Origin: a virus
Reading direction: 5' to 3' (one strand)
Length of the DNA: 64,000 nucleotides
IMG/VR virus record: IMGVR_UViG_3300031452_000003
Span: 866-64,865 of that record
The notes beneath the pieces were generated by a model. That model saw nothing but the letters and a program-made list of their open reading frames with translations, was not told the DNA's origin and searched no databases. This document shows positions 1-64,000 of this stretch, piece by piece. The position numbers were made by a program, and so were the translations under genes. Positions within the stretch are counted from its first letter, which is position 1. Every line of letters starts with the position of its first letter.

Positions 1-772
1 CGGGACGCGCCGCATGGACGCGATGGGGGCGAAGGTCTTCTTCCGGTTCTGCGCTCAGGAGGGCCACGTCCCGCGCGACCCGCTCGCCGACTACCGCATC
101 CTGAAGGCGGTGCAGGCGTATGTCCCCGTCCCCAGCGAGGCCGAGGGGGCGCGCATCCTCGCGGCCACGGTGGAGCGATGGCTCCCGGCCAAGAACCCGA
201 ACGCGCGCCTGTGTCCGCCCAAGCGCCGCGCGTTCTTCTCGCGCCGGAACGCCGCACTCATCGGCGGACTTATCCAGACCGGCGCGCGCATCTCGGAGCT
301 GCTGGCACTCACGCTCACCGACTACCAGCCGGAGCGGGGGCGTATCGTCATCCGGGAGAGCAAAGGCAAGCGCCCGCGCGAGGTGCCCCTGGAGGCGGCC
401 TGGGTGGGCATGGTGGACTCCTACCTCGCCGTCCGGCCCAAACGCTCGCCCACGGACTTCCTGTTCGTCACGGATGCCGGGGAACAGATGGTGGTGAACA
501 ACTTTCGCCGGCAGTGGTACGCCGACCTCGCGTTCGCCGGGCTGCCCCGCTACACGCTCCACAGCCTGCGCCACTTCTCGCTGACGTGCCTCGCCGAGAC
601 GAACAAGTGGGCGGCCCAGCAGATAGCTGGGCACCGGGACGGGCGGACGACGGACGTGTACCTGTCGCACAACCAAGCCCACTTGAAGGCGGTCATGGAG
701 CAGGCCGCGCCCTTGGGCCGCCTGATGGTCAACAGCCGGTCGGAGAAGGCAAGGCGCAAAAGGCTGGTGTAA
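1..772 (+). CDS. int: Tyrosine recombinase/integrase, 5'-partial
   Basis: Motifs RNAALIGGLIQTGARISELLAL (R), KGKRPREVPL (K), HSLRH, GH and TTDVY (catalytic Y). The frame is open to the window edge. Confidence 0.9.
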   Translation, partial: GTRRMDAMGAKVFFRFCAQEGHVPRDPLADYRILKAVQAYVPVPSEAEGARILAATVERWLPAKNPNARLCPPKRRAFFSRRNAALIGGLIQTGARISELLALTLTDYQPERGRIVIRESKGKRPREVPLEAAWVGMVDSYLAVRPKRSPTDFLFVTDAGEQMVVNNFRRQWYADLAFAGLPRYTLHSLRHFSLTCLAETNKWAAQQIAGHRDGRTTDVYLSHNQAHLKAVMEQAAPLGRLMVNSRSEKARRKRLV

Positions 773-843
773 GCGGAGGCTGGTGTAAGCGGAGGCTGGT
801 GGGCGTTCAGGTGCGTGGGCGTCGGACATCCCGCCCCGCTTGT

Positions 844-1200
844 TTATGGCCGAGACATGACCTCGCGGAGTGCGTCGCGGAACGGCTCGGGGTTTCGGGC
901 GACGTCCTCCCACTCAGCGGGCGTCAGGTCCAGGCCCGTCGCGGCGGTGACCAAGGTGCGGACGAGCCGGGAACCCCGCTTCGCTCCGGCGGCCCGGCAG
1001 AGCCACTCCCACTGCCCCGGCCCGAACCCCACCCCGATGACCTTGCTGATGATGACTGGCCTACGCCCGCCGTGGTCGCCCCCGCGCCGCTCCACACGGG
1101 CGGCGGGGGAGTCGCCCTTGGGGCTGCTGTCCGGCCTGGCTTTATCCGACCTGGCTTTGTCTGTGAGTGCCATACGGCGTGATTGTACCACTGGCGTCAA
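844..1200 (-). CDS. Hypothetical protein
   Basis: 118-aa ORF downstream of the sigma70-like promoter at 1242-1270. Start uncertain. Confidence 0.5.
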   Translation of the reverse strand: MTPVVQSRRMALTDKARSDKARPDSSPKGDSPAARVERRGGDHGGRRPVIISKVIGVGFGPGQWEWLCRAAGAKRGSRLVRTLVTAATGLDLTPAEWEDVARNPEPFRDALREVMSRP

Positions 1201-1227
1201 TCCCTTCCCACTTATGCTACGTACCTA

Positions 1228-1270
1228 TTGCTAACGTACCTATTATAGCTTATCCGCCCGGCAAAGTGAA
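1228..1270 (-). promoter_or_regulatory. Sigma70-like promoter with ACGTTAGCAA box
   Basis: TTCACT-17-TATAAT-4-ACGTTAGCAA on the minus strand. Confidence 0.75.
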
Positions 1271-1371
1271 GCCCCCGCGCAGCGAGCGTCGAGGGCATAA
1301 GGGAGGGTAGCGGGAGGACGGGGTGACGGGGTGACGGGGTGACGATACTACGGAGAGCCGATACTACGGAG

Positions 1372-1860
1372 TTACAGTCCGGGGCCGCACAGCAGCGCGG
1401 TGATGTCCAGCGTCCCCGACGCCGCCGGGTCCAGGGCGAGGGGCACGACGCGGCCCGTGGGCAGCACGGCGAGGTAGACTGCCGCCCACCGCCCGCCGCG
1501 CGCCGGGTCCGTGTCGGCGTCCGTGCGCGCCCCCGCCGCGTAACAGAGGGCGCGCGGGGAGGGCAGCGAGCAGGTGAACGTGCCGTCCGCCCCTACAGTC
1601 ACGGCCACGAGGGACACCCCGGACTCGGACAGCCCGGCGGGGGGGGCGGGGGCCTGGCCGGGCGCGTAGAGCGGCACGGGGGCCGGGGGCGGGGCGGGGA
1701 GCGAGGGCGGCGGCGGGTACGGCTGAGGGGTGCCCGAGGGCGAGCCGCCGAGCAGGGGGCGGACTGAGGCCGACACGCCCAGGTGCAGGCGCACATTCGG
1801 CGCGGGCTGGCCCGAGAGCGTCAGCAGCGTCCCCGTCAGGGTGATGGCGTCTGAGGGCAA
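1372..1860 (-). CDS. Hypothetical Pro-rich protein
   Basis: TTG start with GAGGA RBS, inside ORF 1372..2067. Confidence 0.55.
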   Translation of the reverse strand: MPSDAITLTGTLLTLSGQPAPNVRLHLGVSASVRPLLGGSPSGTPQPYPPPPSLPAPPPAPVPLYAPGQAPAPPAGLSESGVSLVAVTVGADGTFTCSLPSPRALCYAAGARTDADTDPARGGRWAAVYLAVLPTGRVVPLALDPAASGTLDITALLCGPGL

Positions 1861-1916
1861 AGCGTTTCCTCGGCTGCGAACAGCGCAATTCCTCGGCTGC
1901 GAAGAGGGTTCCCGGC

Positions 1917-4082
1917 CTACGGGTGGGCCGGACCCTGGGCGTTCGTCTGGTTGATGCGATTCTGGGCGTCGCCGGGCGAGACGGGCGTGACGACCCGGAC
2001 CTGTCCGTGCCCCAGCCACCACCCCGCCGAGCCGACCGGGTAGAAGGCGGGGAGGAGCGTCCCCCACGGGTCAAGGGCCGCCCCGCCCCCGTACCCGGCG
2101 GGGGCCGGTGAGGGGAGAACCTGGGTATTCGCCTTGACGAAGCTGCTGGTGTCGAACAGGAACTTGGCGAGGATGGCGTTCGCGGTAAGAAGCGCCGTGC
2201 CGTTCGCCGTCGTCTGCGTCTGCGCGGCCTGGGCAAGCGGGCTGTCCCCGGCGGGTGTGCCGATGAGGTTGGTTTTGGCGGTGATTAGGCCCGGAAGCGT
2301 CGACACGTATCCCTGGGCGGTCAGAGCCGCCTGCACGTCCGCCAAAACGCTGGCATCGGTCACGCCGCCCGCGCCGTAGAGCAGGGGGTAGGACGCCGCG
2401 CTGATGACCGGCTGCATCTTCGCCCGGTGCGCGGCGGCACTCGGGTGGATGCCGTCATAACTGTCCACCGTGGCTCCGCTCGTGGACAGGGCGAGAGCGG
2501 CGGGCGCGGCGTAAGTCGCCCCCGTCACGGACTGTTCCTGGGTCGTGAAATAGCCGTTCTCATCGCCCATAATGAGCGTCTTCTTCGCTCCCACGCCCGC
2601 GACGACCGTGTTCAGCCCGGACAGGAACGTCGTGGCCGACTGGCCGCCATCGTTCTGTCCCTCGCAGATGACGCACAGTTCAGGCTGGATGGCAAACGAG
2701 CGAGAGACGCCCGAATAAATCAGGTTGTAGGTGCTCGGCAGCACGGGCACGTTCTCAGGCGCGCTGTTACTTGGGCTGACAACGCCCTGCCCTGCAAATC
2801 CCACCATCCCCACCTCGGCGTTCAAAGCGTCTTGTAGGTGAAAATAGGCGGACAGCGTGGCGTCGCTATCACCGACCGGGTAGCCCGCCGTCGCGGACAA
2901 GGTGCGAATACCGTTCAGAATACTGTCGCCGTAGCAGATAACTCTCCTCGGACGCACCGGAGGCGAGGAAACGGCGGCCCCCGCCGAGAGTTGCAGCCCC
3001 GTGAACTGAAGGGCGTTTACGGGCGGGGAACTCGCCCACAGGTCGCTCGTGACCGGGCAGGCGACGAAGGCCCATTCCAGCAGGTGGCTGACGGTTGTGC
3101 TTGCCGGGGGGCTTAGGGCGATGCTGCTGGAAACAGCCGCCCGCGTCCACGGCCCGCCGTCCCACCGGTACGCGATGACATCAGCCGAGCCGGTCGCCGT
3201 GTTAAAGAGGAGTGCGGCGGTTGTCGCGCCGGTCACATAGATGCGCCGGTAGTAGCCGGGGTTGACCGAAATATCGGTGGCGGACGCGCCGGAGCCTGTC
3301 TGGTTGTGGTTGTAGGGCGAGACGACCCACGCGGCGCTGTCCGGGTAGGCATACGCTGCCGGGGGCGATCCGATGACGAGGTTATCCACCGAGGGCGGCG
3401 AGGGGGAACCTACTGCCGAAGTTCGTAGCCCCGCATAGCCTGAAGGCAGCGGCGCGGACGGGTCCGTCACGGTGTACGTCGGCGAGGACGGTGCGGTCGT
3501 CCCTTGCGGCCAGACGTAGAGGCTGAGGATGCTCCCCGAGTGAATGAACTTGATGCTGAGAGCCGTGCCTTCCGCCGTAAAAGAGGTGCCGACCTGATTG
3601 CCTATCTGAGTAAACCCGCCGCCGCTGCTGTGCCGGTACCACGTCAGCCCGCCTGACTCGGGCGTGTAGTTGGCGAGGTAAAAGTTCGTGCCGCTGCTGT
3701 CGCTGCACAGGATGGGGGCAATGGCGCTGTAGTTCGCGCTGGTTGTCCCGTGGGTGATTGTGTCGAACTGAAGGCTGTCACTGGCAAGCGCGGTATAGAG
3801 CGAAATGTGGCCGTCTATCGGATCGCCGAAGGCGTTTGGAGCTGAAACCGGCGAGTTGGTAGTTACGACGTAGCTGCCAGCAGCCACGCCCGCCCCCGCC
3901 GGGCTGCCGTTGCTCCACCCCGCGACGGACGCCCCGGCGGTCAGCCCGTCAAAGTTCTGGCTGTAGGGTGCCTGTGCCTCCGCCCTCCCCGCCGTCACCC
4001 CCAGCAGCAAAACCGGGAGCAGGGCCGTCAGCAGGGACGGCAGCAGGGACAGGGAGAGCCTTGCGCGGGGTGTTGGGGACAT
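1917..4082 (-). CDS. SGNH/GDSL hydrolase-domain protein with lectin-like N-terminal region and a signal-peptide-like start
   Basis: VICYGDS (Ser block), GQND (block III), DGIHP (Asp-His). Hydrophobic N-terminus ending AEA-Q. Confidence 0.75.
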   Translation of the reverse strand: MSPTPRARLSLSLLPSLLTALLPVLLLGVTAGRAEAQAPYSQNFDGLTAGASVAGWSNGSPAGAGVAAGSYVVTTNSPVSAPNAFGDPIDGHISLYTALASDSLQFDTITHGTTSANYSAIAPILCSDSSGTNFYLANYTPESGGLTWYRHSSGGGFTQIGNQVGTSFTAEGTALSIKFIHSGSILSLYVWPQGTTAPSSPTYTVTDPSAPLPSGYAGLRTSAVGSPSPPSVDNLVIGSPPAAYAYPDSAAWVVSPYNHNQTGSGASATDISVNPGYYRRIYVTGATTAALLFNTATGSADVIAYRWDGGPWTRAAVSSSIALSPPASTTVSHLLEWAFVACPVTSDLWASSPPVNALQFTGLQLSAGAAVSSPPVRPRRVICYGDSILNGIRTLSATAGYPVGDSDATLSAYFHLQDALNAEVGMVGFAGQGVVSPSNSAPENVPVLPSTYNLIYSGVSRSFAIQPELCVICEGQNDGGQSATTFLSGLNTVVAGVGAKKTLIMGDENGYFTTQEQSVTGATYAAPAALALSTSGATVDSYDGIHPSAAAHRAKMQPVISAASYPLLYGAGGVTDASVLADVQAALTAQGYVSTLPGLITAKTNLIGTPAGDSPLAQAAQTQTTANGTALLTANAILAKFLFDTSSFVKANTQVLPSPAPAGYGGGAALDPWGTLLPAFYPVGSAGWWLGHGQVRVVTPVSPGDAQNRINQTNAQGPAHP

Positions 4083-4112
4083 GGGCGGGTTACTCATAAT
4101 CGGCACTAGGGC

Positions 4113-4143
4113 AAAAAGAAGGCCGGGGCTGAAACCCCCGGCC
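4113..4143 (-). terminator. Intrinsic terminator after the lysis cassette
   Basis: 8-bp stem GGCCGGGG/CCCCGGCC followed by TTCTTTTT on the minus strand. Confidence 0.65.
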
Positions 4144-4199
4144 CGAGGGAAGCCTATTGGAACGGCCTTGGCCGGGTATCTGCTACCGGGTATCTGCTG

Positions 4200-4565
4200 T
4201 CAGACGGGAGCCTTGTCCTGGGCCTGGGGGGGCTTGGCGGCGGGGTGCGCGGTTGGCCCCGCCGGGGGCACGGTTGGCCCCGCCGGGGGCGGGTTTGGGG
4301 ACGAGAGCGCCTGCACGACGTCGCCCGTCTCGGCTATCAGGTCGCCCAGGACGGCGCGGCAGCGGCCAGACAGGTTCAGCAGGGCGGCCAGCTCGTGCGC
4401 GGGCCGATAGCCCCCGCCGTCCGCCTTGTAGCCCGCCCCCTCGGGGTCGGACGAGAGTTCCTGCCGCAAGAGCGACGCCTCCTCCGGCGTCAGCGGTCGC
4501 TCGCAGGCTTGGAGCGCCCGCAGCAGGGCCGGGTTAATCAGGGCCGGGTCGGGCTGGTAGGCCAT
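4200..4565 (-). CDS. Hypothetical protein
   Basis: MAYQPDPAL start with RBS, inside ORF 4200..5006. Confidence 0.6.
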   Translation of the reverse strand: MAYQPDPALINPALLRALQACERPLTPEEASLLRQELSSDPEGAGYKADGGGYRPAHELAALLNLSGRCRAVLGDLIAETGDVVQALSSPNPPPAGPTVPPAGPTAHPAAKPPQAQDKAPV

Positions 4566-4651
4566 TGCTGTTGTCCTTTTCCTGTGATTCTTTTCCTGTG
4601 CCCCCCCGTGAGGGAAGGGCAATGAGAGCGCAAGTGACTGAAGCAAGTGAC

Positions 4652-5245
4652 TCAGAGCGCAGAGGCGATGGGGTAGACGTCGGTGACGATGTGGGCGAGG
4701 ATGGGCGTGTCGTGGGGGCGCATGGTGGGGCCGACGCCGCCGCACGACTCCAGCGTCCACCACCGCCCGAGCCAGAACACGCACAGCCAGACGTGCCCGA
4801 TGTGCTCCCCGCGCGTCCCCGCCCGGCAGAAACACTCGTAAACAAAGCGCCGGTCCAGCCCGTACAGGTAGGCGGGCGATTCGGGGGCCGCGATGGGGTC
4901 GTGCTTGAAGCCGTGCGCGGCCAGCCAGTCGTTCTGGTTCACCGAGCCGTCCGGCAGGACCACGCCGCCGCCCGGCGCGTTTGGCCCCGCGTCCGCGCCG
5001 GAGCACTTGAAGGTCAGCAGGCGGCTGAAGCCCGAGCAGTCGATGGAGAGTTCCGGTTTGTTGGGGCCGGGCAGGAACCGGAAGTCCGCGTCGGTGGGCG
5101 CGTGAATGTCGGCGGCCTTGCTGCCGAGGCCGTACACGACGCCCATCGCGTTGAACAGGTGGAAAATGCTCACCGCCTTGCCTACGTCGAACGGCATGGA
5201 GGTGAAGCCGGGCACGGCGGTGGCGTCGCCTGTCAAAAGGTTCAT
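4652..5245 (-). CDS. NlpC/P60-like cell-wall peptidase (probable endolysin)
   Basis: IDCSGF catalytic Cys motif and HIGHV His motif. Lies next to membrane proteins. Confidence 0.75.
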   Translation of the reverse strand: MNLLTGDATAVPGFTSMPFDVGKAVSIFHLFNAMGVVYGLGSKAADIHAPTDADFRFLPGPNKPELSIDCSGFSRLLTFKCSGADAGPNAPGGGVVLPDGSVNQNDWLAAHGFKHDPIAAPESPAYLYGLDRRFVYECFCRAGTRGEHIGHVWLCVFWLGRWWTLESCGGVGPTMRPHDTPILAHIVTDVYPIASAL

Positions 5246-5305
5246 TCGTGTTCCCTCGTGTTCCCTCGTGTTCCCTCAGTCAATCGCCGCCGTGCGGCCC
5301 CAACC

Positions 5306-5632
5306 CTACCTCTGGGCAGCGTCGGGTCCGGGTTCCCCGTGGAACGCCTGCCCCCACGTCTGCGAGAGGTAGGACTGGGCGTCCTTCAGCGTCAGCACGA
5401 CCGCCCCCAGCAGCACCCAGCCGTTGATGGGCATCCCCTGCCCGTGCGCCGTCTGGATGGCGACGCCGAACGTGATGAGCGCCCCCAGGACGAGCCGCAC
5501 GACGGCCCCGCCCCCGCTGACGGGCCGGGGCCGCGCGGGGGCCGGGGCCGCCTCATCTCGGGCCTGGGCCTGCGAATCCGGCGCTTGGGATGCCTGGGCC
5601 TGGGAGTCCGAGGCGTCACCGGAGGGCGTCAA
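5306..5632 (-). CDS. Putative holin
   Basis: Small protein with two hydrophobic helices, directly upstream of the endolysin. Confidence 0.55.
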   Translation of the reverse strand: MTPSGDASDSQAQASQAPDSQAQARDEAAPAPARPRPVSGGGAVVRLVLGALITFGVAIQTAHGQGMPINGWVLLGAVVLTLKDAQSYLSQTWGQAFHGEPGPDAAQR

Positions 5633-5982
5633 AAGGTCAGCCCCGCCACGCCAGTCCCCGACTCGGTCACGGGGGAGCCGGTGCCCTCCCCCTTATCCCC
5701 CACGACGCCCGCGCCCTTGTCCACTTGGTCCTGAAGTTCTTCTTGGGCCGCAGCCACCTCCTTGGAGACGGCGAGGTGGACCAGTTCGCCGACCATCGGC
5801 AGGCCGCGCAGCAGGTCCACCAGGTAGCCTCGGTCGCCCATGACGTGCTTCAGTCCCGCCCAGGCGTGGTCCTCGACCTTGGCTTCGAGGTCCGGCCCTT
5901 CCAGGTCGGGGTAGGCCATGATGGCGACGCCCGCCAGCATGGGGATGAGGTGCAGCGCGAAGTTCATGTTGATTTTGCTCAT
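5629..5982 (-). CDS. Hypothetical lysis-cassette protein
   Basis: MSKINMNF start overlaps the upstream stop. Hydrophobic N-terminus. Confidence 0.55.
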   Translation of the reverse strand: MSKINMNFALHLIPMLAGVAIMAYPDLEGPDLEAKVEDHAWAGLKHVMGDRGYLVDLLRGLPMVGELVHLAVSKEVAAAQEELQDQVDKGAGVVGDKGEGTGSPVTESGTGVAGLTF

Positions 5983-6395
5983 TGTGGTTGGCCTTTCGTG
6001 TCCGCGTCCCGAACCGTCGCGTCCGTCGCCCAGATGCCGCCCTTCTCCGTGGCTTCTTCTTCCTTGGCATCCCTCTCCTGGGCGTCCTTCTCCTGGGCAT
6101 CCTTCTCCTTGGACGCCATCAGTTCCCGCGCTTTTGCCTCCCAGAGCAGCGCGTCGGCTTTCCATCGGTCGGCCCGCGCCGCCTCGTCCCGGATGTCCTC
6201 CCGCTCGTCCTTGCGGGCGTCAAGCGCCGCCGCGCGCGCTAGGTCCTCCGCCCGGTGCGCCTCAACACGCCGCACCTCGTCCCGCTTCACCCGCTCGCCG
6301 CGCAAGAACGTCCAGGCCGCGTAAACCGTGCCCACCGCCCAGAGCACGTAGGGCGAGAGGTCTTTGTATGTCAGCCCGACGATTTGCCCCGGCAC
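5979..6395 (-). CDS. Membrane-anchored coiled-coil protein (lysis cassette)
   Basis: One TM segment followed by a charged helical region with EKDAQ repeats. Confidence 0.6.
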   Translation of the reverse strand: MPGQIVGLTYKDLSPYVLWAVGTVYAAWTFLRGERVKRDEVRRVEAHRAEDLARAAALDARKDEREDIRDEAARADRWKADALLWEAKARELMASKEKDAQEKDAQERDAKEEEATEKGGIWATDATVRDADTKGQPQ

Positions 6396-6424
6396 ATACC
6401 ACCCCCCCCTCGCGTCTTGGCGGC

Positions 6425-7180
6425 CTAATCCCTCCCCCCGCCGACGGCGGCGAGGAGTCGGCGCAGCGCCTCTGCCGTCCGCCGCCGCTCGTTCTTGCGG
6501 CTGGCCTCCTCCCGGTCCTCGTGCGCGTAGGCCGCCTGGAGCCGCGCCTGCACGTAGAGCCGGTTGACCCGCATGACGAGCCAGTAGTGGACGTAGGCGA
6601 ACGCGAGCGACGCGAGGACCGGGACGCGCAGCGGGTCCGTCAGCGGGTAGAGCGTCACGGCGAACGAGACGGCCCAGTATGTCCCCGACAGGATGGTCCC
6701 GGCTATCTGCATCCGCATGAGAACCGACAGCCGGTTGCGCTCGAACTCCGACCCCGCCGCCGCCTCCCGGTCAGCCCGCACGGGCCACTCCATGATGGAA
6801 ACGAACGTCGCCGTCCCTCCCACGACGAGCAGCAGGCCCGACCAGCGGTGGACCGACAGGCCCAGCGCCGTCCACGGCATCTGCGCGTCCACCGCCCGCT
6901 CGAAGGCGGACGAGTAGGCCGTCGTCCGGCCCCAGAGCAGGACCAGGCCGATGATGACCGACAGGACCGCCAGGGGCCGCTGGAGGTTCTCCACGCTGTC
7001 CCGGTCGCGCAGCCGGCGGTGCCGGTCCACCCACGTCAGCCAGTGGCCGTACAGGAACAGGCGTCCGTAGTTCGCCCGCTCCCCGCCCATCCGCCACAGA
7101 AGCCAGCGCCAGGAGCCGCGCAGGGGTCCGTGCGCGGGGTCGTGCGGGTAGGGGGGGCCGGATGGGCGCAGGACAGGCAT
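6425..7180 (-). CDS. Multi-pass membrane protein
   Basis: About four hydrophobic segments. First gene after the late promoter at 7249-7280. Confidence 0.6.
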   Translation of the reverse strand: MPVLRPSGPPYPHDPAHGPLRGSWRWLLWRMGGERANYGRLFLYGHWLTWVDRHRRLRDRDSVENLQRPLAVLSVIIGLVLLWGRTTAYSSAFERAVDAQMPWTALGLSVHRWSGLLLVVGGTATFVSIMEWPVRADREAAAGSEFERNRLSVLMRMQIAGTILSGTYWAVSFAVTLYPLTDPLRVPVLASLAFAYVHYWLVMRVNRLYVQARLQAAYAHEDREEASRKNERRRTAEALRRLLAAVGGGRD

Positions 7181-7240
7181 AAGGTTTCCTCAAAACCCGC
7201 GAATTCGTCAAAACCCGCGAAAGACAGGCCCCGGTAGGAG

Positions 7241-7579
7241 CTACGGGGATTGTGGGGGATGGGGCGGGTGTGACGCAAGAGGGGGCGCGGGGCGGGCGTC
7301 ATCCTCCCGCCCGTCGCAAGGCGCGGGGCGCACGGGCGAGAGACGCGCGGCGGGCACCTGCACCAGCCCCACCCCCGGCACCAGCAGCATCGCCATCCCG
7401 TGCGGCCCCTGCGCGTCAACCGCCATGCCGCTGTCCGCGAGGCCCCTGACCCGGCAGGTCCCGGCCACGGACACCACCGGCTCGCCCCACAGCCCGTCCA
7501 GCGCGCCGCCCACGATGACCATCCCCCCCGCTGTCCGCCCCGCTGTCTGCCCCGCTGTCCGCTCGGTAGTGTGTGCCAT
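7241..7579 (-). CDS. Hypothetical protein
   Basis: MAHTTERTAG start after an AAAAGGAAAA RBS, inside ORF 7241..7792. Confidence 0.5.
   Translation of the reverse strand: MAHTTERTAGQTAGRTAGGMVIVGGALDGLWGEPVVSVAGTCRVRGLADSGMAVDAQGPHGMAMLLVPGVGLVQVPAARLSPVRPAPCDGREDDARPAPPLASHPPHPPQSP
7249..7280 (-). promoter_or_regulatory. Late-type promoter, copy 1 (lysis)
   Basis: TCTTGCGTCAC-N15-CACAAT. Confidence 0.75.
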
Positions 7580-7619
7580 GTTTTTCCTTTTCCGCCCTGA
7601 TTGACCTGATTGAACTGAT

Positions 7620-8792
7620 TCACCCGGCCTGCGCCGCCGACAGTCCGTGCGCCCGAATCTCTTCCCACACCTCCGGCAGGAGGTTCCGCTGTGCTCCGAC
7701 GAAGTGCAGCACCTTCGCCGGCTCCCCGAGCCGCGAGTAGTACACCCCGTCGGACCGGCGCTCCGTCTGAAACCAGTGGCCCCGTTTCCCATCGTAGGAT
7801 TGTATGTTCCATCCCGCCGCCATCTCCGCCGTGTCCCCGCCGTCCGACAGGCACAGGTTCATCAGCAGCTCGTCCTTGAAGCCCTCCTGGAACGCGCCCT
7901 CCACCCACAGGACCGCGCGCCGCCCCATCCGCCGGATGGCGGCGTCGAGGCCCTGCCAGGCGGCCCTGCCCCCGACCAGCAACCCCCCGTTGAAACAGAA
8001 GTGCCCGGTCGGGAAGCCGACCCGCCCAGTCAGCCACTCCCAGTCGGAGAGCGGGCAGCCCATGTGCCCGAAAACCTCGGCCAGGCGGAACCGCTCGGCC
8101 TCCACCTGCGAGCGGCAGCCCGCCATCACCTCCGGGCGCAAGCCCTCGGAGGTGCGCCACAGCGGGGCCAGCGGCGACAGGACGAGCATGTCGCATTCCA
8201 AGGCCAGTATCCGCTCCGCGTCCACCCACCGCGCGCATGAGTAGAGGACGCCCTTCACCGCCGCCGAGAGGGGGGCCGCCGCCTCGCAGCGTATCACGCT
8301 CGCGCTCGGGTGGTGACGCCGCACCCAGTCGTAGGTGTCGCCCACGGCGAAGACGATGACCTTCGTTTCCGTATCCTTCGTCTCCGTCTCCTCGCCCAGC
8401 CCCGCGCCGCCCCATCTGTACAGGCTCTGGAGCAGGGTGTCCAGCATCGGCTCAAAACCCGGAGAGGCGACCGTGACGACGGCCCGCTTGCAGGCAATCG
8501 GCTCTGCCGGTGCCTGCACGAACAGGCGCTCCAAGCAGTCCGCCTCCCACCCGAGCGGGGGCTGGCGCATCCGCTCCTCGCGCCACGCCTGCTCGACCAG
8601 GCCGTCCGGCACGGCCCGGAGGCCCGAGAAGGCCCGGACGCGCTCGCCGACGTCCGCCGAGGTCATCCGGCGCATCCTGGCCCTGAGCGCGGGGGGCGTG
8701 TCGCACTCGGGGTCAAAGGGCACGACTTCGGGGCGGGCGGCGGGAAGGATGACCATAAACTGCTCCTGGGATAAACTGCCCCCATCACTCAC
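7620..8792 (-). CDS. GT-A fold glycosyltransferase, GT8-like
   Basis: ECDMLV (DxD-like), FNGGLLV, DELLMN, WNIQ and KVLHFVG match GT8 motif order. GTG start overlaps the fibre stop. Confidence 0.75.
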   Translation of the reverse strand: MSDGGSLSQEQFMVILPAARPEVVPFDPECDTPPALRARMRRMTSADVGERVRAFSGLRAVPDGLVEQAWREERMRQPPLGWEADCLERLFVQAPAEPIACKRAVVTVASPGFEPMLDTLLQSLYRWGGAGLGEETETKDTETKVIVFAVGDTYDWVRRHHPSASVIRCEAAAPLSAAVKGVLYSCARWVDAERILALECDMLVLSPLAPLWRTSEGLRPEVMAGCRSQVEAERFRLAEVFGHMGCPLSDWEWLTGRVGFPTGHFCFNGGLLVGGRAAWQGLDAAIRRMGRRAVLWVEGAFQEGFKDELLMNLCLSDGGDTAEMAAGWNIQSYDGKRGHWFQTERRSDGVYYSRLGEPAKVLHFVGAQRNLLPEVWEEIRAHGLSAAQAG

Positions 8793-10168
8793 CCGACGGG
8801 GGTCGGCCCCGTCCACGTCGCGGCCACGCCCGTGCTGGCCGCGCCGGTCCAGCCGCGCCCCACCAGCGTCACCGCCAGAGTCACCGAATAGGGCGGATAC
8901 CCGGCCAGGCCCGCCGGGACGTAGACAGTCCAAGCGGCAACCCCGAGCGCCCAGAGGGCGTAGTCGGGGGCGACGACCAGGCCCCGCCGGTCGGGGATGA
9001 GCACGGGCTGGAAGCCGATGTCCGCGAAAACGCCCGCCACGCTGAAATCGGCGGCGACGGTGTAGTTCCCCGCCGAGGGGAACGAGGCCGCGAAATGTGC
9101 CAGCGTGACGACGCTGACGGGTTGCCCCGCCGCGCCCTGCGGGATGCCGAAGTTCAGGACCGCCGCTGACGCCGTGCCGCCGTTGGTGACGGTCGCCGCC
9201 GCCCCCGCCGCGAGGGTCGCCGTGGTGCCGACCGAAACCGTCGCCGCCGTCCCGTTCGTGCCGCTTGCGCCCGCCGCCCCGGCGGGGCCTTGCACTCCCT
9301 GCACCCCGCCCGGCCCCGCCGCTCCCTGCACCCCTTGGTCGCCCTTCGAGGCGAGCAGGGTCCACGAGGCCGCGTCCGTGCCGGGCTGAACACCCGTGGA
9401 CGCGGCCAGCGCCCCGTACACCGAGCCGCCGTAGGAGGCCACGTCGAAGGCAACATAGGCCGTCGCCGCCGCCCACGCGCCCCGCAGCGTGAAGCCCTGC
9501 CCCCGGACGCCCTGCTGGCCCTGCGGCCCCTGCGCCCCGCCCGGCCCCTGCGGCCCCGGCTGGCCCTGGACGCCCTGGCCCCCCTGCGGCCCCTGCGCGC
9601 CGGTCGCGTCCGCCCACTCGTGCCCGTCCCAGTAGCGGGGCACGGCGGGGGTCTGGGACGTGTCCACCCACAGCCGCCCCAAATCGGCGGGCGGCTGCGC
9701 CCCGCTGTAGGTCGCCGCGTAGGTCCGCCCGTTCGGCAGCCGCCCGTCGAGCGCCGTCAGCAGGTACGGCCCGTCGGCGGGCGCGGCCCCGGCCTGGGGC
9801 GCGGGCGGGAAGCCGCCGCCGGGCGGGAAGGAGGGTGGCCTGTAGACGCCCGAGCCTGGGAAAAACGGGGTCGTGCGCGCGCCCACGCCGTTCGGGTCGG
9901 GTGCGCCGCGCAGTACGCCCGTCGCCCTGTCCGTCGCCCTGCCCGTGCTGTAGCCGCGCGGCCCGCCCCCCTGCCCCTGGGCGGCGGGCGGGCGCGCGGC
10001 CCGCGCCATGATGGCCTCGGTGAAGGCCGTGGGGGCGGGCTGATTGGGCGTCCCGCGCCGCGCGAGCCGGTCCAGGATGTCCGGGGCCAGGCCCGACGAC
10101 GGCGTCGCGGGCGGCAGGGTCGCGTACTCGGTCTTAATTGGAGATTCGGTTTTAACGGTATCGGTCAT
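8789..10168 (-). CDS. Collagen-like tail fibre protein
   Basis: GXY repeats (GAQGPQGGQGVQGQPGPQG). CBM5/12-like segment AWAAATAYVAFDVASYGGSVY. Confidence 0.8.
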   Translation of the reverse strand: MTDTVKTESPIKTEYATLPPATPSSGLAPDILDRLARRGTPNQPAPTAFTEAIMARAARPPAAQGQGGGPRGYSTGRATDRATGVLRGAPDPNGVGARTTPFFPGSGVYRPPSFPPGGGFPPAPQAGAAPADGPYLLTALDGRLPNGRTYAATYSGAQPPADLGRLWVDTSQTPAVPRYWDGHEWADATGAQGPQGGQGVQGQPGPQGPGGAQGPQGQQGVRGQGFTLRGAWAAATAYVAFDVASYGGSVYGALAASTGVQPGTDAASWTLLASKGDQGVQGAAGPGGVQGVQGPAGAAGASGTNGTAATVSVGTTATLAAGAAATVTNGGTASAAVLNFGIPQGAAGQPVSVVTLAHFAASFPSAGNYTVAADFSVAGVFADIGFQPVLIPDRRGLVVAPDYALWALGVAAWTVYVPAGLAGYPPYSVTLAVTLVGRGWTGAASTGVAATWTGPTPVG

Positions 10169-10172
10169 GTGG

Positions 10173-12848
10173 CTACTCCCTCGCCCCCGGCTGCCATGTC
10201 GCCCCGGCGTCGAGGGAGTGACCCAGGGCGGCGAAGTCCGTGCCCGCGCTGTCCGAGGCGTAGAGCGTTGCCGCGCCGTCCGCGCAGACGCAGAGCAGGA
10301 GGCGGCCCCCGCGCGCCGTGGCGGCGGCGATGCGGCACGTCTCCCGGTCCACCAGAAGCGGCTGGCCCCCCACGGTGACGCACCCCAGGTCGCCCCATGT
10401 CCGGCCCGCGTCCGGCGTCGCCGCCCAGCCGATGCCGGTCCGCTGCCCCCAGTCCCGCCCCGTCGGGCTGCGCGCGCCGTAGGGGTAGGCGTAGGCGCTG
10501 TTCACCCCGGCGTACTCGGGGTCGGCGTCCGAGTGGAACGCGCCCGCGAGCGTCCTGCCGTCGAAGGCGAACGAGTCGCGGGGGCTGGGCAGGCCCGTCA
10601 GCAGCACCTGGAACAGCGTCAGCGTCCCCTCCTGGTCCGCCCCCCGCGCCCAGCAGATGCCGCCGCCCGAGCCGAACGCCTGGGGCGGGTCGCCCCCATT
10701 AAAGCCCCCGCCGCGCGCGCCGTCCGCGAACGGGTAGCCCGGAACGTGGAGGAGGTCTTCCCGGTACGTCCCCAGCGTCGCCCCCGCGCCCTGCGCCCGG
10801 TTGACGTTCGCGTAAGACTCTTGGAACGAGAGCGCGCGGTCCTTCGAGGCGTAGACCAGGGCGAGGCTCAGGGTGGCGAACGGGGCGACGACCGCGCCGT
10901 AGGGGCCGAGGTCGCCCCGCTCGGCGTAGGCCGGGAGCCGGTTCGCGCCGACCCACATCCCATGAGAAAAGGCGTAGCCCGCCCCGTAGGGGGGCACCGC
11001 GTCCGCGTAGGACACCGACCCGGCGGGCGGCGAGTAGCCGGGGTAGGTCCCGGCGGGGTAGTAGAGCGCGCCCACCTCCCGGCTGACCGCCCAGGGCGGC
11101 GTCCTGCCCGACGCCGCGAAGGCCGCGAACGCAGCGGGCAGGGGTACCCGGTAGCCCGCCGCGTCGGCGAGCAGCGCCTTCTCGCTGCGGCCCGTGCCCG
11201 CGACGAACTGGACGCCGGGGGGCACGTCGGGCACCCGGAACAGGGCGTAGGGCGGGTCGCCGGCCACGGGGTAGATAGAAACCCGCCCGTAGACGACGCC
11301 CCGCGCATCGGCCACGACGAGGAACACCGGGGACGGGAGGGTGCCGCCCGTCTGGACGTCGCCGAAAGCGCCGGGCGTGTAGACCGGCGGCGTCAGTGGG
11401 CCGCCGAGGAGCGCCTCGGCGTCCGCCCGCAGCGGGGGCGTCCCGTCCCGCCACGTCCGCCCGTGGTCGGGCGTGTCCCGCCACCGGAGCCGGCTGACCG
11501 CCGCGTCGCCCCCGCGCTGCGACTCCCGGTCCCACGCCACGTCGGCGCGGGCCGTGCGGAAATTGTGCTCGACCTCGATTCGGGTCAGCCCCTCCTCGGG
11601 CAGCGCGTAGACGCGCGCGGGCAGGCAGAAGTAGCCGGCGGCGAGCGGCACGGACCCGACGTCCGCGCCGGTCGTCCACGGGAGGCGGGTGCCGGCAGGC
11701 TCGACGCCCGACTCCATGTACCGGAGCGGCAGACCCTTGACCCAGGCGAGGTTGTAGTACGCCGCATGGCCCGTGCCGTCGCCGTAGGGGCGCGCGGCGG
11801 AGAAGCCGAGCGGCTGGACCGACCACACCTGCCGGTAGTCCGCCGCCCCGAGGGCGAGCGAGACGCGGCCCGTCACCGGGTCGCAGTCCATCGCGGGCAC
11901 GAGCAGGCGGCGGTCGCGCGTGACGAGGACGGGCGCGGCGCTCGTCGGGTCGTACCCGACAAGCGCCTTGACGGTCATGGCCGCGCTGCCCCCGGCGGTT
12001 CCGGTGAGTCGGAGTGGCCCGACGTTTACACGGACGCCCGCAGTGGAATACCTTGCGAACTGCCCGTCAAACACGTTGTCGCTCAGGTTGTCGGTTCTGT
12101 TAAACACGGCCCGTCCGTAACGGGTCGGGTAGTTCAGCCCCGCGATGGCAGGCTGGAGCGGAGAGCCGGGGCCGCCATTCTGGCCGCGCCGCGTGGCGAG
12201 ATAGTAGTAGCCGCTCTGGGCTGGGGTCAGCGTCACCTGATTCGATTGCGTTCCGGTGGGGGAGGCGGGCGTGTCCGTCCCATCGATAAAAACTACCGTT
12301 CCGCTCTCGTAATAGAGTTGGTAATAGTAATTCTGGGGATTGTAGGGGACGTGGACAAGCACGACGGGGTCGTCCGTGCCCGAAACCGTCCAGCTTATCG
12401 TGACGGACTCGCCCGGCGCGATAAGCTGGACGGCCCCGCCGGGGCCGCCTGCGCCCGCCCGGATGTTTATCCCCAACTCGGGAACCCGGCGGTAGAGGCT
12501 GACGGCCCAAGGGCCGTACTGTCCGGGCGGATAGTTGTAGGCCCGGATGGTGCCGGTGCCCGCCGCCGTCGCGCCGGTCATCATCAGCGAGTAGACGATG
12601 TCGTAGGCGAACGTGACCGTAACGTCGCCGCCCCCGGTCGGCATCGGTACTTGGCTGCCGTCGTCCCCGAGCAGATAGGCCGCGACCTGCGCGGGGTTGA
12701 GCCAGGGGTTGCCGGGGGGTTCGCCGTAGCTGGGGTCCGACGCCGAGTTAGGGAGCCAAGTGACCTTTGCCGTCTCGCCCAGCCGGAGACGGTCGTTTAA
12801 AATCGGTGCCCTGTCTGAATAAAACGCGGCGGCATTGGCGTTTGCCAT
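10173..12848 (-). CDS. Large minor tail protein
   Basis: 891-aa Y/G/P-rich ORF inside the tail operon. Confidence 0.6.
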   Translation of the reverse strand: MANANAAAFYSDRAPILNDRLRLGETAKVTWLPNSASDPSYGEPPGNPWLNPAQVAAYLLGDDGSQVPMPTGGGDVTVTFAYDIVYSLMMTGATAAGTGTIRAYNYPPGQYGPWAVSLYRRVPELGINIRAGAGGPGGAVQLIAPGESVTISWTVSGTDDPVVLVHVPYNPQNYYYQLYYESGTVVFIDGTDTPASPTGTQSNQVTLTPAQSGYYYLATRRGQNGGPGSPLQPAIAGLNYPTRYGRAVFNRTDNLSDNVFDGQFARYSTAGVRVNVGPLRLTGTAGGSAAMTVKALVGYDPTSAAPVLVTRDRRLLVPAMDCDPVTGRVSLALGAADYRQVWSVQPLGFSAARPYGDGTGHAAYYNLAWVKGLPLRYMESGVEPAGTRLPWTTGADVGSVPLAAGYFCLPARVYALPEEGLTRIEVEHNFRTARADVAWDRESQRGGDAAVSRLRWRDTPDHGRTWRDGTPPLRADAEALLGGPLTPPVYTPGAFGDVQTGGTLPSPVFLVVADARGVVYGRVSIYPVAGDPPYALFRVPDVPPGVQFVAGTGRSEKALLADAAGYRVPLPAAFAAFAASGRTPPWAVSREVGALYYPAGTYPGYSPPAGSVSYADAVPPYGAGYAFSHGMWVGANRLPAYAERGDLGPYGAVVAPFATLSLALVYASKDRALSFQESYANVNRAQGAGATLGTYREDLLHVPGYPFADGARGGGFNGGDPPQAFGSGGGICWARGADQEGTLTLFQVLLTGLPSPRDSFAFDGRTLAGAFHSDADPEYAGVNSAYAYPYGARSPTGRDWGQRTGIGWAATPDAGRTWGDLGCVTVGGQPLLVDRETCRIAAATARGGRLLLCVCADGAATLYASDSAGTDFAALGHSLDAGATWQPGARE

Positions 12849-12934
12849 GTATTGTCCGTTTCCTGAGTGCCACCCTGCCGTCCCCCAGGGCTGACCCGGA
12901 ATAAACCGGGGCGGCTGCTAAACCAGGGCGGCTG

Positions 12935-13321
12935 CTAAACCAGGGCGACGGTTATGTCCCCGGCGTTGCACCCAATGAGGTCCCCGGCTATGACGGGGAG
13001 CGGGGACGGGACCAGGCCGTAGAAGAGCAGGTTCCCGCCGTCGTCATAGATGCCGAACCCCGCGACGCCGCCCCAGTCGTGGGCCGCTAGTGGGAACGAG
13101 GCGTTAGAGGTGCTGGCGGCTGTCCCGCCCGTCACGGGGCCGAACGTGACGGGCGCGCGCTGGTATCCGTAAGCCGAATCCGGCTCGGCCCCGCCTATGT
13201 CGCTCGGGACCGAAACGAAGGCCGCGAGCAGCAGCCGGGACGGCAGGGTGAACGGCGTCCCGTGGAGCGCCGCGTTCAGCACCGCATTTTTCAGATAGAA
13301 GGACATCCCCAGACAGGGCAT
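12935..13321 (-). CDS. Small tail-fibre-associated protein
   Basis: YQRAPVTF...SFPLAAHDWGGVAGFGIYDDGGNLLFYG resembles a common phage minor tail family. Confidence 0.7.
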   Translation of the reverse strand: MPCLGMSFYLKNAVLNAALHGTPFTLPSRLLLAAFVSVPSDIGGAEPDSAYGYQRAPVTFGPVTGGTAASTSNASFPLAAHDWGGVAGFGIYDDGGNLLFYGLVPSPLPVIAGDLIGCNAGDITVALV

Positions 13322-13383
13322 GGCAGGAATCTCTCCCCCCTTACAGCGTCGACCGGACTAAAGCGTCGGACTAAAGCGTCGGA

Positions 13384-14346
13384 CTAAAGCGCCGACCGCG
13401 CGGCCAGCGTGATGACGTCGAAGTCGCCCTTGGTGGCGGACGACGCTCGTGCCGGGTCGGGCGCGATGCCGGTGACGCCCGCCAGCCGGTCGGACTGCGC
13501 CGCCGTGCCCCCGTTTGCGCCACCCGCCGCGCCCACCAGGGCGGACGCCGGGAGCACCTGTCCCAGCGCGGCAAGGCCCGTCCCGATGTCTCCGCGCCAC
13601 GTCACCGACCGCCCGGCCTGGTTGACCCCGGTGAGCACGACGAACAGGCTCCCGTCCGGCACCTGGCCCGCGAGCGGGGGCGGCGGCTGGCCCGGCGCGG
13701 GCGCGGCACGGGATGGGGCGCGCCCGCACCGGACGGCGAAGAGGCCCGGCCCGGCGGGGGCGTAGGGGGCCGACCCCGCCGTCAGCAGGGCCAGGCCCGC
13801 CGCGTATCCGGGGTTCGTGGCGGGCAGCGCGTAGGACGCCAGCACCAGACCCGTGGGGGCGAACACGGCGTCCGGGGGCAGGGCGCTCCCCCCGCCCGTC
13901 AGCAGCGACACCAGGGCGGCGTAGGACGGGTGGGCGAGGGAAGCGTAGGACGACCCCGCGCCCTTCCCCGCCGGGGACGGGTCGGGGCAGCCGTTGGCGT
14001 AGCGCAGGCACGAGGCCACGTCCCCCACGGCGGGGGGCAGTCCCGCCGCCGCGCCCCCCGACTGTTTCAGATAGGATGACAGGGCGGACACGCCCCCGCT
14101 CAGGGCCAGCGCGAACGGCGCGGGCGACGTGGCCGCGCGGTAGGCGGCCAGCGCGGCGGGGCCGAGCGTACCGATGGCGACGGGGTCGCCGAGCGAGGGG
14201 ATGGCCGCCGTGCCATCCCCGTAGATGGCCGTGACGTCGGCGGCCAGTTTGGCGACCAGGGCGGGCAGGGCCGCCGCCTGCGCCTCGTACTCGCCCGCCA
14301 GCCGGTCCGTCCGCGTCAGGATTTGCGCCGTCGTCAGAAAAGTCAT
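13384..14346 (-). CDS. Hypothetical virion protein
   Basis: 320-aa coupled ORF in the tail operon. Confidence 0.55.
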   Translation of the reverse strand: MTFLTTAQILTRTDRLAGEYEAQAAALPALVAKLAADVTAIYGDGTAAIPSLGDPVAIGTLGPAALAAYRAATSPAPFALALSGGVSALSSYLKQSGGAAAGLPPAVGDVASCLRYANGCPDPSPAGKGAGSSYASLAHPSYAALVSLLTGGGSALPPDAVFAPTGLVLASYALPATNPGYAAGLALLTAGSAPYAPAGPGLFAVRCGRAPSRAAPAPGQPPPPLAGQVPDGSLFVVLTGVNQAGRSVTWRGDIGTGLAALGQVLPASALVGAAGGANGGTAAQSDRLAGVTGIAPDPARASSATKGDFDVITLAARSAL

Positions 14347-15038
14347 GTTGCCCCCCGTTCGAGCCGTTGTGCCTCGGCCAGCGCCTCCCGCTCGGCCTTA
14401 CGCACCCTGCTGAACATCCGCGCGAAACACAAACGGAAACGTTGCCGGTCCGTTTCCTCGGTTCCGGCCCCGTCGGCCTTGACTCCGTCGCAGGACTCGA
14501 CCGCCCACGCCATTTCCATCAGGGCCTCTGCATGGTGCGCGTCCTCGAAAAACGACGTGGCCGTGCGGGCGAAACTCAGCGTCGCCCGCCTGCCGTCCCC
14601 CGAGTCACCCCTTGGGGCGCTCCCCGAGAAGTCCGGGTAGAGCGTCTTGACGCGGACGATTTCACCCGGCCCGACGACCCTGCCCTTGCCGTTCCGTTTG
14701 AGGCTCGTGCGGGCGACGCACCTCTCCCGGCTCCCGTCTGTCATCAGGACGACGGCGCGCTGACCCGTAACGGACAGCACGTACCCGAGGTTCGTTGCGC
14801 GCGCGCGTTCCCGCGCCTGTTTCGCCCGCGTGTGCGCCCGGACAGAGGCCGCCTTGCGGGCCGCGTTCTTGGCCCTCTCCGCCTCCCCGACGGGCCGGTT
14901 CCGGCGCGCGCGGGCGCGGCAGGCGCGGCAGATTTTCGGGCCGCCGTGGCCCGGCCTGTGGTACATGAGCGGTGTCGCCACCCATCCGCCCACACCGCCG
15001 CCGTGGTCGCGGCACCAGGACTCGCCCTCCCCGCCCAT
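14343..15038 (-). CDS. Hypothetical protein
   Basis: 231-aa ORF coupled to the next gene. Basic region with CxxC. Confidence 0.5.
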   Translation of the reverse strand: MGGEGESWCRDHGGGVGGWVATPLMYHRPGHGGPKICRACRARARRNRPVGEAERAKNAARKAASVRAHTRAKQARERARATNLGYVLSVTGQRAVVLMTDGSRERCVARTSLKRNGKGRVVGPGEIVRVKTLYPDFSGSAPRGDSGDGRRATLSFARTATSFFEDAHHAEALMEMAWAVESCDGVKADGAGTEETDRQRFRLCFARMFSRVRKAEREALAEAQRLERGAT

Positions 15039-15062
15039 TCTCGCCTCCTACAAACCCTAGGC

Positions 15063-17225
15063 CTACAGGTTTTCGAGCCAGCGCCCGTTGATGCGGGACG
15101 CCCCGAAGGACGCGCGCCGGTCGACGCCATACTCGCTCATCATGGCCGTGACGTAGAACGGGTACAGCCCGCCCAGGCAGAAGCCGTCCGTCGCCGTGAT
15201 GACGTTCAGCGGCAGGAGCTGACGCTGGAAGTACCCCTCAAGCCCCGCCGTCAGCGTCGGCAGGGACGCCTGGTAGGACAGCGCCCCAATCACCTCGTCC
15301 TGGAGGCCGGGGTCGAACAGCAGGCTGTTTATCTCAATCTCGGCGTCCGTGTTGCCGAGGAACGCCGGGTCCGACGTGTCCGTGACGACCGACTCGTTGT
15401 GCCAGTGGGCGAACACGGGCAGAAACGTGAAGGGGTCGATGGACCCGAGCACGATGTCCGAGCGCACGTCCGACAGGTCCACCGTGGCCGCCAGGGTGCC
15501 CTTCACCTGGTTCAGCAGAGGCACCCCGCCGTAGTCGTCCGGCACCACGTCGAACGCCTGATAGTAGCCCCCGAGGGCGGTGGGTGCCCAGCGCCGGAAC
15601 ACCAAAAACCCGAACACGTCGAAGGCGAGGTAGCCCTGCACGAGCCGGGCGAGCTGGCGCATGGCGTCCCAGATGCGGGTTCGGGGGTCGAACTGGAACC
15701 TCGCCCCGAGCGCCCCGGTGCCGAGCGGCAGGTGGAAATACGGCGTGTCGCTCCCCCGGCCCGGCGGCGCGTAGGGCAGGCCGATGAGGAAGTCGTCGGT
15801 GACGCCGCCGAGCTGCGCCAGGAACCGGATGGCCCCGTAGATGTCCCAGCCGTCGAACGGCGGGATGACGCCCACCGACTTGCGCCGCAGCCAGTGTTCT
15901 TTGCCGTACAGCAGGAACGTCGTCTCGCGCACGGGGTCCTGCCGCGACTGCTGGACGCCCCCTATCCAGCCCGTCAGCCGCCGCCAGTTGTCCCCGTCAA
16001 TCCCGGCTTCGAGGTAGCAGGCGCGGTAGCCGCTCGCGCCCGTCCAGCGCGCGTCCCGGTTGTCGCACGTCAGCCACGCCATCTGCTCGTAGCAGAGCGT
16101 CTCCAGCGGGAACGTGAGCTGCTCCCGCACCCGGCGCAGGTTCAGGTAGGTTTCGCGCACGCTGGTCCCGGTGTAGGACTGGCCCGGAAAGAAAATCGTG
16201 ACGCTGCGGACCAGCGGGGTCGCCGTGGCGAGGCCCGAGGCGTCCGCGCTGGCCGAGCCGTCCAGGGTGACGGCGTAACGGTAGGAGTTACCGAGCAGTA
16301 TCTCGCCCTCCACCGTCACGGTCGCCCCCGGCCCCTGCACCGCGTCCGCCTGGGCCTGGGGCGCGTTGACGATGGCGAGGCCGTTGTCGCGGACGTCGCT
16401 GATGATGCTCCCGAGCGGGACGAACCGGAGCGGGAGGAACTGGACGCGGACGGCCCCGTTCATGCCCGAGACGGTGAGCGGCCCCGCCGGCAGGGTGTAT
16501 CCGTCGAGGCGCAGGGCCAGCGTCGCGTCCCCCTGCCCCAGCGTCAGCACGACCGCCCCCTCGGAGGGCAAGCACAGGACGCGCAGGCGGTAGGTCTTGT
16601 CTGCCCGCAGCGCGAGGTACTTGGCGCAGTCGTCCACGTCCCGCGCGCGGGAGACCTCGGCCCACCGCGTCGTCCCGTCCGCGTTCGGCCCCGTGTTCAG
16701 TTCCAGGACGGGCGGCTGGCCGAACGCGAGCGTCAGCCGCAGCCCGCCGGGAACGCCGTCGGCGAGGGAGACCTGCGTGTAGAGCGAGTCGGGCGACCGC
16801 GCGGCGTCGCGCGCCTGCTCCTCGCGGTAGAGGTTTAGGTAGAACGAGGAGGACTCGTCCACGTCCCATGCGCTGGTGGCCGAGAACCTGCGCCCCGGCG
16901 TCGAATCGGGCATCTCGATGACGGGCAGGGCGGTGGCGGCGTCGAGCGCCTGCCGCCACGCGCCGCCCGTGTCGTCCGGCCCCGCGCCGCCCGCGCCCGA
17001 ACCCGTCCTGCCGAACTGCCACTGGCCGGGCAGGGTGGGACTCTGGAGCGGGTAGGGCTGGAGGATGAGGCAGCGGGTGAACGGCTCGATGACGACGCCC
17101 TGAGAGGCGAAGGCGGACGACCAGAACACGGCGTCCATCTCGTCGTACCGCTGCATATTGGGAACCCGCATCAGCCCGTAGACGGTGGTGGGGTCGGCGA
17201 TGACCGCGCGCCCGGTGATTTCCAA
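15063..17225 (-). CDS. Minor tail / baseplate hub-like protein
   Basis: 720 aa. First tail gene after the tape measure and the DUF932 insert. Confidence 0.6.
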   Translation of the reverse strand: MEITGRAVIADPTTVYGLMRVPNMQRYDEMDAVFWSSAFASQGVVIEPFTRCLILQPYPLQSPTLPGQWQFGRTGSGAGGAGPDDTGGAWRQALDAATALPVIEMPDSTPGRRFSATSAWDVDESSSFYLNLYREEQARDAARSPDSLYTQVSLADGVPGGLRLTLAFGQPPVLELNTGPNADGTTRWAEVSRARDVDDCAKYLALRADKTYRLRVLCLPSEGAVVLTLGQGDATLALRLDGYTLPAGPLTVSGMNGAVRVQFLPLRFVPLGSIISDVRDNGLAIVNAPQAQADAVQGPGATVTVEGEILLGNSYRYAVTLDGSASADASGLATATPLVRSVTIFFPGQSYTGTSVRETYLNLRRVREQLTFPLETLCYEQMAWLTCDNRDARWTGASGYRACYLEAGIDGDNWRRLTGWIGGVQQSRQDPVRETTFLLYGKEHWLRRKSVGVIPPFDGWDIYGAIRFLAQLGGVTDDFLIGLPYAPPGRGSDTPYFHLPLGTGALGARFQFDPRTRIWDAMRQLARLVQGYLAFDVFGFLVFRRWAPTALGGYYQAFDVVPDDYGGVPLLNQVKGTLAATVDLSDVRSDIVLGSIDPFTFLPVFAHWHNESVVTDTSDPAFLGNTDAEIEINSLLFDPGLQDEVIGALSYQASLPTLTAGLEGYFQRQLLPLNVITATDGFCLGGLYPFYVTAMMSEYGVDRRASFGASRINGRWLENL

Positions 17226-17389
17226 GTGGCGTACCCCTGACCGAAGCAGATACCGGGTGAGAAGATACTGGTGAGAAGATACTGGTGAGCCGATACCGGG
17301 TGAGCCGATACCGGGTGAGCCGATACCGGGTGAGCCGACGCCGGGGCGGGGTGCGAGGATAACCTCCGCCCAGGCGTCGGCCTAGTCGG

Positions 17390-17421
17390 ATTGTGGAGGG
17401 CGGGGGGCGCGTGACGCAAGA
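17390..17421 (-). promoter_or_regulatory. Late-type promoter, copy 2
   Basis: TCTTGCGTCAC-N15-CACAAT. Confidence 0.75.
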
Positions 17422-17552
17422 TTAAGGACACGCCAAGTGCTGTTAGAGCACGGTCCTCATTTTTTTGCACAACTTATTCCACTTTTTATTTTACAGGCAT
17501 CACCTCATCAAAATACGCCGTATAGGAGAGGCATAAATCGCCTCGCGGGGAC

Positions 17553-17595
17553 TTGACATCGCCGAGCGAGTTTGGTATAATGGGTATGTTAGCAA
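17553..17595 (+). promoter_or_regulatory. Consensus sigma70 promoter with ATGTTAGCAA box
   Basis: TTGACA-17-TATAAT with TGn extension, then 4 nt and ATGTTAGCAA. Confidence 0.85.
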
Positions 17596-17660
17596 AAGTG
17601 AGGGGGCGCGCACCTTCCACGCGCAGCCGCCGCAGGGCGGCGGATACAGGAGACAAAGAG

Positions 17661-18713
17661 ATGAAACAGGGAAGAACGCTGACGGAACTGGCGGCGGAGA
17701 TTGAGCGCCAAGCGGGGGCCAAAATGGACCTGATGGCCGACACGCGCGAAATCACGCTCCGCTCGAACGGCACGAGCCGCTTGGCGGTCGCGGGGGCGGG
17801 CGACTTCGGCATCACGGACATGGCGCACGGGCAGATTGCGGAACACGCGGGCATCCCGAAGGGCTACTACGACCGGATGCGGGTCGAGGCCCCCGCCCTA
17901 CTGGACGGCAACGTGAACCACTGGCTCCGCGAGCGCCCCGCCAGGCGGCTCGTGCGGACGATGGACGGCGGCGCGCGGGCGTTCCTGTCCGACCGCTACC
18001 GCCGCCTAGACAACTTCGAGCTGATGGAGGCCGTGCTGCCTACGCTGATGGAGACGCCGGGCCTGTCCGTCGCGTCCTGCGAGGTCACGGACAGGCGGCT
18101 GTACCTGAAGGTCACGACCGACCGCATCCAGGGCGAGGTCGGCGTGGGTGATGTGGTGCAGGCGGGTCTGGTCGTCTCGAACAGCGAGGTCGGGGGCGGC
18201 GCGGTCAGCGTCCAGCCAATGAGCCTGCGACTGGTTTGCCGGAACGGGGCTACGCACCAGGACTTCGGCACCCGCAAGAGCCACGTCGGGCGGCTCATCA
18301 GCGACAGCGGCGAGGGCGAGGCGTTCCGGGTGTTCGCCGACGAGACGCTGCGCGCCGACGACGGGGCCTTCTTCCTGAAGGTGCGGGACGTGGTACGGGC
18401 CGCGCTGACGCAGGAGACGTTCGGGCACATCCTGGCGAGCATGAGGGAGGCGGCGGGCGTCCGCATTGAGGGCGACCCGGTGCGGGCGGTGGAGGTGCTG
18501 GCGGCGCGGCACCGGCTGACGGAGACCGAGCGCACGTCGTCGCTGCGCCACCTTGTCTCGGGCGGCGACCTGTCCCTGTGGGGGCTGGCGAACGCGGTCA
18601 CGGCGATGGCGCAGGAGGTGCCCTCTTACGACCGGGCGAGCGAGATGGAGGCGCTGGGCGGGAGCCTCCTGGCCCTGCCCGCGACGGACGTGCGGGCGCT
18701 GGTCGCCGCGTGA
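17661..18713 (+). CDS. DUF932-like protein (moron)
   Basis: MKQGRTLTELAAEIERQ start, RAFLSDRYRRLDN, SNSEVGGG and RLVCRNG motifs. Confidence 0.75.
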   Translation: MKQGRTLTELAAEIERQAGAKMDLMADTREITLRSNGTSRLAVAGAGDFGITDMAHGQIAEHAGIPKGYYDRMRVEAPALLDGNVNHWLRERPARRLVRTMDGGARAFLSDRYRRLDNFELMEAVLPTLMETPGLSVASCEVTDRRLYLKVTTDRIQGEVGVGDVVQAGLVVSNSEVGGGAVSVQPMSLRLVCRNGATHQDFGTRKSHVGRLISDSGEGEAFRVFADETLRADDGAFFLKVRDVVRAALTQETFGHILASMREAAGVRIEGDPVRAVEVLAARHRLTETERTSSLRHLVSGGDLSLWGLANAVTAMAQEVPSYDRASEMEALGGSLLALPATDVRALVAA

Positions 18714-18747
18714 GAGCCGCCCCAGGCAGCGAAAAAGGAATAAAGAG

Positions 18748-19035
18748 ATGCCAGCGCCAAACTACAAAGACTTCGGGGCAACAAACGAGTCGGGCACCTG
18801 CTTCTGGTGCGGCAGCCGACTCCCGCGCCATGCCGTGACGGAATCCGAGCGGGTCTCGTCGCCGAACGGCATGGGGTACACCACGGTCGCGGTAAAGACC
18901 GGGGCGGTTCGCTTGGGCACCGAAGATGACGGGTTCTTCTGCGGGTTGCGGTGCGCCCACTACTTTGCGGTCAACATGGCCCACAGTGGCCGCTGGTTTC
19001 CGCCCGACAACCCGGCAACATTGCCGAGTGACTAA
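18748..19035 (+). CDS. Small Zn-binding protein
   Basis: CFWC...FCGLRC. RBS upstream. Confidence 0.6.
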   Translation: MPAPNYKDFGATNESGTCFWCGSRLPRHAVTESERVSSPNGMGYTTVAVKTGAVRLGTEDDGFFCGLRCAHYFAVNMAHSGRWFPPDNPATLPSD

Positions 19036-19177
19036 AGCACGGGGCAATCAGCGCGTCGGCCCCTGGGATACGGCCTCAGCGGCGGCCCCGTCCGAAAGCT
19101 GCCGGATGCGCTCACTCCGCCGAGGCTATCTGAAAAGCCTATCTGAAAAGCCTATCCGAAAAGCCTATCCGAAAAGC

Positions 19178-22100
19178 CTACCCGTACCATCCTACGGCGG
19201 GGGCACCGGGCGGATGGGCGGCCCCGCCCCGCATCACCTGGGCCGCCCCGTTCACCCCCTGCGTGTTCTGCGTGTGCGCCGCCGACTGGCCCGTGCTCTC
19301 GTTCATTTGCACGACGTTGACCGTGAACCCCTTCCCCATCAGGGACACCAGCGCGGCCAGCGTCGTGTTCAGCCCCCCCAGCACCTCGGGCATGACGCCC
19401 GCCCCCACCCCGCCCTTGTCGATGGAGTCTATCGTCTGACCCGTCCCGCCCACGACAGGCGCGTCCGGGCCGTCGGCGGACGGGAAGTCGCCCGCCCGCA
19501 TTCCGAACGCCATCTTGCCCACTTCAGAGGGCAACACCCCCATCGTCTCCGCGTCCCGGTAGGATTGCCTGTCCGTGTACCCGAACACCCGCGCGCTCAT
19601 CTGACCCAGCCCCCGCTTCTCGGCGATGGACGCCACGCGGTCGGCGGGCGGCATCAGCCGAGACGCGAACGACGGGGCAGACACGCTCATCGCCGTCAGC
19701 CGGTCCACCCAGCCCACGTCCACGCTCTGCTGCCGCTCGAAGATGTCGTTGCGCGTCTCCTCCTGCTGGCCCGTCAGGTTCCGGCGGATGACCGACTTCT
19801 GCTCCCCGGTCAGGTCCTGCCGCGCCATCACCGCCCGCATCTGCGCGTCAATCTGCTTCAGCTTCTCCCCGTCCATCTTGGCGAGCGCGGCGTTCGACTG
19901 CAAGACGCTCCCCGGCTCGAACGGCGACCGCTCCTGCCGCGACAGCCGCGCCTCCGCCCGAATCCGCTTCGTGTCGAAGTCGGGGGCCATCTCCACCCGG
20001 CTGAACGCCTCGATGCCCTGCTGCTCGGCGGAGTTCTTCGCGCGCTGGTAGTCCGCGTCGTAGAGCGCCCGCTGGTCGGGCGAGAGGGCCGTGTCCCGCC
20101 GGTATTTGGCGAGCGCCACGCCCGAGAGGGCTTCGTCGTAGCCCCGCCCCGCCTCCGCCCGCGTCTCGTCGCCCGTCCCCCTGAGCCGGACACCCCGCTC
20201 CTCCCGCGAGTAGGCCGACGACGAGCGGGCCTCCGCCCGGCCCTGGAATCCCGTGATGGCCGTGTCGAGCGCCTGCCGCTGGGCGACGACCGTCTGGGCT
20301 TCGAGGTCCTTTATCTGCGAGGTGAGCTGCATCCGCTGCTGGTACGTCAGGTTCCCCGCCGCGAGCCGGGTGTTCAGCTCGCCGTGCAGGCGGAGCTGTT
20401 CGCCGACGAGCGCGTTCTGGGCGGTCAGCGTGGAGGCGATGTCGCCGGACACCTCGCCGCGCGCCACGCCCACGCGCAGCCCCGCCTGCCGCGCCCCGCT
20501 GCCCTGCACGGCGTCCTGGATGCGGTCCACGGCTTGCCGGTTCTTTATCTCCTTGATTTCGAGCGCCTCGCGGGCCGCCGCCGTCCGCCGCTGCTCCCGC
20601 TCCTCCGGGGAGAGGAAGTTCGACTTGTCGTTCGCCAGGGACAGGTCGTACTTCGCCTGGGCCGCGAGGCGGGCCTGCTGGGCGGCCAGGTTCGCGGCGA
20701 CGGCGGGGTCGTAGGAGTTTAGGCCGCCGAGCGTCAGGGCCTGGCCCTGCGTCTGGGTGCGGGAAAGTCCCCCCTCGAAGGCTGCCTGGTGTTCCGACTG
20801 GCCCTGACGCCACAGGCCGACCTGGGCCTCTTTGAGCTGGGCGTTGTTCTGGGCGAGTTCCAGCCGGACGTGGGCGAGGTCGGCGCGGTACATCCCCTTG
20901 TCGTCGGGGCTGGCTGCGTCCACCGCCTTGACGTACTGCGCCTCGGCGGCCTGGAGCTGCGTCCCCCGCTCGGTGAGCGACGACACCTGCTGCTCAACGA
21001 ACGGCCTCATGCCCGCCGCGCCCCGGCCCGTCGCCTGGGCGAGCGAAACGCCCACGCCCGCGCGGGCGGCGTCGTAGCCCGCCGGCTCCGTGGCCTCCAT
21101 CGCGTCCCGGAGTCCTCGTGCGAGCGAGTCGGTGAGGTCCTTGGCCGAGCCGGACGCTACTTTGTCCTGGCCCGTGTCCACGAGCTTCTTGATGTCGGCG
21201 TCGTTCTCCCGGCGCTGGTTCCAGGCGGCGGTGTGGGGGATTTTCTCCGCGATGTGGTGCATCCAGCCGGAGAAGCCGCCCTCGTTCTCCATCTCGCCCT
21301 TCCACGCCTGCGCCTTCTGCATTGCGGGCGTGTAGTCGAACTGGCCGTTCGCAATCAGGAGCTTGTGCGCCGTGTCCAGGTCGCCGTGCAGGGCGTAGTA
21401 GTTGGCGGCATCGGCGTAGGATTTCTTGTCGGGGGGCCGGTTGCCGGCTATCATGTCCTGGAAGGAGTCGGACATGGGTATCTGCTGGGCCGCCTTCGCC
21501 TGGGCTGCGACGAGTTCCGGGTACAGGTCGCCCGCGCCCCGCTGAAGGGTGGCCTGTAGCCCCGCCGCCTTGACGGGGTTGAAGCCGACGACGGAGGACG
21601 AGAGGGAGCGGAGGGACTGGGCAAGCTCCGCCGCCGGGGTGCCCATGCGCCCCGCCGTCTTCTCGATGGCGTCGGCAAACTGACCCGCCGCCTTCGTACC
21701 CAGGCCCATCACCTGCGAGAAACCCTCGCCCGCCAGCCGCAAATCCTCGTGCTTCTCGGAGAGCGCGGAGAGGGGCGCGACGACGGCAGAGGCGACGCCC
21801 CCCGCGATGGCCGCCCCGGCGAACGGCCCCGCCGGGGTGAACGCGCCCACGACGCCGCCGACCAGGCCCGCCGCCCCCGGTATCAGGCCGAGGCCGGAGC
21901 GGTAGCGGGCCTCCGCCGTGTAGCGGTCGCCGGTCAAGGGCTGGGACAGGTATTCGCCCCCCTCGTGCCCCAAGTTCAGGGCGGCGAAGCCGAGCGCCTC
22001 CGCCCCCCCGCTGGACAGGTGCCCCTTGAAGTTCGCACGGAGACGCCCCACGCCCGTCGCCGTCGCCCGCTCGTACTCCTGTTTGAGCTGCGGGTTCTCG

Positions 22101-22666
22101 CCGGGCATGACCGTCTCGCCCTCTTGGAGCGTCTTCCGCTTCTGGGCGAAGTCGTCCATCGAGACCTTGACGCCGGTTTTGAGCTGTTCCGAGACCCACT
22201 TCCGCAAATCCTTGTGGATGTCTTTGGAGGGGACGGTCTGGAGGTTGCCGACGAACCGCTTGAAGTCTTCCTGCGCCTGGGGGTCGCTGCCGGTGAAGGC
22301 AGCGGCTTTGAGGCTGTCGTACTGGGCGGCGGTGGCCGCCTTCATGTGCGGGGCCTGGGCGGCGAGGTGGTCCATCAGCCCTTGCAGCGACGCCTGCGTC
22401 TTCTGCTGGACCTGGGCGGGGGACTCGCGGTTTTTGAGGTCTTCGACCGCCAGGGCGAGCGTGCCGGGGGTGCCCGCCCCGCCCTTGATGGCCGCGTAGG
22501 ACTGGCCCTGCGCCGCCGTCATCTTCCCCAGCGATTCGAGCTTCTTCAGTTCCGCCGAGATGTCGTCAACGGCCTTCTTGGCGGCCTCGTACTCGGGCAG
22601 GATGGTGGAGTCCACCTGCCGCTGCAAGGCTGTGATTTTCTTCACGAGGTCGTCGCTGATTGCCAT
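19178..22666 (-). CDS. Tape measure protein
   Basis: About 1160 aa, Ala/Gln-rich and helical, with a Gly/Ala-rich hydrophobic segment. Downstream of the tail chaperone. Confidence 0.85.
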   Translation of the reverse strand: MAISDDLVKKITALQRQVDSTILPEYEAAKKAVDDISAELKKLESLGKMTAAQGQSYAAIKGGAGTPGTLALAVEDLKNRESPAQVQQKTQASLQGLMDHLAAQAPHMKAATAAQYDSLKAAAFTGSDPQAQEDFKRFVGNLQTVPSKDIHKDLRKWVSEQLKTGVKVSMDDFAQKRKTLQEGETVMPGENPQLKQEYERATATGVGRLRANFKGHLSSGGAEALGFAALNLGHEGGEYLSQPLTGDRYTAEARYRSGLGLIPGAAGLVGGVVGAFTPAGPFAGAAIAGGVASAVVAPLSALSEKHEDLRLAGEGFSQVMGLGTKAAGQFADAIEKTAGRMGTPAAELAQSLRSLSSSVVGFNPVKAAGLQATLQRGAGDLYPELVAAQAKAAQQIPMSDSFQDMIAGNRPPDKKSYADAANYYALHGDLDTAHKLLIANGQFDYTPAMQKAQAWKGEMENEGGFSGWMHHIAEKIPHTAAWNQRRENDADIKKLVDTGQDKVASGSAKDLTDSLARGLRDAMEATEPAGYDAARAGVGVSLAQATGRGAAGMRPFVEQQVSSLTERGTQLQAAEAQYVKAVDAASPDDKGMYRADLAHVRLELAQNNAQLKEAQVGLWRQGQSEHQAAFEGGLSRTQTQGQALTLGGLNSYDPAVAANLAAQQARLAAQAKYDLSLANDKSNFLSPEEREQRRTAAAREALEIKEIKNRQAVDRIQDAVQGSGARQAGLRVGVARGEVSGDIASTLTAQNALVGEQLRLHGELNTRLAAGNLTYQQRMQLTSQIKDLEAQTVVAQRQALDTAITGFQGRAEARSSSAYSREERGVRLRGTGDETRAEAGRGYDEALSGVALAKYRRDTALSPDQRALYDADYQRAKNSAEQQGIEAFSRVEMAPDFDTKRIRAEARLSRQERSPFEPGSVLQSNAALAKMDGEKLKQIDAQMRAVMARQDLTGEQKSVIRRNLTGQQEETRNDIFERQQSVDVGWVDRLTAMSVSAPSFASRLMPPADRVASIAEKRGLGQMSARVFGYTDRQSYRDAETMGVLPSEVGKMAFGMRAGDFPSADGPDAPVVGGTGQTIDSIDKGGVGAGVMPEVLGGLNTTLAALVSLMGKGFTVNVVQMNESTGQSAAHTQNTQGVNGAAQVMRGGAAHPPGAPAVGWYG

Positions 22667-22682
22667 GAAAACACCCCGCCTC

Positions 22683-22714
22683 ATAGTGTGCGGGGCGGGG
22701 GGCGTGACGCAAGA
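22683..22714 (-). promoter_or_regulatory. Late-type promoter, copy 3 (tape measure)
   Basis: TCTTGCGTCAC-N15-CACTAT. Confidence 0.7.
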
Positions 22715-22772
22715 AAAGGGCGCTGCATCGTGCAGCGCCCTTTGACAAGACCAAGGGTTTAGGGCCGAGGGT

Positions 22773-23501
22773 TTAGGGTTCGGCGGGCCGTTCCGCGTGT
22801 GTTGTCAGGACGCGCAGGTTTTCCAGACCGAATCCCTGATAGTCCTTCTTGATATAGGAAACGTCAACAGCATGGGGGCCGCGAATGTAGAAGTGCTCCA
22901 TGCCCGCCTTTGTGGCCGGGTCGTCCAGCAGCCCATTCCAGAGTTTGAGCGCTTGGTATAAGTAGACGTTGCAGTTGTCCAGCCCGGCGCGGGCCTGGAT
23001 GGCCGCCGCCCCTGCCTTGTCGAGCAGCTCGACTGCGACCTCTTCCGCCGCTGGCGAGCCGGGCATCGCGGCAATCGCCCCGTTCCGCCAGTAGCCGACG
23101 GTCTGGACTTCCTTCGCCTGCTTCTTATAGCCCCTCGCCAGTTCTGCATTCGCGTCAAAGGCGTCTGCCGCGTCCTGGGCCTCACCGATTTTGTTGTTGT
23201 AGTCCATCACCCTCGCTTTCAGGTCTGCCGAGGGCGCATCTGGGACAATGGTGACAGGAGTAGGAACGACGGGGATGGAGACGGAAGTGGGCGGAGCCGC
23301 TGTGGCAATCACTGGCGGCGCGGCCAGCAGGGTGGAGGGCAGAACGACAGCCACCGCAGGCTTGTTTGCAGACTTATTCGCAAGCTTCTTCGCCTGCCGC
23401 AACGCCCGGTGGTGCTTGTCGGCATGGCGGCGGGCAGCCTCCGCGCTAGGGCAGAGCGCGACGGAGCAGATAAGAGCAATGACAATGATGAATCGGTACA
23501 A
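22773..23501 (-). CDS. Secreted or periplasmic hypothetical protein
   Basis: AGGAGG RBS, TTG start, signal-peptide-like MYRFIIVIALICSVALCPSAEA. Confidence 0.65.
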   Translation of the reverse strand: MYRFIIVIALICSVALCPSAEAARRHADKHHRALRQAKKLANKSANKPAVAVVLPSTLLAAPPVIATAAPPTSVSIPVVPTPVTIVPDAPSADLKARVMDYNNKIGEAQDAADAFDANAELARGYKKQAKEVQTVGYWRNGAIAAMPGSPAAEEVAVELLDKAGAAAIQARAGLDNCNVYLYQALKLWNGLLDDPATKAGMEHFYIRGPHAVDVSYIKKDYQGFGLENLRVLTTHAERPAEP

Positions 23502-23553
23502 AGGTATGGTTCCTCCTTTTTGCTCCGGCTTTTTGATTGAGAAACCGCCCGCG

Positions 23554-23703
23554 TCAGTTCGCACGGGGGGCATTGACGACGGAGGCGTCCAGGAGCACCC
23601 ACGCCATCGTCAGGAGGACGAGAACCCCGAGTCCACAGATGAGGGCGAACGCCCACGACCAAGCGCGGTCGCTGAAGGGGCTGGGTGTCTGCGCCATGTC
23701 CAT
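23554..23703 (-). CDS. Small single-pass membrane protein
   Basis: WSWAFALICGLGVLVLLTMAWVLL. Confidence 0.5.
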   Translation of the reverse strand: MDMAQTPSPFSDRAWSWAFALICGLGVLVLLTMAWVLLDASVVNAPRAN

Positions 23704-23812
23704 ACTTCTTTCCTGTTCACTTCCTCTGACACGAGTATACCAAGCAATTTCCGCGCTGAATAGCGAACATAGAGCAAACATATGGGGATTGTTCCAATCT
23801 AACTCCCATAGT

Positions 23813-24040
23813 TCACTCCTCACGGGCCTTCCGGCTTTTAGAGCGCAACGGTCTTCCGGTCCGCTTCTCTCCCATTGGTTGCGTCCGCGTCTTGTAGGCT
23901 TCCAAGTCAGACCGGGCTATCAGCCGTTTCCCATATTTGACCGTGCAGGGCAACCTCCCCTCATAGATAGCAATCCTTACTGACCCCTGGCTAATTCCAA
24001 GTTCTCCTGCGGCTTCCCGAACCGTCAACAAGTCTTCCAT
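23813..24040 (-). CDS. Excisionase/MerR-like HTH protein
   Basis: LLTVREAAGELGISQGSVRIAIYEGRLP. Confidence 0.8.
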   Translation of the reverse strand: MEDLLTVREAAGELGISQGSVRIAIYEGRLPCTVKYGKRLIARSDLEAYKTRTQPMGEKRTGRPLRSKSRKAREE

Positions 24041-24256
24041 AAGCCCCTCCGTAGTTTCTGACACCATAGTACCAGGAAAGTTGCCTAAACGATGACTTTA
24101 TCCGAGTAAATAAAACGGTTTAAGATGTCGGAAAGTAGTTGAAACGATGGTTTTATGGGGTAAAGTGAATATGTAAACAGAGAAGCGACGCGGGAGAGAA
24201 ATCTGACCTTCCCTCCCGCGCCCGTCGTGACCAAGCCGCTTAGGAGGCGGCGAAGT

Positions 24257-24475
24257 ATGAACATTCTACCCCAAGCGGCCCCCGAAAGGGCTGCCGCGCT
24301 CCCGCCCTGCGCCGAAACCGACACTCCCCCCGGAACCTGCCCCAACTGCGGCTGCTCCATTGCCTACGTCAACCTGTACGTGGGCGGTAGAGGCTACAAG
24401 ACCTATCGGCTCTGCCAGGGCGACGCAGGCACCGGCTACCTCGGCTGCGGCTTTATGTGCCGGGAGGGGAGCTGA
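24257..24475 (+). CDS. Zn-ribbon protein, paralog of 61180..61449
   Basis: GTCPNCG...YVGGRGY...C...C versus GVCPQCG...YVGGKGY...C...C. Confidence 0.7.
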   Translation: MNILPQAAPERAAALPPCAETDTPPGTCPNCGCSIAYVNLYVGGRGYKTYRLCQGDAGTGYLGCGFMCREGS

Positions 24476-24774
24476 TGCCCACCTCCAAAAATACTCCCCC
24501 CGAGGACACCCAGCCGGAGCCTTTGCCCCTCCCCGTCCCCGGCAGCATCATCGCAAATGTCGGCTTCATGGAGGCAGTCGCCGCCTTATCGGAAGCCGAG
24601 ACGTATCTGGCCGCGTTCGGCCCGTGCGACCCCGCCTACCGGCCTCTGGAATGCCGGAGGGACGAGGCCGTCGCGGAACTGGCGGCGATGGTGGACCACT
24701 ACATCTGGCGGCGCGTGTCGGCGGCGCTGGGGGCCACCGAGCGGATGCGGACCGAGAAGGAGGTTTCACTATGA
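24475..24774 (+). CDS. Hypothetical protein
   Basis: ATG overlaps the upstream TGA. Coupled operon. Confidence 0.6.
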   Translation: MPTSKNTPPEDTQPEPLPLPVPGSIIANVGFMEAVAALSEAETYLAAFGPCDPAYRPLECRRDEAVAELAAMVDHYIWRRVSAALGATERMRTEKEVSL

Positions 24775-25025
24775 CCCGACTCCGCGCCTGCACAGGCGGC
24801 TCCCCGAACGACTTTATCGGCGTTAATTATTGGGACGGGCCGCACTGCCGGGGAAGGCGGCAGGTGCTCCTGTTCCGCTTCCGCGAGGATTGGGGCGCGT
24901 GGCGGGCGATGGCCTGCGCGGACGGCCACGGGAACAAGAAGGCGCTGCGGGGAAGCGCCTTCTCCCAGGGCGGGCGGGGCGACTGGAAGAGGCGGCGAGC
25001 CGAGAAGGAGGTCGGGAATGTCTGA
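24771..25025 (+). CDS. Hypothetical protein
   Basis: ATGA overlap and GGAGG RBS. Confidence 0.55.
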   Translation: MTRLRACTGGSPNDFIGVNYWDGPHCRGRRQVLLFRFREDWGAWRAMACADGHGNKKALRGSAFSQGGRGDWKRRRAEKEVGNV

Positions 25026-25700
25026 AAGGAAGTCGAGAATGTCTGAGAAGTCTATTCGAGTGCCAATGAGCGTCCTTGCCCGCAAGGACTTGTCGTCCAC
25101 CGCCAAACTGCTCTACGGGCTGGTGCTGGCCCTATCCGAGGAAACGGGCTGCTGCTGGGAGACGAACGCCTATCTGGGCGAGTGCTTGGGGTCTGAGCCG
25201 ACGTATATGTCAGCCCTCATTGGCACTCTCGAACGGGGCGGCTTGATTAGAAGGGAGGTTTACAAGTGGGGGGCCGAGCGCCGACTGTATCCTCTCCCCC
25301 CAACCCCGGCGGGGCGGGAGTAGGGGGCGCAGAAATTGCGCCTGTAGGGGGCGCAGCGGTTGCGCCCCCTCAGAAATTGAGGGGGCGCAACCGCTGCGCC
25401 CACAACAAACAAATACAATACAGACCCCCCTAACCCCCAAAGGGGGTGTGGTGGGGGGGAAGTCATTCATCCCGAGGAAAGCAAGGAAGGCGCGGTAGCG
25501 CCTGTCAGAAGTCCTTGCCGTCCAGAGCAAAGACTTTAGCGAAGACCTGAGCAGGGACCGGAGCCGGGGAAAGCCGGGGCGGGCGTGTGACCACGCCCCC
25601 GCCGGGTTCACGGCGTTCTGGGAGGTCTACCCCCGCCGAGTCGCCCGCCTCGCCGCTGTCCGCGCCTGGAACGCCCTGCGCCCCGGACGCCCCTGCGTTA
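25018..25700 (+). pseudogene. Broken phage replication initiator: winged-HTH ORF 25018..25323, iteron/hairpin, and an out-of-frame C-terminal domain
   Basis: KDLSSTAKLLYGLVLALSEETGCCWETNAYLGECLG is an initiator-type wHTH. GFTAFWEVYPRRVARLAAVRAWN follows in another frame after stops. Confidence 0.75.
25349..25401. repeat. Perfect 24-bp inverted repeat with 5-nt loop
   Basis: GGGCGCAGCGGTTGCGCCCCCTCA-GAAAT-TGAGGGGGCGCAACCGCTGCGCCC. Confidence 0.95.
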
Positions 25701-26047
25701 AATGCCCCGCACAGGGGCCGCAAACGGCCTTCTCTCACCCATTCCCGCGCGAGGGCCATAGGCGGCCTGTGCGGGGCGTCTAGGGGCCTTTACGGGGCTT
25801 CGTAGGCCGGGCGATGAAATCGGTTCGCAGTGCGGGGGCTGAAACGGCGGGTGTTCGCTGCCCCGCCCCGCTTTTGTAAACCCCGCGACGCCTCTATGCT
25901 TGTCCTACAACCACCCCGAATAAAGGTTGGCGTGGAGACAGCTTGGCGGCACGACTCCACGCCCTTCCCAGCCCCCGCAAAGGAACCAGAAAATGGCGAA
26001 ACTTAAAATGGCGAAACTTATGCCGCCTACTGCGTCGGCAGCAGGGC

Positions 26048-26300
26048 CTACTGCGCCGACAGTCGCGCGAGGAACGCCTCCTCCTGGTCGCGCTGCCGGT
26101 CGTTGCGCTCCCCCCGGATGCCCGACGCGACGGCCTCGACCGCCATCCACAGCAGGAGGGGCTGGTCGCGCAGTCCGCCCGCGCAAGGCAGGGCGTGGTG
26201 GTCGAGCCAGGCCGCCGCCTCCCGCCACGGCACGTAGGGCACCGTCTCCGGGCGCAGGCCCAGGCCGCCGCCGAGCCTGCGCCCGGCCCCTACAAAAAAG
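26048..26300 (-). CDS. Tail assembly chaperone -1 frameshift extension (GT form)
   Basis: The -1 frame stays open after T TTT TTG and encodes LPCAGGLRDQPLLLWMA. Confidence 0.7.
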
Positions 26301-26829
26301 CCCTCACGTCCTGGGTCAGCGTCACGCGGTCCACGACCGCCCGCATGACGTAGAGCGCCGCCGCCGTCCACAGCTCGGAAAACGACGCGAAACCGGGGTA
26401 GTCGGTTTTGAGCAGCGTCCGCGTCGCCAGTTCGCGCGCATACACGAGTTCGCTGCGGGGCAGGGACTTGACCGCCTCGGCCTCCGCCGCCTCGTGGTCG
26501 GCGACGGTCGCCACCCGGAAGCGGAACTCGTAGGTCACGTACTCGCCGCCCCGCTTCGCTTCGAGCTGCTGGAACAGGGCGACCTCCTGCTCTTCGGCGG
26601 CGGCCAGGCGCGCGAGGGCGTCCTCCCCCTGCTTCGGGTCGTCGGCGGCATAGGCGACGTAGGCGGCGTCGCGGCGCTCGGCGTAGCGGGCGCGCGTCTC
26701 GGTTTCGGTCTCGATGAGCAGCGAGCGGGCCGGGCCGCGCAGAAGGCGGACCGGGACGGCGAACTCGTCGGTGGTGACGGGCTGCGCGGTGTCGGGGACG
26801 CCGGGCGGCGTCGGGGGTTTGGCGGACAT
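26290..26829 (-). CDS. Tail assembly chaperone (G form)
   Basis: Follows the tail tube gene and ends at slippery GCT TTT TTG TAG. Confidence 0.75.
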   Translation of the reverse strand: MSAKPPTPPGVPDTAQPVTTDEFAVPVRLLRGPARSLLIETETETRARYAERRDAAYVAYAADDPKQGEDALARLAAAEEQEVALFQQLEAKRGGEYVTYEFRFRVATVADHEAAEAEAVKSLPRSELVYARELATRTLLKTDYPGFASFSELWTAAALYVMRAVVDRVTLTQDVRAFL

Positions 26830-26854
26830 GGTGTTCCCTCCTCATGGGTGGGGG

Positions 26855-26886
26855 ATTGTGGGCCGGGCGGGGTGCGTGACGCAAGA
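26855..26886 (-). promoter_or_regulatory. Late-type promoter, copy 4 (tail chaperone)
   Basis: TCTTGCGTCAC-N15-CACAAT. Confidence 0.75.
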
Positions 26887-26928
26887 AAAGGGAGACGCAA
26901 GATTAGGGATAAATCGCCTAGCGATGAC

Positions 26929-26957
26929 TTGACATCGCCGCGCGAGTTTGGTATAGT
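26929..26957 (+). promoter_or_regulatory. Sigma70 promoter nearly identical to 17553-17581
   Basis: TTGACA TCGCCGCGCGAGTTTGG TATAGT. Confidence 0.75.
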
Positions 26958-26978
26958 GTGTGTGCACAGTCGGTCCTC

Positions 26979-27019
26979 GCCCCCAAACTGGTGAATACAG
27001 TTTGGGGGCTTTTTCTTTT
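26979..27019 (+). terminator. Intrinsic terminator (plus strand)
   Basis: Perfect 12-bp stem GCCCCCAAACTG/CAGTTTGGGGGC followed by TTTTTCTTTT. Confidence 0.8.
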
Positions 27020-27034
27020 CGGGAGGCGGCCCAA

Positions 27035-27925
27035 CTACTGAACGGTGAGTCCGGGCGTAACCCCATCGACGCTCTGGCCGATGACGGTGAACGACTGAGA
27101 CGCGCGCCGGGGACGTTTCTCAAGGTTGTCGGGCTGGTTGATGCGTGGGTTCGGCAGCGTGAACGTGACGGGGACGCCGGGCGCACCCGAGACCGTGGGG
27201 GGCGTGATGGTGAAGACAATCGGGACGCCCATCTGGGGGTAAGTGCCCGCCGCGTCCACGACCAGCGTGAGCGTGAACCGCGGCTTGCCCGCGTTTATCT
27301 CAACGACCCCCGTGCCCGTTCCGTCGCCGCAAATGGGGGTGGGCTGGCAGGCGGTGTCGACGGACAGGGAGAGGTCCACGACGCCCGAGACGCCCGAGAT
27401 GACCACGAGGTTCGACCAGGAGGCGCGCTTGCCGGGGGGCGGCGTGACCGCCGCCCAGGGCACGGGCAGGTAGCCCGCCCCCATGATGCCGAGGTTCGCC
27501 CGGATGATGTCTCCCTGCCGCGTGGACACGGACAGCATCGCCCCTTTCGCCTTCGTGAGCTGAATCGCCCGGAAGCCGTCGGAGAACACCGGGTCGCCAG
27601 CTATCTGGTTCAGGTCGTCGTAGCCGCGCTCGCCGCGCGTCGGGTCGCGGTAGAGGAACAGGGAGTTCAGGTTGGCGGCGGTGAACCAGGACGCCATCAC
27701 GTCCACAGGCATCCGCACGGTCGGGTAGTACAGGCCGTCGTAATAAGAGTAGTCGTAGACGTTGTTGGCCGCGCCCGGCACGTCGAGGTACTTGTCCGGG
27801 AACTGGACGCCCGCGCCCTCCTGGATGGGGTAGACGAGCAGGTTGGTGTTCGCCGTATTCCCGGTGGTGAAGTAGCCCCGGTCCGAGCGGTACAGCCCGT
27901 AGATGTTGCCCGACGTGTCTGCCAT
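27035..27925 (-). CDS. Major tail tube protein
   Basis: About 296 aa, beta-rich, positioned before the chaperone and tape measure. Confidence 0.7.
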   Translation of the reverse strand: MADTSGNIYGLYRSDRGYFTTGNTANTNLLVYPIQEGAGVQFPDKYLDVPGAANNVYDYSYYDGLYYPTVRMPVDVMASWFTAANLNSLFLYRDPTRGERGYDDLNQIAGDPVFSDGFRAIQLTKAKGAMLSVSTRQGDIIRANLGIMGAGYLPVPWAAVTPPPGKRASWSNLVVISGVSGVVDLSLSVDTACQPTPICGDGTGTGVVEINAGKPRFTLTLVVDAAGTYPQMGVPIVFTITPPTVSGAPGVPVTFTLPNPRINQPDNLEKRPRRASQSFTVIGQSVDGVTPGLTVQ

Positions 27926-27960
27926 AAAATCAAGCAAGGGGACTGTTTGCTTTAGCTGAC

Positions 27961-29253
27961 AGGTGAATTGCTTCCTGTCTGCCGAAGGCTCTGTATCCCC
28001 ACCTTTCGTTTAGAATAATGCTTGCAAAAACGCGCAAACATATGGTATAATAGAAGCATGGACAGAACGTTGCGGCTGCCTCTAAATCCCACAACGGAGC
28101 AGGCTGAATACCTACTGGAAACGATGCGTCAATTTACGCAATCGTTCAATCTTGTCTGTGCCGAGGGCTGGCGTCTCAAAGAAGGCAACGCCTATACTCT
28201 GCACCGCCTGACCTACCGTGATAGCAAAGCCCTTTGCCCCAAACTCGTCTCTGACCTGCACGTTCAGGCACGGCAAAAAGGCGCCGAAGCCGTCAAGTCT
28301 GCTATCTCGCTTGCCAAGAAGGGGCGTAAGGTAGGCTCTCCTAATTCCTCGCTCTGCCCGCCGCGCTACAACTGTAACTCCTTCTCCGTGGACTGGCAGA
28401 AGGGCTTGGCTAACCTTGCCACTGTCTGCGGACGGCAGAAGATAGCGTTCACTGTTCCTGCTTATGCGCGTGAACTTATTGACAATAGGGTTGCCACGGC
28501 TGACCTTATGTACCGCAAAGGCAGGTTCACGCTCCACGTCGTTCTGAAACTTGACGACGTGGAGTTCATGGACACGAGGCAAGCCATCGGAGTTGACCTC
28601 GGCGTGTGCCGCCCTGCTGTCACCAGCGACGGGCGGCTGCACGGTCAAAAACGCTGGCGCGAAGTCAGCAAAAGGCGTTTCCGCCTCAAAAGGAAACTCC
28701 AATCCAATGGCTCTAAGAGTGCCAGACGGCATCTTAGAAGCCTCGCGGGACGCGAGATGCGTTTCCGACGGGATTGCGACCACGTTCTCAGCAAGAGCAT
28801 TCTGCAAGGCATCGCGGCGGGCACAACCGTCGTTGTTGAAAACCTCACAAACATTCGGGCGCGAGTTAAAGCGCGGCGCGGCGCGGCGAAACGGCGGCTC
28901 CATTCGTGGTCGTTCGCCCAACTCCGCTCGTTCTTGGAATACAAGGGCGAAGCCCTCGGTTGCCGAGTGCAGGGAATAGACCCGCGCCACACAAGCCAGC
29001 GGTGCGCGGCTTGCGGGCATATCTACCGAGGCAATCGCCCGTCCCAGTCTCGGTTTGTGTGTCGTTCGTGTGGTCATCGTGCCAATGCTGACAAGAACGC
29101 GGCGGTGAACATTCGTGATAAACACCTTGTCGGTTGGTCTTCACCTTCCGACGCGGCTCCGTCAGAAGCCGTATCGTCTCAGACACGCGATTGCCAAGCG
29201 CAGTCGCTATCGGTCTAGGGACAAGCCGCCCTCTTTAGGGGGCGGTATCTGAC
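27961..29253 (+). mobile_element. IS200/IS605-family element, tnpB-only
   Basis: tnpB with subterminal hairpin CCGCCCTCTTTAGGGGGCGG ending in TCTGAC. TGAC lies immediately left of the inferred left end. Ends are inferred. Confidence 0.75.
28058..29218 (+). CDS. tnpB: TnpB RNA-guided endonuclease
   Basis: IGVDLG (RuvC-I), VVENL (RuvC-II), CAACG/CRSCG Zn ribbon, ADKNAAVNI (RuvC-III). The D-E-D triad is intact. Confidence 0.95.
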   Translation: MDRTLRLPLNPTTEQAEYLLETMRQFTQSFNLVCAEGWRLKEGNAYTLHRLTYRDSKALCPKLVSDLHVQARQKGAEAVKSAISLAKKGRKVGSPNSSLCPPRYNCNSFSVDWQKGLANLATVCGRQKIAFTVPAYARELIDNRVATADLMYRKGRFTLHVVLKLDDVEFMDTRQAIGVDLGVCRPAVTSDGRLHGQKRWREVSKRRFRLKRKLQSNGSKSARRHLRSLAGREMRFRRDCDHVLSKSILQGIAAGTTVVVENLTNIRARVKARRGAAKRRLHSWSFAQLRSFLEYKGEALGCRVQGIDPRHTSQRCAACGHIYRGNRPSQSRFVCRSCGHRANADKNAAVNIRDKHLVGWSSPSDAAPSEAVSSQTRDCQAQSLSV

Positions 29254-29273
29254 GATAGGTAGTCTCCCAAAGG
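29100..29273 (+). ncRNA. Putative omegaRNA (reRNA); guide predicted at 29254-29273
   Basis: TnpB omegaRNAs derive from the right end plus about 15-20 nt of flank. The 5' boundary is a guess. Confidence 0.5.
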
Positions 29274-29275
29274 CC

Positions 29276-29307
29276 ATGATGGGGCCGGCCCCGCCCGTGA
29301 CGCAAGA
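29276..29307 (-). promoter_or_regulatory. Late-type promoter, copy 5 (tail tube)
   Basis: TCTTGCGTCAC-N15-CATCAT. Confidence 0.7.
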
Positions 29308-29375
29308 AAGCGGATACTTCAGCCGCCGCTCAGAAGATGCCCGTCAGAAAATGCCCGTCACAAAAGTCATAAGGG

Positions 29376-30368
29376 TCAGAAGATGCCCGTCTCCACCATC
29401 GTGCAGGACCAGGTTATCTCGCCCGCCTCGTCCCATCCGTCCTCCGTCCGCCCGAACGTCACGTCGGTCGCCCGCGCGAGGTCCAGGAGCCGGCCCGAGG
29501 GCAGGACGGTCCGCCGGAGTTTGCGCGTGTTGAGCATCTGCCGGGCGCTCCCCAAAAGCTGCGCCAGCGCCCGGCTTTTCACGTCCGCGCGGTCCCCGTA
29601 GGCGACGGCGCGGATGGTGAACGACAGGCGCACCTCGGAGCGGTCCGGGGCGGAAAGCCCGTCCGGCGCGTCCCGCTCGGCCTCGGGGATGACGTACAGC
29701 ACCGGCCAGTCGTCGCGCTGCCTCTCGTCCGTGAACTCCACCCCCTTCAGCGACAGGTCCGCCCCGCCTCCGAGGGCCGCCATGCGCGCGTCGAAGACGG
29801 GCTTCAGCGAGGCCAGAGTCTCCTGGAGCCACTGGCCCGCCTCCACCTCGGGCGCGAGGTCGGACGGGGACAGGCAGACGCCCGCGAGGTGCTCCTGCCC
29901 CGCCGCCTGCGAAAGTCCGCCCCGCGCGAGCAGCACCGTCCCGTCCGGGAGCAGGGCGGTGGCGGCGACGAGCCAAGGCCCGTCGCTGCGCTCCAGGGTG
30001 GCCGCCTGGTGCTCCGCCACGTCCCAGGAGGGCGAGGTCGCCGTGCGGGGTGCCTGGTCCGTGCCGGGCGCGTACAGGGACCCTTCCAGCGTCACCACCC
30101 CGCCCGGCCCGTAGACGGCGGACAGGGACTGGGCGCGGCGCAGTCCGTGGCGGGGGCCGTCCTGCCGCACGGGCGCAAACCGTTCGAGGGAGAACGTCCC
30201 GGCGGCGAGGGCCTGAAGCGTGGCCGGGTCCAGGGCGTCCGGTAGGCGCGCGGCCCACAGGGCGAACCCGGCACCGGCGGCGGGCGGCGCACCGGATAGG
30301 GATACGGAGACGCGGAGGGCGGGGCCGCCACCCCCCTCTATGTTAACTGGCTGTGACGCGAACTGCAT
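29376..30368 (-). CDS. Probable tail terminator/completion protein with N-terminal extension
   Basis: Lies between the virion morphogenesis gene and the tail tube. Confidence 0.5.
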   Translation of the reverse strand: MQFASQPVNIEGGGGPALRVSVSLSGAPPAAGAGFALWAARLPDALDPATLQALAAGTFSLERFAPVRQDGPRHGLRRAQSLSAVYGPGGVVTLEGSLYAPGTDQAPRTATSPSWDVAEHQAATLERSDGPWLVAATALLPDGTVLLARGGLSQAAGQEHLAGVCLSPSDLAPEVEAGQWLQETLASLKPVFDARMAALGGGADLSLKGVEFTDERQRDDWPVLYVIPEAERDAPDGLSAPDRSEVRLSFTIRAVAYGDRADVKSRALAQLLGSARQMLNTRKLRRTVLPSGRLLDLARATDVTFGRTEDGWDEAGEITWSCTMVETGIF

Positions 30369-30461
30369 GGCAAAGACCCCCCGAACAGGAGATGGAACCG
30401 GAATAGACAAAGACCCCCCTCCCCCGCCCGTCGCGCTGCGGCAGTTGCCCGAACCGGAAGG

Positions 30462-30656
30462 CTAGAGCCTGCGGAGCCAGTGTCCGAAGGCCGCGCCCGT
30501 CGTAAAGACGAGCAGTGTGACCACCAGCAGCGGGAAGCCTATCAGGAAGGCGGCGTCGAACACCGAGGCTGCACCTTTCCCGGTGATGAGCCGGTGCATC
30601 AGGTCGAGGGCGGCCTCGGCGAGCACGATGAAAACTAAGTCCGGCGGCCCCTTCAT
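30462..30656 (-). CDS. Small membrane protein
   Basis: Two hydrophobic segments and an AAGGAG RBS. Confidence 0.5.
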   Translation of the reverse strand: MKGPPDLVFIVLAEAALDLMHRLITGKGAASVFDAAFLIGFPLLVVTLLVFTTGAAFGHWLRRL

Positions 30657-30697
30657 CGCCCATCTCCTTTTTCTCCGGTTCCGCCTGCGGAACCTTC

Positions 30698-31228
30698 TCA
30701 TTCGGGCGGGTGGGCAGCGGCGTACTCGGCGATGAGCGCGCCGATGCGCCCCCAATCGCCCTCCGAGAGCGTCAGATAGGGCCGAGCCGGGATGCCCCTC
30801 CCGCCGCCCGTCTGGTGGACGGCGGCGTAGGCGAGGCTGCTGCCCACCACCAGCGTCCCCTTGGCCGAGACGTAGGTGACATTCCCCCCGCCCCCCCGGC
30901 GCGCGAGGCTGTTCCGCAGGAGCCGCGTCGCCACGAGCGGCTGCAAGGGGTAGCCCTTCAGCATCTTGCGCCGCACCGTGCGCGGCGACAGGTCGGCAAA
31001 GGGCGGGTGGCCCCCAGCGTCGATGTTGGCGGCGAACGCGGCCCGCAGGACGCGCGAAACGGATAGCAGCAGCGGCGTGATGTCCGTCTCACGCGGCGCG
31101 TCCACCGAGAATCGCGCCAGCGCCCGCCCCCGGCTGTCCGTCTCCATCGTCAGCGAGGGTGCCCAGGAGGGCGCGGAGGACTGGGAGGGGGGCTGGGAAG
31201 GGGGCGCGTCCGACTCCGCGTGTGCCAC
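30698..31228 (-). CDS. Phage virion morphogenesis protein (Mu gpG / P2 gpS-like)
   Basis: FADLSPRT...YAAVHQTGG...IPARPYL. Confidence 0.8.
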   Translation of the reverse strand: MAHAESDAPPSQPPSQSSAPSWAPSLTMETDSRGRALARFSVDAPRETDITPLLLSVSRVLRAAFAANIDAGGHPPFADLSPRTVRRKMLKGYPLQPLVATRLLRNSLARRGGGGNVTYVSAKGTLVVGSSLAYAAVHQTGGGRGIPARPYLTLSEGDWGRIGALIAEYAAAHPPE

Positions 31229-31229
31229 C

Positions 31230-32204
31230 CTAACCCCCGTATCCGCTGCCCGCGCCGGACCCGCCCGCGAAGCCGGCGAACGCCCCGGCGCGCCAGCTCG
31301 CACCCGCGTAGGACAGCGCGTGAGGCCGCAAGAAGCGCACGTCCGACGAGCCGACTACGGGATTGAAGGCCAGCCCGGCGGGGTCGCCCGGCATGGAGAA
31401 CTGGCGCGGAACCGGGCTTGACACGCGCGGGAGGACGCCCCGCCCGCACGTCTGCCCCGGCAGCGACAGGCCCCCGGCGAGCGCCGCAATCTTCTTGTCG
31501 GCGTAGGCCATCAGGCCCGTCGCCGTGCCGCTCTCCGTCTCGGTCAGGGCCGCCTTGCGCGAGTACAGCAGCAGCCCCGCCGCCTTGCGCTCGATGAGTC
31601 CGGGCAGGGGGGGCGGGTAGCGGAACAGGCCCGTCGCCGGGTCCCGGTAGCGCGTCAGCGGGACCGCCCAGCGGGCCATGAACTCGCCGTCCGCGTCGTC
31701 CGAGGCGACCATCAGGAAATAGAGCACGTCGAGCGCCGACACCTGGCCGGGCCGGTCCCCGAACGAGACCACGCGCGCCCACCGCTTCACGCCGTCCGCC
31801 GTTCCGTACACGGGCCGCAGCAGGGCCATCACGCCCTCCGAATCCGCCTCCCCCTCGCCGCCCCCCGCCCCGATGCCGTCGGAGGGCACAGGCAGGCCGG
31901 GCGGGGCCGCCGAGGGGGACGTGATGAGCAGCGACAGCGTGGGGCCGGACGCGCCCTGGTCGTCCACGGCGGACACGTCGAGCAGGGCGGGCAGGCCGCG
32001 CGGGACGCCCGAGAACGTCACGCCCGTGCCCGCGACCGCCTGCCGGTCGCCGCCCGTGACCGTGGCCGTGCGGGCGTCGTCCGCCCAGAGGGCCGCCGCG
32101 TAGCCCGCCGGGGCGCGCCCCGACGCGGGGGCGAACGCGGCCCACTGGAACGACAGCACGGCGCGCTTGTTGGCGTCCTCGGTGGCCGACACGAGCGAGA
32201 GCAT
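31230..32204 (-). CDS. Head-tail adaptor (Mu gp36/DUF1320-like C-terminus) with beta-sandwich-like N-terminus
   Basis: YGTADGVKRW...RWAVPL...YADKKIAALAGG. Follows the capsid gene. Confidence 0.55.
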   Translation of the reverse strand: MLSLVSATEDANKRAVLSFQWAAFAPASGRAPAGYAAALWADDARTATVTGGDRQAVAGTGVTFSGVPRGLPALLDVSAVDDQGASGPTLSLLITSPSAAPPGLPVPSDGIGAGGGEGEADSEGVMALLRPVYGTADGVKRWARVVSFGDRPGQVSALDVLYFLMVASDDADGEFMARWAVPLTRYRDPATGLFRYPPPLPGLIERKAAGLLLYSRKAALTETESGTATGLMAYADKKIAALAGGLSLPGQTCGRGVLPRVSSPVPRQFSMPGDPAGLAFNPVVGSSDVRFLRPHALSYAGASWRAGAFAGFAGGSGAGSGYGG

Positions 32205-32332
32205 AAGCACCTCTGACAGCGAAAGAGCCGACAACGAAAGAGCCGACAACGAAAGAGCCGGGGCGGGACTGCTTCCCTGCCCCGGCCCCCGCGCCGCCCG
32301 CCTTCAGGACCCAGGAGTCCTACAGCCCGGTT

Positions 32333-33301
32333 CTATAGGACCCCGTTCAGAACGCCCATCACGTACCAGTCCTGGATGACGTGGACCATCTCCAGGTAGC
32401 CCATGATGCCCATGCGCCGGTTGAAGAGGTCCGTCTCCTTCTCGATGAGCGGGGCCAGCCGGTCGTCCCCGCCGCCGCCCGTCACGACAGCCGTGTAGCC
32501 GAGGTTCGGCCCGCCCACGCCGAAGATGACGTAGTTCGAGTACACCGTGCTGTCCAGCGTCGTCACGTTCGCGTAGAGCGGGACCGCGTTGCCGAACGGG
32601 TCCACGAACGTCACCTCCGGGATGGTGATTATCTTCATCCCCTTCAGCTTCGTCAGGTAGCCGTCCTCGCCGAACTCCGCCCCGGTCTTGCGGTTGGTGT
32701 CCGTGACGTCGGGGTGGATGGAGAGCTGGGCGTTGATGCTCGCGCTCATAATCATGAACGTGACGCCCTGGCCCGTCAGGTTTGCGATGTAGACGCGCAC
32801 CCGCTCGATGTCGCCCAAGGGGTCCGACCCGGCCTGGCTCCACTTCGTCGCCGGGGCCGGGAACCGCCCGCCCCCGTACATCGAGTCGAACTGCCGGAAC
32901 GTCTTGAAGCACTCGAAGAAGCAGCGGTTCGCCGTCGCCTGGCCGATGCGCCGGGCGGCGCGGGCCGCGAGGTCTACGGGGGCCTTGGCGATGTTGCGGC
33001 TGCTGAACACGTAGCCGAACCGGGCCTCATACGCCTCGAACACCTGGTCGGCCCAGCTCATCTGGTCCGTCGGGGTGTCCTGCGCCTCGGCCACCTTCGG
33101 GGCGATGGTGAGGATGTTCTGCCGCACCTCGTCCTTGAAGGTGAACGGCACGGTGCCCGCCCTGACGGGCAGGACGGAGAGCAGGTCCGTCAGCCCCTTG
33201 AACTCCCGGATGACCTCGGCGGTGATGCCCGAGAGGTACTGGGGGAGGAAGTAGGGCGAGTTCGCCAGTTCCGTGATGTTGTCGTAGCGAAACTGTGTCA
33301 T
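32333..33301 (-). CDS. Major capsid protein (HK97 fold)
   Basis: 322 aa with KWSQAGSDPLGDIE. Lies after the protease and decoration genes. Confidence 0.85.
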   Translation of the reverse strand: MTQFRYDNITELANSPYFLPQYLSGITAEVIREFKGLTDLLSVLPVRAGTVPFTFKDEVRQNILTIAPKVAEAQDTPTDQMSWADQVFEAYEARFGYVFSSRNIAKAPVDLAARAARRIGQATANRCFFECFKTFRQFDSMYGGGRFPAPATKWSQAGSDPLGDIERVRVYIANLTGQGVTFMIMSASINAQLSIHPDVTDTNRKTGAEFGEDGYLTKLKGMKIITIPEVTFVDPFGNAVPLYANVTTLDSTVYSNYVIFGVGGPNLGYTAVVTGGGGDDRLAPLIEKETDLFNRRMGIMGYLEMVHVIQDWYVMGVLNGVL

Positions 33302-33441
33302 GGTTGTCTCCTGCGTCCACGTCCGCCAGCCCGCTCCTCACTTCGGCCTGCCGTCCTTCCTGATTTCTTTCCTGATGTCTTTCTTGATTTCTTTTGCCTC
33401 GCGCTCCCCCGCCCTCGGCGGGAGGTGGCGAGTCACCGCGG

Positions 33442-33858
33442 CTAGTCGCTGATGGGGTCGATGAACACGAATCCGATGGTGGCGAGGTACGCCTTGGTCG
33501 GCTGGCCCGGCTCGGCGTTCAGCGTAATGCGCTGGCCCTGAGCGTTTCGGATGAACCCGAAGTTGCCGTCGCAGCCCGAGACGTGGATGTAGAGGCTGAA
33601 GCGGTCCGTGTCCTGGTTCGGGAAGAAGCGCTCCTGGATGCCCGCCGCGTCCTGGACGCTCGTGCGGTGGCAGGACACGCCCTTGATGTTGGCGAGCGTC
33701 TGCCGCCCGTCCGTCGCCGACAGGTCGAAGGGGCCGCAAAGGCCCGCTTGCGGGCCGGACGTAGCGACCGCCACCACGTCGTCCACCTGGATGGCGAGCT
33801 GCGGGTTCGCCTTCTCCTGCCAGCGGGAGAGGTGGTTCGTGCGCGCGAAGTTTCCCAT
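33442..33858 (-). CDS. Probable head decoration protein
   Basis: 138 aa between protease/scaffold and capsid. Confidence 0.55.
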   Translation of the reverse strand: MGNFARTNHLSRWQEKANPQLAIQVDDVVAVATSGPQAGLCGPFDLSATDGRQTLANIKGVSCHRTSVQDAAGIQERFFPNQDTDRFSLYIHVSGCDGNFGFIRNAQGQRITLNAEPGQPTKAYLATIGFVFIDPISD

Positions 33859-33870
33859 CGTGTCTTCCTC

Positions 33871-34041
33871 CTGTAAATCCCTGCCGGCTAAAATCCTACC
33901 GACTGAAGCCTACCGACTGAAGCCTGCCGACTGAAGCCTGCCGACTGAAGCCTGCCGACTGAAGCCTGCCGGCTAAATCCTGCCGGCTAAATCCTGCCGG
34001 CTAAATCCTGCCGGCTAAATCCTGCCGGCTAAATCCTGCCG
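33871..34041. repeat. About 12 tandem copies of a 14-nt unit (CCTGCCGGCTAAAT grading to CCTACCGACTGAAG)
   Basis: Read directly. The unit includes the protease stop codon. Confidence 0.9.
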
Positions 34042-35507
34042 GCGGCGGCGGCGGCGTTGACCTTCGCGACGGTCTCGGCGGGCGTCAGGCCCTCGAACTC
34101 GGAGAGAGCGACCCCTCCGCCCTCGCCCTTGGCGGGGGGGCGACCCGGAACCTCATGCGTGTCCGCCTCGGTGAGTGCCGTGCGCCCCGCCGAGGCCACG
34201 TCCGTCAGCAGCTCCCGCAGCGCCCCGCGCCCGATGAGGACCGAGTCGGACAGGTCCACGCGGCCCACCTGGGCGACCACGGCGGCGGGCGCGTCGTACA
34301 GCGCCTCGTTCTCGGACAGGGCCACGCTCTGCCCGTCCACCAGCTCGGACAGGGCGACGGAAGCCGCGTGCCCCCCCTCGAAGGCCGCCTTGACCGCCTT
34401 CAGCGAGTCGGCGGGCAGCTTAAAGGTTTCGGCGAGCTGCACCACGAAGGCGTCCTGCTTCTCGGCGCGGGCGGCCTCCACCTGGTCCTGAAGTTTCCTG
34501 ATTTTGTCCGGTGTCATCGCCATTTTTCCTTTGGTCGTCGCCCTCGCGGTTGCTGTTTTCGCCGCTGTCGCCCTCGCGGTTGTCAGATTCACGGCTGTTA
34601 GATTTTCGCTCATCGGCACCCTGTCGCCCGCCCGGCCCGCAGCGGGCGATGCTGAGGCCGCATCCGCTTGCCCCCCGCCGCCCGGCGTCTGCCCGTCTGC
34701 CTCGACGTACTGGGGGCAGTTGCCGCTCCCCGCCGCCGCCGTCTTCAGCCCGAGGTCGCGGTCCGCCGAATCGTCGGCGAAGGGGCAGTCGTTGCCGAGC
34801 CGCGCGCACGTCCGGCACTGGTTCGGCAGGTCGGTCGGGTCGTAGCCGTCCGGCAGCCCCGCCACGTTCGGGTTTCCCGCCCCATCCGAGTTCGGGTTTG
34901 CGCCGGACGTTTTAGAGGCCCCTTTATTAGAGGCCCCTTTCGCCGCGAATCCGTCCGCCAGCACGACGGTCGCCTCGTCGCCACGCTCCGCCGCCAGCTC
35001 CGACAGATTCACGACCCGCGCCGGCCCCATCTGCTTGATGAAGGGGTAGTTGGTCAGGGCCACGTTCCGCAGAACCGCTTTGTGGCTCTTGCCGCTCTCG
35101 CGGTCCTGGTAGCCGTAGTCGATGGTGGGCGAGACGAAGGCGTACTGGCCCGTCCTGACCCGCTCGTAGTCGTCCGGGGTGGTGTAGCGGGCCAGCGCGA
35201 CCATCTTGCTCTTGCCGGGCCGCTCGGCGTCTGGGATGACGGAGACGCCCGCCCACGCCGCCGCGCGGTCGTCCTGGTGCTCGGTGTGGCCCACATGGAA
35301 GGGCACGGCGTCTTTCGCCATGCCCACGCCCGCCTTGAAGTTCTTTTCCAGCTCGCCCAGCATCGCGCGGTCAATGACGAGCCGCCCGCCGGGGGCCTTC
35401 GGGTGCGCCCACTCGCCTTCCCGGAGGATGGTGTGTTCGAGCGTCAGCCTCCCCTTGGGTGCGGGTCCGGCTTCCGAGAGTGCGACGATGAGGGACACGG
35501 GCGGCAT
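34029..35507 (-). CDS. Mu gpI-like prohead protease/scaffold
   Basis: GEWAHP, PFHVGH, YAFVSPT and VALTNYPF, with an acidic helical scaffold C-terminus. Confidence 0.85.
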   Translation of the reverse strand: MPPVSLIVALSEAGPAPKGRLTLEHTILREGEWAHPKAPGGRLVIDRAMLGELEKNFKAGVGMAKDAVPFHVGHTEHQDDRAAAWAGVSVIPDAERPGKSKMVALARYTTPDDYERVRTGQYAFVSPTIDYGYQDRESGKSHKAVLRNVALTNYPFIKQMGPARVVNLSELAAERGDEATVVLADGFAAKGASNKGASKTSGANPNSDGAGNPNVAGLPDGYDPTDLPNQCRTCARLGNDCPFADDSADRDLGLKTAAAGSGNCPQYVEADGQTPGGGGQADAASASPAAGRAGDRVPMSENLTAVNLTTARATAAKTATARATTKGKMAMTPDKIRKLQDQVEAARAEKQDAFVVQLAETFKLPADSLKAVKAAFEGGHAASVALSELVDGQSVALSENEALYDAPAAVVAQVGRVDLSDSVLIGRGALRELLTDVASAGRTALTEADTHEVPGRPPAKGEGGGVALSEFEGLTPAETVAKVNAAAAAGRI

Positions 35508-35537
35508 CAGGGGCTATCTCTCCGTCAAGCCGAAATC

Positions 35538-35864
35538 TCAGGCCGCCATGAAGTCCGCCGTCGCCAGCGCGGCGGGGTCGGTGGAGGTCACGAGCAGCAC
35601 GTCGCCCCGGTTCATCACGACGCCGCCGCCGAAATTGAACTGGACGAAGCCGCTCGCCGGGACCGCGCCGCTTGATGGGTTCGACTTCGCCAGGACGCTG
35701 ACGCCGTTGACCTGGACGTCGACGGTCGTGGGGGCCGCGCCCGCCTTGACGCCCACGGCCCGCAGGCGCATGGTGTTGGCGGCCAGGAAGTTCCTGGGGT
35801 CCAGGTTCAGGCGAACCGGGCGGCTGTCGCCGCTCTGACGGCGGGCGGAATCGCGGAAAGACAT
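35538..35864 (-). CDS. Hypothetical virion-associated protein
   Basis: First ORF after late promoter copy 6. Confidence 0.55.
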   Translation of the reverse strand: MSFRDSARRQSGDSRPVRLNLDPRNFLAANTMRLRAVGVKAGAAPTTVDVQVNGVSVLAKSNPSSGAVPASGFVQFNFGGGVVMNRGDVLLVTSTDPAALATADFMAA

Positions 35865-35977
35865 GGCGTGAATCCTCGGTGCGGAAAGCCTGGGCGTGAG
35901 TCCTGGGTCGGGCGGGTCCCTGTGCGGCACGGACTGAGCACGGCCCGTGACCGTGACGCCCGTGGCCTATGACACCC

Positions 35978-36009
35978 ATGATGGGGGGGGGCGGGGGCGT
36001 GACGCAAGA
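35978..36009 (-). promoter_or_regulatory. Late-type promoter, copy 6 (protease/capsid)
   Basis: TCTTGCGTCAC-N15-CATCAT. Confidence 0.7.
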
Positions 36010-36058
36010 GAGGCCGAGGGGAGAAGCGGCGAAGGCGCAAAAAGTCGCCTCGCGGGTC

Positions 36059-36087
36059 TTGACATTCACGGCGCGGGGTTCTATAAT
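36059..36087 (+). promoter_or_regulatory. Consensus sigma70 promoter of the RyR-domain moron
   Basis: TTGACA-17-TATAAT. Confidence 0.85.
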
Positions 36088-36158
36088 GGCGGGAAGGCTG
36101 AGGGTGCGGGTCAGCACCCCTAGCCGACAGGAACGGCCTAACAGAAAGAGGCGCTGAC

Positions 36159-36530
36159 TTGAAACCATTCTTATCCGTGACAGAAGTGGCGCACATCTGC
36201 CACGACGCCAACCGCGCCATTTGCCGCGTTACCGGGGATGACAGTCAGCCTCTCTGGGAAGACGCCCCCGAGTGGCAAAAAGAGTCGGCCAGGAAGGGCG
36301 TTCTGGCTGCCATCGAAAACCCGAACATCACGCCTGAGCAGCTCCATGAGAAATGGAGCGAGGCGAAAATCGCCGACGGGTGGAAGTTTGGGCCTGTCAA
36401 GGATGCCGACAAGAAAGAGCACCCCTGCCTTGTCCCTTACTGGGAACTGAAAACACCGCAGCGGTACAAGGATGTGTTGTTTCGGAGCATTGTCAACGCT
36501 TTGACAGGGGCGGGCGAATTGGCCGTCTAA
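36159..36530 (+). CDS. RyR (ryanodine receptor repeat) domain protein
   Basis: LHEKWSEAKIADGWKFGPVKDADKKEHPCLVPYWEL. Confidence 0.85.
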   Translation: MKPFLSVTEVAHICHDANRAICRVTGDDSQPLWEDAPEWQKESARKGVLAAIENPNITPEQLHEKWSEAKIADGWKFGPVKDADKKEHPCLVPYWELKTPQRYKDVLFRSIVNALTGAGELAV

Positions 36531-36621
36531 ACCATCTTACGGATAGCCGTAAAAAAGGACAACCCAACAAAGGCCGCCGTACCGGACAGGTCCCCGCGCC
36601 TGCATAGCGGCCCACATGAAA

Positions 36622-36656
36622 GAGCGCCCCGGACTCATTGAGTCCGGGGCGCTCTG
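36622..36656. terminator. Perfect 16-bp hairpin between convergent units
   Basis: AGAGCGCCCCGGACTC-ATT-GAGTCCGGGGCGCTCT. No clear U-tract. Confidence 0.6.
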
Positions 36657-36733
36657 CGTTGTAGGGACGAGGGGCTATAGGGTCAAGTACCGCCCTGTAA
36701 CGATGACTCCGTGAAAGATGCGTCGTCTTAGGG

Positions 36734-36977
36734 TTATCCCTGCTCTATCTTGACGATAGTGGTCCCGTAGTACAGGCTGGTCGCCAGGTCGCCGTCGTCC
36801 CACAGTACGGCGTACTCAAACGAGTAGACCTCTGCCAACAAACGAGTAGACCTCTGCCAAATCGGGCCTGGCCTCTTTGTTCACGGCGACGGCCTTGACC
36901 GTCCCTTTCCTGTCCTGCAAACGAAGCCGCACACGGTCGCCGACGTTCGCCGCCGGGCTGATGATGAAGGAGGCCAT
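36734..36977 (-). pseudogene. Small ORF frameshifted by a 22-nt tandem duplication
   Basis: TTGGCAGAGGTCTACTCGTTTG occurs twice. Removing one copy restores a 73-aa ORF ending TTIVKIEQG. Confidence 0.7.
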
Positions 36978-37035
36978 GTTCGTCTCTCCCGTGCCGGGCG
37001 CTTGCGTCATAGAGGCGGGGGGGGTACAGGGCGGG

Positions 37036-37881
37036 CTACTTGGGGGGCCTGCCGGGGCCGACGGTTGCGCCGTGGGCGGCGGCCAGCGCGTCCGGGCTTG
37101 CGACCCCGTGGTAGGCCGTGGGCTTCGCCCTGCCGTGGGCGCGGGCGCGCAGCACGGCCCCCATGCCGCCCGCTTCACCGCCCGATGAATTAAAGCTCGG
37201 CGTCAGGAATCCGTCGCGGAGTCGGACGCGGCACCGGCACCGGCTCAGGCACCGGGTCTTGCCGCCCGCCGGGAATCCGATGGCGAGGAGCTGCGTCAGC
37301 GAGTAGGGCACCGTGCGCGACGCCACCTCGCGCGCCGTGCAGTCGGCGCAGGAGGCCAGGCCGGGCGCGCGCGACCGCTCCCACAGCCACAGGGGGTCGT
37401 CCTGGTGGAGCGCGGTCCCCTTCACCCCCATCCCGTGAGAAGCCGAAGAGAGATTGGAAGCCGATTGGAGCAGCCCGAACGCGAGGCCCGCCTGGTAGGC
37501 GGCGTGGACGGACAGGGCGTACATATCCATGCGGGGGCCGACGCCCGCGCCCCCGGCCTTCGTCACCGGCCCGCCTCCCATGAGCCACGCGCGCAGGTGG
37601 GCCGCTTGGGTATCGTACAGCAGCGCGGCGCGGGCCTCCTCGGCGGGCGTGAGCAGGACGGGCAGGCCGCCCATCCCGACCCGCTTGCCCAGCAGGAAGC
37701 ACTCGCGCGTCGCGTCGCGGAGCGGCAGGGCGGCCTTGAAGAAGGCGACGTGGGGCAGGATTTCGCCCGCATCCAGGCGCTGCGCGACCGACCCCAGCGT
37801 TCGGCGCAGGCGGCTCTCGGCGCGCGTGTAGAGCGCCTTCTGCGCGGTCGTGGGGGTGAAGTTCACCGGGGGAGGGTTCAT
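37036..37881 (-). CDS. MuF-like minor head (morphogenesis) protein
   Basis: W...SCADC...P...RCLSRCRC motif pattern, downstream of the portal. Confidence 0.7.
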   Translation of the reverse strand: MNPPPVNFTPTTAQKALYTRAESRLRRTLGSVAQRLDAGEILPHVAFFKAALPLRDATRECFLLGKRVGMGGLPVLLTPAEEARAALLYDTQAAHLRAWLMGGGPVTKAGGAGVGPRMDMYALSVHAAYQAGLAFGLLQSASNLSSASHGMGVKGTALHQDDPLWLWERSRAPGLASCADCTAREVASRTVPYSLTQLLAIGFPAGGKTRCLSRCRCRVRLRDGFLTPSFNSSGGEAGGMGAVLRARAHGRAKPTAYHGVASPDALAAAHGATVGPGRPPK

Positions 37882-38438
37882 GGGTGGTTAGCGGGCGAGG
37901 CGGGCGGGATAGGAGGCGGGCGGGATAGGAGGCGGGCGGGATAGGAGGCGGGCGGGATAGGAGCCGTGCCGGCGTCCAAGGCGGCCTCGGCCTCGGCGTG
38001 ATAGGCATCCCGCGCCCGCTCCGCGCGCTGGGCGGCTTGGACGATGTGAGTCAGGCGGATGCCCGTGCGCGGCCCGCCCGCCGCCCGCACGGCGGCCTCC
38101 TGCGCGCGGTACTGGCCCGCCAGCCGGTGCATCCGGTCGGCGCAGGCGAGCAGGAACACGGCGCGGAGGTGGTTCCCGTCCCCCCGCGCCGCGCGCCCGG
38201 CGATGTCCGCCGCCCTGCCCTCGGGCGAGGCTTGAGACCCGCCTTGCGCGTCCTTACGCTCACCTGGCGAGTGAACCGAAGCAGCCGAAGGCGATGCCCC
38301 TGGCGTCGCGGTCGGGATAAGTTCAGGCGTCGAGATGAGTTCAGTCGTTGGGACGGGTTCAGTCGTTGGGACGGGTTCAGTCGTTGGGACGGGTTCAGTC
38401 GGACTTGGCGTCACAGTCTTGTGTTTCGGCGTCGTCAA
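37878..38438 (-). CDS. Hypothetical protein with PTTEPV repeats
   Basis: In-frame 18-nt repeat. Stop overlaps the MuF start. Confidence 0.5.
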   Translation of the reverse strand: MTTPKHKTVTPSPTEPVPTTEPVPTTEPVPTTELISTPELIPTATPGASPSAASVHSPGERKDAQGGSQASPEGRAADIAGRAARGDGNHLRAVFLLACADRMHRLAGQYRAQEAAVRAAGGPRTGIRLTHIVQAAQRAERARDAYHAEAEAALDAGTAPIPPASYPARLLSRPPPIPPASPANHP

Positions 38439-38853
38439 ATATGCCCTCTTTTCCGACCGGCCCGAACGGCAGAAGGGGGTTCTTCCGCGTGGGCAGCGCG
38501 TAGAGCGCCCGTCCGCCGAGGAATCCCGCCTCCGTCCTCCGCATCGTCGCCCACACGTCCATGTAAGCCGCGTCTTTGTCGCCCTGCCCCGGCGTGGCGT
38601 GGATGGCCGACTTGAAGTTCTCGTAGGTGACGGTGCCCGCGAGCGCCGACACCACCGCCCCCAGCTCCTCGGGGCCGATGACCAGCCGCGCCGGGTAGTC
38701 CCCGTCAGGGGTCATAATCACCGGCTGGGCCAGCCCAACCCGCGCCCGCAGGTTCTCCAGGTCCTTCGCCGCCCGCGAGCGCACTTGGAAGTTGCCGCTC
38801 CCGTCCTTGTCCCGCACCACGCTGTAAAACCCGTCCGTCGTCATCAGCCACAT
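38395..38853 (-). CDS. Conserved hypothetical protein
   Basis: MWLMTTDGFYSVV...VRSR...DLE...DY...YENFK...YMDVW. I recall this family also occurring N-terminal to Nudix domains; not verified. Confidence 0.65.
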   Translation of the reverse strand: MWLMTTDGFYSVVRDKDGSGNFQVRSRAAKDLENLRARVGLAQPVIMTPDGDYPARLVIGPEELGAVVSALAGTVTYENFKSAIHATPGQGDKDAAYMDVWATMRRTEAGFLGGRALYALPTRKNPLLPFGPVGKEGIFDDAETQDCDAKSD

Positions 38854-38917
38854 ATCCGTATCCCCCGCCCGTGATAGTCACGTTCACCCGTGGGCATTCC
38901 TGCCGCCGCCAGCCCGT

Positions 38918-38961
38918 TTGCTAACGTGACTATTATAGCATAACCGGGGCGCGGGTGTCAA
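38918..38961 (-). promoter_or_regulatory. Sigma70 promoter with ACGTTAGCAA box
   Basis: TTGACA-18-TATAAT with TGn extension, then 4 nt and ACGTTAGCAA. Confidence 0.8.
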
Positions 38962-39004
38962 GCGGGGCGGGTGTCAAGCCGTGAGGCGGGTCAACCGTTA
39001 TGCT

Positions 39005-39205
39005 TTATCCGTTACGGGCCAGCTCCTGGCGCGTGTCTTCGGCGTCTTCTTTTTTCAGCGCGGCCTCCTTGTCCTTCCAGGCTTCGTACTCGGCGGGCGT
39101 CAGGTGCGTCCCGTCGGGCAGCGTCACCCCGTTGTAGGCGATAACGGTCCCGTCTGGGTCACGGACGGTCATGTACTTGGCGGCGTCCGTCGTTTCCTGT
39201 GGCAT
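39005..39205 (-). CDS. Small protein directly downstream of the portal-ART fusion
   Basis: 66 aa with a GAAAGGAA RBS. Confidence 0.65.
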   Translation of the reverse strand: MPQETTDAAKYMTVRDPDGTVIAYNGVTLPDGTHLTPAEYEAWKDKEAALKKEDAEDTRQELARNG

Positions 39206-39305
39206 CTCAGTTTCCTTTCACTCCCCTACCCTGCGTCGCGTCCCACGCCCGTGATTATACCCCGCCGCGCGTCAGCCCACCCCTTTGGCCGCCCGCCGCC
39301 GACTT

Positions 39306-42300
39306 TTAGCCCGTCGCATTTTTCGAGGCGAGTTTCTTGGCGGCGAGTTTCTTGGCGAGCGCGGCGTCGTCATTCACGCCGGGCACCACGACCTCCGCCT
39401 TGATGCGCTTCGCGCCCGGCTGCCACTTCCAGCCGTCCGGGTCGCCTTCGAGTTTGTCCTGGCCCGGCTCGTGGACGGAGAGGACGCGGTATTCGTGATT
39501 GCGGGGCAAAGTCACCTCTTGCTCATCCTCGTTACTTTTCGTATACACGCCCGGCAGGACCGCCTTCGCCTCGGCGGGGACGTGGAGCTGGAGGTGGTGG
39601 TTCCCGTGCCAGGTGCCGGAGTCTGTACTGGTCGAACCGTAACCGGGGTCGATGAGCACCTTGCCTGGCTGCGCCGCCGCAATGTGCTTGGTTTCGTCGT
39701 CATAGGAAGAGGCGCTGACTTTGCGGCTGAGTATCATGTCTTTGCCGAGCGTCGTTTCGGGCCGGGCGAACAGCTTGTCCAGGTTCTTGACGTGGGCCTG
39801 CACTTCCGCGCTCGCCCCGGCGATGTTGCCGCCCCGCACGGCGGCGTTGATGTCAGAATAGCCTCCGCCCTTGAAGGCGGTGATGCCTGCCCTCTCAGGG
39901 GCGGGGAGCGGCGTCTTGTGGACGCCCTGCGCGTGGGCCTTCAGCTCGTGGTAGTCCTGCGGCTGATAGTCGCGCGGCAGCATCTCGGTTTTCTGCGCGA
40001 CGAGTTCGTCCTTCTTCGCCCCGAGGGCCGCCGTGCGCGCCGTCAGCATGGCCGCCGTGGAGGCGCGCCCGCCCGCGCTCATCTCGGGCGCGTGTTTGTC
40101 CACATACGCCTGCCAGCCGCCGTGTTTGGCTGAGAGGTCCTGGACGGCCTGAATCTGTTTCTCGACGCCGGGCAGCTCGTCCGCCGACCCGACGCCCGCC
40201 GCGTGGAACAGTTTGGCATAGTCGGGCGCGACGGCGGGGTCGGAGAGCGTATCCCACTCCGACGTCCGGTGGAGGGCGTCGGCGTTTTTCTTCTGGCCCT
40301 GGGCGCGGTAGAGCAGCGCGCCGCCTTGGTCGATGCGGTGGATGCCCTTGCCGTCCGCCCCGACCTTCATGTTGTTCAGCCCGGTTCCGGCGGCGTCGCG
40401 GTTCTGGGTCAGGACGTCGGCGACGTGCCCGCGCAGCGCCTCCTGGGCCAGCGCCGGGGTCAGCCCGTGCTGGCCGAGTTCCGCGCCGTCCACCCAGGGC
40501 GTCGCGTGGTAGTCCTTGCCGCCCTGGGAGAACAGCTTGGAGCGGGGCGCGCTGAGTCCCAGGTCGGAGTAGATGCGGTTCGCCAGCGCCTCGGTCGCGT
40601 TCTGGTCCTTGCCGCCTTTGTTTTCCTTGACGTACCACTTGCCGCCGTCTTTGGCCTGGTACAGCCCGCCGGGGTTGCTGCCCGCCCCGCTGCCGGGCGG
40701 CATCCCGAGCGGATGGTGCATGATGTCGTCGCCGGTCAGGTCCGCGTGGTGGGCCTCCTGCGCGGCGTCCTCATGCTCCTGGGGCGACAGGACGTTGTGC
40801 GGGCCGAGCGCGGCGGCGTGGGCCTGCGCCTGGGCGTCCCCGCCCTCCGCCGCCGCCTTCATGCCGGCGAGTGTGCCCATCGGGTGCTGACCGTAGGCGA
40901 GCGCCTTGTCGACGGAGTAGCCCGTGACCGCCTGATGGGGGCCGGACTGGTTGACGGCGTGGGCGGCGGCCATGACCTGCGCGAGGTCGCCCTGCGTCTT
41001 GACCGTGCCCGCCTTGGCCGCCGCCGCGAGTGCGTCCGAACCCTTGTTCGACAGCCCGTAGTCGGCCTTGGCCTTCCCGAGTTCGGCGGGCTTCACGGGC
41101 GCGGCGGCGAGGGTCGCCTTGACCGCCTGGCCGCCCTTGTGGACGGTGACGTAGGCGGGCTTGCCGTCCGAGGTCACCGGTCCGCCGGGGGCCGTGCCAG
41201 CGGCGGGGGGCGTGCCAGCGCCGGGAGGCGTCACTTCGGCGGCGGGAGGCGCAACAGGTTGGGGCGCAGCGGGCTGAGGCGGAGAGGGCGCGGAACCCGG
41301 CCCGTGCGTGAGCAGGGCGGCCTGGACGTGGGCCGGGTTGACCTTGCCCGTCCCTGCCGCCTGCTGGTTCTGAACGGCCTGGGTGACGACGGCCTCGGCC
41401 TGGGCCTTCGTCATGCCCTGGCCGAGCGCGTCCGCCATTTTCTTCTTGGCGTCCGGGTGGAGGCCCTTGCCCTTCACCGCCGCGTCCACGTCCGCCTGAG
41501 TGGCAGGTGGGTTCGCCTGAGTGGCGGGCGGCGGCTTGGCCGCCCCGTAGTCGGCGTCGTCCTTGAAGGGGTCGGGCTGCTGAGGCGCGGCGGGGAGGGC
41601 GGCCTGGTCCGTGGCCGGCGCGGGCACCTGGGGCGCGTCTACCCCTAATTCCTGCGAGGCATGGGCGTAGGCGTCCGCGAGGGAGCCGTGCACCGTCTGA
41701 TTCCAGTAGCCGTCGCCCTCTTTCGTGGCCGCGTGGAAGGTTCCGTCGGCCTTCTGGTAAACGTGAGCCATCTTGCCGTCGGTATTCTTGGTGGCGTAGT
41801 GCGGGAAGCTGTTATAAAGCGATTCCTCCCAGCCCGGCGCAACCGACTTCCCATCCCAAAGCGGGGCGGTGGGCTTGGCAGCGTCAGCCTCCCCTGCCTG
41901 TGCCTCAGCCTCAGCCTTCTGGGGCAGCGCGTGGTCGCCCAGGTGCGAGGCCATCCCCGGCTCGCCCGCCTGGAACGCGGCGAGGTCGTGGCCGTAGGGC
42001 AGGGCGGCGTTCAGGTGCTTCATCAGCAGCTTGTTGTGGCCGTCCGCGTTCTTGGCCGCCGACGCCATCGCCGCCGTCGCCGCGAGCTGGCCCTGCGTGA
42101 CACCGCCGCCCGCGACCAGGGAAGCTATCTTCTTCTTGACGTCAGGGTGGGCGTTCTGGCCCGCCAGCAGGGCGGCGGTGTGCTCGGGCGTGGCCGGCTG
42201 GTCCGCCTGCCCCCCCGACAGGGGGAACTTCTGGCCGTTAAGCGTGACGTGAGCATCCGGCGTGACGTGGCCGGGGGCGGACGGGACCGTTGCGGCTTCG

Positions 42301-44894
42301 TGAGCCGCCAGCGCCCTCTGCCCCGAGGCCGTGAGGAAGTGTTCGCTGGAATTGCCCGCCACCGGCACGATGTGGCCGGACGAGAGGCCGGACTGGATTG
42401 CGGCGTCCGGGAACTGTCCGGCCACCTTCGCCCCCAGCGCGTCCTGATTGTCTTGGAGGTGTTTCAGGACGGCGGCGTGGTCATCGTTTAGCAGCCCCGG
42501 TTTCGCCGTCCCCGCCGCCACTGGCCCCTCCGCTTCATTCCCCACGGGCGGGGCCTTCTGCGCCGCCGCCTGGCCCTGGGGCGTCAGGGAATACTGATTC
42601 GTGAATGGGAAACTGGGCTGCGGCGTTTCGGCGAGATGCCCCTCGCCCATCAGGTGCAGTGCCGCGCCCGAGATGTTGGCGCCGGGGTGGACGGTGGACT
42701 TGGCGGAGGCGGTGAGCGCGTAGTAGTCCTGTGGCCCGCCCGCGTGGAGCGCGGACAGGATGTGGGCCTTTAGCGCGTTGTGTTGGGCAAGCGCCTGCCC
42801 CCCGAGCGGCGTCACGGAATAGGCGGCGGATTGTCCCGGACCGGGCGGCGTGGCCTGTTTCGCAAGCCCCGTGTAGGCGAGGTGGGCCGTGTCGGCGGCG
42901 GCGAGGGCTTGTGTCCCGCCGTGCGCCGCCGTCAGCTCGTCCATGTCCGCCGACGGCTTCCCGGCCATCGCCCCCAGCAGGTTCGCCGATACGGGTGTGA
43001 GGTGGGGAACGACCGCACCGGCGTCGTCCAGCGCGACGACGCCCTGTGGCAGTTCAGTCAGGCTCGGGCCAGTCAGGCTCGGGCCAGGGACGGACTCGGA
43101 GAGGAGCGCCTTTGAGTCCTGCTCGAACTGCGGGTCGCGCACGGCAGGGGCCGGTGCTTGGCTCTCGGGCGCTTGACCCTCGGGTGCCGTCCGCGCCGCC
43201 TGTGCGCCCGCCTGTGGCCCGCCAGCGCCTTGGGCGGCGGCCTGTCCGCCCTGCGCCCCGCCCTGGTCAGCGCCCGGAGCCAGGCCCAGCGCCTGCGCGC
43301 CCTGCTGGTCCTGCTGGTCGGGGTCCGCGCCGGGGGCGAGGGGACGCCCGAAGGCGTCCAGCCCGTCCGTCCGCCTGACCATCTCGTACTTCAGGCCGAG
43401 GTCGTCCGCCCACCCCTGCCAGTCCGGGACCAGGATGCGGTCTTGGTTCGGCCCGACGAGGCACTGCCCACTCGTCATGGCCTGCACGGCGGCCATCGCG
43501 AACGCCTGCATGGCCTCGATGTTGGGGGCCGCATACGTGATGGCGGCGTCGGGGCACGTCCGGTCGTTGAACCGAACGAACTGTTTCACCGGCCCCTCGT
43601 TGACGTGGTACAGGAACTCGTCCAGGCGGCTCTTGACGGCGAGCGAGAACAGGTCCGTGTGCTCCTTGGCGAGTGCGTAGGAGCCGACGTCGCCCGACTG
43701 CATCAGCTTATCGGGGAAGAACAGCCCGAGCATCATCTGCCGGTGGCACAGGTCAATCACCTGCGTCATCCAATCGACGTGCGCGTCCAGCGGCAGCTCC
43801 TCGACCGAGTACAGGTCGTTGCCGTTCGGGTCGAGCTGGCGGGGGAAGACGGCGGTGGCGAACGAACGGAGCTGGCCGAGCTGGCTCATCAGGAAGTCGC
43901 CCGCGTCCTGCTGGACCGCCGCGCCCGTGGCGTCCACGCCCTGCGAGACGCGCAGCCCGGCGGGGTAGCGCCCGATGAGCGGCGGCACGGCCCCGCGCTC
44001 GACGGCGACCATCGTGGTCTCCCACAGAAACCGCGCCCACACCCAGAACGGGTACAGGCTCTTGGTGAGCGGCTGGCCGTAGGGGTTTCGGAACATCCCG
44101 CCCAGCGGGTAGTGGAACAGGCGCGACGGGGGCAGGAACGACTGGCCCCACGCCCACTGAACGGCCCCGGCGAACTGCCCCTGAGCCGACTGCCGCAGCG
44201 TCAGCGTGTCGTTCGGCAGGGGCACGAAGTCGCGGATGGCCGTGACGTAGGGGATGACCCGCTGAGGCGCGTCTGCGGGTGAGAGGCCCTGGGCGGCCAG
44301 GGCGGCGGCGGGGTCGTTGGTCGTGGGGGCCAGGTCCACGGGGACGTTGTAGCGCGTCTCCCAGACGACTTCGGCGTCGGCCCAGCCGAACGTCTGGGCG
44401 GGCATGACCGTCTCGCGCATGAGCTGGGGCAGGCGGGGGAGCAGGACGGACTCAATGAGGGCCTTCATGGACGAGTCGGGGCACGAGACGGACAGGTCGG
44501 CGGTCTGCATGACCAGCGCGTAGCCCAGCAGGCAGGAGCGGATGACCGGGTAGAGCGCCATCTCGTCGTACTCGGCGAGCGAGACGCGGTCGGGGTTGTA
44601 GACGCGCGACGCGCCGCCGCCGCTGCCGCCGCCGAAGAACGAGCCGGTCTGGGACAGGAGGCCGGTGCGCCCGACCTGGCCGAACTGGGGGAACTGCGTG
44701 AACCGGCCCGCGTCCGAGGTGGACAGGATGCTCAGGGCGTCGGCGGCCAGGACAGGGCGGGCATCCTTCGGGGCGCGGGCGTTCGTGGGGGGGCGGCCCC
44801 CGGCCATCACGGCGGCGGCGGGCACCGCGGCGGCGGTGACCGCCCGCGCGGGCGGCGGGGTGCCGGTGCCCGGTCGTGTGGTGCGCTTCGCCAT
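39306..44894 (-). CDS. Portal protein (Mu gp29/DUF935-like) fused to repeats, a HipA/PI3-4K-like kinase domain and an ADP-ribosyltransferase domain
   Basis: Portal at about aa 96-506 (FRNPYGQPL, GSYALAKEH). Kinase-like WYVK/TEALA/NRD...NN/RIDQGG. ART LSRKV/GSTS/EQE. Confidence 0.85.
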   Translation of the reverse strand: MAKRTTRPGTGTPPPARAVTAAAVPAAAVMAGGRPPTNARAPKDARPVLAADALSILSTSDAGRFTQFPQFGQVGRTGLLSQTGSFFGGGSGGGASRVYNPDRVSLAEYDEMALYPVIRSCLLGYALVMQTADLSVSCPDSSMKALIESVLLPRLPQLMRETVMPAQTFGWADAEVVWETRYNVPVDLAPTTNDPAAALAAQGLSPADAPQRVIPYVTAIRDFVPLPNDTLTLRQSAQGQFAGAVQWAWGQSFLPPSRLFHYPLGGMFRNPYGQPLTKSLYPFWVWARFLWETTMVAVERGAVPPLIGRYPAGLRVSQGVDATGAAVQQDAGDFLMSQLGQLRSFATAVFPRQLDPNGNDLYSVEELPLDAHVDWMTQVIDLCHRQMMLGLFFPDKLMQSGDVGSYALAKEHTDLFSLAVKSRLDEFLYHVNEGPVKQFVRFNDRTCPDAAITYAAPNIEAMQAFAMAAVQAMTSGQCLVGPNQDRILVPDWQGWADDLGLKYEMVRRTDGLDAFGRPLAPGADPDQQDQQGAQALGLAPGADQGGAQGGQAAAQGAGGPQAGAQAARTAPEGQAPESQAPAPAVRDPQFEQDSKALLSESVPGPSLTGPSLTELPQGVVALDDAGAVVPHLTPVSANLLGAMAGKPSADMDELTAAHGGTQALAAADTAHLAYTGLAKQATPPGPGQSAAYSVTPLGGQALAQHNALKAHILSALHAGGPQDYYALTASAKSTVHPGANISGAALHLMGEGHLAETPQPSFPFTNQYSLTPQGQAAAQKAPPVGNEAEGPVAAGTAKPGLLNDDHAAVLKHLQDNQDALGAKVAGQFPDAAIQSGLSSGHIVPVAGNSSEHFLTASGQRALAAHEAATVPSAPGHVTPDAHVTLNGQKFPLSGGQADQPATPEHTAALLAGQNAHPDVKKKIASLVAGGGVTQGQLAATAAMASAAKNADGHNKLLMKHLNAALPYGHDLAAFQAGEPGMASHLGDHALPQKAEAEAQAGEADAAKPTAPLWDGKSVAPGWEESLYNSFPHYATKNTDGKMAHVYQKADGTFHAATKEGDGYWNQTVHGSLADAYAHASQELGVDAPQVPAPATDQAALPAAPQQPDPFKDDADYGAAKPPPATQANPPATQADVDAAVKGKGLHPDAKKKMADALGQGMTKAQAEAVVTQAVQNQQAAGTGKVNPAHVQAALLTHGPGSAPSPPQPAAPQPVAPPAAEVTPPGAGTPPAAGTAPGGPVTSDGKPAYVTVHKGGQAVKATLAAAPVKPAELGKAKADYGLSNKGSDALAAAAKAGTVKTQGDLAQVMAAAHAVNQSGPHQAVTGYSVDKALAYGQHPMGTLAGMKAAAEGGDAQAQAHAAALGPHNVLSPQEHEDAAQEAHHADLTGDDIMHHPLGMPPGSGAGSNPGGLYQAKDGGKWYVKENKGGKDQNATEALANRIYSDLGLSAPRSKLFSQGGKDYHATPWVDGAELGQHGLTPALAQEALRGHVADVLTQNRDAAGTGLNNMKVGADGKGIHRIDQGGALLYRAQGQKKNADALHRTSEWDTLSDPAVAPDYAKLFHAAGVGSADELPGVEKQIQAVQDLSAKHGGWQAYVDKHAPEMSAGGRASTAAMLTARTAALGAKKDELVAQKTEMLPRDYQPQDYHELKAHAQGVHKTPLPAPERAGITAFKGGGYSDINAAVRGGNIAGASAEVQAHVKNLDKLFARPETTLGKDMILSRKVSASSYDDETKHIAAAQPGKVLIDPGYGSTSTDSGTWHGNHHLQLHVPAEAKAVLPGVYTKSNEDEQEVTLPRNHEYRVLSVHEPGQDKLEGDPDGWKWQPGAKRIKAEVVVPGVNDDAALAKKLAAKKLASKNATG

Positions 44895-45012
44895 AGGGTT
44901 TCAGTAGGGGGTCTCGGTTTACCGTCGGGCGGGATTGCCAGGACAGGTCAGCATCGTCCGAGGCAGGTCATCATTTTGCCTAGAACAGCCGTCATTTTGC
45001 CTAGAACAGCCG

Positions 45013-45402
45013 TCATTCGTCGGCGTCGGTCATCATCGTCCGGGACAGGTCGAAGGCGGGCGCGGCGCGCGGCGCGGCGGAGGACACGTGCGGGGGGTCG
45101 TCGTCCGAGGCGGCGGCGTAGTTGCGCTGCGGACGGTACTTGCCCGCGTCGGTGCCGAACATGGAGAGAACATCCGCGTCCGTCTCGGTCAGCGGGAAGG
45201 ACGGCACGGTCGGACTTGGCACGGTCCGACTCAGAGATAAGGGGAGGTCCGGGGAGAGTGGGGCGGAGGCGGTCGTCGCCGTTTCCACCTGCTGCGCCGT
45301 TTCCACCGGCTGCTGCGTCTGCGGCAGGTGCATCCGGCCCTCCGCCACCACGCGCCCGGCCTCATCCTCCACCACCGTCAGCAAGTACAGCCTAATTCGC
45401 AT
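45013..45402 (-). CDS. Hypothetical protein
   Basis: 129-aa ORF in the head operon. Confidence 0.5.
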   Translation of the reverse strand: MRIRLYLLTVVEDEAGRVVAEGRMHLPQTQQPVETAQQVETATTASAPLSPDLPLSLSRTVPSPTVPSFPLTETDADVLSMFGTDAGKYRPQRNYAAASDDDPPHVSSAAPRAAPAFDLSRTMMTDADE

Positions 45403-45439
45403 TCGTCTCCGCCCTCATCCGACGCGCACGTCTCCGCCC

Positions 45440-46000
45440 TCATCCGCCCGGCTTGGGTGGGACCGTAGCATCGGACTTGGCACGGGCGGCGGCGGTCTCG
45501 GGCGTGTCCCCCTGGGTCTGGGGCGGGGCTTGGGGCTTCGACGCGCCCGCGCCCAGGGTGCCGAGGTTGACCGGGACGCGGGCGGTCCCCGTGCGGTCCT
45601 GCGCGACCAGCTTTTCGCCGCCGTTTTCGAGGGTGTTCACGCCGACAGAGTTCGGGAAGCCCGCGATGGCGGCGTAGTCCAGGGCGTAGGTGCGGGTCAC
45701 GACGACTTGGTTGTCCTCCTGGGCGTCGTCCAGGACGGCGGCGGCGGCCCCGGCTTCGAGTCCGTCGGCGTGGCCGCCCTGGGGAGCCTTGAGACCGGAG
45801 AGGTACTCCTTGTACTTGTCGGGGCGCGGGAACCCGTACAGGGACTCGAAAACCTTGTCGGCGGAGACGCCCGGCCCGAACTGGCAGTCGCCCCAGGCGA
45901 GTCCGTCCTCCGCGTCCATGAAGATGTAGCCGCCGGGGGTCTCCAGGGCCGTCGCCGGGTCCGCCTGCCGTCCGGTGAAAGGGTTGTTGTTGCTCGCCAT
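45440..46000 (-). CDS. Hypothetical protein, first gene of the head operon
   Basis: GGAGG RBS. Follows late promoter copy 7. Confidence 0.65.
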   Translation of the reverse strand: MASNNNPFTGRQADPATALETPGGYIFMDAEDGLAWGDCQFGPGVSADKVFESLYGFPRPDKYKEYLSGLKAPQGGHADGLEAGAAAAVLDDAQEDNQVVVTRTYALDYAAIAGFPNSVGVNTLENGGEKLVAQDRTGTARVPVNLGTLGAGASKPQAPPQTQGDTPETAAARAKSDATVPPKPGG

Positions 46001-46077
46001 CGGTGCCTCCTGAGCCGCCCGTGCGTCCTGGGCCGCCGCGAAAGAGGCGTCGGCCCAGGCGCGAAAGTCGTTGGCTC

Positions 46078-46109
46078 AGTGTGGAACGTCGGGGGCGCGT
46101 GACGCAAGA
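46078..46109 (-). promoter_or_regulatory. Late-type promoter, copy 7 (head operon)
   Basis: TCTTGCGTCAC-N15-CACACT. Confidence 0.75.
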
Positions 46110-46400
46110 GCCACAGAGGTTTGCCCCTCTCAAAAGCCTCTCAATAGCGACCGGCGGTAGGCGCTCTCAACCATCTCCCGCGCCGTCCATCCCCGATAGG
46201 GCGGGCAGTACGTGCACGGATGGAAGGGGCCGAGGGCGCGGAAGGACGCCCGCGCGGGGTCGGCGAGGGCCGGGGTACTGGCCGGGAGGCGGTGCCACCC
46301 GCGCCGCTTGCGGCGGGCCAGAGCCGCCGCCCGCCTCTTTATCTTGTCTTTGCGCCCCGCCAAGCGATGCCCCTCCCCTCCTCAAACGGTTTCCCGTCCC

Positions 46401-47147
46401 TCACCGCAAATCCAGCCAGGCCAGGGCGATGCCCAGGTCACACCCCGCGTCGTGCTCCCAGCCGCCGTGGCCGTCCCACCCGGCCCCGGACTCGTTGCCG
46501 GACTCGTTAAGCCTCACCCGGCACCCGGCGATGCACTGCATCCCGGCCTCCGCCGCATAAATCCCGCCTCCCTGGACGGAGCGCAGGGCGGCCTCCATCT
46601 GGTCGCGCCACGCGCCCTCGTCCGGGGCATCCGGCTCCGGGGCCTCGTCCGGGGCGGCTTCCGGCAGGAATCCCCGCACGGCCTGGGTCACTGACTGGGC
46701 GGCTTGGGAGACGACCTTTGCGGTCGGCTGGCCGCCGCCCGACGCCCTCACGGCGCTCTCCCACGCCTCCACCTGGGCCTCGGCGGGCAGGGAGGTCAGG
46801 GGGCGCACCTGAGCCTCGTTCTGGGGCAGAATGTGCACAATTGTGCACATTTGGGCGGCGCTCCCGGCCAGGTTCGAGACGACCTCGGCGGCGGCGACGG
46901 CCAGGTTGGCCGCGACGGACGCCCCGGCGGCGACCTGATGCGCCCGCCTCGGCTTGATATCCCAGCGGGTCAGGCAGTAGTCATCGAACGTGGCGAACTC
47001 CGCCCGGTAGAGGCGGTCCCGCTTGATGAGGTGGAAGGCCTCTCCGACCTCAAGGGTTGTCTGAAGCCCGCGACGGATGACCTCTTCGTAGTGGGCCAAG
47101 GCGCTGGCCTCTTCGGGAAGCAGCGTCGTCTCAATGTCTGTAGTCAT
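46401..47147 (-). CDS. Conserved phage protein (DUF3102-like helical family)
   Basis: EVGEAFHLIKRDRLYRAEFATFDDYCLTRW...PQNEAQVRPL. Confidence 0.55.
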   Translation of the reverse strand: MTTDIETTLLPEEASALAHYEEVIRRGLQTTLEVGEAFHLIKRDRLYRAEFATFDDYCLTRWDIKPRRAHQVAAGASVAANLAVAAAEVVSNLAGSAAQMCTIVHILPQNEAQVRPLTSLPAEAQVEAWESAVRASGGGQPTAKVVSQAAQSVTQAVRGFLPEAAPDEAPEPDAPDEGAWRDQMEAALRSVQGGGIYAAEAGMQCIAGCRVRLNESGNESGAGWDGHGGWEHDAGCDLGIALAWLDLR

Positions 47148-47219
47148 GGGCGTTTCCTGGTGACGGTTCCTGGTGACGTTTCCTAAACGGGTGTGAAAAC
47201 CGGGTGTGAAAACGGAGTA

Positions 47220-47852
47220 TCAAAAGAGAAGGACGCGGCGGGGGCTGGCCCGGCCCGTCTTCTGGAGGCGGTACTGCTCAATCCGGGCCAACACATAGGG
47301 CGGCACGTCGGACGGCGATTCCAGCACGTCGAGCAGCAGGGCCAGGTGCCGCTTATTCACCAGCGACTGCCAGTCCGAATCGGGTGAGAGCGCCGCCGGG
47401 CGCGACGGCCCCCAGTGGCAGAAGCCGCCGAAGCCGGGGAGACGGAACTGCCACTCCTGCCGCCCCGCGACGTCCGGGTCCTCGTTGTGCTTCAGGGGCC
47501 GGTGCAGCCGCTTTTCGAGTTCCCCCTGGGCGGCGAGTTCGAGGCACATCTCCGCGACGTAGCAGCCTGCCTCGTGGTCGAGGTCCCCCGGCTCTGCTTG
47601 GGCGAATTGGCATTCGGCCAGCCCCGGCGCGAGACGCCACTGAATCGAGGGCGGCGAGGCCCAGCCGTCCCAGACGGGCCGGGCGAGGCCGACGAAGCCG
47701 TGGGAGGCCGCGCGTCTGAGGACGGTCAGTATCGCGGCCTTGACCGCATATCGCAGCACGGTCTCGCGGTGTTTCGCGCCCACGTATTCCCCCAGCGTCA
47801 TATCCAGGAGGAGGGGCGGAAGAACGGGCGATAACGGGCGGTCACGGGTCAT
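47220..47852 (-). CDS. Hypothetical protein, probably leaderless
   Basis: ATG lies 6 nt downstream of the TATAAC -10 hexamer. Confidence 0.6.
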   Translation of the reverse strand: MTRDRPLSPVLPPLLLDMTLGEYVGAKHRETVLRYAVKAAILTVLRRAASHGFVGLARPVWDGWASPPSIQWRLAPGLAECQFAQAEPGDLDHEAGCYVAEMCLELAAQGELEKRLHRPLKHNEDPDVAGRQEWQFRLPGFGGFCHWGPSRPAALSPDSDWQSLVNKRHLALLLDVLESPSDVPPYVLARIEQYRLQKTGRASPRRVLLF

Positions 47853-47858
47853 GTCCCT

Positions 47859-47893
47859 GTTATATCATAACCGTCCGAGTTTGTCAAACGGTT
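47859..47893 (-). promoter_or_regulatory. Sigma70 promoter overlapped by an operator-like site
   Basis: TTGACA-17-TATAAC. CGTCC-GAGTTTGTC-AAACG at 47872-47890. Confidence 0.75.
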
Positions 47894-47908
47894 GCGCGCT
47901 TGGCATCA

Positions 47909-48532
47909 TCATAGTATGCCTCCGGCGCGGAAACCCCCTGCTTCAGCAGGGCGGAGGAGCGGCGGGTCTGCGTTAATCGGACGGTCCGCGAAGATGAGTA
48001 AACCCCGTTTGCTTTCGCCGTCGCGTTGCCAGCCCGCGCGGGCAAAGCACCTGCCGGGGTCGCGCTTATGCCGAACCTGCCGAGCGTCAACGAAAGTAAA
48101 AAGCCGTTCACCGGGCCAGCGGAGTCGCGCCAGGGTTGCGGCCTCTGTGATGAGCCGGGAACTCAGTACCCGTCCCTCGTTTCGGAAGACAGCGCAGTTG
48201 ACGCCGGGTTGACCGTCCCGCCGAAACGCCTGTTTAATCCACACGAACATCGCAAGGCCACACGAGCTGATAAGCACCATTGGGTCTCCCGGCCCAACAA
48301 ACTGACGCTGTTTCGGGTGATTGTTTTTGCGCGAGCTGTAGTGGCGTCGGTACATGGCGAAGCATTCCCGGTTGCCGTCCCTAGTCAGATACCAGTGTTC
48401 GGAAACCTGTGGGTAGCCAGTCTCGTCGGGCGTGAACAGGGCGAAGCCGCTATAACTCTCTCCCTCTGGCTGTGGAGGCACAGAGGGAGGGGGAGGGCCG
48501 AAGCCCCCCAATTTATTGGGGTGGAGCATCAT
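47909..48532 (-). CDS. Mom/XF1762-like GNAT-fold protein (candidate DNA base modifier)
   Basis: RHYS, VGPG, NCAVFRNE, LSSRLI, RLFTFVD, PGRCFARAGW. Confidence 0.6.
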   Translation of the reverse strand: MMLHPNKLGGFGPPPPSVPPQPEGESYSGFALFTPDETGYPQVSEHWYLTRDGNRECFAMYRRHYSSRKNNHPKQRQFVGPGDPMVLISSCGLAMFVWIKQAFRRDGQPGVNCAVFRNEGRVLSSRLITEAATLARLRWPGERLFTFVDARQVRHKRDPGRCFARAGWQRDGESKRGLLIFADRPINADPPLLRPAEAGGFRAGGIL

Positions 48533-50740
48533 TCACCTGCCCATCCCGTCCGCCTTCTCCCTCGCCTCCCGCATGATGCGCTGCATGGTCGTCTCGCCCG
48601 GCGGCGGGGGGTCGGGCGCGGACGGCCTCGGCGCGGGCAGCGGCGGGGCCTGTATGGGCGGCAGGGCCTGTATGGGGGCCGGGGCGGGTGGGACGGTGAA
48701 CTGCGGGCCTCCCGGCGCGCGGCCACCCAGGGCGGTCGTCTGGCCCAGCAGCCGCGCGCGGGGCAGGAGGGCCGGTGCGCGCCGGTCGTCGCCCCCCCCT
48801 CTGCCTTGACCTACCCGTATGCCTTGCCCCCCCCGTATGCCTTGACCGCCCTGTGCCCGCATACCCCGGCCCTCCGGCGCGCGCTCGGGGTGGCTGGCGC
48901 GCTCGCCCGCCGGGAGGAAGGCGGCGGCCTCGCGGTTGACGACGCCCGACTCGCGGGGCGCGGCGGCGGAGGCGGGCGTCACGCGGGCGAGGACGAGCTG
49001 ATAGAACGGGAGCAGCCCGCACAGGAGCGAGTCCGGGAAGTGGTCGTCCTTCTTGACTATCTGCCCCGTCGGCGACTTGCGCCAACCCTTGAGCTGCTTT
49101 ATCAGCAGGCGGCCCTTGTCGCGGGGTATCCAGAGCGCCCCGTGTTCGAGGTGGCCGTTGATGCACCCCACCCCCATCCCCTTCTGCTTGGCGAACTCCA
49201 CGGGCGTCAGGTTGAAGCCCTGTAAGACCAGGTTATAGTTGCAGTAGTTGGCGTTCGAGTCGGCCCAGATTTCGGTCATGCCGTACTCGTCCCGCCAGGC
49301 CGCCATCTGCGCGTACACGACCGAATCGCTCTGCTTACCCAAATCCTCCACTTCGAGGATGACGCGCCGCCCGACGGGGCTGTTCATGTCGCGCCGGTCC
49401 TGAAGGAGCATGACCGCGCACGTCCCGGCGAGGCCCCAGTCAATCATGCCGATGACGCCGCCGCCGCCCCGGTTTTGCGGCAGGAACGTACACATCTCGT
49501 CGTCCACGACCGCCCGGCTCAGGGCCGCCCGGTCCTTGATGACCAGGCCGGACACGCTGGGCGAGCCGCCCGTCAGCTCGACCTCGAACTCCTCGTCCGA
49601 GGGGGATTCGTCGTACTGGGTGAGCAGGCCGCCCGGCCCCTCGAACGGTATCCAGCCGTTCTCGGCAAACGCCGCCGCGCCGCCGCACAGGGGGGGACGG
49701 ATTTCCTTCAACGCGCCCGCCGGGTCCAGCCGCTCGCGCCGGTCGCGGAACGCGCGCGGGCGGGGGCAGGCGTCGCAGTCCGGCGCGGCCATCGGCAGGT
49801 GCCGGACGAGCGCGTGCTCGTCGCCGGGCGCGCGCAGGGTTCCGGCGTTTATCCCGTCCCACTGGGCGGGCGTCGTCACGGCGAAGGGGCAGCGGTAACA
49901 GATGTCGAAGATGGAGGTGCGGTAGAGTTCCAGGCCCTTGGTCTCGGGGTCCTCCACGTCCTCGGCGAAGGTGCCCACGGCGTTGTGGTTTGTGCTGGTG
50001 CGGATGATGACGGAGGGGACGGCGGTGTTCACCATGTAGCGAGACGCGGCGCTGATGTCGGCGGCGACCTCGGCCTCCTCATCGATGATGAGCGCCCCGC
50101 CCCGGCGCTCGCTGCCCGCGTGGGGGCCGCGCACCTGCTTCTGGGAGGCGGCCAGGACCGCGACGAACGCCTTGGAGTCCTTCGCCATCGGGGGCGCGGT
50201 GAAGGCGAGGGGCTGGCCGTCCTCGCCGAGCAGCGTGGGCGAGTGCAGCCGGGGGGACAGGGCGCGCTCAGTCCGGCGCATGGTGTCGCGGGTCAGCGAG
50301 AGCGGCGTTGCCCGGCCCCCCAAGGCGGGCAGCCCGCGCCCCAGGTCCGCGTAGGCGTCCCGGTACTGCTGCATGAAGCCTTGCAGGTAGGAGTAGACGT
50401 TGGCCGCCTGTTCCTCGCTCCCGCCCACGTTCACCACGTCGTAGTCCTTGAAGAACCAGAGGATGAACTCGATGAGGGCATCGGTCATGCTCTTGCCGCC
50501 GCCCCTGGGTCCGACCCAGATGGCGCGGGTGCAGGAGCCGTCATACACGCGGTCGATGAGGCGGGCGACCTTGCGGGGGAACCGCAGGCCGAACCAGAAG
50601 TCGAGCAGCCCGCAGCCCGTCCAGCGCGTCCAGTCGCCGACGGGGAAGGCGTTCAGGGCGTCCTGGGCCTGGTCGCACACGTCGTAGAGGTCGACCAGCT
50701 TGGGGTCGATGCCGGTGTCCGTTGAGCCGGTGTCCGTCAT
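48533..50740 (-). CDS. terL: Terminase large subunit
   Basis: GPRGGGKS Walker A, LIIDE Walker B, IDWG and DDHFPD nuclease acidic residues. Confidence 0.9.
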   Translation of the reverse strand: MTDTGSTDTGIDPKLVDLYDVCDQAQDALNAFPVGDWTRWTGCGLLDFWFGLRFPRKVARLIDRVYDGSCTRAIWVGPRGGGKSMTDALIEFILWFFKDYDVVNVGGSEEQAANVYSYLQGFMQQYRDAYADLGRGLPALGGRATPLSLTRDTMRRTERALSPRLHSPTLLGEDGQPLAFTAPPMAKDSKAFVAVLAASQKQVRGPHAGSERRGGALIIDEEAEVAADISAASRYMVNTAVPSVIIRTSTNHNAVGTFAEDVEDPETKGLELYRTSIFDICYRCPFAVTTPAQWDGINAGTLRAPGDEHALVRHLPMAAPDCDACPRPRAFRDRRERLDPAGALKEIRPPLCGGAAAFAENGWIPFEGPGGLLTQYDESPSDEEFEVELTGGSPSVSGLVIKDRAALSRAVVDDEMCTFLPQNRGGGGVIGMIDWGLAGTCAVMLLQDRRDMNSPVGRRVILEVEDLGKQSDSVVYAQMAAWRDEYGMTEIWADSNANYCNYNLVLQGFNLTPVEFAKQKGMGVGCINGHLEHGALWIPRDKGRLLIKQLKGWRKSPTGQIVKKDDHFPDSLLCGLLPFYQLVLARVTPASAAAPRESGVVNREAAAFLPAGERASHPERAPEGRGMRAQGGQGIRGGQGIRVGQGRGGGDDRRAPALLPRARLLGQTTALGGRAPGGPQFTVPPAPAPIQALPPIQAPPLPAPRPSAPDPPPPGETTMQRIMREAREKADGMGR

Positions 50741-51396
50741 GCCGATTTTCGCGCGCCAGCTTCCGCCAGCATCCGCCGCACTGCCGTGAGCCGCACGAAC
50801 TCCTCGCCGTCGGCATCGCCGCCCTGGGGGTCCGGGTGCAGCCGCTTGGCGGCGGCGCGGAAGGCCGCCGCCAGCACGTCCGGGTTGTCATAGTTTCCCT
50901 CGACGCCGCTCGCTTCCCTGAGCCACGCCGCCGCATCCTCCACGCAGCCGAATCCCGACTCCGGGGGCGCGGGTAGGGCGAGGCAGCCCTTGTATTGCTG
51001 GCCGTCCGTGCCGACCCCGTACAAGCTTGCAAGCCGCAGGTGTTCCAGGTGCATCGCCACGGCCCTGAGATTGTTCTGCCATTTCGTGAACCCGTCGAAG
51101 GACAGTCGAAGCGTCCCGTGGCGGCTCTCGAAGGCCAAAATGACGCCGGGGTGGGTCGCCACGGCGTTCGCGCGCGGCAGCCCGTCGGCGCGGAAGTCAC
51201 CCTCGCGGAAGGCGATTTGCAGGACTATCCGCCTGGCGTTCAGGGCCGCGAGTTCCCTCTTCAGCGTCGCCAGCGTGTCCTTCAGTCCCGCCGAGAACGG
51301 CCCCGGTATGCGGTCATGGCGGGCGTTGCCCGGCCAGGCGTCAATCGGGCGCAGAGTCAGCCCCAGCGCATCTTTCAGCGTCACCCAATCGCTCAT
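50737..51396 (-). CDS. Phage protein with C-terminal DnaJ (J) domain
   Basis: AFRAAAKRLHPD...F..L, containing the HPD motif. Confidence 0.75.
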   Translation of the reverse strand: MSDWVTLKDALGLTLRPIDAWPGNARHDRIPGPFSAGLKDTLATLKRELAALNARRIVLQIAFREGDFRADGLPRANAVATHPGVILAFESRHGTLRLSFDGFTKWQNNLRAVAMHLEHLRLASLYGVGTDGQQYKGCLALPAPPESGFGCVEDAAAWLREASGVEGNYDNPDVLAAAFRAAAKRLHPDPQGGDADGEEFVRLTAVRRMLAEAGARKSA

Positions 51397-51593
51397 CTCC
51401 TGTTCATCTCCTGTTCATCTCCTGTTCCGCATACCCTATTTCTCGGTCGCCGCGAGAAGCCGCCCGTGGCCCGCGTGACGACGACGCCGTGGGGCGCACC
51501 GCACCACTCGCAGCGGAACCCGGCGCGCTCCCGGCAGGCCTGCGCGACCTCACGAAAGTTCGGCGGGTAGTTTTTGTAGTCGCAGGGCATCAC
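51393..51593 (-). pseudogene. Truncated HNH endonuclease
   Basis: YPPNFREVAQACRERAGFRCEWCG is an HNH N-terminus. The second CxxC and HNH residues are absent. Confidence 0.6.
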
Positions 51594-51647
51594 CGCGCTT
51601 CCTCCGCAGACCCAGAACCGCCTGCTGTCGCTGTTGCGGCGGACACA

Positions 51648-52301
51648 TCATCTTTCTTCTCCATCGGCCTGCCCACGCGCTCGAACAGGTCCAGGTAAGC
51701 CCGGTACTCCTCCATCTGCGCCCCCGTCCTGTCCCTGGAGCCGCCCCGTCTCGCGCACGGCGACGCCGATGCGCCTGCCTATCTCAATGGCCCTCTCGCG
51801 CGCCTCCTGGGGCGTCCAGTGCTCGCGGATGTTGATGTCCTGCTCGATAGGGCTGCCGTCCTTGCCCGTCAGCTCCACGCGGCGGGGGGCGTCCAGGCCC
51901 ATCAGGTTCGAGCGCCGCTTCTCGATGGCGAGCATCCGGTCTACGGCGGGAAGGTCGCCCTTCTTCACGAGGGGCATCACGGCGAACAGGGCCAGGTTCA
52001 GCCGGTCGAGCTGTTGCTGGCGCATCAGGGCCAACTCCTCCGCCGTCTCGCGCCGGAACGCCTCGTGCGCGGCCTTGACGTCGCGGGCGGCGGTGGAGGA
52101 GGAGATACCCAAGGCGGACGCGATGCCGTCGTAGGGGGCACCCGCAAGGCGCATCTTGTACGCCTGCGCCTGTCGGTGGAGGACCGCCTCGGGCGACGGC
52201 TCCGTCGTCAGGAACGCCCCCGCCTGGTCGCGGCGGCGGGGGGCCGGGAGGCCCGCTCCGTCCCGCGTGGGTTTAGCCTGCCCGTCGCCCGAATCCGTCA
52301 T
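51648..52301 (-). CDS. terS: HTH protein, probable terminase small subunit
   Basis: RLAGAPYDGIASALGIS HTH, AVDRMLAIEKRRSNLMGLDAP and VELTGKDGSPI. Confidence 0.75.
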   Translation of the reverse strand: MTDSGDGQAKPTRDGAGLPAPRRRDQAGAFLTTEPSPEAVLHRQAQAYKMRLAGAPYDGIASALGISSSTAARDVKAAHEAFRRETAEELALMRQQQLDRLNLALFAVMPLVKKGDLPAVDRMLAIEKRRSNLMGLDAPRRVELTGKDGSPIEQDINIREHWTPQEARERAIEIGRRIGVAVRETGRLQGQDGGADGGVPGLPGPVRARGQADGEER

Positions 52302-52525
52302 GGCAGGGATTCCCCCGTGAGCGTATCCAGAGGGCTGACTGCGGGCGTGTCGGGCATGGGGCAGAGTCCCCCGGCGGTCAAAGCGATGGCTCCCTGAAGA
52401 TACTTGTCATACAGCAGGGCGGCATCCTCCATGCACGGCGAAGCCTGTAGATTGTTCAGGTCTTTACAGGCATTGGAAAGGGCCAGAGTGACCATTCGCA
52501 TTGCGTCGGCTTCTTGGTCGGTCAT
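52298..52525 (-). CDS. Hypothetical protein
   Basis: 75-aa ORF coupled on both sides. Confidence 0.5.
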   Translation of the reverse strand: MTDQEADAMRMVTLALSNACKDLNNLQASPCMEDAALLYDKYLQGAIALTAGGLCPMPDTPAVSPLDTLTGESLP

Positions 52526-52740
52526 TGCGCCGTCTCCCCGGTGCGAAAGCTCTCGACCCCGGCCATGCAGTCAGCGATGGTGTCGCCGGGCAGGGTGTAC
52601 CGCCAGACCATCCACTGGTACAGACCGCAGTGGAGCTTGGCAGGGTGCGCGAAACTGCCCTTGACGAAGTAGCGGTGGCGCAGGGCCAGGTCCGAGCCGA
52701 GATTGAGGAGTTGTGGCGCGGCTATCACCGTGGGTCTCAT
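52522..52740 (-). pseudogene. DNA methyltransferase fragment
   Basis: HPAK...PGDTIADCMAG; ends before the rest of the domain. Confidence 0.55.
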
Positions 52741-54242
52741 CGTGAACCTCCCGCCTCGGTCGCCTTCTGTGCCTCGGTCGCGCGCCCCGGCCCAGGCACC
52801 AGCAGCACGGCCACCTCGCCCGTCACGGCCTCCCAGCGGGCGAGAACCACGTCGCAATACGCCTCGCTCAGTTCCAGCCCGTAGACGCGCCTGCCCGTGC
52901 GCTCGGCGGCGACGAGGCTCATGCCGCTGCCGAGGAAAGGGTCGAGGATGAGGTCATCCGGTGCGCCGTACCTCTCGAACGCCCACTCGGCCAGGGCCAC
53001 CGGCTTCTGGGTCGGGTGGACGCGCGCCTCGCCCCGCTCCGAGGCGCGCAGCATCCCGTTCCACATATGCCTGAAAATGCGGACGGCGCTCCCCTGGTTG
53101 GTCCAAGCGAGTTCGGCGTCGGCGAAATTGCCCGTGTTCTCCTTGTCCCAGACCAGCCAGCAGGGCGACGGGGGCAGGGCGTGGGCGTAGTAGTTGCCGC
53201 CCCACCAGACGTGGACCGCGCCGGGGAACATATCGGCGGCGAGGTCGTAGGCGTCCGTGGCCGTGTCCGTCGTGTCGTCCCCGATGACCGGCGCGTACCG
53301 GCCCACCTCGACGCGGTTCGAGGCTCCGACGGAGCCTCGAACCGCGTCACGACCGAACGGCTTGGCTCTATCGGTGGAGCCAAGCCGTTCGGTCGTCTTC
53401 CCCGGCGCACCGGCCAGCCGCCGCTCACGGGTCTCGGGCGTCTCGCCGCCCACGCCGCCGAACGGGATGTTCAGCGCCGCTCCGTTCCCGACGTAGCCGT
53501 TGACGGCCACGATGCCGATGCCGTAAGGCGGGTCCGCCCACACCATCTGCGGCATCTCGCCCCCCGTCAGAGCCAAGACGTGCTCGCGTGACAGGGCGCT
53601 CAGGCAGGCGACCCGGTGCCGCCCGCACTGCCAGACGTCGCCCGCCTGCACCCGCGTCTCGGGGTCAAGGGGTACGTCGTCGGGGTCGGAACCGTCTCCC
53701 GGCTGGGCGTCCTCGGCGCTCGCCGCGAGCCGCGCCATGTGGCCCTCGAACTCCTCGTCGCTGAAGAACTGCGTCATGTCCACGCCGTCGTCAGCGAGTG
53801 CGCGCAGGACCTCGGGCGACCAGGACAGGGACGCCTCGCCCACGGCGTTGTCGGCGAGGGCCAGCTCACGGGCGCGGGTAGCGGGGTCCGCCATGTCGAG
53901 GTCGGTGCGGCGGACGGCCACGAGGTCCGTGCCGTCGGAGTCCACGACGATGACGTTTCGGAAGCCGAGTTCGCCCGCCTTCTCCCAGGTCTTGTTGCCC
54001 GCAATGAGAACGTTATTCTTGTCCACCAGCAGCGAGCGGCCCGCGCCGAACGCCTGCAAGCTGTCTTCGAGCATGGACGCGCCCCGCGCCGTGCCCTCGT
54101 TGGCGTTACGGGGGTCGGCGGCGAGGTCGGTGACGTCCACGCGGTCCACAAAGGCGGCGCGGAGAGCCGGGGCCGCCGGAAAGTCATCGGGTACATTGCC
54201 AGGTTCGGTCACGGGTTCGGTCACGGGTTCAGCGCGTGGCAT
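52737..54242 (-). CDS. ParB/Srx-like domain fused to an N6-A/N4-C DNA methyltransferase
   Basis: DPRNAN...SL..FG..RSLLVD...IAGN, DPPYG, HPTQKP and LDPFLGSG. Confidence 0.9.
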   Translation of the reverse strand: MPRAEPVTEPVTEPGNVPDDFPAAPALRAAFVDRVDVTDLAADPRNANEGTARGASMLEDSLQAFGAGRSLLVDKNNVLIAGNKTWEKAGELGFRNVIVVDSDGTDLVAVRRTDLDMADPATRARELALADNAVGEASLSWSPEVLRALADDGVDMTQFFSDEEFEGHMARLAASAEDAQPGDGSDPDDVPLDPETRVQAGDVWQCGRHRVACLSALSREHVLALTGGEMPQMVWADPPYGIGIVAVNGYVGNGAALNIPFGGVGGETPETRERRLAGAPGKTTERLGSTDRAKPFGRDAVRGSVGASNRVEVGRYAPVIGDDTTDTATDAYDLAADMFPGAVHVWWGGNYYAHALPPSPCWLVWDKENTGNFADAELAWTNQGSAVRIFRHMWNGMLRASERGEARVHPTQKPVALAEWAFERYGAPDDLILDPFLGSGMSLVAAERTGRRVYGLELSEAYCDVVLARWEAVTGEVAVLLVPGPGRATEAQKATEAGGSR

Positions 54243-54681
54243 ATTCTCTCCTTGAATTATCAGTCCGCAGATAATCAATCCGCTGGTCGGTCACAACATC
54301 AGCCTCGGCCAGCACCTTGGCGACGTGGGACCGGCGGGCGTCGCGGAAGGCGCGGGCCAAGGCGGGCACCAAGTTATGGGGGCGCGGCGCGCGCCGCGTC
54401 GGCCCGTCCAGGGTGCCGTCCGTCTCCTCCCAGAGGGCGGTCACGTCGGGTACGGCCTGGGCGGACAGGCCGTACAGCACCGTATCCACCGGCTTATCGC
54501 CCGCCGTGCGCGAGGCGTACATGAAAAGGGCGCGGGCCGGGTCGCCGGGGCACACGAGGGAGTAGGAGCGGCGGGCGGCCAAACCCAAGTGGCGCGGCAG
54601 GCAGGCGTCGTCCTGCCACGTCAGCCGCCAGAGGGCGGGGTGGACCGCAAGAACGGGAGGAACCGGGCGGGCGGGAGTCAT
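54229..54681 (-). CDS. Hypothetical protein
   Basis: MTPARPVPP start inside ORF 54229..55206. Confidence 0.45.
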   Translation of the reverse strand: MTPARPVPPVLAVHPALWRLTWQDDACLPRHLGLAARRSYSLVCPGDPARALFMYASRTAGDKPVDTVLYGLSAQAVPDVTALWEETDGTLDGPTRRAPRPHNLVPALARAFRDARRSHVAKVLAEADVVTDQRIDYLRTDNSRREYATR

Positions 54682-54712
54682 AATATGTCTCAGCGGTGGA
54701 AACCCGCCGGTT

Positions 54713-55408
54713 TTAACCGGGGGAGGAACCGCTGGCCTCCGTTTCACCGGCGGTAACGTTAGAAACGAAGCGTGTATGCTCGCATGGCAACAAGAGCCAG
54801 TGCGCTCCGCCAGAGAGGCGCACGATGCGCGGGTGGTTTTCGAGAATGTCTTGACAGTGAGATGTTCCGATTTTCGCGTAAGCGTCAGGCGTATTGATTG
54901 CCTGATAAAATCCAGCGGAGTTGAAAACCTGTTCGGGGCCGCCGAATTCTGTAATCGCCACCTGCACCGCGTCCATAACGGCCTCTTTGCCGAAGTCCGT
55001 GCCGACCAGTTTTCGCCATCGCCAGTCGGCCCAGGCGCGCTCGACGGCTTCCAGAAGGCTTGTCCCACTCTCGCCCTTGCCGATGTTGTTTTCGTAACTG
55101 CCGAACGTGACGACGTTATCGCCGTCGTGCCCGAGGTAGATGTCAACCCGAAATATCCCGTTGTGCTGGCGGCGGATTTTATCGGCAATCTCAATCGCCT
55201 GTGCATTTGTATCGTTCATCTCTTGCAAATGGCGTTCCCCGTCCCTCAGGCCCGCCATCAGGTTCACGACCTCGGGGAAAAGCGCGGGATGAATGTCTAC
55301 ACTCTCCTGTGCGACGACGAGACGCAGGCTGTCTCCGACAGAGAAGGCGCGGAGTCCGTATTCCTGCCCGTCCACGGTCACGCGGAAGGTTTCGTCAGTA
55401 TGTTGCAT
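54713..55408 (-). CDS. Hypothetical protein (lower GC)
   Basis: 231-aa ORF with natural amino-acid composition. Confidence 0.6.
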   Translation of the reverse strand: MQHTDETFRVTVDGQEYGLRAFSVGDSLRLVVAQESVDIHPALFPEVVNLMAGLRDGERHLQEMNDTNAQAIEIADKIRRQHNGIFRVDIYLGHDGDNVVTFGSYENNIGKGESGTSLLEAVERAWADWRWRKLVGTDFGKEAVMDAVQVAITEFGGPEQVFNSAGFYQAINTPDAYAKIGTSHCQDILENHPRIVRLSGGAHWLLLPCEHTRFVSNVTAGETEASGSSPG

Positions 55409-55530
55409 CGTGTTTCCAATCTAGCCTCTCGTCACAGGGCGAATCCACACCCATTCTGTTTTTCGATGACTCGGCGGGCGAAGGGACGGAGGGAGACGCC
55501 CGAAGCCTATGGCTTTAGCCGGGCAGAGCA

Positions 55531-55896
55531 TCACCGGCTGCGCCTCCCCGACCGTCTCAGAACCCGGACGCTCCCCAGAACCCGGACGCGCGCCGAGACG
55601 CGCCCCACGCGCCTAAAACGGTCGCCCATAAGCCGCGCCGCCGCCGGCTCCGACAGGTCACAGTCGGAGCCGTGCCCAATGCGGTCACAGACGGTCACGA
55701 CCACGCGCCGCCCGCCGCGCGAGGTCAGCAGCAGCCGCGTCCCCAGCGGATAGCGGTTCGAGGCGCAGAAGAAGCCGCGCCGGGCGTTCTGTCCGTAGGT
55801 TCTCCCGTTCGCGGCCCTGCCGTCGGGCGCGTACCACGTCACCGAAGGGCGCAGGGGGCGGGACAAAAGGGCGGCGAGGGCAAGGGCGTGTATCAA
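55531..55896 (-). CDS. RlpA-like double-psi beta-barrel protein
   Basis: TWY...ANG...ASNRYPLGTRL...VVVTVCDR...DLSEPAA. Start approximate. Confidence 0.7.
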   Translation of the reverse strand: MIHALALAALLSRPLRPSVTWYAPDGRAANGRTYGQNARRGFFCASNRYPLGTRLLLTSRGGRRVVVTVCDRIGHGSDCDLSEPAAARLMGDRFRRVGRVSARVRVLGSVRVLRRSGRRSR

Positions 55897-55906
55897 GTCT
55901 TTGTCT

Positions 55907-56170
55907 TCATCGCTGACAATGCCGCGATTCGGACAATGCCTCGTCGTACTCTCGGTCGGGGACGAAGGACGGGTTCGCGGGGTTACAGAAGTCGTCCCAG
56001 TGCTCCTCCGCGACCCCCTGGCCCCGCGCAAAGGCCTCGCGCTCGGTCGTCTCGGCATCGAACTCGTAGAGACGTCCACCGTCAGGTGCCGTCACGACGA
56101 CCTGATATTTCTCGACCGGCAGGAGGCTGATGGTGTAGCCCTCCCATTCCTGCGTGTAGACGACGCTCAT
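55907..56170 (-). CDS. Hypothetical protein
   Basis: 87-aa acidic ORF coupled to its neighbours. Confidence 0.55.
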   Translation of the reverse strand: MSVVYTQEWEGYTISLLPVEKYQVVVTAPDGGRLYEFDAETTEREAFARGQGVAEEHWDDFCNPANPSFVPDREYDEALSESRHCQR

Positions 56171-56544
56171 GCCCAGTACTCTCCCTTGGCGTCTTCATCG
56201 CCTCGCTGGGCGGATTTGTCCGCTCGCCCGGCGAGTGTTTCCCGGCGCAGAGAAACGTCGCTTCCGGCTTCCGCCCTGTGGCGCGCGGAGGCCCGGCGGA
56301 GGGCGTCGTCGTGCCAGGACAGCTCATCATGGGCGAAGTAAAACGAGGCGGCGGCGGCCAGGCCCAGCAGCCCCGTCGAGAGGCCCGACCACCACGGCGG
56401 CAGGGCCGCATACAGCCACGCCCCCAAGGCCAGCAGGCCCGACCCCGTCACGAGGAAGAGGTAGTGCCCGGCAAGTGTCGGCTCGTCAGGCACGGCCAGC
56501 CCCTCATCCGTCATCTCATCCGTCATCATCTCGTCCAGTTTCAT
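56167..56544 (-). CDS. Membrane protein
   Basis: Two hydrophobic segments. Confidence 0.55.
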   Translation of the reverse strand: MKLDEMMTDEMTDEGLAVPDEPTLAGHYLFLVTGSGLLALGAWLYAALPPWWSGLSTGLLGLAAAASFYFAHDELSWHDDALRRASARHRAEAGSDVSLRRETLAGRADKSAQRGDEDAKGEYWA

Positions 56545-56560
56545 GTTCACGTCCAGTCTT

Positions 56561-57271
56561 CTAGCCCCGAACGGGGTACTTGACGGCCCTCGGCTTGGGC
56601 GCGGGAACCGGGCCACCCGTCAGCATCGCCGCCGCCGTCGGGCGACGCTTGGCGTTCGCCGCCACCGTCGCCCGACGCTTGGCGTTCGCCGCCAGCCGCG
56701 CGGCGTCGCCCTGACGCCTGTGCGCGGTGGGCGCTGCCGTGTGCGCGAGCATCGCGGGCAGCGGGGCGCGCGGCGCGGCTGGCGTGGGCAGCAGGCGGTA
56801 GTACCAGAGCACGGCGGCCCACGCCTCGGCGTCAGTCGTGCAGCGCAGCGCCAGAACGCCCTGCGAGGCATAGAAAGCGGCGAACCGCTTCTGAGGCTCT
56901 TCCAGCGTCTTGCCCGCCGCCTTCATTTCAATGGTCAGCCCGGTCCACCCGCCACGGCACAGGTCCCAGTGCAGGTCGTGGACGCCCCGCGTCGCCCCCT
57001 CCCGCGCCATCCTGGCTGCCGTGGCCGCCGTCGTCCGGGTGGAGTTCGGGACGCTGTGGAAAAAGGCCAGCTCGGGCATGGCGGCGGCGTGGGCGCGGAC
57101 CTCGCGCATGAGGCGCTGCTGGTGGTCGCTCTCGTCCGGCCCCGCCGCCGCCTTCGGGGATATTGCTCGCGCGGGGCGCGGGGCACGGGGCGCGGGATGG
57201 CCGGGGCGCGGGGAACCCGGACGGGCGGGCGGGCGGGCCGGAGGCCGACTCGCGGCGGGTGGGCGACTCAA
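56561..57271 (-). CDS. VRR-NUC domain nuclease (resolvase-like)
   Basis: ESDHQ...HSVPN...G..RGVHDL...IEMKAAG...Q. TTG start overlaps the upstream TGA. Confidence 0.8.
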   Translation of the reverse strand: MSRPPAASRPPARPPARPGSPRPGHPAPRAPRPARAISPKAAAGPDESDHQQRLMREVRAHAAAMPELAFFHSVPNSTRTTAATAARMAREGATRGVHDLHWDLCRGGWTGLTIEMKAAGKTLEEPQKRFAAFYASQGVLALRCTTDAEAWAAVLWYYRLLPTPAAPRAPLPAMLAHTAAPTAHRRQGDAARLAANAKRRATVAANAKRRPTAAAMLTGGPVPAPKPRAVKYPVRG

Positions 57272-57897
57272 TTCCAGGCCCCCCGCCCGCGCCGCACCGA
57301 ACGGCGATTCGCACGGCCACCCAGCGTGTCCCGCACTCTCCGCTGCGCGTCTTCTATTGTCAGGCCGCCTTGTATTGCCGTGGCTATCAGCATGGCCTTG
57401 ACGACGGTATTCGCCACCTCCCAGCGCGTCCTGCCCGCCACGCACGGGATGAGCATGGGGCAGCCGCCCGTCATCGCCGCCTCGGAACAACCGAGGCAGG
57501 GGCAAACGCCTATCGCCTCCGGCGCGCATCCGTAGACCGCTTGGCAGGCGTCCATGACCGCGACGCGCAGGGGTTCCCACTCGGCTTCCGACGCGGGTAC
57601 GGTTCCCGGCCCACGGACACAAACGACCAGCCGGGCCGGCGGCGGCACACGCCCCGCCACGCCCCCCTCGGGCAGCACCCACGCCTCGGCGTTCACCGTC
57701 AGTAGGATTAAGCCCAACCCGGTCGCCGCGTCGTAGACACTCCCCGGCACCGTGACCCACTGGGCGTCCGTCGCGGCGTCGGCAAAACCGCCGTGGGAGA
57801 GCGAGTCGTCGCCCGTCAGCATCGCCGCCGCCGCGCCCATGCCCGCCCCCGTCTTCCCGCCGTCCTGTCCGTTTTTGCCGTCCTGTCCGTTTTCCAT
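57268..57897 (-). CDS. Hypothetical protein
   Basis: First gene after the promoter at 57943-57972. Confidence 0.55.
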   Translation of the reverse strand: MENGQDGKNGQDGGKTGAGMGAAAAMLTGDDSLSHGGFADAATDAQWVTVPGSVYDAATGLGLILLTVNAEAWVLPEGGVAGRVPPPARLVVCVRGPGTVPASEAEWEPLRVAVMDACQAVYGCAPEAIGVCPCLGCSEAAMTGGCPMLIPCVAGRTRWEVANTVVKAMLIATAIQGGLTIEDAQRRVRDTLGGRANRRSVRRGRGAWN

Positions 57898-57928
57898 GCG
57901 TCCCCTCCCGTCGTTTCGGCCCGGTTTA

Positions 57929-57996
57929 TTGCTAACGTATCTATTATAGCAAACCCCGGAACCGGATGTCAAGCGATTGTCCGTTTTTCTAGGACG
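57929..57996 (-). promoter_or_regulatory. Sigma70 promoter with both an ACGTTAGCAA box and an upstream operator
   Basis: TTGACA-18-TATAAT-4-ACGTTAGCAA. CGTCC-TAGAAAAAC-GGACA at 57978-57996. Confidence 0.8.
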
Positions 57997-58065
57997 ATTT
58001 TACGGCCCATTCTAACACGTTTCTGCGGGCGGCGCAACCGCCCACGGGCGCGGCGAAAACCCCGG

Positions 58066-58548
58066 TCACAGGTCGAACAGGCTGCCCGTCCCTGCCGCGC
58101 CCCGCGCGGTGGCCGTGGCGGGCGTGTGCGGGGCGTCTAGGGGGCATTGCGGGGCTTCGTAGGGCGGGACGCCGTTCTTCGCCCAGCGGCCCAGCGGCAC
58201 CGCCACCTGCGGCTCAAAGCCTCGCCGGGGGTCGAACCCGTAGAGCAGCGCGTCCGCGCGGCTCACGCGGTAGGTGTCGCGGCAGTCCGAATCATACACC
58301 TGCAAAAAATCGAACTTACCGGCGTAGGTATCGAGCACCCACGCCTGGAACGCGATGGCGGGCGGCGTGTGCAGGAAATGGACCGAACGCCGGACGCGCT
58401 TGTGGAGGACGCGGCCAGAGATGTAGCCGTAGAGTCGAGAGTCCTGCCGGTAGACGCGCGTACTTTCTGGGGATGGACCCCCCTCACGGGGCTTGTCACC
58501 CTCACGGGGCTTGGGACGCTTGGCGGCGGCGGCGCTGATGGTGGTCAT
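58066..58548 (-). CDS. Conserved hypothetical phage protein
   Basis: KRVRRSVHFLHTPPAIAF...RGFEPQVAVPLGRW. Confidence 0.6.
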   Translation of the reverse strand: MTTISAAAAKRPKPREGDKPREGGPSPESTRVYRQDSRLYGYISGRVLHKRVRRSVHFLHTPPAIAFQAWVLDTYAGKFDFLQVYDSDCRDTYRVSRADALLYGFDPRRGFEPQVAVPLGRWAKNGVPPYEAPQCPLDAPHTPATATARGAAGTGSLFDL

Positions 58549-58624
58549 GGTCGATTCCCTCCTCACAGGGGTCACGGTCACAATCGGTCGAAGAAAAAGG
58601 GCGTCACGGCTCGTCAAGAAAGCG

Positions 58625-60085
58625 TCACGGCTTGTCCAGGAACAGGGCGAAACGCTCCATGAAGTCGAGGCGAACGGTGCCCTGGGGGCCGTTCCGGTGC
58701 TTGCGGAAGATGAGTTCGGCGGGCACCGGAACGGGCAGGGGGGCGAAGCCGTCCGTCTCGAAGGGCGCGGACTTGTCGCCGAACACATCCTCGCGGTAGA
58801 GGAAGGCCACGATGTCCGCGTCCTGCTCTATCTGCCCCGTCTCACGGATGTCGGCGAGGTCCGGGCGTTTGTCGGCGCGCAGGGTGCTCGCGCGGTTGAG
58901 CTGCGAGAGGGCGATGAGCGGCACGTCGAACTCCCGCGCCAGCCCCTTCAGCTCGATGCTCACCTCGGTCAGCTCCTGCAAACGGTCCCGCGTGGGCCGG
59001 TCGGCGCGCATGAGCTGCAAATAGTCCACGCCAATCAGGCCCAGCCCCCCGTGACGGCGGGCGAACTTGCGGGCCTCAGCGCGCATATAGGCCGGGGTCG
59101 CGCCGCTCCGGTCGTTCACCTCCAGCGGGATGCCGTAAAGCCACGACGCCGTGTGGATGTAGCGGTCGTACTCGTCCGGCTGCATCCTGCCGGACCGGAG
59201 CCGGTGGTTGTCGAGCCGCGCCTCGGAGCAGACGACGCGCAGCATGACCTCCTCCTGGCTCATCTCCATCGAGAACAGCAGGACGGGGACGCCCTGACGC
59301 GCGACGTGGGCGCAGATGCCCGTCAGCAGGGCCGACTTCCCCACGCCCGGCCTCGCGCCGATGACCAGGAAGTTCGGGGCCTGGAGTCCGTTGGTCATCC
59401 GGTCCACGGCGGCAAGCCCCGTCGTCAGCCCGAGCATCGCGCGCGGGTCCTCGGCCCGGCGCTCGATTTTCTCCGTCAGCTCCCACAGGATGTCGCGGGC
59501 CGAGCGGGACTGCGGCGAGTCAGGGAGCGGTGCGCGCGCCGTCAGGGCGTCGAGCATCGCCGCTAGGTCCTCGACGCCCGCGCCCCGCGCCGACGCCTCC
59601 ACCACGGACACCGCGCCCTCGGCCATGCGCCGCCGCTCCGCCGCCGCCCGGACCCGCCGGGCATACTCGGGGGCCATGACCTGCGCGGCGTCGAACGTGA
59701 CGACGGAGAGCACATAGGCCCGGCCCCCGCAGTCGGCGAGGCGGCCCGACGTTTCGGCGTCTTCAATCAGCACAAGCCAGTCCAGCAGCGGCCCGCGTGA
59801 CGACGACTCGGCCAGCAGTGAGAACAGGGCCGCGTGGTGGGGGCGGGCGAAGTCTCCCGGCACCATCTCCTGCGCCCACCGCTCGCGCTCCTCGGGCCAG
59901 ACGACCATGCAGGCGAGCAGGGCGGCCTCGGATTCCAGGGCCGAGGGCGGGGAGTAGGCCGCGAGCGGGCCGTAGTCCACCGGGCCGTAGTCCTGAGTCC
60001 GGCAGTCCTGCATCCGCAGGGAGGGCGGGCGCGTCGGGCGGGGGCTATCAGAGGCGCGGGCATCACCGGGGGCAGAGTTGTTCAC
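58625..60085 (-). CDS. dnaB: Replicative DNA helicase, DnaB family
   Basis: GARPGVGKS, FSMEM, GVDYLQL, LSQLNR and DLADIRETGQIEQDAD. Confidence 0.97.
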   Translation of the reverse strand: MNNSAPGDARASDSPRPTRPPSLRMQDCRTQDYGPVDYGPLAAYSPPSALESEAALLACMVVWPEERERWAQEMVPGDFARPHHAALFSLLAESSSRGPLLDWLVLIEDAETSGRLADCGGRAYVLSVVTFDAAQVMAPEYARRVRAAAERRRMAEGAVSVVEASARGAGVEDLAAMLDALTARAPLPDSPQSRSARDILWELTEKIERRAEDPRAMLGLTTGLAAVDRMTNGLQAPNFLVIGARPGVGKSALLTGICAHVARQGVPVLLFSMEMSQEEVMLRVVCSEARLDNHRLRSGRMQPDEYDRYIHTASWLYGIPLEVNDRSGATPAYMRAEARKFARRHGGLGLIGVDYLQLMRADRPTRDRLQELTEVSIELKGLAREFDVPLIALSQLNRASTLRADKRPDLADIRETGQIEQDADIVAFLYREDVFGDKSAPFETDGFAPLPVPVPAELIFRKHRNGPQGTVRLDFMERFALFLDKP

Positions 60086-61020
60086 GATGTCATCCTCTCA
60101 GAGGGCGACTGCTTCGCACCCAAGTTTGCGTCCAGACGCAGGGCGTGGTCGAGGCCGAAGTTCCGCACGAAACCGGGGTCGGCAGCGAAGGAGTAGGCAG
60201 GGGGGGCGTCCGATGCGGCAACGGGCGGCGGAGCAGATGACGGGGCGGGCGGGGCGTCCTCCCACCGGCGACCGTTCAGAAACGTCGCGGGGTGCGGGAT
60301 AAACCGTCCCTCATCCCGCACCCAGGACTCGGTGAGCGCCAGGCGGCCCACGGCGGCGCAGAGTTCAGCTTGCAGGGCGGGTTCGGCTTGCAGGACATTC
60401 CAGGCGCGGACGGCGGCGAGGCGGGCGACTCGGCGGGGGTAGACCTCCCAGAACGCCGTGAACCCGGCGGGGTCATGGTCACACGCCCGCCCCGGCTTTC
60501 CCCGGCCCCGGTCTTTGCTCTGGACGGCAAGGACCGGGGCCGGGCCGTCCGATTCTGCCGGGCTTTCCTCAGTGTTCCCGACGCCCCCCTCACCCCCTCC
60601 TTTGGGGGGTAAGGGGGTATGTTGTATAGTGTCTGTTGTGGGCGCAATTTTTGCGCCCCCTACCGGCGCAATTTTTGCGCCCCCTACCCCGGTGGAGCGG
60701 GCGCGGAGGGTGTCCGTCACGGAGGCACCATCGTCCACGTTGAGTTCGTATTCGCTGGCCGTCACGCCGTCCCCAGACGGCCTTACCGCCAGCATACCGG
60801 CGGCGGCCAGTGAGTCGCAGGCCACCTGTATCGTGCGCCGCGACAGGCCGGTTCCGGCCATCATCTGCGAAATCCCTATCCGGTCGGCGTCCTTGCGCCA
60901 GCCGAACGTCTTACGGGCGACCATCATCACGACGGCGAGTTCGGAGCCGGACAGGAAGGGCATCCAGTCGTCCAGGATAACGTCCGGGACCTGGGTGCTG
61001 TTGGGGCGCATTCCGCTCAT
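60082..61020 (-). CDS. Phage replication initiator (lambda O-like N-terminus)
   Basis: PNSTQVPD...ARKTFGWRK..DRI..SQ, internal iterons, FWEVYPR...HPATFLNGRRWED. Confidence 0.85.
   Translation of the reverse strand: MSGMRPNSTQVPDVILDDWMPFLSGSELAVVMMVARKTFGWRKDADRIGISQMMAGTGLSRRTIQVACDSLAAAGMLAVRPSGDGVTASEYELNVDDGASVTDTLRARSTGVGGAKIAPVGGAKIAPTTDTIQHTPLPPKGGGEGGVGNTEESPAESDGPAPVLAVQSKDRGRGKPGRACDHDPAGFTAFWEVYPRRVARLAAVRAWNVLQAEPALQAELCAAVGRLALTESWVRDEGRFIPHPATFLNGRRWEDAPPAPSSAPPPVAASDAPPAYSFAADPGFVRNFGLDHALRLDANLGAKQSPSERMTS
60641..60688. repeat. Iteron-like origin: two copies of a 24-nt repeat, each with an internal palindrome
   Basis: GGCGCAATTTTTGCGCCCCCTACC twice, inside the initiator gene. 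Confidence 0.8.
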
Positions 61021-61179
61021 TCGCATCCTCTGTTCATTCGCATCCTCTGTTCATTCGCATCCTCTGTGCGTTCGCATCCTCTGTGGTCGTGTGTATCGGC
61101 GAGTGATATTCCTCGCATGGCGAGTATGACCCGGCGGAATTAACGGCCCCGCCCGTGCGGGGCCGCGAGGGCGGCGGCC

Positions 61180-61449
61180 TCATCCGACTCGGTGGTAGGC
61201 GCAGGTGGGGGCCGTCCCTAGGCTCTCCCAGCACTCGATTCGGCGCAGGTAGCCCTTCCCGCCCACGTAGTAGATATTGGAGACCAGTTCGCCGCCGCAC
61301 TGGGGGCACACCCCGCGCACCCAGTCCGGGTGGGGCCGGTCGGGCGGGGGGCTGGGCAGCGCGCCCCTGGCCTCATCCACCGTGGCCGCCTCGATGACGC
61401 CGTTCATTGGAGCTATTCGCCTGCCCACGGGGGCTGTAGGGCCGCTCAT
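61180..61449 (-). CDS. Zn-ribbon protein
   Basis: CPQC...YVGGKGY...C...C. Confidence 0.65.
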   Translation of the reverse strand: MSGPTAPVGRRIAPMNGVIEAATVDEARGALPSPPPDRPHPDWVRGVCPQCGGELVSNIYYVGGKGYLRRIECWESLGTAPTCAYHRVG

Positions 61450-61832
61450 GGTTGCCCCCCGAGTTCTGCTTCCCACGACGTCAGGGTCGCGTCGAGTGCC
61501 GGCAGGAGGTCAATCAGCCTCCCTGCCCGGTGCGCGCGCAGCACGATGGCCGTCCATCGCGCGTACAGCGATGCGGCCAAGGTGGAGCCGCTCGGGCAGA
61601 GCGCCGTAACCGGATACGCCCCACTCTGCAATAGCCGCCTGTTCATGGCCGGGAGGTTCATGCCAAGCTCCGCCGCGAGGGACGTTATCGACTCGCCCCA
61701 TACCGTGCGATGGGCAAGCCCCGTGAGTTCGTCCGAGGTGAAAACCGGCGGGGCCACCGGCCTTGACTGCCCCGCCGCGTCCTTCCGTCTGCCCGTTCGC
61801 GGTCCCGCCCTCTGCGCCGTCGCTGTTGACAT
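61446..61832 (-). CDS. Cro-like HTH protein
   Basis: SITSLAAELGMNLPAMNRRL. First gene of the early leftward operon, divergent from the repressor. Confidence 0.6.
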   Translation of the reverse strand: MSTATAQRAGPRTGRRKDAAGQSRPVAPPVFTSDELTGLAHRTVWGESITSLAAELGMNLPAMNRRLLQSGAYPVTALCPSGSTLAASLYARWTAIVLRAHRAGRLIDLLPALDATLTSWEAELGGQP

Positions 61833-61857
61833 ATGTACCTTCCTCGTCCGGCCAATG

Positions 61858-61965
61858 CGTCCTAGAAACTCAAACGTCCTAGAAAACCGGACGGATTATT
61901 GTAGCACGACCCGCTTCCCCTGTCAAGCATCGTCCGAATAAATAACTCGTTTATTTATTCGGACG
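61858..61965. promoter_or_regulatory. Immunity switch region: leftward promoter plus four operator-like sites
   Basis: Minus-strand TTGACA(61926)-17-TACAAT. CGTCC-N9-RRACG-like sites at 61858, 61875, 61931 and 61947. 15-bp inverted repeat at 61931-61965. Confidence 0.8.
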
Positions 61966-62006
61966 CCGCGTAGAACTGTAACCAAACCAATAGGTCGCGT
62001 GTCAAC

Positions 62007-62996
62007 ATGATTATGGATATGCACACTCGCCCGGTGAGCGGCCTCCCTGCGAGCGTCCACCCAGGGGGCGACTTTGCCGCGAGCGCCTCCCGCCTGCTCT
62101 CTAGGAGATTGACGCCCATGCCACCCGACGACTATGTGCCACCCGACGACTATGTGCCACCCGACGACTATGTGCCACCCGACGACTATGTGCCACCCGA
62201 CGACCACGGGGCCGATAGACCGGGCCGGAACGGGCAACCGGAAACGGTTCGGCGGCCCCTCACCAAGCGCCAGCTCGACCGCCCCATCTACGGTCCGTAC
62301 CGCGAGTTCGGGGCCGAGGTGCGACGCCTGCTCGGGGCGACGCCCGGCGCGTCCCGCCCCTACCTCTCACTCAAAGCCGCCGAGCGCCGCACGGGCGTCA
62401 GCGGCTCGACCATCGCCCTCATGGCCCACGGGGAAAAGGTCCGCGAGACCTCCATCGTGCAGTTCGCGGCGGGCCTGGGCGAAGACCCCCGGCGGCTGCT
62501 GAACCTCGCTGGGCGGCTGACGCCCGACGACGTGAGCGCCGCCATCACGGGACCCGTGCGCCGCGACCCCCTGCTCGCGGCGGGGGACGAGGTGGCCCTG
62601 TCCGCCCTGGACGCCCCCCTCTCGGACGCCTACGCGAGCGCGGGCGAGCCGCTGACGACGGCGGCCATCGAGTCGGCCCGCCAGCCGCTTTCCGAGTTCC
62701 TGCCGGGCGGCATCCGGGCCATTCGCGTCCGGGGAGGGTGCATGGAGCCGCTGTTCCGGGACGGCGACGTGCTGCTGGTGCGTCCCGCGTCCACCGCCCA
62801 CACGGGCGACGCCGTGGTCGCGCGCGTCGGCAGCGAGACGGTGAGCTGCAAGGTGTTCCAGCACACGGACGCGGGCGACCTTCTCACGGCAGAGGGAGGC
62901 GACGGTCCGCGCGTCCGCATCAGCGCCGACTTCGAGATACTGGGCGTGGTTGAGGGCTATATCCGGCTCAAAGGGCGCGGCGCGTGGCCCTCGTGA
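62007..62996 (+). CDS. CI/LexA-like repressor (HTH plus S24 domain)
   Basis: LSLKAAERRTGVS..TI HTH, AAG candidate cleavage site, VRGGCMEP...DGD...CKVF. The true start may be 62118. Confidence 0.85.
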   Translation: MIMDMHTRPVSGLPASVHPGGDFAASASRLLSRRLTPMPPDDYVPPDDYVPPDDYVPPDDYVPPDDHGADRPGRNGQPETVRRPLTKRQLDRPIYGPYREFGAEVRRLLGATPGASRPYLSLKAAERRTGVSGSTIALMAHGEKVRETSIVQFAAGLGEDPRRLLNLAGRLTPDDVSAAITGPVRRDPLLAAGDEVALSALDAPLSDAYASAGEPLTTAAIESARQPLSEFLPGGIRAIRVRGGCMEPLFRDGDVLLVRPASTAHTGDAVVARVGSETVSCKVFQHTDAGDLLTAEGGDGPRVRISADFEILGVVEGYIRLKGRGAWPS

Positions 62997-63107
62997 CCAT
63001 GCCCGTGACCATGCCCGTGACCATGCCCGTGACCATGCCGGTGACCATGCCCGTGACCATGCCCGTGACCATGCCCGTGACCATGCCGGTGACCATGCCC
63101 GTGACGC
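62993..63107 (+). repeat. About 9.5 tandem copies of GTGACCATGCCC
   Basis: Read directly. Encodes (VTMP)9. Confidence 0.95.
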
Positions 63108-63133
63108 CCCCCCCCGAAAAGGAAACCCGCACT

Positions 63134-63499
63134 ATGCCCCACCTGACGGACGCCGACCCCCGGTTCGCGGCGGCCCAAGCCATCAGCCGCCGCATCCAGG
63201 ACCGCCGCCGCCACTTGCGCCTGACGCAGCAGGACCTCGCCGAGCGCCTCGGCGAGCCGCTGGGGACGGTCAACCGCTGGGACGGCGGCCACAACGTCAT
63301 CAGCAGCCTCGACCTCGTGGCCGTCGCCCGCGCTTTGGGCACGAGCGCGGGGCACCTGCTGGGCGAGGTCACTGAGGCGGAGATGGCCGACGAGGCGCTG
63401 CTCGCCCAGTACCGCGCCCTTCCCGCGCCCGCACAGGCCGCCGCCCGCGCCGTCCTGTCCGCCCTGTTCGAGCAGGCGGAGGCCGGGCGTCTGGGCTAA
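63134..63499 (+). CDS. XRE-family HTH regulator (extended ORF 62984..63499 also open)
   Basis: IQDRRRHLRLTQQDLAERLGEPLGTVNRWDGG...LVAVARALGTS. Confidence 0.85.
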   Translation: MPHLTDADPRFAAAQAISRRIQDRRRHLRLTQQDLAERLGEPLGTVNRWDGGHNVISSLDLVAVARALGTSAGHLLGEVTEAEMADEALLAQYRALPAPAQAAARAVLSALFEQAEAGRLG

Positions 63500-63673
63500 C
63501 TTGGCGGCTGGCTAACGTGGCGTCAATGCCTTCGGTGCCACAGCGCTAACGCGATGTACAATAAAGCATGATAGGGCCGCACAAACGCCCCCGCCGCGCC
63601 GGTTTTTGAGAGTGATACCGCGCTGCGGGCCGCGAACCTTCTGCAACCTTTTCTCCGTAGATGTGTCAGAATA

Positions 63674-64000
63674 ATGGAGAAGAGGCGCTCTCAAAGCCGC
63701 CCTTCATCCGGTCGCTCCGAGGAGGCCCGCCGCCCTTGAAATCTCTGTCCGTCCGCCTTGTTCTCGTCTGCATTCTCCTCTTCGCGGCTCTGACCGTCAG
63801 CGTATCCGCCAAGCCGCCCACGCTGGAACCAGCGGGTGACTTCCCTAGCACAGTTCTGCCAAGCCACACATACACGTTCCACCTAACTTACAAACAGCCC
63901 GAGGGGGATCCGCCACAGACGCTCCAGATGATCATAGACACCCCTTACGGCCAGGTCAGCCAGAAGGCCGCCACGCCCGCTGGCGACCCGGTCGCCGGGG
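63674..64000 (+). CDS. Exported protein, 3'-partial; possibly the flanking host gene
   Basis: ATG at 63674, signal-like RLVLVCILLFAALTVSVSA. The frame is open to the window end. Confidence 0.55.

Follow-up and report, generated by a model that had tools for sequence, protein, structure and literature searches.

Seven short repeated sites in the 64,000-nucleotide stretch of viral DNA analysed here (the window) are probably late promoters of this phage group, combining a host-type -10 element with a box, laid across the -35 position, for a phage factor. What is established here is that the sites exist, have a fixed geometry, are conserved, are specific to the phages and are linked to interruptions of the late region; from these sequences we infer promoter activity, late timing and the requirement for a phage factor acting in trans. 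According to the mechanism proposed, each copy would precede one gene block of the virion, tail or lysis region and would present a -10 element YAnnnT and then, going upstream, an 18-bp spacer and the invariant box TTGCGTCA(C) across the -35. Host RNA polymerase would read the -10 element via its housekeeping sigma factor, while a phage protein from the early/middle operon would recognise the box as an activator bound at -35, as a sigma-remodelling pair or as a very divergent sigma factor, the promoters remaining silent in the lysogen and firing late. Separate copies would be needed because inserted, oppositely oriented or terminated accessory units break the late region, every conserved block having its own restart signal.

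The first-pass annotation had described seven 11-mers in one orientation, all intergenic and each set at a constant 15 nt from a particular hexamer, a description that exact matching and shuffling bear out. On the plus strand, GTGACGCAAGA occurs at 7270, 17411, 22704, 26876, 29297, 35999 and 46099, against an expected count by shuffling of 0.01 (none of 100 shuffles reached seven), and the whole 75,311-bp record contains no extra copy (0 forward, 7 reverse, 0 for the reversed control). Read on the minus strand, all seven copies show TCTTGCGTCAC, exactly 15 nt and then CAYNNT, the hexamers being, in coordinate order, CACAAT, CACAAT, CACTAT, CACAAT, CATCAT, CATCAT and CACACT; since the chance of CA[CT]NNT is about 0.4% per site by base composition (our own arithmetic), its presence at all seven is not due to chance. 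The minus-strand spacers are GC-rich, as had also been claimed, and C-rich. Every copy lies outside confident gene calls and 16-164 nt upstream of a start codon with a Shine-Dalgarno sequence, and a half-copy with one mismatch, TCTTGCGTCtC (26892-26902), is found 16 nt upstream of the copy at 26876. The features are collected in the table below.

Table. Predicted promoters of the two classes and candidate factor genes, in window coordinates; ortholog positions are those of the related contigs.
Feature	Coordinates	Strand	Elements	Context	Orthologs
Late copy 1 (predicted)	46078..46109	-	TCTTGCGTCAC-N15-CACACT	heads 186-aa / 129-aa / portal-ART block, start codon 46000	L114 (12074) and L116 (2075), ahead of portal block
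Late copy 2 (predicted)	35978..36009	-	TCTTGCGTCAC-N15-CATCAT	heads head block: 108 aa, 492 aa, 138 aa, capsid (32333-33301), further genes	all five relatives (footprint alignment A5)
Late copy 3 (predicted)	29276..29307	-	TCTTGCGTCAC-N15-CATCAT	belongs to tail-tube gene (27035-27925)	L010, L011, L012, L117 and L118, ahead of tube gene
Late copy 4 (predicted)	26855..26886	-	TCTTGCGTCAC-N15-CACAAT	heads 179-aa and 64-aa genes, start 26829	L116 (15087), ahead of 178-aa gene
Late copy 5 (predicted)	22683..22714	-	TCTTGCGTCAC-N15-CACTAT	16 nt ahead of likely start (22666) of 1162-aa gene	
Late copy 6 (predicted)	17390..17421	-	TCTTGCGTCAC-N15-CACAAT	heads 720-aa gene and subsequent tail genes, start 17225	L115 (6784), ahead of 720-aa gene
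Late copy 7 (predicted)	7249..7280	-	TCTTGCGTCAC-N15-CACAAT	heads last block (251 aa onward), start 7180	L115 (14827); -10 TTAAAT, one nt farther off
Canonical early promoter	61898..61926	-	TTGACA-N17-TACAAT	adjoins CI-like repressor gene; no late box nearby	
Canonical promoter	57943..57972	-	TTGACA-N18-TATAAT	within early/middle region; repeat family D12	
Canonical promoter	38932..38961	-	TTGACA-N18-TATAAT	heads accessory block between portal and head blocks	
Canonical promoter	36059..36087	+		divergent from copy 2; ahead of inserted RyR-domain gene (36186-36530, +)	
Canonical promoter	26929..26957	+		divergent from copy 4; 87% copy of the 17553 cassette (D20)	
Canonical promoter	17553..17581	+		divergent from copy 6; ahead of inserted DUF932 gene (17661-18713, +)	
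P0017	47220..47801	-	N-terminal half winged-helix-like	candidate trans-factor (lead only); after large terminase gene	
P0016	46401..47147	-	ParB/Spo0J-type HTH N-terminal domain	second, weaker lead; directly upstream of copy 1	

The sites keep one half of a housekeeping promoter and depart from the other. All seven window hexamers have A as their second and T as their sixth base, which is the TAnnnT pattern of housekeeping sigma-70; their first base is C, where many relatives have T (TATGAT, TACAAT, TAAAAT). The spacer between TTGCGT and the hexamer, made up of CAC and the 15 nt, measures 18 bp and so falls within the sigma-70 range of 17±1 bp at all sites. TTGCGT itself agrees with TTGACA at three of six positions, fewer than the at least four of six expected of a housekeeping -35, and the box shares only TTG with that element. 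The box is asymmetric, a partial GCGT-C-ACGC symmetry present in the window being lost in relatives. A canonical class, TTGACA-N17/18-TATAAT, mostly with TGn, is present in the same prophage, where it stands in front of the early operon and of the inserted accessory genes; scanning with the sigma-70 consensus detects these canonical promoters and none of the seven late sites, which form a class apart. The canonical promoter at 26929 is followed by a plus-strand terminator (26979-27009). At three of the late copies, duplicated divergent promoters make up back-to-back cassettes with the copy.

The proposal that the sites are promoters is well supported by comparison with related phages, since the box and a -10-like element at fixed spacing are kept at orthologous block starts in five relatives while the surrounding spacers diverge. 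Five related phage contigs from metagenomes, with capsid proteins 56-79% identical, carry the signal at the corresponding gene junctions, its core there being TTGCGTCA, 16±1 nt and YAnnnT; the relatives' sites were collected by searching for the box, so that part of its invariance there comes from the search, which did not bear on the -10, on strand, on placement between genes or on synteny. Three related contigs, together about 100 kb, hold 11 exact CTTGCGTCA sites, all on the gene strand and intergenic, ten of them with YAYNNT at the same spacing and one with TTAAAT one nucleotide farther, and two more distant relatives keep TTGCGTCA and the -10 at the head, tube and 1201-aa junctions. In lower-GC relatives (60-63% GC) several of the -10 elements are plain sigma-70 types (TATGAT, TACAAT, TAAAAT, TATTAT). 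When the head-junction spacers of six phages are aligned, TTGCGTCA, an 8-mer, is the sole invariant block, and the dinucleotide 5' of the box is uniform within a genome and varies among genomes (TC, GC, CC, GA, CG).

The window derives from a prophage of an uncultured Armatimonadota bacterium. The first-pass annotation had proposed checking how frequent the motif is in the host, and the count, made in five host-like Armatimonadota genomes that are relatives rather than the actual host, favours its reading: each genome of 4-5 Mb has 2-5 occurrences of the 10-mer, no more than of the reversed control, and the -10 is present at none of the 16 sites. The composite is not enriched either, with 7 occurrences in 23.5 Mb of host-like DNA against 5 for the control. 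The combination of box and -10 is thus a phage-specific signal and not a host-wide motif.

These comparisons bear on the alternative that a host sigma factor reads the sites alone, be it the housekeeping one (TTGCGT/18 bp/YAnnnT) or an alternative one, with no phage factor, the extra conserved bases resulting from cassette copying within the genome. By analogy, a housekeeping sigma on its own might be able to read TTGCGT, an 18-bp spacer and YAnnnT: TTG, the spacer length and the -10 A2 and T6 obey sigma-70-family rules, and the optimum of mycobacterial RNA polymerase, TTGCGA-N18-TANNNT, has nearly the same -35, an equal spacer and the same type of -10 (PMC1616969). Profile searches found no phage factor, as this alternative expects, and the uniform 5' dinucleotide within each genome is what copy-and-paste or gene conversion would give. 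Mycobacteria, however, belong to another phylum, and CGTCA is invariant though the capsids are just 56-79% identical and the spacers otherwise unalignable, a conservation between genomes that copying within a genome does not explain. The same phage uses near-perfect TTGACA-N17-TATAAT for factor-independent expression, unregulated virion and lysis promoters are hard to square with lysogeny, and the regulon of a host alternative sigma is countered by the composite being unused in host-like genomes. Reading by host sigma alone is unlikely, though far from negligible.

Copies had been said to precede virion or lysis genes, a claim verifiable in part: the downstream genes that could be identified encode portal, capsid, tube and a collagen-like fibre, most others being without family; in the relative L115 the last block contains a GH25 lysozyme. 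The further claim that most copies mark places where the late operon resumes after an insert holds clearly at three of the seven, 35999, 22704 and 17411, and is supported by the comparison of the 1162-aa junction across genomes, but it does not hold at 29297: the insert here follows the copy, and relatives lacking any insert have the motif at this junction. There a TnpB element on the plus strand (28022-29218) now parts the copy from the tail-tube gene, and, as a correction, the ORF immediately downstream of the copy is spurious. Copies do sit at the borders of inserts. Inserts divide the 64-aa/1162-aa junction in the window, L010, L012 and L117, each of which has a full or degenerate copy, while in L113 and L116 the 179-64-1162 block is located elsewhere and uninterrupted, with no copy ahead of the 1162-aa-type big gene; a copy before this gene occurs only in genomes in which an insert splits the junction.

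Since block order varies among genomes and inserts abut the sites, the repeats might instead be recombination linkers or targets at module borders, or sites for packaging, partition or replication proteins, with no role in transcription. The back-to-back cassettes with duplicated divergent promoters speak for linkers, and T4-type promoter-terminator cassettes (PeSLs), which are likewise repeated regulatory cassettes at the borders of inserted, deleted or moved blocks, are believed to promote the shuffling of modules (PMC2839356, PMC4122927); a hairpin with a 13-bp stem and a T-run, clear at 22704 only, lies directly upstream of that copy and adds to the likeness. PeSLs, however, are early promoters flanking accessory genes, whereas the repeat here heads conserved core blocks and the accessory inserts have canonical promoters. 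The linker explanation leaves the fixed-spacing -10, the strict sense orientation and the 16-164 nt to start codons unaccounted for, and partition, replication and packaging sites are usually clustered or symmetric. As T4 cassettes also function as promoters, linking would be a side effect more than a rival, and a role without transcription is most improbable.

A box acting chiefly as a phage repressor site, in the manner of the stoperators by which cluster A mycobacteriophages block transcription in the lysogen, is very unlikely, if slightly less so. Like stoperators, the sites are asymmetric, exact, intergenic, present in many copies and in one orientation relative to transcription (PMC9283540, PMC6550527). 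In stoperator systems, however, the operator of the early promoter has the same sequence, and here the immunity region (61.4-62.1 kb), with the early promoter and its operator, lacks a copy even at up to two mismatches and has different repeats, namely two copies of CGTCCTAGAAA and a palindrome whose arms measure 15 bp. The 292-aa repressor belongs to the S24 CI/LexA type, which normally binds symmetric sites, and stoperators have no -10 at fixed spacing, compared with seven of seven copies here. Repression at the box would be compatible with promoter function.

For the phage protein that would read the box in the proposed late promoters, the searches give leads only. The first-pass annotation had noticed no recognisable sigma factor or late activator, and profile searches agree: no homologue of sigma, RNA polymerase, Mor/C, Ogr, Q, RinA or MotA/AsiA was detected in the phage record by a PHROGs scan of 30 called genes and a Pfam scan of most called genes, although analogues of MotA/AsiA with no sequence similarity would escape both. 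A six-frame search of the 75-kb record with TIGR02937 and PF04542 finds nothing, very divergent phage sigmas being able to escape such models; PF08281 gives two sub-threshold HTH hits, and no sigma region 2 or ECF-type match appears anywhere in the record. Two predicted DNA-binding proteins, P0017 and P0016, are encoded directly upstream of copy 1, an arrangement that is syntenic in L116, and the P0017 family, also present in L114, is confined to this phage group. Their structural models are poor (mean pLDDT 57-58) with middling fold matches (Z 5.9-7.7), and both are weak candidates for the late-box factor.

Known phage systems offer partial parallels. The temperate phages Mu (C protein) and P2/P4 (Ogr/Delta) have several late promoters, each heading a morphogenesis block and combining a poor -35 with a usable -10; their activator is encoded last in the operon that comes before, and it recognises dyad-symmetric sites that overlap the -35 or lie upstream of it. 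The present phage resembles them in its several predicted late promoters, poor -35 and usable -10 and in the position that its activator gene would have, and its portal is Mu-like, but the box is asymmetric and hits to the Mor/C or Ogr families are lacking. In SPO1, gp28 and gp33/34 are phage-encoded sigma factors, and promoters of this kind, like the sites, have an element in the -35 region that is strictly conserved and form a separate class serving later genes, whereas the -10 here looks housekeeping-type. T4 middle promoters, which depend on sigma appropriation by MotA/AsiA, resemble the seven sites in having a phage box in place of the -35, a host-type -10 at fixed distance and many copies (PMC2988021, PMC6755090), and their reuse of host core polymerase is a likeness to the reading proposed here. 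The MotA box, (a/t)(a/t)(a/t)TGCTTtA, nonetheless lies 12±1 bp from the -10 and is centred at -30, as against 16 bp for TTGCGTCA (PMC2988021), and the T4 promoters head middle genes whereas the sites here head late virion genes.

A more far-reaching form of the late-promoter reading, possible but less likely than not, is that TTGCGTCA is read by a previously undescribed protein found in this phage group alone, such as a member of the P0017 family, which would redirect Armatimonadota RNA polymerase, and that the same 32-bp cassettes double as recombination linkers. Such a protein would either replace or remodel sigma region 4, as a new sigma-appropriation-like system, or be an unrecognisably divergent sigma factor, and the linkers would permit the reshuffling of virion gene blocks and accessory inserts. 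If true, no Armatimonadota phage would have had its transcription programme defined before this one.

Seven copies of one 11-mer, the late sites, stand on the plus strand alone, as the first-pass annotation had described (0.01 expected); the rest of the record has none. Read on the gene strand, each consists of TCTTGCGTCAC, 15 nt and then, in coordinate order, CACAAT, CACAAT, CACTAT, CACAAT, CATCAT, CATCAT or CACACT, and each falls between confident genes, the partner hexamers and intergenic position reported earlier likewise holding. No further composite sites were gained by a relaxed search (TTGCGTCA, one mismatch, variable spacer). Start codons with Shine-Dalgarno sequences follow 16-164 nt after the hexamer ends, with the exception of the copy at 29297 (copy 3, counted from the right), which is cut off from the tube gene by a plus-strand TnpB element. 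With TTGCGT taken as the -35, the spacer is 18 bp and the -10 is YAnnnT, the critical positions A2 and T6 being invariant across the window's sites. Since this -35 matches TTGACA at only three of six positions, a sigma-70 consensus scan misses the late sites.

Coordinates of sites, promoters and other features in the window, its right flank and related contigs
Feature	Coordinates	Strand	Remark
Late sites (11-mer)	7270, 17411, 22704, 26876, 29297, 35999, 46099	plus	copy 7 leftmost, copy 1 rightmost
Canonical promoters	61926, 57972, 38961	minus	
Canonical promoters	17553, 26929, 36059, 28022	plus	
Canonical family of a relative (L114/L112)	8770, 10627; L112 12201	plus	
Canonical family of a relative (L114/L112)	4254, 2949, 1119	minus	
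Cassette, 60 nt	17529-17588, 26905-26964	plus	87% identical
Terminator	26979-27009	plus	
Element, 47 nt	1228-1274, 38918-38964, 57929-57975		three copies
TnpB element	28022-29218	plus	Cas12f1-like TNB, OrfB_IS605
Capsid gene	32333-33301		
Portal-ADP-ribosyltransferase	39306-44894	minus	1862 aa
P0016	46401-47147	minus	syntenic in L116
P0017	47220-47801	minus	syntenic in L116 and L114
Small ORF	46130-46363		ends 20 nt before copy 1
Tail-region insert	22773-26250		62-64% GC
68-nt stretch	25744-25811, 58101-58168		84% identical
Direct repeat	61858-61885		17-bp pitch
Palindrome	61931-61965		15-bp arms
Repressor and HTH genes	62.1-63.5 kb	plus	
Tandem repeats	33864-34059, 17241-17343, 37897-37976, 38311-38400, 61012-61079, 62119-62208, 62968-63129		
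Tubulin_2/SHOCT protein (L008)	6270-9632		1120 aa
Large terminase of a relative (L114)	4283-7495		1070 aa

Close DNA relatives are absent among deposited phages; IMG/VR single-protein scans with the 720-aa protein and the capsid protein gave no matches, capsid alignment against IMG/VR and GTDB species genomes no relatives, and capsid alignment against 301 Armatimonadota genomes three remote matches only. Relatives were obtained solely from metagenome contigs, five in number, found via capsid homologues (56-96% identity) and read, contig by contig, through loci L010; L011, L113, L115 and L116; L012, L112 and L114; L117; and L118. In the three closer contigs all 11 exact CTTGCGTCA sites are intergenic and on the gene strand, with none on the opposite strand, and they keep the same spacing to YAYNNT apart from one, which has TTAAAT instead, one nt later. 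They are orthologous to the window's sites, preceding the portal block, the head block, the tube gene and the 179-aa, 720-aa and 251-aa genes. The two more distant contigs carry GATTGCGTCAC or CGTTGCGTCA(T/A), with TAAAAT, CACAAT, TATTAT or CACACT at the right distance, and the universal core is therefore TTGCGTCA, 16±1 nt and YAnnnT. The two bases 5' of TTGCGTCA are uniform inside each genome and differ among genomes, and when the head-junction spacers of six phages are aligned TTGCGTCA is the sole invariant block. Relatives of lower GC content (60-63% GC) lack the C-rich spacer, and several of their -10 hexamers are of the ordinary TAnnnT type, so the window's GC-rich spacer and the C at -10 position 1 look compositional; a C-rich spacer was rejected as a signal on this ground.

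Recurrence of the signal at orthologous junctions in five contigs, a comparison proposed at the outset, lends strong support, by comparative anatomy, to the interpretation of the late sites as promoters; we infer that the factor reading them acts in trans and that their timing is late. If the sites served only recombination or structure, their -10, strand and position would be left without explanation. Other promoter families were also tried. A sigma-54 reading (GG/GC at -24/-12) was rejected by eye, GG not being found upstream of TTGC; an ECF-type reading, with CGTC as the -10, was rejected for want of conservation 16-17 nt upstream; and a sigma-32-like reading (CTTG ... CCCCATnT) was rejected too, CCCCAT being present in only two or three window sites and lost in relatives.

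In five host-like genomes (23.5 Mb) the CTTGCGTCA 10-mer occurs two to five times per genome, not above its reversed control, a result that bears on the frequency check suggested by the first-pass annotation. The hexamer partner is present at none of those 16 places, and the composite TTGCGTCA-N16-YAYNNT is found 7 times against 5 for the control. Given this lack of excess, the motif is neither a general host promoter nor a host regulon motif, and the signal appears to be phage-specific, the five genomes compared being relatives of the host, not the host itself. A literature search on the 10-mer returned unrelated primer or sequence matches only. Direct reading of the late sites by a host sigma is possible, as the optimal promoter of the mycobacterial polymerase, TTGCGA-N18-TANNNT (PMC1616969), is similar, but it leaves unexplained the invariance of CGTCA across diverged phages, the use of TTGACA elsewhere in the same phage and the expected silence of late genes in a lysogen.

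The sigma-70 consensus scan found a second class of near-perfect TTGACA-N17/18-TATAAT promoters, mostly with TGn and all intergenic. Counting the late sites, the phage has, as judged from motifs, two promoter classes, the canonical one being used where expression free of a phage factor would be expected. The 61926 promoter heads the early operon and adjoins the repressor gene; three plus-strand promoters diverge from a late copy, and those on this strand would drive the inserted genes for DUF932, a RyR-domain protein and TnpB. The TnpB gene, antisense to the late transcript and with its own TTGCAA-N18-TATAAT promoter, sits between late copy 3 and the tail-tube gene, where in relatives the late promoter comes directly, or with one small gene, before the tube gene. 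In the 60-nt cassette a canonical promoter faces away from a late one. The 26929 promoter points antisense into the tube gene and meets a strong terminator within about 25 nt, so it is a very short transcription unit or else what is left of an insert since lost. On the minus strand, the 47-nt element reads as a canonical promoter, after which comes a start region that is conserved (TATAATAG.. ACGTTAGCAA) and may be a shared leader or an operator over the start site. The relative read as L114/L112 has its own near-identical canonical family (TTGACAATTTTCAAGCTATTTGGTAWGAT), with at least six copies in early and accessory regions, and the two-class layout is therefore common to the phage group.

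The window, bases 866-64865 of a 75.3-kb IMG/VR record, is an integrated prophage with host flank, having a tyrosine integrase at its left end and, on the right side, a CI/LexA-type S24 repressor and an HTH gene, past which lie a tubulin-like gene, Dxs and a TPR gene. The Dxs is 80-85% identical to Capsulimonadaceae/Armatimonadota Dxs proteins, which identifies the host as an Armatimonadota bacterium; for a 10-kb stretch and for the capsid gene, the datasets listed as containing this DNA come from DNA sequencing of rock metagenomes, with no RNA dataset among them. The right flank (L008) encodes, in the interval from the immunity region to the host Dxs, a protein with N-terminal Tubulin_2 (E 1.6e-69) and C-terminal SHOCT, which may be of prophage or of host origin. 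In the immunity region CGTCCTAGAAA forms a direct repeat just downstream of the early promoter, and a palindrome (CGTCCGAATAAATAA / TTATTTATTCGGACG) immediately precedes the -35 of that promoter; both are likely operators. Reading the late box as a stoperator-like repressor site would fit the asymmetry and orientation of the sites (PMC9283540), but fails, as the immunity region, with repeats of its own, lacks the box, and as the box is accompanied by a fixed -10 partner.

From 1.4 to 61.4 kb nearly all phage genes lie on the minus strand; they run, from right to left, through replication protein O and DnaB, a resolvase-like gene and DNA methylase, a terminase-region HTH protein and the large terminase, P0017 and then P0016, a Mu-type portal fused to an ADP-ribosyltransferase, an accessory block and the capsid protein, the tail tube (Phage_tube_2 in relatives), large tail proteins with a collagen-like fibre, and a last block, whose version in one relative includes a GH25 lysozyme. 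The majority of these proteins fall into no Pfam or PHROGs family, and the promoter signature, by marking module borders, aids annotation here. The portal (PF06074) and C-terminal ADP-ribosyltransferase (PF03496) form one ORF, with a weak PHROG match to Alt-like RNA-polymerase ADP-ribosyltransferase; they are encoded separately in the relative L116 (691 and 220 aa), and in L117 and L112/L114, as in the window, the portal lies in a very long ORF (about 1900-2100 aa). The L114 terminase has a homing-endonuclease insertion (intein-type Hom_end/LAGLIDADG) that the window's 735-aa terminase lacks. Short tandem repeats (12-18 nt units, 3-11 copies) are numerous in intergenic leaders and gene ends, among them a 14-nt unit repeated 11 times directly after the 492-aa head-block gene, ahead of the 138-aa gene upstream of the capsid gene. 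The low-GC insert in the tail region carries HTH genes and plus-strand ORFs and shares the 68-nt stretch with the early region, which suggests that part of a replication or early module was duplicated there.

Most copies had been placed where the late operon resumes after an insert, and this stands for 17411, 22704 and 35999 and not for 29297. In the contig read as L113/L116 the 179-aa, 64-aa and 1162-aa genes are contiguous, with one copy ahead of the block and none before the 1162-aa gene. The 64-aa and 1162-aa genes are parted by foreign or opposite-strand DNA in the window, L010, L012 and L117, and in each of these a full or degenerate copy directly precedes the 1162-aa gene; the window's copy comes after a strong hairpin with a T-run closing the insert. 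The pattern is what a restart promoter would be expected to show. The tube junction has a copy in all six genomes, insert or no insert, and the restart rule is therefore not absolute. Because block order varies among genomes, the 179-64-1162 block being elsewhere in L113/L116, late cassettes may double as linkers for recombination, a role proposed for T4-type PeSLs (PMC2839356, PMC4122927).

The earlier failure to recognise a sigma or late-activator gene was borne out: a six-frame search found no sigma region 2 and no ECF-type sigma, two sub-threshold region-4-like HTH matches falling in the terminase-region protein and an insert gene, and Pfam/PHROGs scans of most called genes found no RNA polymerase, Mor/C, Ogr, Q, RinA/ArpU or MotA/AsiA. 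Late activators are often encoded at the end of the preceding operon, and P0017 and P0016, both predicted to bind DNA, are encoded at such a place, with the large terminase on one side and the first late copy on the other. The P0017 family has four members in 5.8 billion clusters, all within this phage group, and its model (weak, pLDDT 57) matches almost exclusively winged-helix domains (Z 6-7.7). The N-terminal domain of P0016 resembles the ParB/Spo0J HTH (Z 5.9, rmsd 2.7 Å, 63 residues); this type of domain is a widespread module, fused to phage DNA methylases, which makes P0016 the less specific candidate. As putative readers of the box, both are leads, not findings. A PDB sequence search with P0016, P0017 and the 219-aa protein gave nothing significant, and the small ORF before copy 1 was set aside, being without similarity to the ORFs there in L116 or L114.

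Among the closest functional parallels are Mu and P2, with their multi-promoter late regulons. The T4 middle promoters, in which a phage box replaces the -35 beside a host -10 (PMC2988021), are another. The late sites have neither the defining sequence nor the defining geometry of the T4 middle and Mu/P2 families and are therefore a new case of a general kind, the phage-specific late promoter class. Armatimonadota is a phylum with few cultured members, and nothing is known, as far as found in the literature, of gene regulation in its phages; for a phage-host system that had gone unstudied, the late sites offer a regulatory signature that is clean, conserved and open to testing. The strategy is familiar among phages, and would be a new principle only if the reader of the box proves novel. 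Its value is thus that of a clean new example and an entry point: the 32-bp late site is usable as bait for the regulator, and the two-class layout maps the lytic programme of a new prophage group in a form that can be tested, early and accessory genes having canonical promoters and the virion blocks a box private to the phage.

Follow-up and report, generated by a model that had tools for sequence, protein, structure and literature searches.

The locus described here raises the question of what a second set of replication genes, one of them visibly broken, represents among the tail genes of a prophage that carries an intact initiator elsewhere. The window that we analyzed, a 64-kb stretch of the prophage, contains an insert of ~3.4 kb (about 22685-26047) flanked by the genes for the G/GT tail chaperone and the tape measure, with a GC content of 0.45-0.66 compared with ~0.70 elsewhere (Table 1). 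The source of the prophage is rock metagenomes, and it is present in the rock samples of runs X1-X4. The original prediction, made from the letters alone, described the region as a broken second replication module of foreign origin inside the tail operon, in which a divergent helix-turn-helix (HTH) gene precedes an operon of a Zn-ribbon paralogue, two hypothetical genes and an initiator-type winged-helix (wHTH) ORF that stops at 25323. Composition, flanking genes and ORFs all agree with this description. We give an even chance to the reading that the stretch is a real, inherited mosaic insert with a half-dead foreign replication/early cassette, whose iteron array is a second site for the resident initiator. 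Much of what follows relies on comparison with L006, a 15.6-kb contig from a sister lineage that is ~9% diverged and crosses the entire module at the same site with the same flanks.

Table 1. Features of the insert, its borders and the resident replication genes (window coordinates).
Feature	Position	Strand	Remarks
45-nt late-promoter repeat copy	22683..22727	-	directly upstream of tape-measure start (22684); left insert edge
266-aa protein gene	22773..23573	-	N-terminal hydrophobic signal-like segment; moron gene within insert
Possible 49-aa membrane-protein ORF	23554..23703	-	overlaps start of 266-aa gene; hydrophobic helix in translations
84-aa HTH_17 / excisionase-family DNA-binding gene	23813..24067	-	divergent; Pfam PF12728 E 2.2e-10
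AT-rich divergent control region	24068..24256	+	candidate signals by sequence
72-aa Zn-ribbon gene	24257..24475	+	paralogue of resident 61180-61476 product
99-aa orphan gene	24475..24774	+	start coupled to preceding stop, TGATG
84-aa orphan gene	24771..25025	+	ATGA overlap coupling; AAGGAGG ribosome-binding site
101-aa winged-helix ORF	25018..25323	+	N-terminal origin-binding domain of initiator; PHROG 270
Three resident-type iterons (25320-25342, 25344-25366, 25380-25401, the last inverted)	25320..25401	+	
AT-rich stretch, candidate DNA-unwinding element	25402..25436	+	43% GC in 70% GC genome; adjoins iterons
Dead linker and C-domain of second initiator	25324..25690	+	two frame changes, TAG ~25499
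Decayed copy, 3' end of resident gene 58066-58551 (gene after dnaB)	25744..25811	-	points towards dead initiator
Tail assembly chaperone G (26290-26829) and its extension T in the -1 frame, ending at 26048	26048..26829	-	right insert edge
Resident DnaB-type helicase gene	58625..60085	-	directly after initiator; Pfam DnaB_C E 1.2e-78
Resident 314-aa O-type initiator, intact	60082..61026	-	Pfam Phage_rep_O E 5.4e-9; PHROG 270 E 2e-20
Resident Zn-ribbon gene	61180..61476	-	upstream of resident initiator

The insert and its regulator cassette

The 179-aa gene upstream of the insert is assigned as the G/GT chaperone because a slippery site (T TTT TTG, 26293-26299) is present in both lineages and the -1 extension is conserved (80 codons, omega 0.12). 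The 1168-aa gene downstream has no family match and is presumed from its size and position to be the tape measure. The late-promoter repeat at the left edge forms a direct repeat, D1, with 26855-26899 (84% identity, spacing 4172). Within the insert, the 266-aa protein has no match in Pfam, PHROG, PADLOC or NCBIfam, and its gene is kept in L006 with an omega of 0.40. The C-terminus of the possible 49-aa membrane protein is conserved between the window and L006, and its N-terminus falls in a cassette that has been swapped between the two. There, ~570 nt (23645-24215) are replaced in L006 by ~514 nt with a 77-aa ORF and a strong sigma70-like promoter (TTGCAC-17-TATAAT). The HTH gene product of the window scores 29.1 bits against TIGR01764, for which the cut-off is 28.8, and its control region contains a promoter-like TTGAAA-16-TAAAGT (24139-24166), a hairpin (24187-24222) and an AGGAGG ribosome-binding site. 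A candidate operator there is no more than a lead. Positions 24101-24113 match the resident operator half-site at 12 of 13 letters; it is a half-site only, with imperfect symmetry, the L006 cassette has a different palindrome, and words of the GTCCTAGAAA type are not enriched (4 compared with 1.7 expected).

The plus-strand operon consists of four tightly coupled genes, whose ribosome-binding sites and stop/start overlaps are conserved between the window and L006. Its Zn-ribbon product is 39% identical to the resident Zn-ribbon over 38 aa (BLASTP, E 2e-6). A remnant of a PICI/P4-like satellite might be expected to show an integrase, a divergent regulator pair, rep next to an ori, and packaging-hijack genes; the 3.4-kb insert has the divergent excisionase-type HTH gene and the rep-like wHTH beside its iterons, and no integrase or packaging gene by ORF, Pfam and PHROG analysis. 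None of the module proteins matches a defence system in PADLOC; the HTH gene matches generic HTH-containing models only and the other seven match nothing. None of the four proteins used to scan IMG/VR (first orphan, wHTH, 179-aa chaperone and resident initiator) led to a relative, and a genome-contig scan with the wHTH was likewise empty. The genome-contig scan with the resident initiator returned only a 44% N-domain match in an Armatimonadota MAG and an unrelated 39% match. A blastn search of 22700-26900 against GenBank phages found no match, and when insert and contig were compared in translation (tblastx), no match appeared beyond those already known from the nucleotides.

A former initiator and its resident-type origin tract

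The resident initiator provides the reference for the broken one. It scores 36.9 bits against PF04492 (cut-off 28.7), in keeping with an N-terminal Phage_rep_O domain, and 25.4 against TIGR01610, below the cut-off of 45.5. Its linker contains iterons at 60637-60688, in which two 24-nt repeats encode VGGAKIAP twice and are followed by a stretch of 49% GC. Iterons and an AT-rich stretch within the linker, next to a helicase gene, are the features expected of an O-type initiator with an intragenic origin. In lambda, ori likewise lies inside the O gene, as a single origin with no second array, and the phage has a P-type loader. The resident resembles lambda O in its Phage_rep_O N-domain, its linker with iterons and AT-rich stretch, and its downstream helicase gene, but differs in having only two perfect iterons and a phage-encoded DnaB in place of a P-type loader. 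The module has no counterpart of this DnaB-type helicase gene.

The cassette formerly encoded a full-length initiator with an N-terminal wHTH, an iteron-bearing linker and a C-domain with the FWxxYPR motif, and this gene has since been broken by a TAG in the first iteron (25321-25323), by two changes of frame and by a further stop, and has lost its 3' end. The wHTH, the repeat linker (GVGGAEIAPVGGAAVAPP) and the C-domain (…FTAFWEVYPRRVARLAAVRAWNAL) are each read in a different frame, that of the C-domain containing the second TAG, as anticipated from the out-of-frame parts that had been noticed in the sequence. No continuous ORF links the DNA-binding and C-domains across 25018-25690, and the same breaks are present in L006. 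Homology to the resident initiator stops near 25680-25690, with ~100 C-terminal codons missing. Distant homologues retain the intact architecture; in P0005 it comprises wHTH, repeat linker and 'FEKFWNVYPRKVAKATAYKKW…FLGPGRRWEDY'.

The N-domain of the former initiator is unlike that of the resident: BLASTP finds no similarity between them, and hhalign gives only a weak profile match (E 0.0077). The linker and C-domain tract tell a different story. Positions 25549-25679 are 93.9% identical over 131 nt to the reverse complement of 60390-60520, the module carries a 24-nt in-frame insertion at 25536-25559, and a gapped alignment of 25317-25722 with 60343-60691 is 75% identical over 349 columns; the predicted near-identical, inverted match with an insertion is thus present. 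When module and resident genes are compared in both lineages, fixed differences between the two loci occupy none of 137 core columns and 18 of 146 adjacent columns (Fisher p 5e-6). In the core, the paralogues are 95.0% identical and the orthologues 91.4% and 93.3%. The absence of any fixed paralogue difference from the core points to an exchange with a resident-type initiator, by recombination or gene conversion, as had been proposed for the persistence of the similarity. We note that a single acquisition from an unsampled resident-type allele fits the identity pattern equally well as repeated conversion. In either case, the tract from iterons to C-domain is of the resident-initiator type, copied or converted from a resident-type allele.

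The iterons belong to the same tract. In the whole 75-kb contig, the motif GGCGCA-N5-TGCGCC occurs only at 25326, 25350, 25384, 60641 and 60665, that is, at the module and resident loci that had been paired originally; with at most one mismatch there are 6 matches compared with 1.0 expected. Module iterons 2 and 3 make a palindrome with 30-nt arms, and the palindromic iterons account for a spurious Rfam match to MIR1858 at 25293-25459, whose 33 bits compare with a gathering score of 137. L006 retains all half-sites of the iterons, and the adjoining AT-rich stretch, which has the same arrangement in the resident gene, is identical there. The spacers of the module iterons (GAAAT, GCGGT and ACCGC) differ from the A-tract spacer of the resident, so the resident protein may not bind both equally. 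Since the iterons match the resident origin and not the foreign wHTH, the array and its AT-rich neighbour are most likely a docking site for the resident initiator.

Maintained and decaying parts of the cassette

The dead part at the distal end drifts, whereas the operon close to the promoter is maintained, and with it the wHTH-only ORF. In the Zn-ribbon gene, read from the GTG at 24227, the window and L006 differ by three synonymous and one non-synonymous substitution, the latter upstream of the ATG. The first orphan, whose sole homologue is the 95% identical L006 allele, has an omega of 0.08 over its first 88 codons; its ESM Atlas matches were discarded as generic helical look-alikes. Together, these two genes have 7 synonymous and 2 non-synonymous substitutions (p 0.0014) and show the signature of purifying selection. 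The second orphan has an omega of 0.43, which is not significant. For the wHTH ORF, 10 synonymous and 11 non-synonymous substitutions (omega 0.34, p 0.02) likewise show a pattern of purifying selection with modest evidence, and the ORF ends at the identical stop in L006 with an in-frame 6-nt indel. These selection tests compare two diverged lineages only and rest on 9-21 substitutions. The dead part of L006 has different indels (-3, -12, -15, +1 and -1).

What the maintained ORF encodes is, according to its AF2 model (pLDDT 88.9), a complete winged-helix domain of the RepA initiator N-domain fold, with three helices and a beta wing (H-H-H plus wing). The best Foldseek matches of the model are the RepA initiator N-domains 4PQL, 4PT7 and 5KBJ (E 1.3e-4, TM 0.71). 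At the sequence level, the ORF matches PHROG families, among them PHROG 270 'replication initiation protein' (E 3.7e-7), and scores 18.3 bits against Pfam HTH_36, below the gathering score of 25. Its 1249 distant homologues are mostly N-termini of proteins of 150-450 aa and align over residues 15-95. A homodimer model supports binding of the two chains: its ipSAE is 0.76, compared with 0.00 for the best control, and among proteins of solved structure 20 of 30 same-chain pairs and 1 of 23 single chains reach that mark. The dimer runs have at least 97% contact agreement and a partner pLDDT of at least 81. Similar dimers have already been solved, so this result may reflect likeness to them.

These observations bear on the rival that we take most seriously, in which the region is a pure recombination scar: an early fragment of a related phage or satellite with moron genes, whose iterons, wHTH ORF and dead C-domain have no present role and whose small upstream genes were kept for an unrelated reason or have not yet decayed. 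The repeated breaks in the initiator and the lineage-specific indels of its distal part are what such a scar would leave. The iterons, 94% conserved between lineages, are no more conserved than the neutral expectation (dS 0.05-0.16), the orphans have no homologues outside the clade, and the p value for the wHTH is modest. Moreover, the decayed fragment at 25744-25811, which is 84-85% identical to 58101-58168 in direct orientation, has a stop within its translation and is found in L006 and a second sister assembly, L007, demonstrates that the region does accumulate junk. However, a scar does not readily account for purifying selection on the Zn-ribbon gene and first orphan, for a wHTH stop, in-frame indel, ribosome-binding site and translational coupling that outlast ~9% divergence, or for a regulator and promoter cassette that was exchanged for one with a strong promoter and not lost. 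Second iteron arrays in the late region of SPP1 and at the same junction in the unrelated phage HK578, described below, also argue against it. We regard the scar as possible but somewhat doubtful. The neutral decay that the original prediction named as its own refutation holds for the distal C-domain only. Its suggestion of a functional truncated initiator with a decoy origin is partly supported, by the retained wHTH ORF, upstream genes and half-sites. The sister lineage separates the kept parts (operon, wHTH ORF and iteron half-sites) from the decaying one.

A probable second initiator site and its possible roles

Second initiator-binding sites in late regions are already known from SPP1, and sequence suggests another in HK578. 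In SPP1, the closest precedent, gene 38 contains oriL, and the moron segment that breaks up the late genes contains oriR; gp38 binds both, and oriR has been proposed to be an auxiliary origin or a replication-fork barrier (PMC6316719, PMC3485210). The phage described here resembles SPP1 in having primary repeats and an AT-rich unwinding element inside its initiator gene and, far away among the late structural genes, a second site with similar repeats and an AT-rich stretch; in letters at least, the dual arrangement appears to be the same. In both phages, moron genes accompany the second site, and the segment that contains them has transcription signals on either side and breaks the conserved virion gene order. 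Unlike in SPP1, the second site here is inverted relative to the primary one, is located at the GT|tape-measure junction and not in the head region, follows a Zn-ribbon paralogue and its own regulator, and sits inside the remains of a foreign-type initiator gene with an open, selected wHTH ORF. The junction recurs in the Dhillonvirus coliphage HK578 (JQ086375), where the iteron word has 15 matches compared with 2.0 expected. These cluster in the GT|tape-measure gap and after the large replication gene, so that an origin-type array appears to occupy the same position as ours. The HK578 array differs from the module in being a ~390-nt non-coding gap without genes, and the HK578 initiator differs from the O-type resident in being a large primase-helicase-like protein. 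The module adds an unrelated high-GC case to the use of this junction.

In the preferred reading, the array and AT-rich stretch would give the resident O-type initiator a second place to dock, most likely as in SPP1 oriR, and the site may have one of the roles proposed there, that of an auxiliary origin or of a replication-fork barrier. Plus-strand transcription of the operon would pass through the array. The dimeric wHTH-only protein might modulate or compete at origins, which is the least certain step; if it is active, it would be a naturally truncated initiator put to use in regulation or in competition between phages. As a tentative and rather unlikely extension, the locus could be an intermediate in the evolution of second origins like SPP1 oriR. 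On this view, a foreign initiator with an embedded origin would have been captured at the GT|tape-measure junction, its origin tract converted to resident specificity and its coding function lost, while the wHTH would have stayed on, under a swappable control cassette, to bind origins in trans as a regulator or to block competitors. A second array that still lies within the remains of the gene that brought it offers a concrete route for the birth of such sites.

A different role would be that of an exclusion or incompatibility device, with the wHTH-only protein as a dominant-negative origin binder and/or the array titrating the initiator of superinfecting relatives; either would shield lysogen or phage from competitors. 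At titration/handcuffing loci of the P1 incA type, additional iterons that bind the same initiator lower initiation, and the module is comparable to these in the sequence of its iterons. A complete, dimer-capable origin-binding domain without a helicase-recruiting C-domain would suit this role, as would a dedicated divergent regulator and promoter, exchanged between lineages in the manner of an immunity cassette, and a moron island beside genes for secreted and membrane proteins. There is a precedent in ICP1 Odn, a stand-alone phage protein with a RepA_N-like domain that mimics the parasite's initiator (PMC8263062). Unlike Odn, the module wHTH has no nuclease fusion or other effector domain, and the module proteins have no PADLOC family match beyond HTH. 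Furthermore, a prophage with a single copy of the array would be a poor titrator, and the iterons beside the wHTH are of the resident's type. We consider such a device quite unlikely. The initiator of the parasite, PLE, is itself instructive: the N-domain of its repA covaries with the iterons and the C-domain is shared between alleles, with recombination within the gene (PMC8263062). The module likewise joins one N-domain type to a C-domain common to alleles, and its wHTH model is nearest to the N-terminal iteron-binding domains (4PQL and 5KBJ) of the RepA_N-type initiators of plasmids and PLE satellites. Unlike in PLE, the module iterons match the other, resident initiator.

Two further readings question the genome arrangement itself. 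Inverted repeats of 94-95% identity are present, and with a late promoter recurring ahead of every gene block, the inversion of ~35 kb that had been suggested, giving two genome isomers, might be tolerated. However, both lineages are collinear across both repeats, L006 and L007 carry the module at the same site and keep a collinear order between the tape-measure gene and the head genes, and repeats of 131 nt with 94% identity make poor substrates for recombination. The sole joint between opposite strands (25679 to 25811) is explained by a contig of the resident locus that aligns to the module; no inversion was observed, and we consider one highly improbable. Read joints with 20-24 letters on one side (such as 22784 to 26600, 24488 to 25632 and 20615 to 27767) were discarded as cross-matches from other organisms, and no insert-free variant was present among the joints examined. 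An assembly chimera or mis-join via the shared 131-nt repeat, where some contigs do break (gap 25593-25626 in run X1), has a negligible probability: four runs, each with contigs identical to the window, come from different studies, contigs of runs X1, X3 and X4 tile the module with 0 differences, a diverged variant in run X5 spans 22692-25652 on a 2899-nt contig that crosses the module with the same flanks, and the two independent assemblies agree, of which L006 crosses the module and L007 crosses the repeat into the chaperone gene.

A partly decayed replication module in the tail operon

Every element of the original prediction, which placed a second, broken replication module within the tail operon, is present at the coordinates given, and the DNA it shares with the phage's own (resident) initiator gene is significant: a 131-nt ungapped match at 93.9% forms part of a gapped alignment of 349 columns, which includes an in-frame insertion of 24 nt. 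The homology ends near 25680-25690, ∼100 codons short of the end of the resident protein. Across the entire contig, the iteron word GGCGCA-N5-TGCGCC is confined to the module and resident loci. Three-frame translation shows that the module initiator is indeed out of frame; the first iteron (GTAGGG…) includes the TAG that ends the wHTH ORF, the repeat linker lies in a second frame, and the C-domain, with one in-frame stop, lies in a third. This description of the module is secure. Iterons 2 and 3 (25344-25401) are exact reverse complements of one another.

Features of the insert, its flanks and the resident early region
Feature	Coordinates	Strand	Remarks
CI-type repressor (Peptidase_S24)			start of the leftward-running resident early region
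128-aa gene			after the repressor
Resident Zn-ribbon gene	61180-61476		after the 128-aa gene
Resident O-type initiator, 314 aa	60082-61026		Phage_rep_O; after the Zn-ribbon gene
Resident DnaB	58625-60085		after the initiator
Tail chaperone G, 179-aa gene	26290-26829		slippery site and -1 extension
-1 frame extension	26048-26290	minus	80 codons
68-nt decayed fragment, 3' end of the resident gene after dnaB		opposite to plus-strand content	insert
Iterons and dead initiator C-domain		plus	insert, after the operon
Four-gene operon (Zn-ribbon, two orphans, wHTH ORF)	24257-25323	plus	insert; strong Shine-Dalgarno sites, overlapping stop/start codons
HTH_17/excisionase-type gene		minus	insert
Putative small membrane ORF, 49 aa	22773-23703 (with the 266-aa gene)	minus	insert; overlaps the start of the 266-aa gene
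266-aa protein gene		minus	insert; signal-like N-terminus
Presumed tape measure, 1168 aa	start 22684		next backbone gene after the chaperone

The 179-aa gene carries a slippery T TTT TTG at 26293-26299, three codons ahead of its stop, and the protein of its -1 extension is near-identical in a lineage with ∼7% DNA difference (omega 0.12, strong purifying selection). Together they mark a canonical G/GT tail chaperone. The 1168-aa gene has no family match and is presumed to be the tape measure from its size and position. The 3.36 kb between the two is lower-GC DNA with a copy of a 45-nt late-promoter repeat on either side, in a phage whose genes are nearly all on the minus strand.

The window covers bases 866-64865 of an IMG/VR record of 75,311 bp. 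Host-like genes at the right end of the record, such as a 678-aa DXS-like ORF at contig positions 71780-73816 (in contig 65-75 kb, outside the window), indicate a prophage with host flank. The sole genome match to the N-domain of the resident initiator, an Armatimonadota MAG (44%), is a weak hint to the host of the phage. The linker-coding DNA of this initiator consists of two perfect 24-nt repeats and then an AT-richer stretch, which places the resident origin inside the initiator gene, as in lambda and SPP1.

The wHTH protein and parallels among known origins

Distant homologues of the 101-aa wHTH ORF number ∼1250, and most of them are N-terminal parts of proteins of 150-450 aa. In one full-length homologue (P0005), the N-domain is followed by a repeat linker and the FWxxYPR…RWED C-domain shared with the resident initiator; it follows that the module gene formerly encoded an ordinary full-length initiator with a different N-domain type. 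AF2 confidently models the 101-aa protein as a winged helix, whose nearest structural matches are the iteron-binding N-domains of RepA initiators. A homodimer model passed its controls (ipSAE 0.76 versus 0.00 for the best control; 20 of 30 proteins solved as one-chain pairs attain this mark, as does 1 of 23 single chains), with at least 97% contact agreement between runs and partner pLDDT of at least 81. Given that like dimers have been solved, this pass may reflect likeness and not independent evidence.

Among PLE satellites, RepA_N domain and iterons covary, and the C-domain is shared and recombining (PMC8263062). Here, in contrast, the iterons adjacent to the module gene match the other, resident initiator, an argument for assigning the origin tract, by function, to the resident protein. 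We regard it as roughly a toss-up that the module offers the resident initiator a second place to dock, with a modulating role possible for the wHTH-only protein. The gp38 protein of SPP1 binds two origins, oriL within gene 38 and oriR in a segment that carries morons and interrupts the late genes; the stalling of forks at oriR is the proposed trigger of the switch from theta to sigma replication (PMC6316719, PMC3485210). One public Dhillonvirus coliphage genome, HK578 (JQ086375), was checked for an origin-type word, GCGGGACA, and contains it 15 times where 2.0 are expected. Five copies (11149-11381) fall between the chaperone and tape-measure genes, in a gap of 394 nt, and seven (38382-38484) follow the large replication gene, a placement that matches the one here. 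The present phage thus adds an unrelated case of a second origin-like array within a tail operon. What is new is that the array still lies inside the wreck of a second initiator gene, the DNA-binding half of which is still open.

Retention, exchange and decay in a sister lineage

All four operon genes are retained in L006, a 15.6-kb contig of a diverged variant that a metagenome scan recovered together with a second, short contig (L007) and, as L008, the resident replication region of this variant. Between the window and L006, synonymous to nonsynonymous changes stand at 3:1 in the Zn-ribbon gene and 4:1 over 88 codons in the first orphan (combined p 0.0014), at 7:10 in the second orphan (not significant), and at 10:11 in the wHTH ORF (omega 0.34, p 0.02), which has the identical TAG stop and an in-frame 6-nt indel. 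Downstream of the TAG, indels of +1, -3, -12, -15, and -1 and different open frames set L006 apart from the window, and this stretch has lost its coding function. A pure scar, one main rival to the docking site, is considered rather unlikely. At L006:3120-3180, iterons 2 and 3 have swapped spacers (GCGGT and ACCGC exchanged) around a centre that is not inverted, which suggests templated exchange between palindrome arms.

In L006, the place of window 23645-24215, the segment with the HTH gene and the two control regions, is taken by an unrelated cassette (L006:1479-1992) with a 77-aa ORF, a near-consensus sigma70 promoter (TTGCAC-17-TATAAT) pointing at the operon, and a GTCCTA-N5-TAGGAC palindrome. 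This swap resembles immunity-region exchange. A 31-nt palindromic operator (61933-61963) adjoins the resident repressor gene, and its half-site has five matches with at most two mismatches in the window (0.10 expected). The module control region matches it at 12 of 13 positions (24101-24113), so the prophage repressor might control the module. The 266-aa protein and the 49-aa ORF are candidates for lysogenic-conversion or exclusion morons; neither has a family match. The module as an exclusion device is the other main rival, and we consider it improbable.

Fixed site and source of the near-identity

Runs of different studies yield Logan contigs that tile the module; in three runs they are identical to the window, and a fourth holds the diverged variant in a 2899-nt contig linking the 266-aa gene to the module. 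From tape measure to head genes, L006 is collinear with the window. Because sister-lineage contigs carry the module collinearly, it is inherited DNA at a fixed site, and the agreement of these sources effectively excludes an assembly chimera. The suggested inversion between the copies was not borne out: neither of the two lineages shows inversion across the repeats, and inversion isoforms are effectively excluded by the data at hand.

Module and resident copies of both lineages were aligned, four sequences in total, and each of the 40 sites separating module from resident lies outside 25510-25685. Eighteen fall in the 146 scored columns at 25317-25509, left of the near-identical core, versus none in the 137 columns of the core (Fisher p 5e-6). 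The core has one site where each module copy equals its presumed own resident copy; its remaining differences are lineage-specific singletons. Paralogues (95.0%) and orthologues (91.4% and 93.3%) are equally similar, which, with the lack of fixed differences, indicates that the core was homogenized with an allele of the resident type when the two lineages split or shortly before. Both a single acquisition from an unsampled allele and repeated conversion are compatible with this pattern. Allelic mosaicism is plausible because the resident linker is hypervariable (85% between the residents of the two lineages). The resident early region is mosaic as well, as an additional ORF of ∼240 nt lies between the 128-aa and Zn-ribbon genes of the sister lineage (L008:8872-9111).

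In the noncoding stretch from the module to the chaperone extension, L006 has 134 additional nt (L006:3670-3803) between window 25919 and 25920. It also joins 27925 straight to 29254, and the 1,328-nt opposite-strand block at window 27926-29253 is therefore a recent insertion in this phage, with the empty site readable in L006.
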